Shown one piece after another: positions 1 to 64,000 of a DNA stretch of 64,000 nt. The stretch lies in contig CM074520.1 of the NCBI GenBank assembly GCA_037379345.1, positions 16,471,488 through 16,535,487 on the forward strand, given 5' to 3'. Below the pieces are notes generated by a model. That model did no database searches. It had not been told where the DNA came from and saw nothing but the letters and a program-made list of their open reading frames with translations. Position 1 is the first letter of the stretch. Every line of letters begins with the position of its first letter. This stretch comes from Perna viridis (lineage: Eukaryota). The position numbers and the translations under genes were made by a program.

Positions 1-885
1 AATAGCACAACCAGTAGTTGTAATGATGAACCTGTTTACGCAGTGCCTGAAATAAAAAGTGTTCACAAAGACATTGTTAAAATAGAAACTGAAACTAAGT
101 CAGAAATTCTGTTGAATACTGACAAAAAGTCGGATACAATAATGAAACATTCCAATGACTCTTCAGTGAAGGAGGAGAAAAAAGATAAACAAGGGAAAGG
201 ATTATTAAGGTCAAAATCAAAAAAGAAAAGTAAAGAATCAGAAGATAAAGTAGCGAGTTTATCTTCATCTAAGAAAAACAAAAATAGTGATATTAATTCT
301 AAGGATAATGCAATGAATGATATTAATTCAAAAGAGTGTAAACTCATGAAAAAGGAACTTTCTAAAACATGGCATGGCATAAGTAGCAGACGATGGAAGA
401 AATTTTATTCTCCTGTTGCTCAGGCTGTCTGGAATGATATAGAGGGCAAAGGTCAAGATGGCAGCAAAACAGATGGTGAGAGAGAGGAGGAAAATTTGAA
501 ACTTGGATCAAGTACCATGCCTGGTAAAACTTTACTTGATGAAATGCATAAAAAATATTGTGCATATCAATACAAGGATAGATTAGGATTACCAGATGAC
601 CTTGAGTTGCCATTGAAATTAAAATCTAGCCCTCCTCCTCCAGATCGTATGAAATCAAAAGCCTGGATCATGAAACATTATGTTATCCCACCAGGTAAAG
701 GTGCAATTTCCACCCCTTCTAGTCCTGAACAGGCCAAGAAAATTTGGATAAATGATAATAATCAAAGAGAGATAACTCCAGTAGAAACTGTTGACCAGAA
801 AACTTCCATTTCACAGGAAGGGGCTGTTTCAACTACTAAAGATGAGAGTCAAGGCAGTAGCCCAGATTGTCAAGCAGAGAAAGAG
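1..885 (+). CDS. Large low-complexity (K/S/E/D-rich) coding exon, open from before the window; probable N-terminal extension of a long isoform of the DLC/STARD13-like RhoGAP
   Basis: Frame is open from base 1 (NSTTSSCNDEPVYAVPE...) for 295 codons in AT-rich DNA. It ends at a phase-0 donor GAG|GTTAGT (885/886), which joins the 25-nt exon at 15235 in frame. Assignment to the RhoGAP gene is inferred from strand and phase. Confidence 0.7.
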
Positions 886-2977
886 GTTAGTATGTAGATT
901 AATTAAATGATATAATTTCCTCCTTCCTTTCCCTGTTCATTTTATCAAACCAAAACTGTTTTGCTGTACATTATCACAATCGTGTATAGACACACTTGGA
1001 ATGGAATCATTGTGGTACATGTGAAAATGGTATTAAAACTGGTCAATAATGGAAACTTATTTGAAAGGGAAATTTTTAGTGGTTCCATGAAATGGCATTC
1101 TGATTATTATTTTAGATTTAATACAGTGTTCATGTTGGAAAAAGTTCTTTTTATTGTACAGCTTTCTTGATAAATGGTTATTTGTCAAAACCCTGCAGAT
1201 CTGCCAACCAGTACCACATATGTTACTAGTACTACAATTTTAATCACAAAACATGGTTTCTGAAATTGGTTCAATTGAGAATGCAGTATGGTTTTGAGTT
1301 TTTAATTCATATTTTTTTTAAGAATAGCAGTGATTTGCTTAAAACAAGTTGCTAATTGAAGTATATTCAACAAATGGGTAATGCATATCTCTAGCAAGTT
1401 TCTTCTTCAAGTACCAGTTGAAGCAAAGTGATAGTTAAGGTACTAGAATAAAAAATTTTTCTTCCAACCAAAGCATCCTTTCAGGTGGTGAACATTTGGC
1501 ATTGAGTAGAAATTCTATGACATTGTATATGAATTTAGATATAGAATATTATTGTAAACAAGTATACATTTTGTCACATATGGTAACAAGATTATGAAGT
1601 TATTTTTGACTTCAAAAAGTACATTTCATTTGATTTACTATTGCACAAAAAATGCCTTTGGAAAATGAAAATAAACAAGTCTTAAACAGATCCTGTGATC
1701 AAAAGAAATAGTAAATGTCTCCAAGCTGCTACTGTATCAAAATGAATTGAGTACTGATCTATATAGATATCAGGCAGGCAATGTTACATCAAATCATTGT
1801 ACAGAATGTTTGTTGCTGACAATGAACCCTGAACAGATCCTTGCAGCTATTTAACAGTGTGATGACTGATTAAAGTCTGATTGTTGAGAAATCAGTTGCT
1901 GGTGATAGGTGATGTATCTGTTCATGGTTCTGTTACTGAAGATTATATGTGATCAATTCATCTTAATTTTCAGAATTTTCATTGGAATGAGTCTAAAATA
2001 AACTTAAGGTGTATAATTTAACTTTGAATTCAAAATAGTCAACTCCTGACCTATTAGTTATTTCTTTTTATATTACTTACTAAATTTGTGTAAAACAGAA
2101 AACAAACAAATCATAGGATTGGAAAAAAAACACACATCAGGAGTGAGGTGATTTATAATACATTGAAGTATTGATCACTGGTTCAATGGATCAAATTGAT
2201 AAATTGATCACTGGTTTATAATTGATTGATAATTGGTGACAGGTCACAGTTAAGGTTACAAGGATCATGGAAAGGGACATATATTTTTCTCCATTAGTCC
2301 TGCTCATAGACATACAATTCACCTTTCCAATGCTATGTATATAAAGCATTTTCTGTATGCAGTTACGTACCAAAATTGTGATCCATCACCATCTTCCTAA
2401 TTCTTAGATGGATATATGCTCAAATTTATTTTCAAATGAAATTGAAAAGAGACAGACTTCCTCAGGCTCTCAGTCAGCTGTCTCAAAATCATTATTTTCA
2501 CCAGCAATGACAAAATGTGTACCTTTCTGTTCCTGAATAAATGTGGCTTCATGAGGTGGAATTTTGGTGTTTTGTTTTAATGGGATTATGAAATGGAAAA
2601 GAAAGGTAAGAGCTCTATGAAAACAAAATGCTTTTATCAATTGATTTACTGAAAGTTACAGAATTAAGTGCAATACAAGTATTTCAAGGTTAGAGTTATT
2701 TGGGATTAAATAGGTGTTACTATCACTCCATTGATTAAGGTTCAAATAATGTATGGTCAGCTACTTGGTCATTTTTCTGTTATTCTTGCTGCCTGATAGT
2801 TTCCAGCTCAGGATGACCCCCATCATACATACAAATATTGGATATTTCCAAAGGCAATATACATATTACATCAAGTTGACTGCTTCTTTGCAAAGAAACA
2901 GAATAATATCAGCTTTGAACATCACAACTCACCTTGTCAAGCAGGCTGTGATATTTTCTGTCTCAACTTGATATAAC

Positions 2978-3110
2978 ATGAGAATACGAATGGTGTATAT
3001 GTCAAGGAGACAACAACCCCACTGGGATGAAAATTTCAGCCCAAGGCCACCGATTAGTCTTCAATGAACAATAAGGAAACCCTCATACCCCAGGGCAGGG
3101 TTCAGCTGGC
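2978..3110 (+). repeat. Degenerate fragment of an interspersed repeat resembling an abundant Mytilus family
   Basis: GC-richer block GAGACAACAACCC...AAGGCCACC..GTCTTCAATG...TTCAGCTGGC; family recognised from memory only. Confidence 0.45.
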
Positions 3111-4997
3111 AGTACATTTTACTGGACTAAATTTCTCTTCTAGCAACAATTTTTCAATAAAAAGGACCCCTTCATTTATAGTATGAACAAAATACTTTTA
3201 AAATATTTGTGTTGGTGGACCATACATGGTAGCAGTACTCCCACTTCATTTTTTTTTATTGTAACCATACTATCAGTTTCACCTCTTTATTTTTTTTTGT
3301 GGTTTTGGTATGAAAATTTATATATAATTTACATCAAGGGGAAGTAAGTCTCATTTTGTTGTAAAATCTTTAATGCTACGAAAGGATAAACACCTGTGAT
3401 GAAGCTGAATACTGAAAAATGATTTATAATTTCCTTCACTGTTCTCAGTTTCATGCTCTGTAAAATAAAAATTGAAAAAGTGAGAAGTTCCTTTGTAGTT
3501 TGTAACCAAAATAACCACAAGATGAAGTGCAAATGAAGTTAATATCACTCATAATAATTAGATGGCTGTAAACTTGGTAAATATTTGTGGTTTTGGGATG
3601 CTGAGGTTTATGAATCACATTTGTTTTCATGCTCAAAATCATTTAAATGGAACTTTAAATGACTCACTTGATAAGAAATTTGCACTTTACTATTGAATTT
3701 CACTCTTATTTTCATGACTTAGATATTATGACCAAATGATAAAATAAGATCAGATGTATTTTGCCTTCATATATTTCATCAATTACTTTAAAAACAGTTG
3801 TAAATAAAAATATCTGACAGCTCTCACTTTGATGATTTGAGAATTCAACATTATTAATTAAAGATTGCCATTTTGAAATATTTTATGTAATAAAAGATGT
3901 CTTTTCTCAAAAATAGTTTTCAAATAATCCTCATTCAATACAGGTTGAGTTTCAGATTTAAAGAAATGTTACTTTTATGTTTCAGATAAAAAATTGTTAT
4001 CTTTTTGTCAATAATTTGGGGGTCCAAGTTTCAAACAACTCTTTTTTTTTCAAGATATCAGAACTTCTTCAATAAAATGTCAACAAAATTCCTGGACTTA
4101 AGTAAATGAAATATCAAAAGTTCTATAAAAAAAGTCCTAGGTAAAAAAAAAATGGATACCCTAGATTCCAGGGCCTCGACTTACACTTATTTATATCCTT
4201 GATGATAAGATGATAATACACTCATTGTAATTGTTGGTTATAGTGTAATGAAATGTTTTGATATTACATCTTTTTATTGATATGTCTTTAAATGAGTTTT
4301 CTATAGTTCAGTATCGTTTCATCAAGATATACAAACATTCTTGTTCTCAGGAGACCAGCAGGAAAACACATATTGTGGTGGACACGTGTCTTTTACTATT
4401 GGAATTTTCACTTTCTAAAAAGCATGACACATAAAGCCTTAATTGTGTTGGTTTATTTGAACAGATATATTAAGGAATTCGTTCAACAATAGAAACAATA
4501 TTTACATATCTATCTCGGGTACCTAAGAAAATACTGAATCAATAGAGAGAGTTTAATGTATACAACCAAATCATTAAATACCTATCTATGTTTAAAACAA
4601 TCAGTAAGAAGGCATGTTTTGTGCACCTTGGCCAGATCAATACTGTTTTCTCATGTTAAAGGGCTCTGTTACCCAGGGTTGCTACCCTTGAAATTAAATG
4701 GATTGTGCCTCTACTCAGGTGAAAATATAATTCGATAAAAATCGTGGCTTCAAACAGAGGTTATCTTTGAGCTCCTGAGTTTTCGGAAGACTTTATCTCC
4801 GTATCTGTAAACTTTCAAACGTTTGTTTATGAATTGGACAAGAAAGGCGGTCAGTGTGTTAGGGCGAAAAGATGTAATGGGTAGTATCGTGTCCTAGATT
4901 TGTCTATTTGACCATTTCAAATTAGTGGCGGGACTCCAGAGCAAGTGATTAAAACATTTCAAGGACTTTGATGAATTGATAATTGTTATGTGCCACC

Positions 4998-5081
4998 ATG
5001 AGTGATGAACAAATTGTTGAGCTGTGTAATGTATTCCGATCATTGTCATTCATTTTCACACCGACACGTAAAAAACTGCAA
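4998..5081 (+). CDS. Putative alternative first coding exon MSDEQIVELCNVFRSLSFIFTPTRKKLQ (phase 0)
   Basis: GCCACCATG Kozak context, in-frame upstream stop, donor CAA|GTAAGT, CpG-richer upstream segment. In frame with the 15235 microexon. Confidence 0.6.
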
Positions 5082-8000
5082 GTAAGTCTTTTTGGTAGAA
5101 ATATTTCTTCATATTTGTTATGAAATTGACTTGTGATATCAAATTTATTGCATTAAGTTTTTGTCTTAATATTTTTTAATGCTATTAATATATTTTAATG
5201 TTTAATATTAACCATTCATTTTTCCACATCACATCAAATTAGTTGTAAAAACCATCAAATAACTTTATTTTTACACACCTGAAACAGGTAAAAATTGTCT
5301 TTGATGACAATAATTGTCAGTTATCAATGAGTGAATATTATCTCATTGTGTTGTATTCTGATTTAACTTCTGAATTCCACTGATTAAGATTTTTCACACA
5401 ACAATAGGAACTTTAATTTGACTATTATGACATGTATAATGAGACTTGTCTATGATGTGTTGAAGAGCTATCAAAATTGTATAGTGACAGTTATAGTGAA
5501 TGGAAATCAGTTTTATATGAGATCAGAGTATTCTGTTGGAGGTCACTATATGTATGGCTTAGTGCAATTGTTGAAGGTACTTTGTATTTCTAAGGTAATT
5601 TCTTGACTGTAATATTTTTCTTTTTTTCTGAATAAGCTCAACTTTTGATAAGAGAGAACAGTTCACTAACATTGTAGATTTCTCATATTAATCATGTAAG
5701 TCTGAAGATTCAAGAATATCATGTATCTGATTACTGAAGGAGGAGGATTATATAAATTTGTTTTTTTTTGTTTTTTTTTGTATTTTTTTGTATTTTTTTT
5801 TTCAATCCTAGCTCCTGAAAACGCATATTGAACCATCTTAAGTTAATTTTTTGCTTCTCAGACAATTTTTACTTTTAAATCATTGGTTATGCAGCTATTT
5901 ACAGTCTTCAGTCATGAAATATGATGAGGGAGATGATATTTTGTCTTAAGGTTTTTTATGGCAGGAAAATATTGATAATTTTGGTAAATTTTAGTTAGTT
6001 AGCTTTAATTTGAAAGAGTTGTCATTCAGTAAAATATTTTGAAATTGTATACAGCATTGTTTCTTTACTATATTTGTAACAGTACAATATATACATGACA
6101 AGGCCTGGGACTTAAAGGGAAAATATGCAACAGCTCAGCAGGAAGAACCTAAAACATTTTACAAGTGTTTGATCCTATACCTTTGTTTAAATAGTTTAAC
6201 TCATGATGTCTTTCAATTATTTACCTACTTATATCAACGATTATGATTTTGATCACGTCGTTAAAAAACGAAATCCAGGTTGTTTACCTAAATGACCAAG
6301 GTTAAATGTCACATTGCCACAATCTCTTAGTATCCTAGTTTTGTCATGAAACTGTGTTGACAATTCACTCCATTTTTGACCCACTCTGCTAAAAATTAGC
6401 CCATTAACAGTAACCCTATGTGACATAAAAAAGAAAAACTCAGTATGGATTCCTCGAAGATTAAATATTTTGACAATAAATCCTTTTTTGTCATTAAAGT
6501 ACATCCTATTAGATTGTAGGCTTTGATAGAATTAACACTTTACAGAATGTGTCAATTTCTTACTTATTCTTTCATATATTTGTAACATTGCATAACATGT
6601 ATTTTATAATATTGATAAGTCCCTCTTCTCTGGGATTAATTTTGATACTAGAAGTCCTTCAATAAAGATTTTCGGCTTTGCAACTACGGCAAAAAAAAAT
6701 TAGTATAGTTGCAAGTCATAGAAAAAATCTTGAAATTATTAACTGAAGTATTCGTTGTGTATGTAAAAGTGATAAATTGGTACTATCCAACTTCGCGGGA
6801 GTTGGAAAAAAGTCTTTATATATATACTGTATTTCACCAAATAAAGTGACCTCTCCTGGTTTAAAAATGCTGTAAGAACTGCCAAGCTTCTATAACACTC
6901 AGGAATGTCAAATTTGGTAGGAGGGTAATAAAGTTAGGACTGACAACAAAAATGAAATGAAAAATTGCTTATGAGGTACAAATATGATATGATTACCGGA
7001 TACTTGAAATGTTTGAAAAATTTAGTTTAAAATATTTTCTATCATAGTAACTGAAAGTGGTAGAATATTGTAGTGAAATAAATTTGAAGAAAACAGCCTG
7101 GGTGAGAGGGAAGGCATGAATTTAGGAATGTAGCAATTATTTCTCGAAATGTTACTTTGATAAGAAAAGGATAAGCATTTCAGTGCATTTTTTGGCATGA
7201 AAGTTGCTTAAAGTCAATATTAGGGGAGAAAAACAATCATTTTTGCTTGTTTTTTTTGTTTTTCCATCAAATATCTGAAGCCAAAAGCTTATGTGATGAG
7301 TTGACCTATTGCTAGTATTAAATTTAAATTTCCTTTCTAAAAATTAAAAGTTCATGGAACCCCTTTATGACACTGTCAGTATATAAAATTCTATATAGAA
7401 TGTTTTGCCCTTAATCCATGGCTCTGCTCAAACAAATAAAGGCATTGACGTTAGTTTACATTCTATGTAAGTATTGTACACACTCAGCAAATATTTAGGA
7501 TTCTGTTTAGAAATTTTTTAGGCAGTAACAAGCACCTGTAATTCCATTGTATACACTGTAAGTCATGTTCTGATACATTCCATCACAGGAAAACATATTT
7601 ACTCTTGACGGTGAGTCAATATTAGCTCAGCGAGTTGAATGTGGTGTATGCTCACTTTTGAACAACAGAACTGTTATTGAAATGTGCTGTGCATAGTTTC
7701 TTTTGACTAAAAATGTATTTTAAAATAAAATAAGTACATAAAAAATTCTAGCTTATAATTATGACTTTCTACAAAGGTTTTAAAGTTATTTTCAAAAACA
7801 TATTGCAAAGATTGTTTGAAGGTCACTTGTCATTATTTTCATAATACTACTACATGTGCTTATGTTTACAAATTCATACCCATGCCAAGATTCAGCATAA
7901 TATATTCAATGAAAATCATTCTAAATTTGGAAAAGCTAATATAATACATAATCAAGAAAGATAATCCTCTTAAGTTTTGACATAATAAACCCTACTGACC

Positions 8001-11000
8001 CTCATTTCAACTAAAAACTAAGTACTTCATCTGTTTTGGACTCAAAGTCAGTGCATTCAACTTTAAACATCAAACGCCTTTCCATAAAGTCCATAACACA
8101 TGCCTTAGATCAATCAAATCTGAAACAATGACTTCATTCAGTAAAATTAAGATTTCAAACAAGTTAAATACTTTAAGTTTATTTTGGTAGAAAGTTTACA
8201 TTGATGAATCCAGTTTCACTGAGTTTAAAACATAGATAGCATCTTACATTGTTGAAGTACCTTTGACCTCCTAGTATTGTACTGGTAGTTTTAGTAACAG
8301 GAAAACACCCAGTTTGGTCCTAATGATAATTATCTTACAAAACTCAGAGGTTTCTTACAGATAACTATTTATTATATCAGTCCACTCTGGATAAGACATG
8401 TTTTTTTTTTACACTTTCAGGATGTAGAAGTAACAAAAAAAAGATGTCTAATATTATCTGTTGATTGATGGATTGATTGATTGTGGTTTTATCATCCAAT
8501 GTCATGCATTTTAGGACAAGAAAGTTTCATTAATTAAAATTGAAATGTCAGGATCAGTAGTTTGACTAAAGAAGTATGTGTACCTCTCTTTCTAGTGACT
8601 CTATTTTCACATGTTAAGGTCATCAGATAAAAATCATATATTTATAAAACAAAACTACATGTACCAGTATACAGTGTATACAAGTAAAAGAAACCCAAGA
8701 AGCTATTAAGATAGCATGAGTTCAATGCTTGCTTGGTAGGAGTTATCTTGGATTTATTTGAATTATCTTAAGACATAAGCCTGTCATATTTTGTCTTATC
8801 TAAATACAGAGCTGTTTGGGTATTCTGCAAATCCTTAACAGGTTTGTAGGCTCCAAGACAAGACAGAAAATGACGGAGAAGTGACGTTTCTCGACTTTCT
8901 CTTGCTGGGTGTAATACTTTTCGTGTTTACTTTCCCCATAAGTTTACTTGTATATTAGGTTCTTCCAATAAGTGATTATTTAATGATTTTGGCAAAGACA
9001 TGGATACATTGAAACTGGCGGTGTTTGGACCTCCAGCACAGCATTATCTGCTTCTGACGCTTAAAAGCAATGATTGAACAAGATTAACTTGCATTGTTTT
9101 AGGATTAAGTGGTTTTTACATAGGTATGTTTACAGTAGGATCAAATGTTTGCTCATATTGTGCAAAATTGCTTTGATTTTTTGTTTTCACCACTCATAAC
9201 AATCTGCACATGTGGCTGCACTGACCTTTGTTATTTGCAGGTGGTCTTAAAGTGGTACAATTGTCCTCGATATTGAACTTCATACTTGAATTTTGAATAT
9301 TGTTAATATTATATTAGGGCCTTATTGCTAATAAAGTATTGGTATCAAAATAATTATTTGGTCTGCGTGTCTGTCAGTCTGTTTGTCCAATCTTTGTATT
9401 ATGGGTGAAGTGAGGTTGTCAATTATTTTTTTAATAGAAAGATGACATCATCCTTAAGTTGCTATTCATGAATAATTATTATTCCTTTTTTTAGTTTTTC
9501 ATTATCTATGCTACCATGGTATGAAAAAAATACAAACACATAGTATGTGAAAATAAATTTCTCAGTCAAATGTTGTAATAATTTTAGTGGTTCTCTACAA
9601 CTTCTTTATGCTTTATGTCACATATTTACTGCTAAAGGCAAATTTTAATGTGCATATTAATTTTATGGCTTGTCAGCTTTAATGAGAAATTATGGACTAA
9701 ATTTCAGCATTGTAATTGTGTATTTAATTTCAAGAATTAAGTATTGAATAATATTTGAATATCCAATCAAAAGTTAATCCTGCCAAATATTTAATACTTC
9801 TCCCAATAAATTTGTTGAATAATAAAACAATACATTAAATATTTTGATGAAATTTAGCATAAAATCTGTTCTAAGTAGCAAGACCTTGACCAAACAAATA
9901 TTCCAAGTTTTGTGTGTTTTGACATAAGAGTATTTAATAGTCCTGAATAACTATGTTTTCAGTTGAAATTAAATCCAAAATGTTGGACAAATTCGAGAAA
10001 TAATAAGTTCAAGAAGATAAAGAAAACACTGAAAATTAGATCCCAAAATATACTAGGTGTAATATGAATGATTTTTTTTTCTTTTTTTTTGTTGTGATCT
10101 TTATTTTCTGAAATACTTCCTTTTGTTTTGTTGAGGTTACAAAGATCTAGCCATAATGACATATGCAGTAACCTGGTACCATTGGGAAGTTGATGGCTGT
10201 TTGACCATTATTGTGAAATGAAAAGGGATGTTATCTTTTTGTTGAAATCTGATCATTTTGTTTTTAAAATGGAAGGTCATAACAACAGTAATTATAGGGA
10301 AAAACTCTTTTGTACCAAGACTTGGCTGTCACAAATTACCTTAGATCAGTGGTCTATTTTTTACCTTTTGCCCTTTTTGAAATTTATCTAGACTAGTCCT
10401 ATTATTATGTATACAAAAAAAGCACAATAGTTTGTATTTCAATATTTACAGTTTCATAGTAGCTTATATATCATATCCTTAGAAAGGTTTTAAAAAAGTC
10501 ATGAAGTACTTTTCTGTATACCCCTTTAATGAAAAACCTTCACTTTGAATTGCACATAGAATATGTCCCTTGTTATCAACATTTGTTATAGCATGCAAAA
10601 TGGGCATGTTGTAGATTAAAGATATATTTCACCTTTCATGAGTACTTCCTCAATATTTAAATTCAATGGATATTCATTTGGAATTTTATCAAATATCTGA
10701 CTTGTGAAAATACCAGTAGGTGCAGATCAAAATTGACACATAGTTAGAGTTATCTTTCTTTGTTTACTTAACTTGAACTTGGAGATGTAGGAATTTTTTA
10801 ACAAATATTATTTTGCTTTTCTAATATGCACTTACTGCATTTCAATACAAAACAAATAGGGTATAAGCTATCGATAAAATGTAAAACAATTTTTGAGAGC
10901 TCTCGACCAGGTGGTTAAAATCTATACTGCATAAGGCAGTCTTCTAACTAATCCACATAAATCTTTCAAGGGTCATTGCTATGTGTCAAAACTTTCTGGT

Positions 11001-12267
11001 ATTTAGTCAGACCTTTAGCAAGATACTGTAATTCAATACAGCACAGGGTTTCACTAGACAATGAAAATTAAAAGTTTACAGAAATTAATAGGCTAGAATG
11101 TAAAGGGTGGTAGCCTGAAAGGGTATGTAAGTTTACATGTCTACTCTGGGCAGAGGCCAGGGTGGTGGCCATATCATTTTCATTAGGAATGCAGTGGAGG
11201 ACCACACTTGAGGCGTTTGGAGGTCTTTTATCTTGGTATAAATTCTCCCAATCAAAATAACACTTGCTTTGATGAGTTTCCTTCTTCTTTAGATTTTAAG
11301 TAGCACTCCAGCTAAGAATCATGCAAAATGTGATTCATGGGTAAAAAACCTACTTATTTTTATTTTTTATATTTTGTTTGAATTGCCGTAGTAAACAGAA
11401 ACTAACATTCAGTTTTTCATACAACCCGTGTTCTTTGGAGATAAAGATTGTATAGAATGCACTGTAGATTTAAAAATTAAGGGAGATAACTCTGTAAATG
11501 ACACTCAAATACAATAGAATCTACTGGATTTTCAATGTTGATTATCTCCTAAGAGCAGGCAGATTTGAATGAATAATCACACATTTCATAGTGTAGACCC
11601 ATAAAACAACTTAATTACAAAAATATAAATATGTAGCCTTTTTTGGGGTGTATCACATTTTTTCAGATTTTGCATGATTCTTACAAAGACATTTACTTAA
11701 TTGCTTGAGAAATTGTTATGTGTGGTTAGCATGTTCTTTAAGAGAGTACGTTTTATAACCTTTTAATATAGGTATTGTGTGAGGAAGGATTTCTTTCGAA
11801 AATAAATTATTATTTGCTGTTTATCTGTTTAGTTTGCTTTTTTTGGGAGAAACGTTTTTAGCTTTCCTGTTCAGTCTTTCTGTACAAATTGCTATGATAA
11901 TGTTGAACTGAAGATTTACTCAATATTTCATGAAGGATTTATTTTTACCAATTTTGTGAGCAAGGGAAAACCACAAAACAAATCAACAGGAAGCCATTAA
12001 TTATGGAATTTATGTTATACAGAGAGTAAGAAACATGAAATGAAAAAGCAGTGAAATCAAATAGATATTCTGTCTTAGACAAAACATACCCACAACTCTA
12101 CTGTATATGGACTGGAACCTGTTTCATAAAACATCTCAAATGGAGATTTTCCTCAAATTCTCAACTCAAATTTCGACCAATCCAATTGCTTGAAATTGAA
12201 GATTTGAGGAAAATCTCAATAAATTTTTTTTTTTTTAAACCGGCCCCTGGTTGGTTAATATAATTTG

Positions 12268-12575
12268 GTTATTATACCCATTACATGAAGTAGCCAAGTA
12301 TTATGTGATACTCTCTGAAAAGTTGTGTGCCTGCCTGTCTGTCCATCAATCCGTCCCAGACAATTTCCAAATGATCAACTCAAAACAGATCAATGACTTT
12401 TTTTTTTAAACTTTGGCATTACTTTACACAGTTGTAATTTGTTCTGTAAGATACAGGTTTAGTTTGATTCACAGCAAAATCCATATTGTGGTTTTTCTAG
12501 TTAGCCTAAGACCATTTTGAACATTTTACCATCCCACTTTTTTTAACATTAAGTGGTGGGCTATCACTTAATGTT
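12268..12575 (+). mobile_element. Degenerate HINE/Helentron-like non-autonomous element
   Basis: TTATACCC start, (GTCT/GTCC)-type microsatellite at about 12330-12356, and GGTGGGCTATCACT near the end. Layout resembles the fragments at 29667 and 59916. Confidence 0.35.
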
Positions 12576-12635
12576 TCATGGTCTTAATGAGTGGGTTAAT
12601 TGGAGACATCAATATATAATTTTGTTTGAATATTA

Positions 12636-12910
12636 ATATTAAGATGTGGAGGGATCATGTGGAAGTATTCTCTGTATTAAGATTACTATGATGTGGAGGT
12701 ATCATGTGGAACTGTCCTCTGTATAAAGATTAATAAGATGTGGAGGTATCATATGGAACTGTCCTCTGTATAAAGATTAGCATGATGTGGAGGGATCATG
12801 TGGAACTATCCTCTGTATAAAGATTAACATAATGTGGAGGGATCATGTGGATCTATCCTCTATATAAAGATTAATAAGATGTGGAGGGATCATCAGGAAC
12901 TATCCTCCGT
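12636..12910. repeat. 47-bp minisatellite, about 5.7 copies
   Basis: Unit GATGTGGAGGGATCATGTGGAACTATCCTCTGTATAAAGATTAATAA starts at 12643, 12690, 12737, 12784, 12831 and 12878. Confidence 0.95.
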
Positions 12911-15234
12911 CTGCAAACAATAACAAGAGTCAACAGTCCCTTGTTCAATCTAGTTGTTATGTCAAAATCATTTTCATTGTTAGAGGAAGGCAGCAACCAT
13001 AGAATTTAAAATTGATACAGAAAATTTTTCATAATGATACATTACTCCAAATATTTCTGAATTTGAAGTAGGTTTTTATTTGCATCTTAATTGAAATCAT
13101 GCAGAGCTAACAAGTTCTGGACTCCACCCCTTACATTTAAGTTTTACAGATAGCTAAAAAGATAGGATTATTAGTATTTGTGTCAGTTTCAAGTACTCAG
13201 TTTGTTAAAGTCACATTTTTATATTTTTGCTGTATCATTGCTCATGTGAATGTTTCTTGGAGGATCAAAGAATACTCACAGTTAGAAGATTTATCTCAAA
13301 TGATGTTAAGTTTATTTTCCATTGACCTTTGAAATGGTTTTAAGCCTCTAATTGTATCTACTGTCATAGTATTATGGAATGGATTGGGAGGCAAAAGAAG
13401 CTTCTTCATACAGAGTGTGACATGAGACAGAACTAGTACAGTGATTCTCAAGTTAAATATTAGTACATTTTGTATACATAGTCATTGCCAAAAAGACAAG
13501 GAGTTGGAAAATACACAAAAGCTCGGAAAATGAAATAAACGGAAGAGAAATGCAAATAAACTTTTATTTGGAATATGAATTAATTTGACATTGCTTCTTA
13601 TCAGTCGTATATCCAGCATTTGATGGTATGGGTGTAGATAGAATTAAATGCAAAGTGAAGCAAACTTATGAGTAGGGAATACAGATTTGATTCATCATTT
13701 AAATCTTCTCTTGTCCCATTATTGGTTCCTGTATGATATTTAAAGAATATTCGTTGTCTCAGCAAGACTCAGAAAGGGAGAATAAATAGGGTTTTTCCCC
13801 TGTTTAGCTTTCTTACAATATTAATTTACAGGTACCTATCTATTCCAGACTGTCTTCAATTTGTCACATGCACAAGTTTATTCCCCCTTAATATTCCAAT
13901 AATGCTGATTGAGCACAAATCATGCAATTCATTAATTCCAGTAAACTGACTAGACTTTGAAAAAGAGATAACACTAGAATTCCAATACAACAGTTCAAGA
14001 AGGTTATTTGGAAATTTAATGAATTATGTCACCAACATGATAGGAAGATCTACCTGAAAAGGTTATTTTAAGTGGACTACGGTTTTCATTCCATTAGTCC
14101 TGATAGGATCAGAAAAAACAAAATACTTCTACTGTTCTAAAGTTAGCGGTAGTAGACAGTATTTTAATATGCAATCCATGCACATAATTTAATTAGTGTT
14201 TCAAGGTAGATAAGTCTATAGCTTGGAGTTCATTGTGAAGTGGGTTTTTTAGGCAGAAAATCAGATTATTTAGTGTTTTATATGAATGAATTAGTACACT
14301 TGATGGCTTCTGAAGTATTTTAGGCAACATGAATGGATGGTTTTTTTTAATGTTATGAAATATTTTATCAACAAAATTTCATGTACTGGGGAAAGTTTAA
14401 ACATTATTCATTGACTAAGAAAGGAAGTAGATTTTTTAGTAGAGACCTTTATGAATATCTTTCAAAAAAATTTTTTTGAGGGTATTTAGTAAAAGCCTGT
14501 GAGATTTTATATGTTTGATGAAGATTTTTGAAGAAATTATGGACTTAAAATGTATACATTATGTTAGACTAATACAAAGTTATGAAATCAATAAAATGTA
14601 TAATGCATGTAGATCTAAGCTAATTTTGCTTAAGTGGAGTTTTCCTGCTTGAATGCAGGATTGTTCAAAGGAAGATGGGTGGAAATAGATTTCATTGATG
14701 TCTAAATTACATAGCTGTACCTCAAATTGAAAGAGTGTGTGAAATGAAGATTTATCTAGGTGTTTAGTGACTTTCATGTTGTTTGGAATCAAATGAAAGT
14801 TATTTCAAAGTCCTTGTTTGCACATGCTTTAAATTTAAACAGACCTATCTTAATTGAATTCTAACACAAACATTACATAACTGTTATTGCAAATAAAAAC
14901 GGCTTTAAATTCCTTCAGAGCTGTTTCTCGATTGCCTGGTATAGTTTATAGTGGCATAAAATTCAGGTTGATTTTTTTGTATATGAATTTAATGGATATA
15001 TACATGATCTACTTTCTCACACATTAGTCAGCATGCATATGCATTTTCTTTCATGTATCTCCTCATCTTGTTTTATATATCATTATATGAATTAGAACTG
15101 TTATATATTTTAATTGAAAAATTTACCATTAGATCTCAATTTCTATTTAGTGATGTACAATAGTAAATCTGTTCGAATGTTTTTTTTTTTATTTTAATTT
15201 GATGAAAATACTAATACATTTTTACTTATTTTAG

Positions 15235-15259
15235 AGGCTGATTCCTGCCAGAGAAGTTG
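15235..15259 (+). CDS. 25-nt microexon (RLIPAREV), phase 0 to phase 1 bridge into the SAM exon
   Basis: Acceptor ctaatacatttttacttattttag with branch-like CTAAT; donor TTG|GTAAGT; open frame. The phases connect exon 1-885 (or 4998-5081) to 46025. Confidence 0.7.
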
Positions 15260-18200
15260 GTAAGTCATCTTTATTATTATGGAAATTAAAAAAATATCTA
15301 TAAAATCTGAATCCATTTTTTTTTTGTTAATCTAAACTAATGCATGGTGATTTTAATCAACACACACCCCTTTTATATGAAAGACAGGCTAGGTGATTTG
15401 GCTGTCTACCTTAAATAGGAGGCCATAGATATTAAAGACCACTATATTACACCCATAATTCTCTAAGACTGTTACAATTGAAGTATTGTTCTTTAATATG
15501 AGTTACAATTTCCTTGACTTGCAGCATTTGACATTACTGCAGAGTTCACAAAAACATTTCCTACATTGTCGTTCCTGGTCTGACCAGATGAAATATTATA
15601 TCTGATATATTTTGGAAGCCCATGAAATCTTTATTCTGTCATACTCTGGTCCTGCACTGATCCCTCAGAAGCAGGATTAGCCCTATTTGGCCACTCATAT
15701 CAGACAAATTTTCCAAACTCTTGTTTCTTGTTTCTATATATATATACTCACTGTAGGCAGTATTGTCTATTGAAAAAGTACAGTCTGTTATCACAAGTCA
15801 AGGTTTGTTGCTGTTGACTACAGTGTGAGAACTCTTGAACGGAAACTTCAAAGATCTAATTTTTAACCAGCAAAGATTAAAATAACAAGGATAGCTTTGT
15901 CCATTTTAGAAGTTGAATGTGATATTATCACTGAGAAGATGTGCAAAACTTGCCAAAGTCACGAATACGATTTATCATTAAATTGATAAAGATGTTGTGT
16001 GACTTAAATGTGAAGTTCTGCTTTGCTTGGTTTACAACTCACAGAAATCTTCTTGTTTTGAATTATAGTAGTTCTTAGTACTTTATATTGTGATTTTAGC
16101 CCTGAAGGCCGCATGCATAATGAACGTAAATTGACTTTTTAAGAAGATTTGTACAAATATGGGACTAGGCTTGGAAGACAAACCTTACTAGATAAATAAA
16201 TAAAGGGCTCAATTCTATTTGATAAACATGATGGTATATATAGGTGGAGAGTTTATAAACAATATGATTCACCCTGACCAATTCACCCAGTTTCATTACT
16301 CAACAGATTTGTTGTAAACTTGATAAAGTACATGCCCTGTATGACTTCACCTATTTACCCATTGTTCTAGTAATTTACAGCGAAACCCACAGTACAAAAC
16401 TTCTCTTAAACTAAGATTTTGTCAGTTATATTAAGGTGTTCTGGTCATTCAGGTTCAAAACACATTTTACTCATGATTACTGGTAAGCTTTCTAACTGTT
16501 GGTTTATAAAGGTAACGAGTTTGTTCAGGGTTAAGGTTTGAGAGGTTATACTATAAATAGTTGTGTTGCTGGTCTGTTCCTGAAGAGATTATTACAGGGA
16601 TATAATGTGTGAAATATAAATTTCTGAGTTTGATAAATTAAAGAGCACTAAGCTAATTTTACCAACCCAAGAAACCAGTTACTACTGATGGTTACTGATC
16701 TAGTTAATAATTCTAAAATAACAAACCCATAAATGGCTAAGGTATGCCATTGTTTTCTTTTGACAAAATGCATCACTTAGCTCTAGATGCTCGAAGTTAC
16801 TAAGGACTGCATATTCTAAGAAGTAGAGAATTCTATGGAAATATTGGAATGAATGTTTGTTGAAGTAGATGGAGGTTAATTAATTCAATAGTTATATTGA
16901 TGTAATTCTACTGAACATGTATGCTGGTTTGTTCATTGTTGCTAGCCTCTTGACCAAATTCTTTATGTCAGTTGATAAAAAGAGCATATTTTATGAAAGT
17001 ACATCATAATGTAAATCAGAGATACTTTATTTGCCCTTAAGATGGGAGTTGACTAAATATCTCTATCAAGTATTTGGCTTACATGTACAATGGTATAGAC
17101 ATTCTTGATAATCATGTATAAATTTAGATTGGTAGATATATCATTCCAAAGGTGGGGTTTAAACTCATAAATTATCACTGATCATATTCAAGGCCAGTTG
17201 ACCATTAAATTGGAAATCCTATCACATGATCAGTGATTGTTATGGAGTTACTTCCCCTTGATCAACTCTTCCCCATGGTGTTGTATTTGACAGCCCTTTG
17301 ATAGAGCCGTCAGTTTTTGAATGATCCATTTACAATCTGTTTAGGTTATGAAGTGATAAAATTTTGAATTAAAGGATTATTTTCTGGGTTTCTTAACTTC
17401 AATGGAGTATTTGTGATCCTACCATAACCAATAAACTTGTTCTACAAGCTTAGATTAGAAGCATGTGTAACCCGTTTAGCCTTTATTCTATAGTTATCAT
17501 GAATTCTGTCCATGAGATTGACAACATTGCTTAACAAACTGCTGAATTTAAACTTGTATCCTTGACAGTTAAGAGAAAATCTTTTGTGAACAATCAGAAT
17601 CTGATTGAAAATAACTCTAATTCTGACCTAGTTGAGCAGCACATTCACTGTCTAAAATGCCTTGCATGCATTCAACTTTTATCTTCACAAATCAACCCAA
17701 CTAATCGTCAATTCAAATATATTCTTAACTTGTTTTAAGGTATCCCTTCTGCTGTTTGCAAAATAAAATATGTTTTACATATTTGTGAACTCAATCGAGT
17801 GCATCTGATAATCCCATGTTTAAGTACAAGAGAACATGAATTGTTTGTATAGGATGTTTTTCTCTGTGTATCAGCATTTTCCCACCACTACAAAGGCAGT
17901 ATAGTAAACATGGGATATGTATTTTCACTAATTACTACCTCTATCTAAATGAAGGTCATAAATGTACAGATATCTGAAGAAGTTTATCAAATATTCGTAT
18001 ACAAATCAACATATTGAATGGATCCATTCCTTGAGGTACATACACAGGGAGATATCTTCCTTTTTTGTGACTTGCTAAGTAGATTTTGTGTATTAATTTG
18101 ACTGCTTTGAGTTATTTCTTTCATGCAATGACAGTTACAAAACAAACAAATGCAGCTTATTTTTATTATTCTTTGGAACATTCTTCAAGTTTGTGGTAAC

Positions 18201-19464
18201 ATAAACTACTAGATGTGTGTTAATGTCCACAAGAACTATAGGCATTTATATTTTCGATTCATTCATCTTCATTACAGTAAATAAATTGGTGGCTTAACAG
18301 TAAATTTGTTGGTAGCACTCCTTGTATGGTAGAACTATTAGTTTACATGTTAAGGTTATCATTCAAGTATACCATTTAGTTACGTACGACGACCACCTTA
18401 ACTTTTTCTGATGTAATAATTACATAATTTTAGTCAGTTTTATTCAAGAGTACTTAGAAAAAAATTAGCAAGTTCGAAAACATTAAAGTGCACTTTAAGA
18501 GGTCTTATAATGGTGTCTATAATGTGGCTGACACCTGTAATTAAGGGTGTTAAGAATTATCTGTCTCCTGTCTTAATAATCAACAGCTTGTTGGCTGCAT
18601 CATAGATTGCATGTTCGTTTCTTTATGTTTAGGATACCCTGCATGCATGTATATACTATGTTACCACTGTTTTAATGCATCATATCAGTTGATTTGATAA
18701 AAGCCTTATGACACCCTTATTCACCTCCCCTCACTTTGATATCATTTATATGTATATAATTAATACAGTGATGTAACCACTCTTTATACCTAATCATAAC
18801 TGCTCTGACTGCTTGGCTACAATCACACCTTTCTAAAAACCTGTTCTACACGGATTGCTAGAAAACTGTGATAAGTGGTGCCAGTCCTGAAAAGTCGTTC
18901 AAACTTATCATGGAGATTACATTCAGGAAACTTGCCAGTTGGTTGTCCATAGACGATTTTTTTTTTTCCACTGTGGAGTGATTATAAAGTTTGAGTGTAG
19001 TATATGGTTTACAATGTACCTGTGTCATTGAAAATAACGATAATTTTGCTTGTGATCGGAGATTGTAAATAAAAGGGTTCTACGTCTGCCTTGCTATAAT
19101 GACCATTAAATCTTGCCGTGTCATTTTATCCGATTTACGACAGGGGGTCTCGTGACAAAATGGACACCTCTTTTCTACCTGAATGTAAGCCAAACAAAGG
19201 ATTGCATGGAATGGTAGTAACTATATTTAGTTAAGTGCCCAGCATCTGTGTTAGTTTGTTTGGATATTTCAGAAATTTTTTGCTTAAGCAGGTGTTTGTT
19301 CTGGAATAGTGTTGGAATGCCTCTATGAATTTTATCATCATGCCTGGTGTTCTGAAAAGTGGATAGAAATGGAAAAAAATTGAATTTAATCACAAAAAGT
19401 GAGATCTGGTTAAAATTAGGCTAAGTGGTAATTTTTTAGAGCATGTGAATTATATACAAGGATT

Positions 19465-19558
19465 ATGGCACGTTATGAACTGATACGAAGTTTCAGTGAA
19501 AAAATTAGAGGGATCAGATATTTTGGATTAGAAGATGCAAGAGAAAGGAAAAGAGCAG
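19465..19558 (+). CDS. Putative alternative first coding exon MARYELIRSFSEKIRGIRYFGLEDARERKRA (phase 1)
   Basis: attATGG start context, 31 open codons, donor CAG|GTACAT in phase 1 (joins 46025), CpG-richer segment upstream at about 18840-19160. Confidence 0.55.
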
Positions 19559-20583
19559 GTACATAATGACCTTCTTTCATTTTTTTAAAATCAAAATATG
19601 TCTTGGTAAGCACTTTGTATGCAATGGGTGGTTCGTTTATTGCACAAAGATTTTTTTTTTCATATTTCTGAATTTATCTTATCCTGCATTATACCTTTGC
19701 TGAAAAATATGTTTGCAAAATGCAAGGGCTTTGCTTTCTGAATTTCGTATCTTGTTATATATTTAAATATATTAAGATGCCCTTTTGAAAGTAGTTTGAA
19801 TAATTGCGTTGAAGTTAGAAACTTTTTCAGTAATGTTCTCTTATTGTTTGTAGGTACATAGTTGTATAAAAGGTTCAGGATCATTTATAATGTTACATTA
19901 ATTCAATGTTGTGTATGTTTAAGAAGGCTGTAATAAAATCAAACTTGTTGCTCGGTGGTATTTTGAAATGTTCACAAATGATTTACATAAACTGCGTAAT
20001 TTGTCACCCTTTCCATCTATCTGTGCATTTTTTATTTGCTATCTATGCACATTTTAAGAGCATTATATGTTTCCTTTGTAACTGCCTATTTGTACATTCC
20101 AACATTTGTATTTAGCATACTAATTTATTTTCTAACTTAACAACCATCCAACAAATTACTCTATCAAAACCTTCACTATAAACTACATATCTACTGTATA
20201 AAGTTGTCAAGAAAGAGAATATATTATGATAGTTCTTTATTTCTGAAGTGGCCACTATCTAAATTAGGGCAGTAAATATAACATTGTGATGTAATTTAAT
20301 GAGTTATCTCCCCTGGATAAACTAATAAGCATAATTAAGATTAGGTATCTATTTTCATGATTAAAATATACTTTTAATATTAGACATTTTTTAAATCTTA
20401 AGTGTTTTTATTATGCAGTGAATGTTCTGTTTTCTGTAAAAAAGGGCTTGACATTATAGATTATTGGTGCAAGATATTGAGATATACTGCTTGCACAGGT
20501 TGTAAATTAGCATGAATTAAAATTCCTCTGTTAAGGAATTCATTAACTCCAAGCAAATTATTTAGTCCAGCCCTGAAAGATTC

Positions 20584-20777
20584 TACTGTGAAAGTACTCT
20601 AATTCATGGATAAGGGAAGAAACATAAGTTCGTGGATTCTTTAATTCGTGGTTTTAAGGTTTTCAGTACACGCATCAATGGAAATCTCATTTTGGTTGGG
20701 AACCAAATTTTGTGGTTTGGCCTTCTCACAAAATCCATGAAAATTGGTACCCCATGAACAATAGTACTTTCACTGTA
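20584..20777. mobile_element. MITE with 26-bp imperfect terminal inverted repeats, TA-flanked
   Basis: Left end TACTGTGAAAGTACTCTAATTCATGG versus reverse complement of right end TACAGTGAAAGTACTATTGTTCATGG (22/26 identical). Confidence 0.8.
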
Positions 20778-21084
20778 TAAGTTTTGTTCATCTGTATATT
20801 CTTCTTCTAAATGTAGAGCCTATAGGGTCAATTTCAAAGTTGATGTTTTTTTTTTATCGAAAAATCTGTGACAAAAAATTTGTAGATTGAGAGAATATTT
20901 CATCTAAAATCTATTTGTGCTACATATCAAGGCAATAAGGGTAAAGGTTAGACACTTCATATCAATGTAAGGTTGAAGGTCAGACATTTCACAGCCAGGC
21001 AAAGGTGAAGGTCATCAACTTTTTTTTTCTTATTTATGCTTGTAAATAGGATTTCAAATGTTTTGCATTTCATTTTTACTCCAG

Positions 21085-21108
21085 AGTTTGAATCTTTACA
21101 TTTTTCTG
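21085..21108 (+). CDS. Putative 24-nt symmetric cassette microexon (EFESLHFS), phase 1-1
   Basis: Acceptor tgttttgcatttcatttttactccag, donor CTG|GTATGT, open in phase 1. Confidence 0.3.
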
Positions 21109-21989
21109 GTATGTTTAATTTTATCAAACTATTAAGTTAATCAAATTTTGGTTTTTTCAAATGTGCTCTTTTCAATACATAGCTTTGTAATGCATATTTC
21201 CAGTATCTTTACACTTAGATTCACCTTCTCATGTCTTTATGAAAGAAAAGTTTATGCAAGTAGAGTTACTTAACTCCTTTGCATAAAGTACTCTTGAAGA
21301 ATTTGATGGAATTTCCTCCATCATATAAAGCTGAACTGTTCTTTTCTGACGTCAAATCATTAGAAAATATAAAGAGGTTCATATGAAATGAGTTTTTTGT
21401 GATTGATGGCTTTTATCAAAATGAAACATGATCTAAAAATGCATTGCTTATGTTAACAAATTAATGAAAAGTTGCAATTTTTTGTTTCTTGCAGTGATGA
21501 ATCTGATCGTAATAAGAATATAAATGTAGCATAAATCTTGCATAAATACAAGTTACCGCGATCATTTAGTCCGAAGTTTTATTTTTTTTCTTCTGAAAAT
21601 GGCGCATTAGGTTTGCCACTGTTAGTGTGCTTTGTATGGGATAGAAAAAATATTTTGACAAAAACTAAAAGTTAATTTAGCGTGAGGGAAACCATATAAT
21701 GTAACCAAGTCGTGGTTGGTACTATCCCTGTAACCATTAGCCCTCGTCATATAACCTATTGGAGATTTATTACGGCCAGTGGACATTTGACAGGTACTGT
21801 CACCCGCATAATTAATAAACCGTGTTGTCAAAACTTTTTACCTGTAATTAAATCCTCTGTAGGTGTAGGCCATATTATAATCAAAATGTTTTATGAGGTA
21901 ACTACTAATTGACTAGGGGCTTTTTTCGCCTCTGTTTTACACAATGGTATTGTTGGTTATTGGACATATCAATACACATCAGATTGTTC

Positions 21990-22041
21990 ATGTTTGGAGC
22001 TAGGATTAAGTCAATATTGAGGAATAAATTCAAAACTGCAG
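21990..22041 (+). CDS. Putative alternative first coding exon MFGARIKSILRNKFKTA (phase 1)
   Basis: ATG-ORF ending at donor CAG|GTAAAA in phase 1; CpG-richer segment upstream at about 21500-21930. Confidence 0.5.
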
Positions 22042-23906
22042 GTAAAATTTGTAATTTCAAATGAAATGATATCAGAAACTTTTTTTTTCCCTTCTTGTGA
22101 TTATATGGCAAAAATTTATTATTAACAATACTCTCTATGATCCTGCCAGTTGGTGGAGAATAGCCAAAAAGTAATTAAAAGAATGTTTAAAACAATAATA
22201 TTGCTTTTAACATCAAAAGTCTCCTGAAATACTATTAATATTTTTGTCTTTTTAAAATGACATTTGACTTCATTACAATGATTGAATAACTTGAATGTTC
22301 AATAAATGTATATTGTATATCTATGTACTTTTAAAAGTTATGAGGAATCTTTGCTAATTCTTAACCTTTCTAGACTTTTCAAGAGCGAAGCGTGTAAATG
22401 GTGAGGCTTTGTGCATGGTAGTTGTAAAGGTTCACACGAATGTGCTTACGTAAATCAAAAAGAAGGTTTAGAATTTGTGCTTATTCATGACTTGTAGCAA
22501 TTTTGTCTGGTTATGGTGGCGCCGTTCGTGGTATAGGAGTGATGTCAGGTGTTAGCTAGGACAAGCTTATAAATATGGCAGTTGTAAAATGCAAACTATG
22601 CTTTATAGCTAGGCAGGTTGAAGTCTCTTATGAAAGCTGGCTTTTGTCATGGTGGTGTAAATCTTGGCTGGAAAGCTGATAAAGTAAACTTCTATTTACT
22701 GAAGAACTGTAAAAATCCACCATAAATTTGTTTTCGTGAGCATGCTGCCAAATTTTCTGCCTTTAATGTGTATTTAATGAGTAATTATCCACTCCAGCTA
22801 AAGTATGCTTGACCCAAAAACCCAAATCAAGTGGACCTTTTTGTTTTATGATATAGAAGTGCACAGCATATAAAACATCCAGAAGTTTGGAAATTATTGT
22901 TTATGACTAAGGAAATAGAACTCATTTCTTTATTTTTATGTTTCATAAATCAGTTAGGAATGATTTATTTGGTCGTTATTATTTATTTATAATGGGACTG
23001 ACATGTCCAGTGACCTGAAAAATGACCTTTGTTGGTATACGAAGGGATCAGAAAATTCTCATTGCATAAATTTTATTTATTGAATCTAATGACTGAAAAT
23101 GAATATTTTAACAGTACTTGACTGAATTAAAACACAAAACAAGACGAGACATCGTCTCAAAGTTTCTTGTTTGGAGGAAAGTTGGAGTTAACTCCCTTTT
23201 TGTAGCTGCTGCTGAATATTCCTAATTGTTTTGAAAAAAATGAGTTCATAGTCTCCTTTGTTTAAATGTGACACTACAGTTTCATTGTCCTGTACATAGC
23301 CAAGGGCAGTAACTTGTATCTTCACACCTGAGTAGCCTCCACAATATGTTGTGGTGTGACACTTTATGGCAAATACATCATTTTCCTGTGTAACTTGTCA
23401 ATAAATTATAAGTTGGTAATGTGTGAACTGATGACCTTTAATGATCTGTAACATGTATTTAATGATTTGTTTATAGCTTCAGTGTTAGGTTGGGTGATAG
23501 ATAATTTCAATATTTTTTTTCTGTGGTTTACTATTGTGGTTTATGTTTGTTATTATATACCGGCAGCATGGACCATTATTTAAGGTATTGTAAATGAACA
23601 AATCGTTAATGTGAAAAATCTACATTTTTATAAAATCTGATGATATTGGAAGGATAGAGACTCTTAAGATTTTTGTCAACAATAATGTGAATAGTTTATA
23701 ATGATACTTATGTAACAGATGGTTACTGAGATGCAGATATTTTCCTTGAAAATTTTTTACTTTGTAAATTATGTTTGTGGTATATTAATTATGATGTAGA
23801 AGAGTCCTTAAAATACCCATTTGACATGAATTTATAAGGGCCAAGTATGACAACTTGATTGTTAAAATCATGTGAAAAGATTTATTAAGAACAAAAGTCC
23901 TTAAAT

Positions 23907-23964
23907 ATTGCTAATCTGAGATGTGGTTTGTAAAAATTGCTAATTTGAGATGTGGTTTGTAAAA
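23907..23964. repeat. 29-bp tandem duplication
   Basis: ATTGCTAATCTGAGATGTGGTTTGTAAAA followed by ATTGCTAATTTGAGATGTGGTTTGTAAAA (one mismatch). Confidence 0.9.
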
Positions 23965-24258
23965 CATGGTTTGAATCTTCAATTGATTCTCAAATTTATA
24001 CAAGGAAGGAACCACGTTCATCAATACCGTCACAAAAATAATTTTGAACTACTATTTTAAGCCTCTGATTATTTTCACACGTCTTGAGTCTTAAGTAAAT
24101 TACACACAATAAATCATTCTTTTTTTCTTTAAATGTCAAAGTCAAACATAGTGTCCTGTTATGAGGAAGTATAGTAAATATAACCTTCTATTTCATGTCT
24201 TTTCTGTGAACTTCAGCTCATGGCCACAATATTGACTTGCGCTGTAATTACCATTATC

Positions 24259-24763
24259 GTCCCGTGCAGGTCCGGGTGTTAAAAGAATAGGCCTGCAGCA
24301 GCGCTAAGCTTGTCGTATAAGGCGACTAAAAAGTGCTCAGAAACCTAGCCGGGGGCTAGGCGCTCTGCCCACAGAGCAACTGGGATGTGTGCCCCAGGTT
24401 GTGGAATGGGGTACCCCTGGTGTGTTGCATGCTGGGGTTGTCAGGCTATAATACAGAAAACCTGACCGCAAACCATAGTGGTGCACCGTGTTGGGAAAGA
24501 TGCCATGTTCCTCGCACGTTAAAGAACCCTGCTGTGGTATTCGATAGGAATAGGAACCTTTGCGCTCTGCCACAGGAGGCTAAATTGCCCAACCTTACCC
24601 ACCCCCCTTTTTCCAGTGGCAATCAAAATTTGTCGACCCTATTATCCTTGTGACCCCTCTTTTTTTTCTTCATTTCATGTTCATTTTATCATCCATTTCA
24701 TGTTCATTGTCTGAATATAGCTGAAATATTGCTGCTCGGACGTTAAACCCCAACAAACAAACA
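24259..24763 (+). mobile_element. 505-bp non-autonomous retroposon (SINE-like) with a structured non-tRNA 5' end and (CAAA)n tail
   Basis: Perfect 15-bp direct repeats GTAATTACCATTATC at 24244-24258 and 24764-24778. Sharp GC/CpG increase relative to the flanks. 3' end TAGCTGAAATATTGCTG...CGTTAAACCCCAACAAACAAACA resembles mollusc SINE tails (from recall, not a search). Confidence 0.9.
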
Positions 24764-27674
24764 GTAATTACCATTATCTCCCCTTGTTCACTGAATAAAA
24801 TGCCCTTATCTATAATTGACATTCACTCCAGGACTAATTATTGATCATTATCAAGCAGTTAATAAAAGTTAATTAAAATTTGATCTCCATTCTTATTTTA
24901 ACCACACATTTCATCCTTTTTTGGGCCATATTTATTTAGTATAACCATGTCAAAATTTGTCTGGACACTTTCCATTTAGACGTGGTGGCTCATGGCTAAA
25001 GTAAACATCTCTCTTTTAAATGTAGTAGCCATTGAATATAAGTCTTGTGAAATCAGTTAGCAGGTACTTAACTAAGTCCAAATAGATAACATCATGCATA
25101 TAAGGTTCTGAATGAAAGGTTGCGTACATGGCCCAAGGCAAAGATGATAAGAGACGAAATATGATACGCCCACTTGTTACCTGATCCTTCGCCTTTAAAG
25201 TAAAAGTGATGAAAAATTTTGCTGGTGGGCAATCTGATAAAAGTTTAAATTGGCCTTTTTCTATTATTTTGAGTTTTTCTGTGAAGTAGTTATCTGATCA
25301 AAGAATATATGTTGCAGGGGGAAAAAAAAAGGTCTGGCTAATTTGAACACCAGTTGACCATGAAATAAGGTCATTAGCCTTGACCTTTGAAGCACAGTAC
25401 AAACAGGGCATACAAAAACAGAGAATGTTCGACCTCAAAACATTTGCTTTAAAAAATCAAAGTTACACTTCTAATCCTCATATATCTATGAAATATTTTA
25501 AATTCTGTTATCGGTGCATGTGTTCTAGCTCTTATATCCCAAAGGTAGGGAAAAAAAACAGATTTGGTGAAATGCAACAAACGCATCAGTGTGTAAATTA
25601 AATCTAGTACAATAAATACCTTCAGGGGTTCAGAATTGAATGTTTGGAGTCAATTTATATAATTCACAATTTTATCCAAATAATGTCTTAAGCTTCAACT
25701 TGTCTTGTGGGCTTTAACTTTATCAACTTAGTGCTGAAATGTTCAATTTCTAATAACGATCTTTTAAGTTTAAATTGAAATTTTCTCCCGCTCATACATT
25801 GAGGAAGGAATGCTAACTTTTCATTCTAACCACAAATGGGTGTAGATATTTTCCCATTAGACCTTGTGGGTGGATGTGTCGTACAGTTGTTAAAACCTGT
25901 TCCAGCATAATTACGTGGATTAGAAAGAAAGTTCAAAGGAAACTGCTCACAACAACGAGCAACATGTCAATCATGTGACCTTCTTATGTCGGTAGTCGTT
26001 GAATTTGTTCATCTTTAGGCAGATACTTTTTAAAATAACAACAGTGCAAATATTCAGTGCACTTGAGGTGACATGAAGTTGTAATGGCCTTGTTTGAAAT
26101 TCTTTCAGAAATTTGAGAACGTTTGTGCATAATATATTTATTGTAGATAGCATAGAATTTAACCTAATTAAATTCTTGTCAATTTGGTACCTTATAGTAA
26201 ATTTTGAAGGTATATAGGGAAAAATTATTTATATTGCACTTCATGGGTCTGTGTGATACATCAAGGCCTTTTCTTGATACCATCCCATCATATCTTTGAC
26301 GAGGAAAGTTCTGTGCTATATATAGTTACTAGTACTTGGAAGTTTAACATTACTCTAGCTGTTAGTTACATATAACAACTGCTAACTTGCAAACTGCTGT
26401 TAAAATTAGGAAGTTCCCAGGACCACTTCCCTGATAGTAACTCTAAAAGATATTGTTAGGACGGTTTCTTGAATAAATATTAGCCTAGATTTATGAAATA
26501 AACACCTCTTAAAAATAAGTGCTAAGTGTTTGTCACAACAACATGACAGTACCGATGGGAAAATTCTTTTCAGACATAGTACCATGCAGAGTTTATCTTC
26601 AGACATCAGGATATTATGGGTTTGCACTTTTCTGAAAACAAAGGTTGGATTATACTTTGCAGGGAAATAAATCAGATTTAAAAGATTATTTTTCTCAAAT
26701 TCTCCTGACAGTTACTAATTTACAAGGGTGGGAGGTTAGACAAGAAGGAATTGTTTCATGACAGAGTTTGTGTGCTGTATGTATAATGCAGTGAAAATAC
26801 CAAATGTTTGCACTGATTGTAGTAAACATCATAAATAAAGGAGTGTTTGGTTCAAACTTAGGAAATAAATGTGTTTTATTTTCTATTTTAAAAGTCTTTT
26901 TGTTAATGATATATACACTAGGTTTATGAGAAACATTTCTATATTACTAACTAGTACTGTTTATTAAACTTAAAATAAATGTTGGTCACACCGTTTTAAA
27001 TAAGACAGGGTCATAGCTTGACATGATTTTTCAAAAATTTCTTATTAACTTTGTTATTCAACTTCTTGTAAATTTACAGTAAATAAAGGTTAAACCAGAA
27101 ACCTGTAATTATTTATGTAAAATTGATTTGTACCCTAATTATATGGTAATTTCAAGGATATAAAAAAGGGCCTATTTTTTAATGAGATGTTTAGATAACC
27201 CATATGTTTAGGGATACAGTTATTATCTCCATGAAATTCTTTGTATACATTCTAAATTAGAGACTTGGCTTAAAAATATTCATATGATGTTACTGTTATA
27301 AATTGATATGAAAGTTATTAGGGCAGAACATAGAAATTTTGGTGAATTATTAGAAAATGTAGGAGGTTCAGCTACAAAACCAAGTGGTGACTTCCTATTT
27401 GTCATAAATAATAAACCGTTAGTGTCATTTACAACATGGATGACTGGACTGGAATAAGATGGACCTCATTTTAGTGACCAGGTGCTAAAAGAAGAGTTAT
27501 CTTATGATGTTAATTTCCAGTCACATGATCAGTGTACTAGGTCATCTCTGTGTAATGTGATCTTGTATTGTCAATTTCACAGTGAAAGGAATCTTGTTTC
27601 ATCCCCATCCCTGAATGGATTCTTGATTTTAGAATAAATACAAGATGGATTGAATTTAAGTTTTAAATTTGATA

Positions 27675-27720
27675 ATGGATATACATTCAGCAATAGAGTT
27701 AGCCTTGGAGAATTTAGTGG
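27675..27720 (+). CDS. Putative alternative first coding exon MDIHSAIELALENLV (phase 1)
   Basis: ataATGG start context, in-frame upstream stop, donor TGG|GTAAGT in phase 1. Confidence 0.5.
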
Positions 27721-28962
27721 GTAAGTGACACTTGTTGTGTATTTCTGAGAGAGAAATTGATTATTATTGGTCCATGACAAGATAAAGATGGTTTATGTAG
27801 TGAACATAGGTCAATAACAGCTTGAATATTCTGATCATAGAAGAATATTTAACATAATGTTTGTTTTTCTAGTCTAGTATTTTACATCAGTATTAATTTG
27901 ACTTTTGTGACTTGTATATACATTTTGTATATACTGGTGTATAAAGTCTTCTTAATTTTTGGATGGGCAGATTTAATAAGCTTTTGACTATTTGGAATGG
28001 GGAAACCATTTACAGCAAAGATGTTTGTAGTAGAAAGACCTTGTTAACATCAATAAAAAGACACGTTTGTGCTGAAAATTTATTAATTTCTTAACATATT
28101 CTGGTCCCCTGGATAAATACATGCAGAATCCTGTTTATTTTAGGCTTTTTCTTTGTTCCCATTTGAACAGTTTTTCATGCTTTAAATTGTTCAGTAGCTT
28201 ATGTCTCAATTAGGGTCAACTATTCATGGAAAAAATGCCATATTTCATACTAATGTAGTCTTTCATTTTTAATTTCTCTCCTATATGTTCAAGGCCCACG
28301 TATGGTGAATATAAGATGGTACGCACCTATACATTACATTGAAGGTGTCTCGTTTTTTCAATGGAAATTAATAGCTGTCATGAATTGAAAATATAATGTC
28401 AAAGAGAAAAGATGAACGTTCACTCGATTCAATGGCTCAGTGGACTTGGAAGAAATTGAAATTATATACTTTATAAATTTCAAATGAAATGTTTTTTAAA
28501 GGGCTAGTGTCATATTTGATAGACTCTTGTCATATCTTTGGCTATTTATCACGTTTTCTGCTCGGGTGAGTTTCGTTTTTTTTATCCCTGTACTTATATT
28601 GTTGCAATTTGTGTGGTCATGTTATTATTTACGTGAAGAGTTGAATACCATGTGAAGGAGAGGAAAGGTAGTCGTGTTTTAACTTAAGTGAGGTTTTACA
28701 TTGCAGGTTTTATGTCTTGAAAGATAATAATGAGATATTTGAAAATATTCACAATTAATACACAACTTTTAATGTTAAAGCATTAATATAGACTACAAAC
28801 CGTAAAAAAACTGCTCAAATAAACCACATAGACATGCTTTGAAACAGCTTGACGGTAAAAAGTCTTGTACAAGTTCTAATATATAACCCTGACAGACAAT
28901 GACTTCCTAGTAGCATTCTTAGATGTCAAAGTTCAAGTCGAAATGTACAAAAAGCTAGGTAC

Positions 28963-29140
28963 CAGGCCTGTAGCCAGGGATTTGGGGTGATGTGACACTC
29001 TCCTAAGCCTCTCTTTGAAGCCAAAAAAAAAATATGTTTAATAATGAGCTAAAGTTTATTTGAGGCCATCAAAGGGGGAAAGTGTTGTCTTGTAACTTTT
29101 TCTTAACTTCCCACCTAAAAAATATCTAGCTACAGGCCTG
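28963..29140. mobile_element. MITE with CAGGCCTGTAGC terminal inverted repeats
   Basis: CAGGCCTGTAGC at 28963-28974 and GCTACAGGCCTG at 29129-29140 (12-bp perfect match); no clear target-site duplication. Confidence 0.7.
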
Positions 29141-29666
29141 AATACTCTGTGTTCTCATTGTAAAAAAAAACTTTGATGTCATGTTGAAAGTATACAGCAT
29201 ACTCCTAATCAACATAATTTGTATGTCCTACATTAATATAGTACTGACATTATACATACTTTATCGTAAATAATGATGCTATTAGTCCTGAGGAATGTGA
29301 AAATTACATGTTTAAATGGTGAAATGGCCTGACTTAATGTCAGAAAGCTAAACCATGACCACTTAGGAGCTTTTGATGTACTGTACAATAATACAAATGG
29401 AAGTTAGCATGTAATATAAAGGGTATGATATAAATGTACGAAGTAGTCCTTATAACTGCTGTAATTATGGGCTGTCCTTTCTTGGTATTGATCAGGCCTA
29501 AGGACCAACAGTAGGCATATTAAGACTGAAGTATTTCCATATATACATAGATTAAAGGGTAGGACCCTTGAACCATTTGCTCTTATTTGCTGAAAAATGT
29601 CTCTTGAGATTTCAAAATTGTACATGTCGTATATGATGTTCAACCTGAGCAAAAACCTACAGTCGT

Positions 29667-29935
29667 ATATTATGCGCCTGCTCTGAAGGAGAGAGGGGTA
29701 TATTGTTTTACTCTTGTCCATGTTTTAAAAACTTTAATTGTCACACCTTTTTCAGTGACTACTGGTACTTATCACAGCACCTTGAAATGTTCATGCATTC
29801 TTCCTGTAAGTGTGCCATATGGTGGGATTCACCTTTGGAAGAAAACTTTGTGTTCACTAATACGGTTGATTTTCCTTATATTGTGATTGAAAGTGGCGTA
29901 TCACTAGTAACCCATCTCTCACAGATTTCTTGTTA
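29667..29935 (+). mobile_element. Degenerate HINE-like element
   Basis: TTATGCGCC..GAAG..GAGGGGTATATTGTTTTA..TGTCC start shared with 59916; end GTGGCGTATCACTAGT..CTCACAG..CTTGTT. Confidence 0.4.
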
Positions 29936-32900
29936 TGAACTGTAATAGAAAACTTTCCTATTGTCTGATGGAAGAGATAGCAATAACTTAGTGTCCTTGG
30001 ACATTAGTGTCATTGTCTTTGTTTGCAATTACCTAAATAAATTAATTTAATTCTAGACAAATAGTCAGCCAGATACAAGTTATTGCCTTCATTACCTTGT
30101 TTCAAGCTGGATATACTCAAGTAGAAATTTACAACATTACTATGGTAGCAGACTTTTCTTTTGTCCTTGAAATAAAGTTCATTGTAAATTCAAGGCTAAT
30201 TTTTAATAGTGTTTGTTTCAAACATTTGAACCTATTGTTTGTCCTGCAGAAAAGTTCAGTTATTTTGTGTATTTCCTGAAATTTCGGATATCCTGTGTAC
30301 TTCACAAATTCACAAATACACTTATAAAAAAAATTACGTTATATTGACTAGTACATGTGTATCTCTGAACTGCCTATATAGTTCTGGTATCTATAAATGT
30401 GCGGTGGTTTTTAGAAATTATTTGTATTTGTTTTGGTAAAGGGAGAGAATACCCCATTTAGAATTCTACTTTATTGTTTCATGATATATGTATCCAGGCT
30501 TGTGCTTTCAGTCTGCTGCGTATTCTTTAGCTCAATAAATAGTGGAGAATCTAACATTTTTAATAAGAGGAGACCTTATTTATTAATAGGGGTGGGTTTG
30601 TTCTCATTTTTTTTTATTTTTGTATATCTTGAATTTCAAAGACTTTTTTGTGATTCATTGAAGGCAATGTAATATGGTGTATTCTAAAAGTTGTTCTTTT
30701 TTTGTTTTATTGGAGTATGTCTATAGGCTCTGTCAGCCATTTATCTTACATTGTAGTTCATCCCTATTTCCTGGGAATATATAATGGTAATTTATTCCAA
30801 GTAATTTACTTCCTTGTATAGAGTTTTACATGGAATAGTCAAACTTTAAAGAAATAATAGAAATGATCACTATCAGTTTACTTAAATTATAGATAATCAT
30901 CACATTATACAAAATAATAGGCCTTCTATGATGTCTTGTTTGGGTTCAATTGAAGTTTAATTATTGAGGACTTTAATTGTAGATATGTTGATAGTTTAGT
31001 GTTCAGCTGACAGTAGGCTGGTCTGTCACATGCTTGGAGGCCAACTCAGCACTCCTTAAATTGTGGTCATTGTTTTTCTATTGGGAATGTCAATTTTTAT
31101 GTAAGTGCGAAAATTCTGGTGTTTTCGTAAAAGGTTGTCAAAAGTTAAAAGTTTATTTGAGTAATTTCAAAAGAATTCCAGTCCTCTGACCTTTATTTAT
31201 TTCTATGTTTTTAATTTTCTTTAATCATGGCATATTGCTGTTAATTACTGTTTACAATTGGTTGCTGGGCTTGGTCATACCCTGATAGAATATACTATAT
31301 GTAAGCTTGTCATATATTACACAAAGTTATAACATATTTGACTTTTATTAAACTAGTGACAGTATCTTTTTTCAAAAAGACCTTTTGTAAGTTTCTGAAA
31401 TAGTGGTCAAGATGATTGTTTATTTACCACTTAGTCCATTGATCTCTAACCCTCGAAATAATGTTCTTTTCAGTTTTTTATTGTATTTCAGAAATAAGAA
31501 AATTACTATGATTTGTGCCATCAAATTAATGATTTGTCTTCCCTTACTTGTCCATCCCATTGCCCTTTTCCTACTAGTCTCTCCTATTTTCTTTAAGATT
31601 ACTGTACAATTAGGCCATGCTAATAATATACTCGGTAAGTTATAAACTCCCAGCTGACTGTGTGTCTAAATAATCATAGAGGTTTACCGAAGCTTGTAAC
31701 ATTTTTGTATGATTTTGCTTATTTACATTATGGGGAAATAAATTAATCTTTGTATGGAACTATATTCCTTTGAAGTTATTTTGAAAACCATTCAGTGGTA
31801 ACTAGGTAAAATCTATTTTTGTCTTGTTATTCAAATGTATGCACTGACTGGTTGCCAGTGGCATGATGGAACTATTCAGGTCAAATGTTTAAAACATGTG
31901 TTGTTTTATTGATAGAGCTGTATCAGTTTCAGCTTCATTCTGCAACTGTTGTTGTCTTTAGTGGATGAATTTTCCTTTTTTGGTCATTTGCCAATATTTT
32001 CATCAATGGCTAAAAGGATTTTTTCTTAATTTTCATTACTGCTGCTTCTGTTATTTGGACAAACAGTTTTATCCAGTCACGATTTGTCAACACAACTTAA
32101 AATCATACAGTCTGTTTTGGAAGTCATCATCCACAGCCTGTTAGCAATTGGATTATCCTGCATTTTTAATCTTACAGCCCTAGCTGGATGGTGCTGTGGA
32201 CCATTTTCTTGTTTATTGGCCATTTTAGTTTAAAATTTAGTGTTCTTTTCCATTATCTTTCATCAACTCTTTAACTGGAACAATTTCTAATTCAGCATAT
32301 GATACAAGATTACGATAGTTAACTTCCTTTTTAGTTGTGTTGGCCTTACCAAAGCAAGTTTTTATATGGGCATTCAGACCTTTATTTAACCCCCAGTGGA
32401 GGTTGATTGACTTTTAATAGCCACAGTACTTACTCCTTTAAAATCTCAGAACTTCATATTTTATTGTTGATTTTGAAATTTTAAACATATGAGAATTTTT
32501 ATGCTCAGAATAATGAGTAGGATTAAATGCTGTAAAATGCCTTTTTGTTTGATAAAAGTCACCAATCTAAAACATTGTGGTTTTGGGGTCAAAAATGATT
32601 GAAAACAGACCTAAAAGTAATAAGATATTTAGGAAATTCATTGAATTTTAAAGATTAAAAGCATGTGAATAAGTTTATTATAGTAAAATGTGTTAAAAGA
32701 GTTAACCTAAATATTCCAGCACAATAGAAATTTAGGGTTTAAACATATTACTGAGTACTTGTGGTTTTTTGGGTACATTGAAATCTAATATATAGGGTAG
32801 ACTGATATATCATTGTTATGTTAGGATATCTTCTATAGATTGGGATGGGGTACCCTATATCAGGTGTCCTAATCTGCACCCATAAATTGGACCACAGTGA

Positions 32901-35900
32901 AAGAGGCTTTAAGACTGTCATGAAAAATTGAAAATATATGAATAGATTGTATGAAGAGACTTCTTGCACATTTTGAGGATGCTGCACTAAATTTAACCAA
33001 TTTCGAAGTTCTTTTTGTGGGTTTTAAATCAATGTTCGGTGTTTATTTTTATTTTCTGTTTTTCATCTTTTTTTTTCTAGAAAATATTTAAAAGTGTGTA
33101 TTGTCCTGTATTTTGAAGTTGTATTATTTGTGTTTTTAGTATCATTGAATTAAGTTTCCTTACTAATGCATACATGATTTGTGTAGTCATTTGTTTAAGT
33201 TGGTTTCTGAGTGAATAAATAATTCTTGAATATGTGGTATTAGTTGTACATATTACACAAGTTTTGATTTTGTGTTTTGGGAAGAAATTATAGTTAACTG
33301 AACTCTAATGAAATCAGAAAAAAAATGTAAAATATCTTGTGGAGAAAATTGAATATTTGCATAAAACTAAATGAAGGGTGTAACGGGATAGCAAGGTGAC
33401 TGGCCTTGAAATAAATTTTCTTCCTGTCAATTTTAACATAACACCAAATAATTGCATTAATCATTTTATGGCTCATTGGCATTAGTTCCAATTTGTACAA
33501 AATTCTCAAATAACTTGACAGATGTGAGGGCCAGTGGTCATAATCTACCAAACTTCCTTGTGACTGGGATTATACAATATTACCCATGATCCTTTGCACT
33601 TATTCCATCATTGTTGTAAGAAGGCTGTTTGATTGATTTCTTGTTAAATCAGGGATTAACTGCTGACCTTTTAGAAAAGTTTTCATGCAGAAATTTTCAT
33701 CTCAAAATTAGATTTTCATTTCAGTTCAAATGTTGTTTACAACAATTTCATATTAATTTAACTCTCAATTTTATGGAATGATTTAGCATATTTTTTTCAT
33801 AATTCATTTCTTCAAAATTGGAAAAACAGCTTTTGTATGCAATATTTAATTTGTTTTTTTAAAGTAAACAGTTACACAAAATGCCAAGGTTTGAACTGAG
33901 TTTAACCTTCTTCAGCACTTGTTGCCCTGACAAAAGTTTTTGGTCTTTGAGACAGAGGTCTTTTGTTGCAGAAACAAAGATATTCAGTGTCATCCTAGGT
34001 AGAATGTTACAAGTCAGATCTCAGAGTAAAATTTGATCTGTGTAGTTGCTTTATTGCCATTAAAAAGCTTTAAAGCTAAATGGGTCCATTAGTACAATCT
34101 ATAGAACTCTTGTTAAAGATGTAATCAAAAGTTTGATTTTCATTTTTTTAAAGTTTTAAACCATATGTGGTCATTAGAATAGTCTATGGACCATTTGTTG
34201 AAGATGTAACCCAAGTTACTGCTAAGTCATGGTATGATCACCATTCTTTTCATGGTGGGAAAACTCTTAATACTGACAAGATAGTCCACTGTTACACAGC
34301 ACCAGAGATACAAAGATGTCTTATATACTGTGATGCACTTGAAAGGTTCATTGAGAACTTACAAGACTTTAGTGTCATCAAATTACAGTAATGCCATTCA
34401 ATCTGTCTGTAGAAATCAATTGATATCCAGATGCAGTGCATTTAATTACTGTATCATGGTAGTTTAACCAGTCATTAGAGCATACTACTGTCATATAATT
34501 GTATAATTGCTGAACATGCAGTTATCTTGTCAGCTGTAAACACTCCAGTGTTAGTTTCAATTGTAGTTTATGCACACAGTTTGAGAAAAAAAAATCATGA
34601 TATAGCAATTCATAGTCACACACATAGTTCCTTAAATTGGAACTAGAATCAGCTTTCTTCATTTTTCTGTTAAAAGCTACTCGATGGGACACCTTAAGCT
34701 GCTCAGTCATTTGTATTCCAACATTAAGTAGTACTGTGTAATGACAAAAGTATGATTCAGAAGTATGTACAAAATCTTGGATAATAATACAATACTGATT
34801 GGGTGGAATTGTCTACTTTACACCATAACATTTATGAAGTGAAGGATAGTTGATCCCCGTCCTTCTTTGGAAGTTGCCCCTGAGTCAGAATATGCCATTT
34901 TCTGTTCTTTATTCTTCAAAAATTGGGGCTGGCTTTATTCAAGTAAGATATTAATTATTTTCCCATTTTCCTATGACAACCATGGGTCAACTTGACCGCA
35001 GCTTATCTTTATAATAAATGATAAATTAAATTATATTTCTAAACAAAACCGACATTCAATAATAAAATTGACCGTTTCTTTTATCAGATTAGATCCTAAC
35101 TTAAAGATAACAAGAATGACAACCAAAATTTTAACCTTGTGAACTTAATTATCAATGCCTAGTGGTATTGTTATGATTTTAATGTCTGGGAGCCACCAAA
35201 ATTATTTATAATTGATTATGATTATGAATATAAAATGATGTAGGATAAGTAGTCCCTCTGGGTGGTTTCTGTGACCTTTTTGATTGGTCACAGTTGGTCA
35301 TTTAGCCTAATTGTCCTGGATCACCTGTACATACAGGTAAAAGATGCATGTTTACCTGCAGTAAATTATCAACTGGTCAGGTATTTGCCAGACTTACATG
35401 GGTTATTGCATATCTGATCAATTTAGTGGGATTTATGTGAGTTTTGTTCATCAGGAATTTGGTCAGGAAGAATAGAGAATTAATTGACTATCAAAAATGT
35501 GTGCTTCATTTAATCTTGGCAGCTGATGAAGTAAATGGGCCTTGTGGTCATATAACAGAATGAGTAGCCCACCCTTCTGTTGTAATTCTAATACTTGATC
35601 AGTTTGATGGGAATTTATAATGTGTAAAAGTTTTTGACAGTTGGTGAATTTCTGAATTTTTGGAGAAAGTGTTGAAGTTTGAACTTTTTAAAAATAGGAA
35701 AGTTTTGACTTTTTAAGAAAGTTAAAATTATACATGTATTGGTTTTATTACATTTTCAAGGAAGTCGTGTACTTGTTATTGAAACTGTCATCAGTAACTT
35801 GTGATGTTCATATGATTTGCTATTTATAAAAAAAAGTGTGGAAGTTGCTTATAAGCTATTTTTAAGTGGACATGTTAAACCAGGAAATTTTCAACGAATA

Positions 35901-36115
35901 CAGTGTTAAAATTAAATAAAATTTCAGGGTTTTTTCGGTCTCCCACTATTGAGTGATAATTAGTCAATTCTACAAAGACTGCTAAATGACAAAATTTAGA
36001 ACTTTCAGAAAAGCTTAGGAAATTTGTCTAGAATGTATGCCTTCATCATGACCAGCATATTGGGACATTTATAAGTCACTATATTTCTAAGATTTCTAAG
36101 TGTAATTGAGAAACA

Positions 36116-36254
36116 ATGTTGAGCTTTGTGTCAGCAATTGTACAGAAACAAATACTAAAGTGGGAGTGGAGTTGTTGTGGTGGCCAGGAAGGAAGGAAGC
36201 GGGACAGTTGTGTACATTTATGTGCCTTCTATGAGGATGCTTATATCAAAAAGG
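36116..36254 (+). CDS. Putative alternative first coding exon MLSFVSAIVQKQILKWEWSCCGGQEGRKRDSCVHLCAFYEDAYIKK (phase 1)
   Basis: acaATG start, 46 open codons, purine-rich coding-like composition, donor AGG|GTAAGT in phase 1. Confidence 0.6.
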
Positions 36255-38531
36255 GTAAGTAGGAGCCTGGTTTTAAAGGCTTTAATATTTAGTGTGTGAC
36301 TTCCATTGGTAGAAATTATCAAAATTCTTGCAAATTTTAGATTTAATTAAGGCCTTTATGTACCATAAACTTGTTTTTGTTTGGTGCTCAGGAGTTAGTG
36401 TGAAAAAAATAATGCCCTGTCATTTACTAATAAGCACTTGCAGAACTTGGGGTCATTTACTATTGTATAATTAAAGTGTTAAATTTCAAGTCTTGAATTT
36501 CTCCCAAGGTCAAAGACAAGCTTTTATAGCATCAGTGACAAAAATATCTGTATTTGGAGAAGTGAAAATTATTAAGTACTTAACAACATTGCTATTCACA
36601 CTAACAATCTACAAATAAGTGAAAAGGGCTTGACAGATTTCATTGAAACTTTACACATTTGTAATAGTTTACATCTCTATAATCCCATTGTCAAGTACAG
36701 AGTCACTGTCCAGCTGTGTTATTTATAGAGTTGTTTTTCACACCTTGTTCCCCTAATGATTTATACCTGTATTTACCTCATTATACCTGGCCAGGTAATT
36801 AATTATATATCAAAAGGATGAGCCACATGTTGGTGTCTCATTAAGGCTATCAATGAACTGCTGTTGTAGTTCCATGATCTTTGTTTTTCAACAACAACCA
36901 GCTTCAATAATTGATATCTGGGGATATATAGTTATCAGTGGTACCAATAATCAGATAGCTATTTGCTTAATTCATGATGGAAGATGGCTCTGTCTACAAT
37001 CAATAATAATGGAACAACCTCACAGAATGGGAAGAGAGTTGAAAATGATCTCACTCTTTAGATTTATGAATACATAAAAAGTTGCATGCACCTCTGATAC
37101 TAAGTGTCATATATATTAAATGCAGAGAGGTTTGATATAGCAAGTCTTGGTTTCCCTTGGGTGACATGTACGCATGTATACTGAAACTTTGGGGACAAAA
37201 AAAACTGGTATCAGACTGGTTCTTAATTTGATCCAAAAAAAAAAATGACAGACCATTTATCATGTTTTTAGAACCACATAAATCATGCTAACACAGCTTT
37301 AAGAAATAACCATGATTTATGTATAAACAACTTTCAGGACATTTGGGGGAATCCCTTGGCACTACATGTACTGGTACATGTAGAAATAACCATAAATTAT
37401 ATAGATGTACATGGCACATTGACCAGAAGCAACACAAACTTACCACTAGCTGTCCATCTAATGTGACATCTTGGGGGATTAAGGTAGGGTTAGGGATTAA
37501 ACAGAAGGGTACCTGGATAATATGTATCAGAAAAGGGTGAATTATTCACAACTTTATTTCCATACCTAGAGATGGTTTTGTTATATACTATGTGTGTTCA
37601 GTATTTTTCCAAGTAAACCTTCATGGTCCTTAAGATATTCCTCCATTATTAAGTATGCAGCCTTAGAGGTTAAGTTTTTATTATTAATTTTTCTCACCAA
37701 ATTCAGAGATGAAATGTTTGTGTATCTAGCCCTTTTTCTTGCTTTAATTGTCCAATTAAATATGTCTAGGAAACTAATATTCTGGTCATGGATCTCTTAT
37801 TTGAATATCAATTTTATTTATTACTATAGATTACCATGTCTTAAAAAGTTTAGATCTTATTTGAAGTTCTAAATCCTATCTTTTTATTGACCAAACATTT
37901 AATGTTTGTCTTTGATACAACTTCCTCCACCAAGGCTAGTCGCATGTTACATTTTAAGAGCCATGTTTCTTGACCAAATCTGTCACATCCTGTACATGGT
38001 CAAATTAGCATACCTGCAAGATCAAATGGAAAACCTCAAAGGTGTTAAATGAAACTTTATGGTCAGTCAGTAGTCATAATGTCACATTTGAAGGCTTGTT
38101 AACTCATTCATGATGTTGCATATGGTCAGATTGTAATGAGGCTTGACCTTTGATCTTTATGGGTTTCTGTGAAGGTCATAGACAAAAGTCATTTACTTAG
38201 ATATGAGCTTCAAGTATTGCTTTCTTCTGATTTCCTTGAATTTAATATCGAAATCCACTTTAGGATTCTATAAATTAGCACAATTTTCTGTTAATTGTAT
38301 TTAAGGGAGATAACTCTTATCACAAAGTTCAAGAAAAGGTGAACTTGTAACATCACCTGTCTTGCAGATGTTGTTTAGATAAATGCAACTACTTTCTTAT
38401 ACTTTCCAGTGTAAAAAATGAATGCATTTCCCTTTCCTTGTTATATTCTGTATGATAAAATACCTTAAATTCTCTCCTTTCAACAATTGTTTATGATCAA
38501 TATTTTAAATAATAAAAGAAAATTTTGATTT

Positions 38532-38544
38532 ATGCTAAGTGAAG
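38532..38544 (+). CDS. Possible minimal first coding exon MLSE (phase 1)
   Basis: ATG CTA AGT GAA G|GTGAGT: consensus donor in the correct phase, but short enough to arise by chance. Confidence 0.3.
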
Positions 38545-41500
38545 GTGAGTAGCAGTAAGGGCAAATTATTTATGTCTCATGTTGTAACTTTGGTGTTCAT
38601 TTCAACACTTAACCCTTAATGTCACCTAGGTTTTATTTCTTTACATTTGTTCATGATATTTTATATTTGACAGGGTCTTTTTTTTAAGTAGATAAAAAAT
38701 TGCTTCCATTGATGGCCCCAAAGTACCATTTATTTTTGGTATTGACAAATATAACATATTCATCTTAAACCATTTTCTAAAGCCTTTCTGTCATCAAGAT
38801 ACCATCGAGTTGTTAAATTATGATGGATAAACAGGGACTTATCAGAACAAAAATCTCCAGTATTTGTGTGGACTCTTTGAATTGCAATAAATTACACACA
38901 TCAGATTTAACAGTGAAATTGCCCATTATGGCCTTTTCAGTACTGTCACAATGATAGAAATAGGCCAAAAATATTATTTGTTGGTGTTCAAATGTAGATC
39001 ACTGGGAAATAACACCTCCTTGAAATATCTTGACATTTTTATGTGCTGGTCAGCTTTAGTGTAAAACACTTATTAAGTAAATATTTCATGACAGGTTTTG
39101 ATTGATGAATGTTTTCCTGTCCTTGTCTTAGCCCATTATCCCTTAAAAGTGGACAGTATCAGTTTTCATTTACTTTTTATCTCAAATTTTCACTTTCAAT
39201 AAACATTGAAGTAGAAATAGACCATAAATAGCCAAAATAGTTTAGATTGTGAAGTATCCTATTTTTGGGAACTGTACCAATAAAGGATTGGTCCATGGTC
39301 TCTTGAATGAACATTGTCCATTATTCAATTTATGGTCCATTTTCGGTGTCCATTCCATCGTTGGAATAATCTATTGTAGTAAGAAGGTCGTGATGGCCTA
39401 CAGTGGAAGGTTTACTGAGAAAACTTTTTAGAAAAGGAATTTTATTTCATAGGGATTTGTTTAAGAATCATAAGAGGTAATTTTAATTATTTTTATCTTA
39501 AATTATTGTCATTAGTTTTGATTAGTTTTCATTTTAGCAAATATATCTGTATGTTCAAAATTTTTTAATTCAAACTCACCTGAGATGTGAATTGGTCAGG
39601 GGTGCCCTCATATTGTAATCTGTGTTGAACAATAAGGCCAGACAATTGCATTTCTATCACTCTCATGCAATGCAACCAGGCTTCCATTGGGAAATCTGCT
39701 ATTAAACTATTTAGCATCTAGAAAAATACTATGGTTGTAAATACGCTTTTATCATTTAATTATCATTACATTTGGTCTTAATATATTCAAATATACATTC
39801 ACTTAAGGAGCTGATATCATTTTATGTTGGTTAAAATCCAGCTTGTGAATTTGTTGATGTTTCAGGGTTCTTGCTTTTTTGCAAATAAAAAAGAAAAGCA
39901 GAGAATGTTCATAATGTTTTGTATTTTTTATCTAGTCCATGTTTCCCAAGGGAGATAACTGTGATACACATTACTGCTATTCTTTCTTATTTAATCAGTC
40001 ATTTTTTAAGCCTTTGATGGTTGCCAAAAAAATAGAATTTTCATTTATATATTATCAAAGACATACTACATGATTATGCAAGATTAATTTATTGACATCT
40101 TTAACTTATGAAGTGAATTATTGCCTTAATGTTTGTCATTTTTAAATATCTTGGTAATTCATTAGGTCGTAAAAACTGGGTTGAGTTGTTCTGACACATA
40201 TGAGGTCAATGAAATCATATTTAAGATAATATAAACTGCTTAGAAACATAAAAATTATTTTGATAGTCAAATAAATAAGTCCAATACCCTATCACGGGTC
40301 TTTAAAGCTTAAAATAGTCTACTTGAGCAAACCGGACTAAAATTCACTTTTAATTCACAGTGGTCAAACATATGGCCTTACAGTACTGTAAATAATAAGA
40401 TTTGTTTGGACACTTCATGTGGTTATATTTGACACCCTCACACAAGGATATTTTACCATTTCATATAGAATCGAACTTATGCCCAGTTTCCTTTATTAAT
40501 AATTGGTGACGTAAAATCAACAAGGCATTGGTCATCGTAAGCTTGTGTAAATTGCTTTATCAAATAATGCTCACTTGTTAAACATTAGCCATTCAGTTAG
40601 GATTGTAAGATTATTGCTGACCAATATTCAACATTCAGGACTTCCTTTGTTATTAGAAAGTGGCATAGTTATTAAGAAATTTGAAAAAATCTTCTGCATA
40701 CATTTGCAAAAAAAAAAAGCAGTATTTTTAAGCAAGAGGAATGCTTTGACCTTTCAAATACTGGACCTTTTCTTAAAATGGAAGCAGATCAGATTTAAGT
40801 TTTTTTACAATTGCTCAAGTGGTGAAGTATAGTGAAACTACAGCAATCAAGGGAAATAACTCTGTACATAAGCAAAACTACACATTTAATGAACAGTTTA
40901 TTGAACATTGCATGTAGTTGTACTTCACACATTTAATACAACTATCTATCAACAAGCCAACAATTATATTTATCAAGTTAGGCAGATTACATGTAAATAT
41001 GATAATACAAAACTCCTACCAATCAATATTGATCAACCTACAATGACTCTAACATTCCTATCCGGAATACTACTGGTACCTAGATACTGTGTCAGGTGTA
41101 CTCTCCACGGCACACGTAGCTATGTTGTTCTTGCAAATAAATAACAATGGACTAATATTGATGGAGAGCTTTTGTATTTGACAATGTTAATCTCATTTAT
41201 ATCAAGATTTATTAACTTTTAAGTCCTTTTTAGATTTTTAAATTGGTGAAATAGAGTTAAATATGAAGTGAGTGTTTCCTAGGATGTAGATCTATTGATA
41301 GTACATATAATAGCGATATGGGGGGAAAAACCTGAGTATTAGTAGAATAAACCTCTCAATCAGGCACGCCTAGAATTAAATAATCATTGACTTGAAAATT
41401 GAAAAGTTGTATGATGAATACCATAAACTGTAAAATATGAACCATGCAGTATCTTGGCATATATTATGTGTTGTCTTTTATCAATCTTATTTCTTGTTAT

Positions 41501-43121
41501 CTTGCCCATAACTACCCAAGTAAGAAGTAAGATATCTGTACAAAAAAAAATATTAGGAACATTAACTCTCTCCTCAGACTTGAGAGCGAAAAACATTCCT
41601 TGGGGAAGGAACTTTTTACACACACTATCACCCTCCCCTTTTTCTCTCATCAGAAAACACTGTTTATATATCTTTACATTGATAAATATGTTCTCTTTCT
41701 GTGACTTGCACTTTACAAGTTACACATATATTATTCAAAATTATTTATGAAAATGATTATAATAATGACAATCTCTTATGAGGTAAATCATTTAAATTCA
41801 TAATTCTTGGTAAAAGTGCTTCTGTGTTCATATTTCTCTGGGTCACCTCTCGTGAGAATGCAGGCCTATTTTGGGAGGAGTTTGGCAAATATACTTTTAC
41901 TTATGAAAATGTACAAACAATGTTCTTGTCAATAAAGCAATCTGTTCAAACGTCTGGGAAACTGTTATTTCATTTGATTAAACTATTTGAAAATATGCTT
42001 TGCTGTCAAACAATTGTGTAAAAAAATAGTTCCTAGTTTATGAGTATTTGTATACAGTGATTTGAGTGGTATGTTTTATTTCGGGCTTATAATCAGAGAG
42101 AAGTTTGTTTTCAAATTTCCATCAGGTTTTGAGTTTCAACATGAGTCCAGTTTTCCTAAAGTAAACATAAGATACTGAACAGAGATGTTTGCTCACAAAC
42201 AAAGAGCTTGGTAACATTTATTTATACCACTCTAACCTCAAACCCAGGTAAATGATTGACCAATCGTTAGATAACCGCCATAATCAGTTGACATATATTG
42301 CATTAGGCCTTTACGACACTGGCTTGAATTTACAAGCCTAGAAATTTAGAAGGATAATTTTAGAGAAAATTTTTTCATAATTCGACTCTGGCTTAGATCT
42401 ACAAGCCTAAGGATTGAAGTAGGACTTTTTTTAGGAATTGCTTGAATCATCCAATTTTGCAAATCAGGATTTGAACTGATGCCTTTACAGATGAGTTTGT
42501 GTCATTTTCTGATTCATGCAGAGTTTTTGATGACACAAGTGGATATCGTGTTATGAAAATTTACAGATTCATTTTCTGGTGATTATATTTCAAATTACTA
42601 TTATAGCCATAAAGGATAAATTCATCCTGTGATGAGTTTACTTGTATTACTCAACTTTATGTAGCTGTCATATTTTGACAAAGGAATACCAATTTCCTGA
42701 TTGAAGGTTCAGAACAACGGGGATAATAATTTTGTAATCTGTCAATTGTTCACAGTATCAGATAGTTCCATCTGGGAAAAGTGAGCCATAAATGGAGAAC
42801 TAATTTCCGTAGAACTGGAACCAACTGTCAACTTTCCTAATTCAAATATTACTGAAACCATATGTAAATGAGATATATGATATGGCTGTGTTTGTTACAG
42901 ATGTATTTCTAAGGTTTCACAACAGCAGTGATTAAACACCTCTCCAGACAGGTGAAAAAGTCAACTAACATATTTAGCTAAGTTTATCACATGGTCAATT
43001 GCAGTGAATTTTTATCCTGAAAAAGTTCAGTGTCATTCACAACGATTTCCATGCTTTAAACAAGAACATGGTAACTGGTGGCAAAAAATCTGTTGTCTTT
43101 GTCAGTTACAGATAGAGTGAC

Positions 43122-43278
43122 ATGTCTAGTTTGACAGCTTTAAAACTTCTGTCCAAGTGTCTTTTTGATCATGATTTAAAACATTCTAATGACTTTAAAC
43201 GAAGGATGTCCTTGCCAGATTTGTGCAGCATCAGGTCATCTATGTGTTTTAATGGATGTAAAAAATACAAAGAAAAAG
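43122..43278 (+). CDS. Putative alternative first coding exon MSSLTALKLL...KRRMSLPDL...KKYKEK (phase 1)
   Basis: gacATG start, 52 open codons, donor AAG|GTAAAG in phase 1; contains an RRxSLP motif. Confidence 0.6.
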
Positions 43279-44284
43279 GTAAAGATAATTTTTTTTTCTC
43301 ACTAAATATGTTTTTATGAAAATATATGAAATACAAAAATATATTTAGTGGTCTTTCTTTTATCGTTGGCTTAAATTTAGGTTCAGTAGCATCTTTAAAT
43401 TTGTACATTCTCAATTTCTTGAACCATTTAAGAATTTATTGTTTGGAACAAAATTGCTATGAAAGGGAAACTTGATAATTTCTGATGTACCAAGAATAGA
43501 TTCGTTGTTTAGGGTGCACAACGTTACATAAAGACAAAATGTGGCAATTTAATTTTTAAGGGTCCACCCTTGTGTGCTTTGAAATTAAGCAACAAGATTA
43601 TGATATAACAGTATTACCCATCTTTGAACCAAAAAATTACATTCTGATACTTTAAGCCAGTTACTACATGGGAAATTTGTTTAACCCCACTGTGGAAAAA
43701 ATAAAACTAGACTAGGTCAGAATTGAGAGCTTAACCTGTTCTATTGAAATATTTTTACAAGCTGGTTAGATTTATTGTGGATTTTTTCTCTCAGGAAAAT
43801 TGATAGTTAAAGACTCAAAAACCTATCATAATAATCCTTTTCATGAGCAACTATGTCCCAAGAAGATATTTCGTACCATTATCTTTTAATAAAATTTCAC
43901 AAAAGATTTGGACCGAGTTCTTTCATTCCAGTATTTCTAATATGAATGTGAGTTATAACAAGTCCAACATCTTGCATTGTATCGCAACTGTATCAACTGT
44001 AACTTTGGTTTCATATCTGAACAGATTGCATTTAAATTTGGTATGATATCCTGTCATAATCTAACATATAAATGTACTTATAAGCAGCATGAATGTACAA
44101 ATGTTATCTAATGTCTGATAAAATGTTGAACAGAAATATTCCATACATAGGCGCGTAGAGATAGTGAAGTAATGCCTAGGTTTTAATCCATCGGCAATAG
44201 AAAGTGATCGTATCTTAAACTATTATGTATGTTCCAATAATGCCTTTATGTGAAATATTTGGTCGTTATTCATAGGACTTCCAC

Positions 44285-44318
44285 ATGTGCTTTTATAGTA
44301 TGTGTTCTCAGCCTAAAG
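44285..44318 (+). CDS. Possible alternative first coding exon MCFYSMCSQPK (phase 1)
   Basis: Two in-frame ATGs (44285, 44300), donor AAG|GTATGT in phase 1. Confidence 0.35.
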
Positions 44319-46024
44319 GTATGTGACTTGTACTGTGAGAGAAGAGAAATGAATGGTCCTTACTTGCAGTGCTTTAATGCAAAACCTACTAATCCTTTAA
44401 TCATGACTTTCAAATTGAATTTTAATCCCCTATTTCTTTGCCTTCCAAAAAGTTCTCTGGGCTAAATTGGACTAAGCATATAGACTATGGTTGCTAAATG
44501 CACTTTGATAAAACATTTTCAATGGTTAAGATTTCCAATACAGCTGAAACAAACTGGTATGACAAGCAAATATTAATCTGTATGTATGATTTTCTTTTTT
44601 TTTTCTTTTCTGAGGTATTTCATCTTTGGTCCATTTTCTTATCATTTTAGGGCTATTTATAAAAGCTGGTTTCCCTCTTGAATTGTAGATTTCGGTCATG
44701 ACACTGTGTTTACTTTTGCTGAGCCTTTCCTGTATGACCAACACTTGAAATGTGATGGCCTTTACAAATGGACAAAAGAAGCCTGACTTATTTTGGGCGT
44801 ATTAATTTATTTGAGCAAACTTTTTTGAAGTATTTGTTTTATGAATGTCCAGTTTTTGTGTAAACAAGTTCTATAAATATATCGTTACAAGAAGGTGTTT
44901 TTCAAACAGTCCAGTTATTGAAGAAACAAACTGTTATCTTGAAAAAGTTATATTTTCATAGAATCCATGTTGAGATTATTAAAAATAGAATTTAATTCAC
45001 TGTCTTCAGTCACGTAACAGAGAATGAATAACATTACATGTACTTAATTTGAATATTTTGTTTATTTTGATAAAGCTTATATTGATATAATATATAGCAC
45101 TATCTGTGCATCAGGTGCATGTCATAAAGTGCATGTATGCACATATTAAATGACAAAGTGCACTTCATAAATATTTCAAAATTACATGGTTGTAGAATGT
45201 ATTAAACCTGTATGAAATAGAGGACATGGTATTATGACAAAGTAAGGGATTTTTAATCCATATATATTTTATTTACTTCACGAACATCAAACAGATGACC
45301 AATTACCCAATACACTTGCATGGACAATTTCATCACTGTTTTCAAAGTAATAATGCACACTCATGCATTATATTTCAAATTAAAAATGCAAACATGAAAG
45401 ATATGCATGCATATTTTATCATAAGAGGAAGAATAAACCTGACAAGGTGTTAAATATCTACCTTTAACTACCTGTTTGATAGATCAAAGGGATCATTCTC
45501 CTCTGGTGTAACAAGGTGTTAATGAATAATATAAATATGCATCATTTGGGGCGTTACATAATGAAGGTATTCTTCAAAGGGAGGTAGTCAGGTTATGGCC
45601 TGTTATAGGTAACAGTGTGACCCCATGTCTTCATAAAACTGAGTAATAATCTCACAGGGTTTTATAAGTCTATTGTGTAGTCACTTTGTGATGAAATTAT
45701 TTCATTATGTAATTTCCCCCAATAAACAGATGTTAATAAATCAGATTTGTAGGGTGTATATCCTCAAATCTGTTCTGTTCTGTTCACTTTGTGTTGTTAA
45801 ATTGCTGGGAAGTAAAAGGTTTGAAAATCACATTGCACTGTAGGTATTTATGGTACCTTATTTTTTTTCCAACAATTTTATGAGAGAGTCCAAATTTTTT
45901 TTTTTTTTTTAGATAGAAAATCTTGCAAAATTTTGAGAAATACTTTTCAGTTAAGATTATAATCCTTGGGTAGAATGTTTGGTACCAGTACTTAGTTTTA
46001 CAAAAGTTATTTCTGTCTTTTCAG

Positions 46025-46096
46025 AAGTGGAAGCAGTTGAAGCAACAAGATGGTTAAAGGAAGCTGGATTTCCCCAGTACGCTCAGATGTATGAAG
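46025..46096 (+). CDS. STARD13: DLC/STARD13-family RhoGAP, SAM exon 1 (EVEAVEATRWLKEAGFPQYAQMYE)
   Basis: Acceptor ttctgtcttttcag, donor AAG|GTAAGA, phase 1-1. Matches the DLC1/STARD13 SAM motif EAKEACDWLRAxGFPQYAQLYE. The symbol denotes the family; an invertebrate gene would be co-orthologous to DLC1/STARD13/STARD8. Confidence 0.95.
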
Positions 46097-48471
46097 GTAA
46101 GATCAAAATCTAAAGTACATGTGACCCAGAAGTCAATTCAGAATCCTAGCTTATCTTGAATATTAACATGGAAATATAAGACATGAAACTGCATTATAAA
46201 ACACAGATTTGAATAGTTCATTCTCATATTTGATTAGTTTTCAATTATTGATTGGAGATCAAACATATGACCAAATTCAAAATGATCTCTATCCCAACAT
46301 GATTTTGATTCTGGTGCCACTTTTAAAGGTGGATTGTGGGAGTTAAATATGATTTAATAAACCCTATTTCCAAAACCTTACTTTTAGAAATTTGTAGGTC
46401 CTCAGTATAAATTAAAATAGTGTGTGTGCCTTAAACCATACCAATGTATAAAGCATGGGTTAAATCTAAGATCTTTCAGACAAGAATCGCTACTTACTTA
46501 GAGAAATCTTAAGCTTTAAGTAATATAATAAAGACATCTCAAATATTGGTTCTGTTATGTAGTCCTATACTCATGGGATAAACATGATGAATTTACACTG
46601 TCCAATCATAGGAGATATCAAATTTTCATGTCATTGTGACCTGTCAGTGATAAGCTGAAATTACCCTATTTTCTGATGTAAGCATTATTTGTTTGAAGTA
46701 TTTGACAGTTTTTCTCACTTTGCCTACTTGTACTATAATTCATAATCTTTTAATATTATTGTTTGTATCTCGATATTGAAATTCCATAAGATTGAGATCG
46801 TACTATAGTTTGTTCCACTTATTCTAGTGTTTATGATTTCGTCATTGTGGGGGGTTCCGGAAATTTCAAACAATGCCAAAGCTCTATGGATTTTTAGATT
46901 TAGAATGATTAAGGTTACAGAAAGTGGTGTGAGTAATATTGAAGATAAGAATAACCCAAATGGCTTCAACGTTTAAGGGAGATTTGTTTAAATGAAACAG
47001 TTCGGTTATACAGTCACAAAAGTTCCGCAACAACCAGCTGTTTAGTTTACAATCTTAATACATTTTGAATTTGAATTTGACGTTTATTTGTTTGAACTGT
47101 ACACATGACCATGCATTATTTACTATGATCTCCACCTATCATCTCAAAAACCTTACCACTAAAATAGCCCTAGTATACTAATTATAGAATAGGTTGGTGA
47201 TGTCAAACATGTTTAAACCCAGGGTTTGGTCCTCAGATGTCAAATAAAAAGAGATTTTGTATAGAACTCTTCAATATGGAGATTAACTTTGTCTTAAGTG
47301 AGATAAAAGTAATGGAACATTTCTGTACATTTTATCTGGACAGGAAATTGTTATTACGATAAATTTTCTTTTGTAGTTTGGATTTAGATACCTTAGTCTT
47401 GATATTTGAGTCTAAAATTTAATTTGAAAGTCTTGAATTTGATATTGAGAAAGTTTATCAGAAAGAAGCATGGACTCATCTCCTTTAAAGTAGGTTCATT
47501 CCATTACGTTTGGTCATGACGTAAGTTCTTCTAAGTTCTTTGGAGGGGGAACTTGGCTTATAACATGTAGCCGACAGTGAAGGGAGTAGATCTTGTTGGA
47601 GTTGTAGATACAGTGTTTTGTTGAATACATAAAAAAAATTCATACTAGTTTTTTTTTAACCCAATTATTGAAATACTGAAAATAATTTATTCCCAGAAAT
47701 TTATAAGCATAATCACATAAAGGTAAAAAATGAAAGTAAGGACATTCTTCAGGCAGATCTCTATAACAGGAAGTATTATGTAAGATTACATGTAAAATTA
47801 GTAGCATTTCAATTACAACTTCAAAAATGTCAAGAATTCATTAAAATGAGAAAGTGACCTTCCATTCATTCAAATTTTGCTTTAAATGTCAGTTTATAAT
47901 CGTCCAATATTTGTGGCATAACATGATACATTGTGAAAGTCCCACCATTCACAAAAGACTGCACCAGAGGCAGCTTTGGATGCTTGCCATTGATGTGTCC
48001 GATAGTATCGCCAACTCCTTTCATTGTCACATCAATTTGATCCAGTCTTACAGAATTTCACCTTACAAATCCACATGCCAAGTTTTATCAGCCTCCAATT
48101 ACACGCCAGACTTTCTATATTGTACATCAAATGTTTTTGCTATGTCTACACAGGAGTTCACAGATCTTAGCAGAAATGCTTCATTGAAAAAACTTGCCTG
48201 ATTCTTTATTTAGCAAATTAATATAATTTGGAATTAATTTAATTTTCACTGGTAAACGTTTGAAAAGTGATCATTTTGAGACTGGTTGGATTCCTGTGAA
48301 GAAACAATGTCATGTTGTTTAATATACAAAATGGAATATTGCAGAATTGTCATCTATACTGTTGAGAATTTATGTACTTGGTGTAATGTTGACATGATGT
48401 GCATTACTGAATCTTATGAAACTTGGTAGGAAAATTGATACCATTAACAATGTTAAGCATTTATTCTCCAG

Positions 48472-48553
48472 ATGGACAGTTTCCTGTAGATATTACATCA
48501 GTGGAAAAAGATCATGATTTCCTGGACAAAGATTCCATGCAGCCTCTTATCAG
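48472..48553 (+). CDS. STARD13: SAM exon 2 (DGQFPVDITSVEKDHDFLDKDSMQPLIR)
   Basis: Acceptor ttattctccag, donor CAG|GTAAAT, phase 1-2. Matches DLC1 FPIDISLVKREHDFLDRD. Confidence 0.95.
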
Positions 48554-51500
48554 GTAAATACATTTGAATTTATCATGAAACATAAATAATTGTAGAAAAT
48601 GAGGGTGCACGAAAAATTGTGGCCTGGTGAGAGATGATTCATGATGGAAGAACATACTTTTCTGATTGTATAGTTTACAAACCACCAAATTGAGTTGACA
48701 TTACAAGGTGGATATCTAGTGAATAATTGTGGCTTACACCATCAACTATTACTATTCAGTAATAGGGCAGTAGATAAAGGTTTCACGTCCCATATTAAAA
48801 ATGAATGTAACAAACTTGAGAAGTTAAAGAAATGTGAGTAGCCCACTTTCTTTTATTTGTTCATTGTGCCTTAGAGTGCCAGCTTGAGTTGCACATGTAA
48901 TCATGAAAAGTCTTATATTAGTCTATTTTTGGATTAGATAAAGCCTTAAGACTAGATGAAATTGCAATCGTAGTAATCCTCAAAATATGAATTCTCAACA
49001 ACAATTTAAACAGGGTGTCAACACGAACAAATAAAGCTTAAGGATATTTTATTAAAGTTCAATTTATCACCAAAACATAAAATTTTATCAACTAGTATCT
49101 TTGTCATGATTTATGTCCCCTTTAATATCGTCAATTTCTATCTGTTTTAACAGGCCCAAGGTTCTAGTAATGGGTATTTTTATGAGAGATCCCCACCCAA
49201 TATGGTATCTGATACTTTGTTAAATTTATAGCCCCAAAGTCATTGATAATTTATCATTTAAGGGTCAAGGAATTAATTTTGTATCATTTTATATCATTTA
49301 TATTGTAAAACTGTCAAAATGGTATTATTGTTTTTTATCTGAATAATTAATCTTTAATTGGATTAAGTTACATGGGTTAAACTGTTGTCATTGTATTTCT
49401 GCAAGTCATTTAAATATTATACTGGTGGAATTTATCAGGGGTTATTTTATTATGGTAGGGATGAAATTAGTGGGTTTTTTTTCATGATCTAATTAGAAAT
49501 GATATATAAACAAGCTTGTTGTTGATTTATTGTGTCACATATGATAGAGGTATCTGATGGAATAAAATCTTTTGACAATATAGTTACAAAATAAACATCA
49601 ATTTTTTCAAATTCTTTGCATCCCCCCTTTTTCCTCAAGTATCATTTGTCAGTAAAACATGAACATATAAGACTTGTAAACATATAGGAGCCTGTCGTCT
49701 ATGATATGATCGAAGTTTGTAAATACTTTAACCCTTCAATTATAATAACAAAGGGTCCTGTATATGAAACGAACCATAAAATGTAATAAGATGTAGAGAT
49801 ATGGCGTTAAATTGTAGAGGTTGTGCACACATGGTTATTATGCAGTTGTCTTCAAATAAGAATGGTAAGTTTTGTTTTCTTGAAAATGCCATGAGATACT
49901 GTAGATTTAACTTAAGATATTGTTGTATCTACTAAGTTACAGTCACATAAACAAATTTTGAGAATACACTGTTTTAGAAATCATTTTTTTTTTCATGAAG
50001 TAGAAATATTTTCTTTTCCACACACAAATTTTGACAGGTACTCCTAAATTGGGAAATTATACATTTTCATTATTATGCCATAAAAAGGTTCATATGAAAA
50101 CCTTCCCTGTATCATTGTAACAAATACTGCATCCAATGGTATTATAATTTCCTGGTCTTTTGAACCTGTTTATGAAATATGAAATAGTTATATTGTTTTG
50201 GGGTATTTTTTTCTTCCTTATTGGAAAATTTGTTGATGTTTACCAGAAGACTGTTGAACTTTATGATAAGGCTTGATTCAAATCGAAGTGTGAATGTTTA
50301 CAAATACAATTTACAATATCGTAGCTATGTTCTTTTCGGACATCGAACCTTTAAATATCCTTGAAAGTTTTTTAAAAGTTAAAGATTTTCTCTTCTCAAA
50401 TTTTGATTTGACACTGACAAGACGATTTCTAACATATTAGGTAATGCCTCATACAAGTGTAATTTAGTTTTTCAAATTGAAGCATGGTCCATTAAAGGCT
50501 AAATATTGTTATAACTTAGAAGTCATTATTTTGATAGATTTTGCCCTATTCACACATTCTTGCCATTTTACCTTTGTAGTAGGTGTTACTTCAATAATCA
50601 CAGGGGTCAATGACCACCAGGAAATACTCTTCTGAGGCTTTAGATTACATTATGTTACCAAAAAAGATGTTACTTTCTTTATATCTATCTTAATAGGTAT
50701 TTTACATTACAAAAAATTACTTTGATTTACTCTTTTTTTTCTTTTTTCGTTTTTATTATTTTTTTTTTTTTTTTAATAAATGACCCTGATATACAAGAAG
50801 AAATAAAATTGTAATTCTAGTGGAGTAAATACTATAAGGTTGCAAAAAAATGTTTTAAAAGAGACCTCTGAAGTTCAAATTAGATAAATATAAATTTTAA
50901 ATAAAAAATATATACATTTTAGAAAGTCAGAATTTGAAAGAAAATATAAGATGAATTTTAAAATGTTGCTTACAAAGGCTTTTAAAAATAAACATAAAAT
51001 TTTAAAAAGGAAAAATTGGAAATGTATTTCAATTTAGGATGTGGAAAGCCATAAATTCAAAAGTGCTTTTTTTTTTTTCTTTCAACAATTCTTTTATAAT
51101 TGTGGTTTGATTCACTTGTCAATTTCATAGTAAAAAGGATGTCCTACAAATTAAATAAACTCTAAAAATTGATTAAAACAACCTCTTTATAACACCTAAT
51201 TAATGTAAAATAAAGATGACAATTACTAATTAACATGACATGTATATTAAATAATCATTGATTTATTAATTAAGTGCATATATAAATTTCTCAATGTCAT
51301 AATTTCCTGTTAAAAGTCGTTGATTTCAACACCAGGGGTAAATATACATCCAAGACAATAGATCATTTACCTGCTTGAGAAACAATTAGTCGCCTATAGA
51401 TCAAAGGAAAACTTTAAAGTTCAAAACAAAAGGTGTAATTGCATTAATTTATACAGGTGAGTAATAACAAATGGATAGAATTACTTTTTTGTGATATTTG

Positions 51501-53322
51501 TGGCATGAGTTCAAATAAGTAACAAAGATTGCCTTCCCATGAGGGCAGTGAAAACTTGGCAATAAGTTAATAATTTACAAAATTTTGACAGCTTGTGTTT
51601 TGGTCTCTTAGATCAAAATGAAAAAGCTGAAACTTAGTGATTCGAGTGATTGTTTGTGTGTTAACTTGCTGAAAGTTTTACATTTGGATAAGCTCACCAG
51701 AAAAACTAGCAGGTTTGTTTGTTGTTCAAAGTTTGTTATTACTTTTGATTGTTTTCTAAAAATGATTGTCAATATTATTGGTTCACGTTGACATTACTCA
51801 AAAGGGATTTCAAATAGGATAAAAAATTACTATTGACGTGAATACTTCCAATGTTTACAAATGTTTTGCTAAGAATTATGTCAAAGATCAAACAATTGAC
51901 TCTTGAATGTCAATTTAAGAGTCATCTCTAATGTGTGCATTTGAGATTTAATATAACTTTCCATATTATGGAACAATTCAAATTGTGATTGCTCACCGGG
52001 CGGTTTTGTTTTCAAAATGAGGTCAGTGATAAAAACAAATTGAATATGAATTAAGATTACCATATTTTGATAAATGTTTATCAGCCACCTTGTCGCACCT
52101 GGCAGTGCGATTATTTTTCTCACCTGGACCATGTTTGGACATTTAAGGCCAATGCCGTATTTTTGCATAAACTAATCCAAAATGTCAACATCCTTACATT
52201 TATGATGGAAATTACCCCTTTGTTGCGCGACTGAAACAACAATTAAATGTTTTGTCCGTCAACACCTTTTGTGTAATTGATTACGTGGAAACAATAAATG
52301 TTGATGGGCAATGGTCATTCAACAGTAACGACCATATTTGTCCAATACATAGCTCGTCCACTCCCATAGTCACGTCAACTCATATGGTGGTCGCTGTATC
52401 ATTAGTTTGTTTCTTGGATCAAATAGATTTGGGTTTCTCACATTACGTATCATAACCCCGAAAGGTAAGGATACAAATACTTCATTTGTGAGTAAACACC
52501 ACAAAAATATTTTTGATTTATATCGAAAAGAAACAAATGCATGTGTATTTACCACTCAAAAAAAAGCATGATGAATATCTTAAACTTGGTTCATATAATG
52601 TATTATAGAGTATATTCATTTAAACTTATCTATCATATTCATTTCAAGAAAGTTATGCTTTCATTAATAAAAACATTTTGTTTTCTTTTTTAATGAAAAT
52701 TGATGTAATAAATCTCATATTACAATACCAAAATTGTTTCATTCAAAATTGATTATTGTGTCTTCAGTTTAATAAACTTCTGTGTCTTTTTCAGAAACAA
52801 ATTAGTTTAATCTAGTAAAGTACATGTATACATGAAGTACATACATAATTATCTTATTATTATCAAAATGATTTTAAACCATATACCAGGAAAATATGAC
52901 ATACAGGAAATTGGGATGCTGGGCGACCCACGTTCTGTTGAGTGGATACTCTTGGTGTACTGTTAGTTTAGAACAACAGGCAGGGATTTTATCTATGATA
53001 AAAAAAAATTATTTAGTCATTGAAAGATTTCATCATCAAAATTTTATTTAAATCCAATTTCCAATTTAGTTTTTAATTATTGCCTAGCTTTTCAACTCAC
53101 TTAATTGTCTACAATTGCATGTGCAACAGTGTTCATATGCCCTGCCAAAACTTTAAGGATTAGCAGTACTTGATGTATTTGGAGCTAGCATGAATGATAT
53201 CCTAAGTGGTGATCCACAATTTGGTGTGTTTACATTTACATAAGATCATGACTTATGTATAAACATTGACGCCTAGAACCATGATAATCAGGATTACCCA
53301 CAATTTTCATTTTTATTTCCAG

Positions 53323-53383
53323 ACGTTTGAGTACGCTGAACAAATGTGCAATTATGAGAATTGTGACCCCTACAAGAAAAAAT
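53323..53383 (+). CDS. STARD13: SAM exon 3 (RLSTLNKCAIMRIVTPTRKN)
   Basis: Acceptor ttttatttccag, donor AAT|GTAAGT, phase 2-0. Matches DLC1 RRLNTLNKCAVMKL. Confidence 0.95.
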
Positions 53384-54145
53384 GTAAGTTTAATTTTTTT
53401 GATTAGTATCTTTTTATTGTATGTTTTTGCAATGTGGTTTGTTTTGTTTGTTTGTTTGTTTTTTTGTTGTTTTTTTTTGCAGTACATTATTTTTATGGAC
53501 TTAATTTTTTTTTTTTATCTTTAATTTTTAGCTAATGACCATTCTTTCCAATATAAGCTTGAACAATATTTTTTTGCTAGGTATAGTTTTTGAAAATAAA
53601 ATAAGACTTGTATTACATTTCATTAAACTACTTATCTGTATCCTTATGTATTTTGAATCTTTTGTTTATTTTTAATTGTTTGAAAAAGATATGAGATTTA
53701 AATTTTTTACAAACATGTGACACCATTTGTTTTTGTCACAGGAAGCCTGGCCACTCATGTTAGAACATCAGATGATATTTTTCAAATTTTATACATACAT
53801 AACCTGGGCAAGTTTCCGTAGTAAAACATTATTCTTTTCCTTTATAACATAAATTAAACTCCTACGAAAAATAGTATAGCCTTTAGTCCATCATTGATCT
53901 CTGAAAAGATAAAATTGACCCAGGTAATGTTTTTGAATAGGATAATTATAATATACTATCATTTACAGTAATTAGGTTGTCATCCTTATTTCAATAGAAC
54001 AGGTAAAAGTGTTCTACATGACCAATTCCATATCAGGTGTATAGATTCAGGAGGTTTTAACTTATATAGATGTTAATGTTCTACAGGAGTGGATATCTGT
54101 AGTGTCAAAGATGTATTATTATTTTCGTGTTTTACTATTATTGGG

Positions 54146-54175
54146 ATGGTAAACATTCTTTGGTTTATAACACTG
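54146..54175 (+). CDS. Possible first exon of a SAM-less isoform, MVNILWFITL (phase 0)
   Basis: gggATGG start context, donor CTG|GTAAGT in phase 0, matching the next acceptor at 56574. Confidence 0.35.
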
Positions 54176-56573
54176 GTAAGTTAAAGGATAAAGATTTTAA
54201 TCTCTAAATCAATCTCTGCAAGAGTTTTTGGTAAAAACTCAATGTTGCTAATTAAAATTCAACAACATTTGTGAAGGCTTTAGAAATTTGAATTTTTTCC
54301 ACCAGGAATATTTATTATTCAGGAATAATGTTAATCCGCATGTACTGTTAGAAAAGATTGTTGACAAAATTGTGCCAGCTTTTCACTAAAGATTTTACGT
54401 GAACAGTTCACCACCATACACAATTTAAAGTTTTAATTTTGACTTAAAAAGTAACAGGAAATTAAAAATCGAATCCTTTTGAGGTTTAATTCTACATCAT
54501 TGGAATTTGGCTCCAAGGAGGATATCATTTGTTACTCTGTAGAAAAGGATTTGGTTTGTTCATTTCTTCGTGTTTAACGAAATTTACATTTCTATTCAAA
54601 GTAATGTCAATTTAATATTCCTCGCTGATGCAACTTCTCACACTACAAGATTAAAATTGTAAGATTTCTTACGTTATTTTTGTCAACAAGTTGAATACAA
54701 GTGAAATCGATCAATGACATCTGCTGTTTCTATGTAATATTAAAAACATTAAATGAGGCAGGCTCTTTGAGGGAATTATGTTTTATCTAAAACAGTGAAA
54801 CCTATTTTGCCACTAGATGTTGAAGGAAAGTTACTGTGACTTTGTAAAATATTATAAATTAATTCTAATGGTGTAATTTTGTCAAATTTACATTTGTTTG
54901 ATGTGAGTTTTATTATGGAATTCCCTAACATGCCTCATTTATGTTTGGTTGCTTTTAATCCCATTCTGTATGGACTCCTACTTTTTACATCTCCATTGCC
55001 TCAGAATTACGCTAGCGTAGGATTTTAGTACCATGTGATCGAATCCCCACCAGGTGAAAACACTGTACTCAGTTGCTTTGGAACTTTTGTGCATTTTCGT
55101 GCTCATCCACTGTCATGCCTATATAGTGTTCCTGTATCATTTGAACTGAATACCCTGTTTAGTTTAAAAGTTCATGTTTAATGGAGATGTAGGACTTCAG
55201 CAGATAAGTGCAAATGGATAACAGAAGTGGCACTGGGTTTATCTAAATACCAACATAAAATTATCTATAATGGACTAGAATTCCTTTTGACAACTGTTAC
55301 ATGTATTGATAAGATTAATTCTCCATCTTTTTAGGGAGATAATCTGTTTTTGATGGTTTTAAGATTTTTGACCTTGATTGGAGATTAAGAAATTCACAAA
55401 TAGGATTATCTATTCAACAAGTCCAAATTTTCATTGTGCATTAAACTACCTGCTATTTTTCCAGAATAATATTGTCAATTGTTTTAAGTTGAAATATAAA
55501 CAGTGGGTTGGCATTACAGATTAATGATTTGACATTGTAATATTTTTATTGTGCATTACTGTGGCAATAGTTTCTCTACTTGGAATATTGAATTATTTTC
55601 CCACATTTTTTCCCATGATAGTTTTGCAACAGAAAATTGATTTGAATTATTGGAATTTCCATAATGGTCCAATGAACATGCTGATTCATTATATTCCAAG
55701 GAATCAGCTGAACAAAAACAAGTGTTGATCATGATTCCGTAAAATGCAGAGGACAATAGTTGTCTAGGTGTTGCTACTTCATGAAAAATTAATGGCAGAA
55801 TGTCAGATTTATTCTCATGTGAACTGATGGATTAATACATGTTAGTGTATTGCATAAGAGGATTAAGGTTTGAGTTTCAGACAGGTAGGGATTCTCAGAT
55901 TTTGAGAAGTGATAGGCTTAACAAGTTGATAAATTTTGAATTCTCATAGAAAGTCTGGTTAATAGATCAGAAATCTTGTGGACAAACCGGTGTTATAATT
56001 CTGAAACTTATGGACTAACTACTTCTAGAAAAATCATGATGTTACTTTACTGGGAGGAGTCATACATATGTCGAAATGGATCGAAGTTTATATCCAAGGT
56101 TATTTTATGTGCATTTATATGTACCATTTTAACTCAGTGACCTTAATACAAAATATGCAAATGAAGGTTAATTGCTAGAAAAGAATAAGTTTACTTAAGT
56201 AAAATATTCCTAGTTTTAATTTATGCAGTAATAGATTTTTGTATGAAGCAGATGAGATTTTTTATTCTGAATAGTAAAGATGGCTACAGATGTGAGACTT
56301 GAATAAAACTAGGATTAAAATATCGATTGTCGATCATAAAACATATATACTGGTACTGTGACACTCTGTGAATGGAGTGTCAGACTGTGCCTAGCACTTT
56401 TATATTAATGTTGAGAAATTTTATGGTTTCAGGTTATTTTGGATCAGCTTTCTGAAAATTATTGCTTTCATAATTGAGTTGGGTATCACATTTCACAAGT
56501 TGCATAATTGTCAATTTCATCAGCACTTGTTTCCTTGTCAATCCAATTAATCATCTCCACTATTTACTTTTAG

Positions 56574-57756
56574 AATGAAGATTCTGATGACGATGAGCAG
56601 TGTGCGCTGAGTAATAACTGGAAATACCAACCCAACATTCGACGCTGGTCAAGAAAAGGCCTTAAAGACAGTACCGATAACACTCACACTGGGACAATTA
56701 CAGTAAAATCTAGTTCTAGTAACGATAGTCTATTAGCTGATCAAAACAGTAGTAGTGAAACTGGTGATAGTCCAGTGCTCGATCATAAAATGCACCATGA
56801 TATTCGTAAATCAACGGACGATTTATGTGTAGGGAATCATTCCAAAACAATGGACAATGGGGTACCATCTGTGACATTTAGTCCAAGATTACGAAGAGCA
56901 GCTAGTGAAAGGATTAAAGGTGCCAAAAGTTTTTTAAAGCGTGTAGAAAGTTTCAAAAGTCGGAAGAATAAGAGACTTCCTAAAGCCGGCAACATGGTTG
57001 AAATAAGTGGTCCTGTTGTTGCAGATAGTGCTGAAATGAAGGAGAAAATTAAGCATTTAAATTGTAAGGACTTGAGTCCAACTAGTGAAAATATGCCTCC
57101 TCCAGTTGACACTAGTTCTCCACTAGAGGTGAAATCTTCAGAAATACCTGAACCATGGTCTAATGAAACAACAAACTACAAACAGACCACTGGTCCAATG
57201 ATTCATACATTGCCTAAATGTAACTCACTCTGTGATAGATCTGTACCTAAAAATAGTGCTATGAAAACAGACGATTCCTCACCGAAAGATAGCGATAGTA
57301 GCAATAGTATATTACAAGAACTAGACCTGTCAATGTCTATAAGTGATTCAAGTTCTGATACATCTATGACATCGCAAAATTGTGCTTTATTTGGAAGTAC
57401 ACCACATGAACGATATCGACACAATCGATGGACAGACAGTTCCGAACTTTATTACTTACCTAATGATTATGTTCCTGGAAAGTTTCCCAAAACTCTTCAT
57501 GAAGATTCTGATGGACTCAATAGTAGAACTGGTAGTTTTAGCTATTTACAAGAGAATGCCTCTGATTCTAGTACCCCTATCCCAGTGAGACGACAAGGGT
57601 CCGCAAACCCAAGAGTAGAACATAGAGGTAGTTTCTATGACAATGTACCATTAGAGGAAAATCTAGAGGCTGCACAAGAGGAACTTGATGATATTTTACA
57701 CAAGTTGTTCCAAGATATTAATGGGCTTAACAAGGCTATCTATGGTGAAGATGCTG
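56574..57756 (+). CDS. STARD13: Large serine-rich linker exon (focal-adhesion-targeting region)
   Basis: Acceptor tttacttttag, donor CTG|GTAAGC, phase 0-1, 1183 nt open. Contains the family motifs EDSDDDEQCALSNNWKYQ..RRWSR, AKSFLKRVES, ISGP, PGKFPK, RTGSF, SFYDNV and ELDDIL. Confidence 0.95.
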
Positions 57757-59915
57757 GTAAGCTTTTAAAACTTTTTAAATACTAGTAAAAATGAAGTACC
57801 ATTTTTTTTAATGCTGTATTCTAATGTGTCTATTTACCTCTATAATAAATGGAAAATGTGGCCAGTGAATCTTAGGGATTAAGGTAAGTGTGTCATTATG
57901 AAATGTTTATTTATCATTCTTATTAAGTAGATATGCAATTAGAGAAACACTTTCAACAATCTAAGTTCATGTTAAACTATGTAAGATACAGTGAGATTCA
58001 CCACATTCTGAGCTTGACACCAATATATTTTACCATAGGGTAAAGTTGACAAAATTCAAGATGAAAAATGACTTCTTTGGCACAAATTACTTAACATTTT
58101 AATCCATAAATATATTGTACTTTAATGTAAACAGTTTAGTGTAAGCTGTCCCATTTTTCATACACTGTAAAAGATGTTTTTTGTATGAGTACATTTTTTG
58201 GTAGCGTCATAGCAAATTTAAACATAAAAAGGGATTTTGTTGTGTAAAGGTTTCATTAATCAGCGATGACTCTCTTGGTTTGGCATGCATTTGCTTAAAA
58301 GGTTACTGAAAAATGAAGAAAGATTAGATTTTATTTGTCTGTTGCATGTTGACAAATTCTCATAAATTTTTCCAAATTTGGTAAGGAATGTCCATTGATG
58401 GGGTAAAGTTTCATCAATTTGACGCAGATTTCGTTATCAGATGAATATTGCATGTTAGCACCTTTTATCGTAATTTAGCCATTTGAAAACTTTCTGTAAC
58501 TTACAAACGTGAGTTGTAAATATTAGTAATTTTGCACTGTATACTACTCAATGGAAAGAAATTTTATACTCCAAAATATTATAAACAAATATATGTCTAA
58601 AGAATATAAACAACTTGTAAATCTTTCTGAATGAGCAATTTTTCACAATGACTGAGGTTTTCGATTTCAGAATAATTTTGTTATAGTTTCTAAATAGCCT
58701 ATTTTTTTGTATTGATTTATGTTTCCATAGCATGAATTCGAACAGGAGGGCTGAACATTAGGATTATTAAAGGATATAAGTATTTGCCTCTTTGAGAAAG
58801 AAATTGGCTGGTTTTCGACTATATGTAATGACCTTGAGCAATGAGCAATTACAAATTGAGCCACTGCCCATTTCATCGATTTTAGTAAATTTTTTAATTC
58901 ATTCTAAATCCCTCAAGTAAATGCATTTGAAATACATTGGTAAAGGATGGATTTAAAAGTTTATTTCAGGTACATGTGTAAGTGAAATCTATTCCTATTG
59001 ATCATGAAATGTACATATATGATTCTCTTTCTCATATGCCTACAATGTTGATATATGTGTACATTTTTGTACACGTAATTAGACTAAAACATGTTCTTAG
59101 TAATTGCCCTCCATTTTTGGTAAAACATTAACCCATAGGCTTGGCAAACAGATGTTATTTCCAAAATTCCCCATATAAATACTTTTGTATGTGGTTATCT
59201 AGCCTGGAGACATGTGTTTATTTGTTCTGGTAGTAAACAAAATACTGTAAAATGCTAATTTCTTCATGTTTATAGCATCACATTTTCAAGATGGTTAATT
59301 TTATTGAAAAATCTTTCCCCTATGTGATCAAGCACCTACCAAAATTTTTCTTCTAAGTCATTAACATGAATGAAAAGTAAAACTGTAAGATATAAAAAAA
59401 ACCTTTTAACTCTTCTATTCATCATGAGAAATAAGGTTAACCAAAACTTTATGCATGAAGTACATTTGGGATTTGTTTTGACATTTTTTGTCACCACAGT
59501 GTCAAACTAGCTGACAGTGACGAACTCTCTCAGCAGTATATATGTTTTAATGTCAAGATTTCAAGAACCATAAATTTTTACATTTATCTCTACAGTGAAG
59601 AAGGAAAGTTAATAAGTGAAGTCCAAATCAAGAAAGTCTTCATGGACTTGATCATGTATATATAGAACAAACTTTTTAATTGATTTTTGTTACCTTAAGC
59701 AGGTGTTAAAGCATAGCCCTAATATCATTTTTATGCTAATTTATTCAGACATATCCACTTTACAAGCCAAGTGCATTATTGTAGTAAGGGTGTATCCTCC
59801 AAAGTTTTTTGTAAGTCATAGATTAATGATTTAAGGCTAACAGTACAGACATGCTTCTAACATGGTTTATTGAAATTACAGCTGTTGAATAAATGTGATA
59901 CTTAGTAAATTGCAC

Positions 59916-59985
59916 TTTTTATACCCCCACTCAGAAGCAGAGGACTATACTGTTTTATCAGTGTCTGTCCATCTGTTAACATACA
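59916..59985 (+). mobile_element. 5' fragment of a HINE-like element
   Basis: TTTTTATACCCCCACTCAGAAGCAGAGGACTATACTGTTTTATCAGTGTCTGTCCATCTGT, similar to the start of the 29667 element. Confidence 0.4.
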
Positions 59986-60365
59986 TTTTGTCTTAACTAC
60001 ACTGGGACTATATATAATACTTGTCAGTTCTAATTTAACCCCAGTCTGAACATCTTATCAAAAAATATGGTCTTGATTAAAATAGGACCATTCTTCTAAT
60101 ATTAGGTACCCTATTATTTAAGTTCATACTTTCATGAACTGCACATTTTAAACAAGTGTAGTATGCTTCTTTGTACAGGTTGCCATTGAGGTGTTGCTGA
60201 TAGTTTTAAGTGCTAAAATAAACTATTGCCCTGTTTGCTGAGTACGTAGGTACCTTAAAGTGGTTATTTCTTGATTTTATAGTAGACCAATAATGTTAGT
60301 AAAATATTTAATAATATGTATATTATAACAAGAATCTGACCAAACACTTTCTATCTCCATTTTAG

Positions 60366-60591
60366 AAGAGTATGAGCCTCCACAATCCAACACTTCACAA
60401 GTAACAGATATAGATGACATTGCAGACGACAGTCTACATGACGACAATGATGTCACAAGTGGTACTGTGTCATCACCAGACAGCAGTGACCATGATCTGC
60501 CAGACTCTTTACATGATGACTCAGCAGAACACATTGAGCCAAGAGAAAGGAGGGACTCAGGTGTTGGGTCATCTCTCACAAGGGCCCCAAG
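60366..60591 (+). CDS. STARD13: Acidic linker exon ending in RERRDSGVGSSLTRAP
   Basis: Acceptor ctttctatctccattttag, donor AAG|GTGAGC, phase 1-2. RERRDSGVG(A/S)SLTR is a DLC family signature. Confidence 0.93.
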
Positions 60592-61031
60592 GTGAGCAGA
60601 GCATTTTCATGTCCAAATTTTGTCCTCTTACAAAGAACCGTTATGAATGATCAGTGTAATTGGGTACTGTTCAGTAGTAGTGAAAGTGAAATGAATGGTA
60701 CCAGAATTTGAATAGTAATCACAAGGAATATAATCCAAATCTAGCAAAAAGACGCACACAATGTAGAAAATGAAATAACGAAAATAACACACACATAGAA
60801 ACTAAAATATCAATGAGCAACCTGGACTCCATTATAATCTGGGAACATTGACCAGGTGCACTGATAAGGTGAACAATCTTTATTTTTCTAGAAACACTGG
60901 CTGAATTACTCATAAATTACACATACAACAGTCTCCAGTTGCAGTTAGTTAGTTTTTTAGGGTCATTTCAATCTTTAAAGTAAATATTTTTATCCTCACC
61001 CCAGTTTTAAGTAATTCTATTTGCTGTATAG

Positions 61032-61453
61032 TGACAGAAGGAAGAGAAACCGGATAAGATGGCATAGTTTCCAGAAATCTCACCGTCCAATCTTTGGAAG
61101 TCAGAATGTTCATATTACAAACCTATCTGTCTGTCAATTGATGGTGCTACAGAAACTCTCACTGTGTAAATTAACGGGTCTAATTGAAAAATACTCACAG
61201 AATCGTTCAGGATGGAGTTGGACTGTACCAAGATTCATGAAACGGAACAAGATTCCAGATTACAGAGAGAGAAATGTCTTTGGAATTCCACTATTGGTAA
61301 CTCTGCAAAGGACAGGTCAGCCATTGCCACAGAGTATATTATATGCCATGAGATACTTGCGGAAAACTGCTGTTGATGCAATTGGAATCTTCCGTAAGGC
61401 CGGGGTCCGTTCTAGGATACAGAAGTTGAAAAATGATGTAGAAGCAAATCCAG
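61032..61453 (+). CDS. STARD13: Exon encoding the pre-GAP region (RIRWHSFQ, WSWTVPRFMKR) and the RhoGAP start, including the arginine finger GIFRKAG (Arg codon 61393-61395)
   Basis: Acceptor ttctatttgctgtatag, donor CAG|GTACTA, phase 2-1. VFGIPL...QRTGQPLPQSI..AMRYLR...GIFRKAGVRSRIQ matches the DLC1 GAP domain. Confidence 0.97.
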
Positions 61454-62696
61454 GTACTATAACATCTATGAATAGATTAATAGTGGGGGAAATCATGATT
61501 TGAATGAAAAGATCTTTCATTGACTGGAAATATAGGATCAAAATCAGAATTACAGGACATTTATGTGTGTAAAATACTAATGAACCTGCTCATGTTGCAT
61601 TTATACTAGACACTCATGATGATTAATTTGTCTTTTAACCTGGGTTAGCAAAAGATACCTTATTTCATTCAAATATTATCCCATATCATGGATTACATTA
61701 GTCCTTTAGTATCATATTCTTATTGAAATGGTGACTAAGCAAAATGCCCATATCAGTAACCTAACATCCTCGCTTCACTTTAAATTTAGTAAAGATGAAA
61801 TATATTTATTAACCATTTTATTTTCTGCATTGAGACTGTGTCATTGTAATGCTCCTTTGAAATTTCACATTTCTTTTTATTGTGCAACACCATTACTGAT
61901 ATTTTTCTAAGGTGATTTTATGGGCTACGGTGAATAAGCAACATTTGAAGCAAATCAGCTTTATGCAACGAAGCAGACAAAAATCAATGATTTCACTGTC
62001 ATTTGCAATAAATATAATATCAGGATAATAACAGAAACAGCTGGAGGTGCCAGGTAGAACAAAACTAGAATATTTCTCAATCTTACATCATTTTTTGGTG
62101 AAGAAAAACGGCGGAAGACGGAAGACTTATTGATTCTTTATACGGCAGACACTTGGGAAAAACTATTAGTTAGCCTATATAAACTTGTTATATTCGTCCC
62201 ACACAAGTTTTACATCACAAAAGATGCTGATGATATTTCTTGTTAATTTCACTTCAGTCATTGATTTTCCAATGGAGTTAAGTCATGTATGACACTTGAA
62301 TCACAAACCTGAACAAAAGACACTCAATAAATCATCCAAAAGCCTTCTATAATTCATAGATTTTGTCATATTTTTGTCCATTAGCTGTGGATTTAATCAT
62401 CAAATGTAAACATATTGTCCATGAAACTTGCATAAGTGTCCAAAATTAGTTTGTGGTTGAAAATTTGCATCCAAACTGTGACACTAGAACATTTGTAATT
62501 AAATTCTTAATTCATGTTCTTGCTGATAAAGCAGCAATGACATTGTTTGTATTCAGATTATACTGATCAAATACCAAATATTGACTATGTTTTTAATCTT
62601 TGAATTGTAAGTTGCAGTCAGAGAGTTTTCTATGCTTATGTGAAGTTTGCAAATATTACAAGCTTGTATTTTAAACAATGTTTTCCTATTTTTCAG

Positions 62697-62822
62697 ATAC
62701 TATAAACTTTGATGATCTCCAGGCGTATGATGTAGCAGACCTACTGAAGCAATACTTCCGAGAACTTCCTGAATGCCTTATGACCAACAAACTCTCAGAG
62801 ATCTTCCTAAATATCTTTATCT
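62697..62822 (+). CDS. STARD13: RhoGAP exon (DTINFDDLQAYDVADLLKQYFRELPECLMTNKLSEIFLNIFI); gene continues past the window end
   Basis: Acceptor cctatttttcag, donor TCT|GTAAGT, phase 1-1. Contains the AYDVADxLKQYFRxLPE GAP motif. Confidence 0.97.
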
Positions 62823-64000
62823 GTAAGTTTTTTTATGCTCTAACAATGATATGAAAATGCACCACTGATACTTTCCCATTTTACTTCAATTAATTTTCTC
62901 TTATCAGAAAGTTGATTTCCGACCAAGACATATAAGTAGATCATTGTTCTATCATTTGAGGTGGAGACTTAAAAACATTGACCATGTGACATGTATCACC
63001 TTTTAAAGCATGAAGGGTGTTGCATCTTTATGGTAATTATTTTCAGATAATTAGACTTTCTGATGGAGATATAATCACAAAAAGAGAAAATTACCTCTGA
63101 AGATAGAATTCCATTATAGTGTCCAATATTACATAACATGTAATGTGATATTTATCATTCATCTTACGAATGATTGATCACTTGATATAATCTTTCTCTG
63201 AGATGAAGGATAATTTTGGTCATGAAATTGACAATTAATTGATGTTATTTCATTGATATTTCTTTTTGAATATAAAGGCATGTTGATTGCATCAAATAAT
63301 CGTTACATGAAGTTGAATAAGTCATTGAAAGCTGGACCTTTGATATTTAGAATTTGAAGTAGTTTGAAAATCTGTTTTGTGCATGTTGATCATAGTGAAG
63401 AATGCATAATTTCTATGTTAATACTTTAAAGTATTTGGTCGCAGCTGCACAAGTTATTTTTACTGTTAGTCTCCTACTTGCTTCTGCATTGCAACAATAT
63501 ATGCATAATTTTAATCCTGCAAGATGTCACACAATCGCACTATCATCCTCAGTCAAAAAAAAAAAGAAACTGTTCTCTGATGTTTTGAGAGTGTCCCGGA
63601 GAAAATAAAAAAATGAAAGGATGCATTTGATGCATATATATGCAAATGTAGAAATATTTATTTTTTACCTGTTATGCAATAAATGTATTGAAACTTAAAA
63701 GATAACTGCATTTTTCATAAAAGTATTGATTTATTTATGTTAAAATATTATGTTATGAATGTTTCACCATTGACAACATAAACCTTAGACAAAATTCCTG
63801 CCGTATTTAGTTTTTTCGTCCAGTTGCTTAGTTATGGTCTGTATCCATTTTCCCATCTCATGTACTTTTTGGATGCAACTCATTTTAGATTTTGATAAGA
63901 TTTTATTAAAATTTTATAGGGTAGTCATACATCATATGTATTTGTTTACATTTGACGGCCATTTGAATTTTGTAAATTTAAAATAATGATGAATTTAAGG

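Follow-up and report, generated by a model that had tools for sequence, protein, structure and literature searches.

Alternative first exons at a mussel DLC/STARD13-type RhoGAP locus very probably supply six, possibly seven, N-termini to one SAM exon

The locus described here raises the question of whether short open reading frames (ORFs) scattered through a long AT-rich intron of a mussel RhoGAP gene are alternative first exons, each placing a different peptide ahead of the same SAM domain. All nine features listed in a preliminary description of the window (the whole 64,000-nucleotide stretch of DNA that was analysed) are present. Its seven short ORFs (starting at 19465, 21990, 27675, 36116, 38532, 43122, and 44285) each begin with ATG, remain open over a length of 3n+1, and have a final G followed by GT (7/7), and its exons 1-885 and 4998-5081 end in phase 0, with a 25-nt exon converting phase 0 to 1. 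The gene very likely has six, possibly seven, N-termini from alternative first exons joined to one SAM exon, and it is the comparison with a sister genus, together with reads across the common acceptor, that separates the exons from chance ORFs.

As the preliminary description had assigned it, the RhoGAP gene in the window is of the DLC/STARD13 type (SAM-RhoGAP-START); it is single copy, belongs to a mytilid mussel outside Mytilus, and lies in the window with its 5' two-thirds. The constant part within the window is as follows.

46025-46096, + strand: constant exon, the first SAM-domain exon; its acceptor is common to all routes
48471-48554, 53321-53380, and 56577-57764, + strand: downstream constant exons 1-3, within 48471-62821; approximate bounds from protein alignments
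60365-60589, 61030-61461, and 62696-62821, + strand: downstream constant exons 4-6, with introns between; approximate bounds from protein alignments

The exon at 46025-46096 encodes the start of the DLC SAM domain (EVEAVEATRWLKEAGFPQYAQMYE), is 88-96% identical in amino acids to bivalve DLC proteins, and has RNA coverage in all four runs with overhangs on either side, the overhang 3' of 46096 being the next exon in every run. Together with 48471-48554 and 53321-53380 it appears to form the SAM region, with the start E-[IV]-E-A-x-E-A-x-x-W-L, and these three exons are 93-100% identical to the Mytilus DLC SAM region and 80-88% to that of oyster. Mytilus protein P0135 matches the constant exons at 78-100% identity per exon (tblastn). 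The RhoGAP Pfam profile (PF00620) matches exon 62675-62851 with 32.8 bits against a cut-off of 24.5 bits, and the first 42 positions of the profile match exon 61015-61500 with 21.6 bits. The remainder of the gene (the end of RhoGAP and the START domain) lies no more than 3 kb past the window end, where START-region exons at G000:C10:16536841-16538514 match residues 876-1070 of Mytilus P0254 with 69-87% identity; a START domain (PF01852) is predicted from these exons directly downstream and from orthologs that carry PF01852. No second DLC copy was found in the genome, and a protein search for models from the same species returned only an unspliced 249-aa fragment at 100% identity. The window contains no N.

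The transcripts were followed in three RNA-seq samples (X21, X22, and X24; about 20% of each run was read, giving 8-14 junction reads per run) and in one contig run (X10). Exons were searched singly, and the short exon ends were concatenated for comparison with read overhangs and with N-termini. Two routes are in phase 0 and involve the 25-nt exon.

1-885, + strand: 3' part of the long N-terminal coding exon, which the window edge cuts; phase 0 end, donor GTTAGT, leading to the 25-nt exon
15235-15259, + strand: 25-nt exon with AG acceptor and GTAAGT donor, phase 0 to 1, encoding RLIPAREV plus G
4998-5081, + strand: alternative first exon A, with ATG, 28 codons, phase 0, and donor GTAAGT; predicted to join the 25-nt exon
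4614-4901, + strand: conserved non-coding block 5' of exon A, putative promoter or 5'UTR

Exon 1-885 is an open frame with 62% amino acid identity to residues 292-548 of Mytilus P0135. Its last six nucleotides, AAAGAG, are followed by the 25-nt exon and then by 46025 in read overhangs and in a 6.9-kb contig (X21, X22, and X10), and the 25-nt exon is the dominant overhang 5' of 46025, so that 885 to the 25-nt exon to SAM is the dominant route. The 25-nt exon is conserved in Mytilus (L001:51371-51395, KLKPAKEV) with its length, donor, phase, and final base, and annotated Mytilus proteins carry its peptide between the long exon and the SAM exon. In the window and in three Mytilus species alike, exon A is 84 nt long, begins with ATG, and has the donor GTAAGT; taken together with the 25-nt exon, it can be aligned with the N-terminal end of oyster isoform P0003 (score 66, shuffle p<0.001). 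The block at 4614-4901 has 70% identity over 289 nt and is collinear with M. edulis L001:40366-40614.

For the phase-1 ORFs, the enrichment that the preliminary description proposed to look for is absent. A count of the ATG-ORFs that run to a G|GT on the + strand of 15260-46024 gives 111 in phase 0, 105 in phase 1, and 92 in phase 2. There is no phase-1 excess among the 53 donors scoring at least 7, and no usable enrichment was obtained with any GT, GTR, GTRAG, or GTAAG donors or with a donor weight matrix; the minus strand, too, has many such ORFs in phase 1. The seven ORFs were thus drawn from about 105 equivalent ones, and the choice of splice phase by itself has no discriminating power, a caution that extends to phase-picked ATG-ORFs in long AT-rich introns in general, where there are about 100 equivalents per phase. 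These counts are what would be expected if all of the mini-ORFs were chance occurrences and the long form made via the 25-nt exon were the only form, and the dominance of the long form in the reads fits that reading as well, as does the lack of an ortholog for 38532 and 44285. We nevertheless regard it as very improbable, since in both genera five ORFs have an unchanged length, ATG, donor, and phase and their substitutions favor third positions, DLC gene models of other phyla begin with homologous peptides, and reads join 19558 and 27720 to 46025, which already refutes it for 19465 and 27675.

The comparison between genera was made with M. edulis, M. californianus, and M. coruscus, in which the orthologous intron is about 43 kb; the Mytilus species are mutually close, so it is essentially one of two lineages, the genus of the window and Mytilus. 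The interval of about 45 kb is collinear with that of M. edulis in 31 blocks. The five ATG first exons (4998, 19465, 27675, 36116, and 43122) do not differ among the four species in length, ATG, GT donor, phase, or last base, and their pooled differences fall 31, 23, and 64 at the three codon positions (chi-square p=6e-6). At the conserved exons tblastx gives a single open frame, similarity drops just beyond each exon or its conserved 5' block, and the ungapped identity of the flanks is at background (0.27-0.48). With their equal lengths, intact ORFs, and third-position bias, the variable exons are maintained as coding sequence, and we conclude from this pattern of substitution that the five short first-exon ORFs are under purifying selection. 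Conserved independent ORFs of at least 15 codons 3' of the 25-nt exon are in phase 1 in four of four cases, and no independent conserved exon in the wrong phase was found there. The sister-genus comparison thereby separated real exons from chance cleanly. The four phase-1 exons and the conserved blocks upstream of them are listed below.

19465-19558, + strand: alternative first exon B, with ATG, 31 codons plus G, phase 1; RSFSEK...RERKRA
18768-19169, + strand: conserved non-coding block 300-700 nt 5' of exon B, putative promoter
27675-27720, + strand: alternative first exon C, with ATG, 15 codons plus G, phase 1; acidic helix-like peptide
27296-27674, + strand: conserved block directly 5' of exon C, putative promoter or 5'UTR
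36116-36254, + strand: alternative first exon D, with ATG, 46 codons plus G, phase 1; Cys-rich, with conserved CCG
35007-35532, + strand: conserved non-coding block 0.6-1.1 kb 5' of exon D, putative promoter
43122-43278, + strand: alternative first exon E, with ATG, 52 codons plus G, phase 1; R-[RK]-M-S-L-P
42906-43121, + strand: conserved block directly 5' of exon E, putative promoter or 5'UTR

Exon B is 94 nt long in all four species with 82% nucleotide identity, flanks at background identity, and codon changes of which eight are synonymous and six non-synonymous. It is joined to 46025 in four X22 reads that bear its unique last 12 nt before CAG; the four share an adapter-adjacent start and may stem from few molecules. 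Exon C (46 nt in all four species) has 14 of 15 residues identical, with six synonymous changes and one non-synonymous. In X24 the overhang consensus 5' of 46025 has an agreement of 0.6, and a mixture of the exon C end and the 25-nt exon accounts for 30 of its 30 positions, ten of which fit exon C alone; we infer the junction from 27720 to 46025 from this mixed consensus rather than from single reads. Exon D has 139 nt, ATG, and G|GTAAGT in the four species, its conservation begins 3 nt 5' of the ATG and stops at the donor, and the differences at codon positions 1, 2, and 3 are 12, 9, and 22. Exon E (157 nt) is intact in all four species at 85% nucleotide identity and with no indels, and its first 14 residues resemble the N-terminus of Pinctada P0134 (p~0.006). 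A search with its peptide returned a single product, 75 aa long, from a genomic ENA contig that is unspliced, and the match is accordingly no evidence of splicing. In the three RNA-seq samples, with about 20% of each run read, there are no reads for 4998, 36116, or 43122: the end of exon D is matched by no overhang at the 46025 acceptor, and exon E has zero read depth and no joint to 46025 (X21, X22, and X24). Among the donors for which the preliminary description had proposed junctions to 46025, 19558, 15259, and, through the mixed consensus, 27720 have overhang support, and 36254, 43278, and 22041 gave none in the three partly read runs.

The conserved blocks bear on a different explanation, by which the conserved stretches would be open only by accident and have a non-coding regulatory role, as enhancers or as promoters of non-coding first exons, and no peptides would be made from them. 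The same intron is indeed rich in conserved non-coding blocks whose identity equals or exceeds that of the exons, as at 22585-22840 with 81%, and exons D and E have no RNA support. Yet the true non-coding blocks have stops in all frames and similarity that is not bounded by ATG or GT, as seen in the blocks upstream of exon B (69% identity over 408 nt, collinear with M. edulis) and exon D (72% over 537 nt), each with stops in every frame. At the five exons similarity ends 3' at the GT donor, and for 19465 and 36116 also 5' at the ATG; over their 46-157 nt the exons are free of indels, and substitutions favor third positions. The sole non-coding block that is open (22630-22708, part of a longer conserved non-coding element) was rejected as a first exon since it ends in T, which would give TAA with the SAM exon. 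We consider this explanation unlikely, if somewhat less so than an origin of all the mini-ORFs by chance. The upstream blocks themselves, including those that extend through exon C (27296-27767, 68% identity over 517 nt) and exon E (42906-43301, 73%), are putative promoters.

That each mini-ORF has its own ATG and conserved upstream block would also suit small genes of their own, or transcripts for micropeptides, that lie within the intron and have no part in the RhoGAP, and no read links 36116 or 43122 to the SAM exon. Yet in none of the mini-ORFs is there an in-frame stop ahead of the conserved donor; four of four are in the one phase and have the last base that continues the SAM frame, two have been seen spliced to 46025, and homologs stand at the N-terminus of full-length DLC models. 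The window has no Rfam match, and no other gene was found in the first-exon region. We give nested genes hardly any credence.

The arrangement that we favor, with alternative first exons of one RhoGAP gene, can be described as follows. The gene would be transcribed from several alternative promoters with one first exon for each. Exons B, C, D, and E, and perhaps 21990, have a final G in phase 1 and would splice straight to 46025, where the initial AA completes a split GAA (Glu) codon, and the long exon ending at 885 and exon A would reach 46025 via the 25-nt exon. Every variable exon comes with a start codon and a donor and is phase-compatible with the common acceptor, and the first exons are taken to be mutually exclusive because each has its own ATG and 5' splice site and no used acceptor. 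The resulting six, possibly seven, isoforms would differ solely in the peptide ahead of the SAM domain. The exon anatomy is established for the whole set, and splice junctions are seen for three routes: from 885 through the 25-nt exon, from 19558, and, in the mixed consensus, from 27720. The N-terminal peptides may confer isoform-specific regulation or localization, as suggested by the basic RxxS motif of exon B, the conserved CC of exon D, the R-x-x-S-x-P 14-3-3-like motif of exon E, and the acidic helix of exon C.

The seventh N-terminus is doubtful.

21990-22041, + strand: possible first exon, with ATG, 17 codons plus G, phase 1; doubtful

It is single copy in the genome and collinear with an 18-codon phase-1 ATG-ORF in Mytilus that ends CAG|GTAAAT, just 3' of the conserved block 21645-21941. 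The peptide similarity is low (score below 30), the RNA-seq overhangs lend it no read support, and its standing as a first exon is ambiguous. The candidates 38532-38544 and 44285-44318 have no Mytilus counterpart and, on this comparison, look like chance ORFs. No further conserved first exons were found with aligned ATG/GT pairs or by peptide comparison in all phases. The claim of at least seven phase-1 exons is therefore reduced to four that are solid, one in doubt, and two that look like chance, and conservation of frame and donor extends to exon A and the 25-nt exon.

The closest known arrangement is that of vertebrate DLC1 (ARHGAP7), in which the N-terminal peptide before SAM changes with the first exon that each of several promoters provides, one long isoform includes a large coding exon further upstream, and, as the preliminary description stated, the first exons are joined at the same junction, before E/Q-I-E-A. 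Human DLC1 has five isoforms from alternative promoters (PMC5118400), and in mouse 13 aa take the place of 47 aa when a first exon 133 kb upstream is used (PMC2839985). What sets the mussel apart is that one invertebrate gene has its short first exons, four or five in number, within 31 kb, that a 25-nt exon converts the phase on two phase-0 routes, and that usage is seen for three routes. A much larger array, as in plectin, had been suggested; at six or seven N-termini the array is about the number known for human DLC1 and among vertebrate STARD13 models, not larger.

Plectin has about a dozen alternative first exons with demonstrated targeting roles. Many mutually exclusive first exons joined to one common exon, and N-terminal peptides that differ in character, are shared with the mussel gene, which has six or seven and is comparable by analogy only.

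Exon B (RSFSEK..R...RERKRA) resembles the first exon of a vertebrate STARD13 (DLC2) isoform, M..RRSISEQLR...RERRLA, with the same junction before E-[IV]-E-A, although it is about 10 residues shorter, and it aligns to first exons of chiton P0140, Glossina (tsetse fly) P0093, and vertebrate STARD13 P0208/P0236. It is probably orthologous to the STARD13 first exon, which is not proven because the similarity is a short motif (p~0.002 per pair). A broader proposal, which we hold tentatively and at somewhat less than even likelihood, is that the array predates the protostome/deuterostome split, with exon B the ortholog of both the STARD13 RRS[IF]SEQLR...RERRLA and the dipteran cv-c RSFSQK...RERKIA exons, the set divided among three vertebrate paralogs, and RxxS an ancient isoform-specific phospho-switch. 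If so, a single invertebrate gene would preserve ancestral N-terminal modules that were later split among those paralogs. The mussel array indicates that alternative-promoter control of the DLC RhoGAP N-terminus is probably an old, selected feature and not a peculiarity of vertebrates or of tumor biology. The mussel locus is compact: about 40 kb hold five short first exons, each accompanied by a conserved block that is a putative promoter, and it makes the function of each DLC N-terminal peptide testable.

The 'rho GTPase-activating protein 7-like' models of Mytilus and oyster represent the orthologous gene, with the same order of long exon, 25-nt exon, and SAM exon. The Mytilus models, among 15 of 38 cluster members, comprise long forms and one ab initio short form, whose first exon, MMDKPSLK, has no counterpart in the window. 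No contigs that encode P0254, P0250, or P0137 were retrieved. The oyster Logan cluster members show no additional N-termini. At the Pinctada locus (L002) there is no significant match to the mussel first exons in the 10 kb upstream, and the annotated first exon has a weak N-terminal match to exon E. Oyster isoform X2 begins with an exon of the 4998 type.

The plus strand of the window, which is AT-rich (about 31% GC, without N), carries the 5' two-thirds of one DLC/STARD13-type RhoGAP gene, the exons of which were placed as follows.

DLC exons on the plus strand, placed by tblastn with bivalve DLC proteins
1-885, DLC exon, ends in phase 0
46025-46096, DLC exon, SAM start
48471-48554, DLC exon
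53321-53380, DLC exon
56577-57764, DLC exon
60365-60589, DLC exon
61030-61461, DLC exon
62696-62821, DLC exon

In phase 1, exon 46025-46096 codes for the canonical beginning of the DLC SAM domain, later exons match Pfam RhoGAP in a profile search, and the rest of the RhoGAP and START exons lie at most 3 kb past the window end. The nearest proteins are those of Mytilus (62–100% identity per exon), with oysters at about 46–88%, which places the source among mytilid mussels outside the genus Mytilus. There is no second DLC gene in the genome assembly (723 Mb, 46 contigs). Exon 60365-60589 has two additional lone copies 207–273 kb upstream of the window on the same contig (G000:C10:16197939-16198184 and 16264772-16265014), each with an 88-codon open frame and 85–86% amino acid identity to residues 462–542 of the M. 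edulis DLC model P0254, and these look like isolated exon duplication or capture.

The preliminary description had proposed that at least seven ATG-initiated mini-ORFs, starting at 19465, 21990, 27675, 36116, 38532, 43122 and 44285, are alternative first exons joined in phase 1 to the SAM exon. The ORFs are accurately described, in that all seven start with ATG, are open and 3n+1 long, and end with a G followed by GT; the phase-0 ends of exons 1-885 and 4998-5081 are also confirmed, and the 25-nt exon 15235-15259 is flanked by good splice sites. As a count, however, the phase-1 pattern does not exceed chance: between 15260 and 46024 there are 111, 105 and 92 G|GT-terminated ATG-ORFs in phases 0, 1 and 2 respectively, minus-strand numbers are similar, and there is no phase-1 excess among the 53 donors there with a matrix score of at least 7. 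Because about 100 equivalent ORFs were available, the accompanying caveat about selecting candidates by phase was justified.

The orthologous M. edulis locus (L001) served as the reference for comparison of the interval, with M. californianus and M. coruscus also examined, although the Mytilus species are mutually close and the comparison is effectively one of two lineages. In M. edulis the long exon ends at 34497 and the SAM exon starts at 77992-77993, giving an interval of 43.5 kb versus 45 kb in the window, and 29 of the 31 blastn blocks are collinear and on the same strand. Several blocks coincide with short exons, named here by their starts.

Blastn blocks shared with M. edulis
5025-5094, at exon 4998
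15219-15274, spans the 25-nt exon
19465-19561, exon 19465, 82% identity
27296-27767, spans exon 27675
36113-36260, exon 36116, 72% identity
42906-43301, spans exon 43122

In base-level alignment exons 4998, 19465, 27675, 36116 and 43122 have identical lengths in both genera (84, 94, 46, 139 and 157 nt), share the ATG, GT donor, phase and last base, and contain no stop in the window or in M. edulis; the same is true of M. californianus and M. coruscus. Differences over the five exons fall 31, 23 and 64 at codon positions 1, 2 and 3 (p=6e-6), tblastx of their blocks gives a single open frame in each, and ungapped identity in the 60 nt beyond them is at background level. These exons all code for protein and are under purifying selection. 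On the 3' side of the 25-nt exon there are four independent conserved ORFs, each of them in phase 1, and two systematic screens of the window against Mytilus, in all phases, found no further conserved first exons.

Four of the seven proposed exons (19465, 27675, 36116 and 43122) are thus conserved in the three Mytilus species, and the others fare less well. ORFs 38532-38544 and 44285-44318 do not align to anything in Mytilus, where an equivalent ORF is also lacking, and are taken as chance. The case of ORF 21990-22041 is intermediate: a conserved block ends 50 nt before it, and a collinear 18-codon phase-1 ATG-ORF ending CAG|GTAAAT is present in all three Mytilus species, but the peptides show only a loose likeness (score below 30) and the closeness of the Mytilus species means that their agreement adds little weight. 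The chances that it is a true first exon appear about even. The M. edulis model CAG2245328 (P0254) opens with an 8-codon exon, MMDKPSLK (L001:47508-47531), joined to the 25-nt exon; this is alignable within Mytilus, has no counterpart in the window, and is perhaps specific to that lineage or an artefact of gene modelling.

Reads over 40150-46149 were examined in three raw RNA-seq runs (X21, X22 and X24, about one-fifth of each read) and one contig run (X10). In all four, coverage includes the SAM exon and runs past both of its edges, on the 3' side into the next exon. In X21, X22 and X10 the 5' overhang consists of the last 6 nt of exon 885 (the long exon 1-885) and then the 25-nt exon, in X10 within a 6.9-kb contig, which establishes splicing by 885>15235 and 15259>46025, with the long form dominant. 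A second overhang in X22 (four reads) has 12 nt unique to 19544-19555, then CAG and the SAM exon, and is the 19558>46025 junction. The X24 consensus has an agreement of only 0.6, but each of the 30 positions agrees with the 25-nt route or with the last bases of exon 27675, and 10 fit exon 27675 alone; we therefore read it as a roughly even mixture of the two, and as indirect evidence for 27720>46025. No overhangs match 4998, 36116, 43122, 21990, 38532 or 44285, and no reads fall over 43122-43278 or 44285-44318; with 8–14 junction reads per run, these absences are weak evidence. Three conserved first exons (4998, 36116 and 43122) accordingly lack RNA support in these partly read runs. The exon 19465 donor is weak-looking (G|GTACAT at 19559, GTATTT in Mytilus) and yet is used, which makes the donor score a poor filter here; that of exon 43122 is similarly weak-looking (G|GTAAAG at 43279, GTAATT in Mytilus).

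The variable peptides were compared with the N-termini of 62 DLC-family models. Exon 4998 together with the 25-nt exon aligns to the beginning of isoform X2 from the oyster Saccostrea (shuffle p<0.001), and every annotated Mytilus long form has the 25-nt exon peptide placed between its long-exon and SAM-exon parts. Exon 19465 aligns to first exons of a chiton isoform, the Glossina ortholog of Drosophila cv-c, and vertebrate STARD13 isoforms (guinea pig X2, eel and others), with the common pattern R-S-[FI]-S-x-[KQ]-h-R followed by R-E-R-[KR]-h-A right before the junction. Single-pair p values are 0.002–0.008, and homology is probable because the matches recur in independent phyla at the same position. 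The first 14 residues of exon 43122 are common to a Pinctada model (p~0.006), and for exons 27675 and 36116 this set gives no convincing match beyond mytilids.

Most probably, alternative promoters each start a transcript at their own first exon. These exons have donors but no used acceptor, such that only one can head a given mRNA, and all routes would meet at acceptor 46025, either directly in phase 1 or via the 25-nt exon. Natural candidates for these promoters are the conserved non-coding blocks lying shortly 5' of the first exons (4614-4901, 18768-19169, 27296-27674, 35007-35532 and 42906-43121). The peptides differ in character: exon 19465 has a basic RxxS motif, exon 27675 an acidic amphipathic stretch, exon 36116 a conserved CC plus more Cys, a possible lipidation site, and exon 43122 R-[RK]-M-S-L-P, which we take to fit the 14-3-3 mode-1 pattern. 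Isoform-specific regulation or localisation by these peptides is plausible.

A role of this kind has been put forward for the isoforms of human DLC1, which number five (PMC5118400). For DLC1 the use of alternative promoters and first exons is established, and it is also stated for DLC2 and DLC3; mouse Dlc1 has four transcripts from three promoters, and one first exon, 133 kb upstream, exchanges the N-terminal peptide (PMC2839985). Vertebrate STARD13 models show at least four different N-termini joined at the equivalent SAM junction. With its six or seven N-termini the mussel gene is comparable, and the evidence does not support a much larger array of the plectin kind. The possible novelty is modest: documentation of the array in a mollusc, where five short first exons are clearly under selection, a 25-nt phase adaptor conserved between mussels and oysters, and one first exon probably orthologous across Bilateria.

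The 31-kb intron also contains a dense collinear run of conserved non-coding blocks with 68–81% identity to Mytilus.

Conserved non-coding features of the intron
Collinear with Mytilus: 18768-19169, 20176-20365, 21645-21941, 23299-23474, 33547-33763
Also collinear with Mytilus: 35007-35532, 37978-38121, 39007-39243, 42028-42262, 43768-44241, 45511-45580
22585-22840, strongly conserved element, 81% identity over 258 nt with M. edulis L001:57469-57723, core visibly higher

Some blocks are a short way upstream of conserved first exons and others, such as 43768-44241, are tied to no recognisable exon. Element 22585-22840 exceeds most of the coding first exons in identity, has stops in all frames and no Rfam match, and may act as an enhancer or represent a non-coding first exon or an unknown RNA. 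The segment 24000-25600 has a GC content of 0.37 versus about 0.31 and long open frames on both strands, without a Mytilus counterpart.
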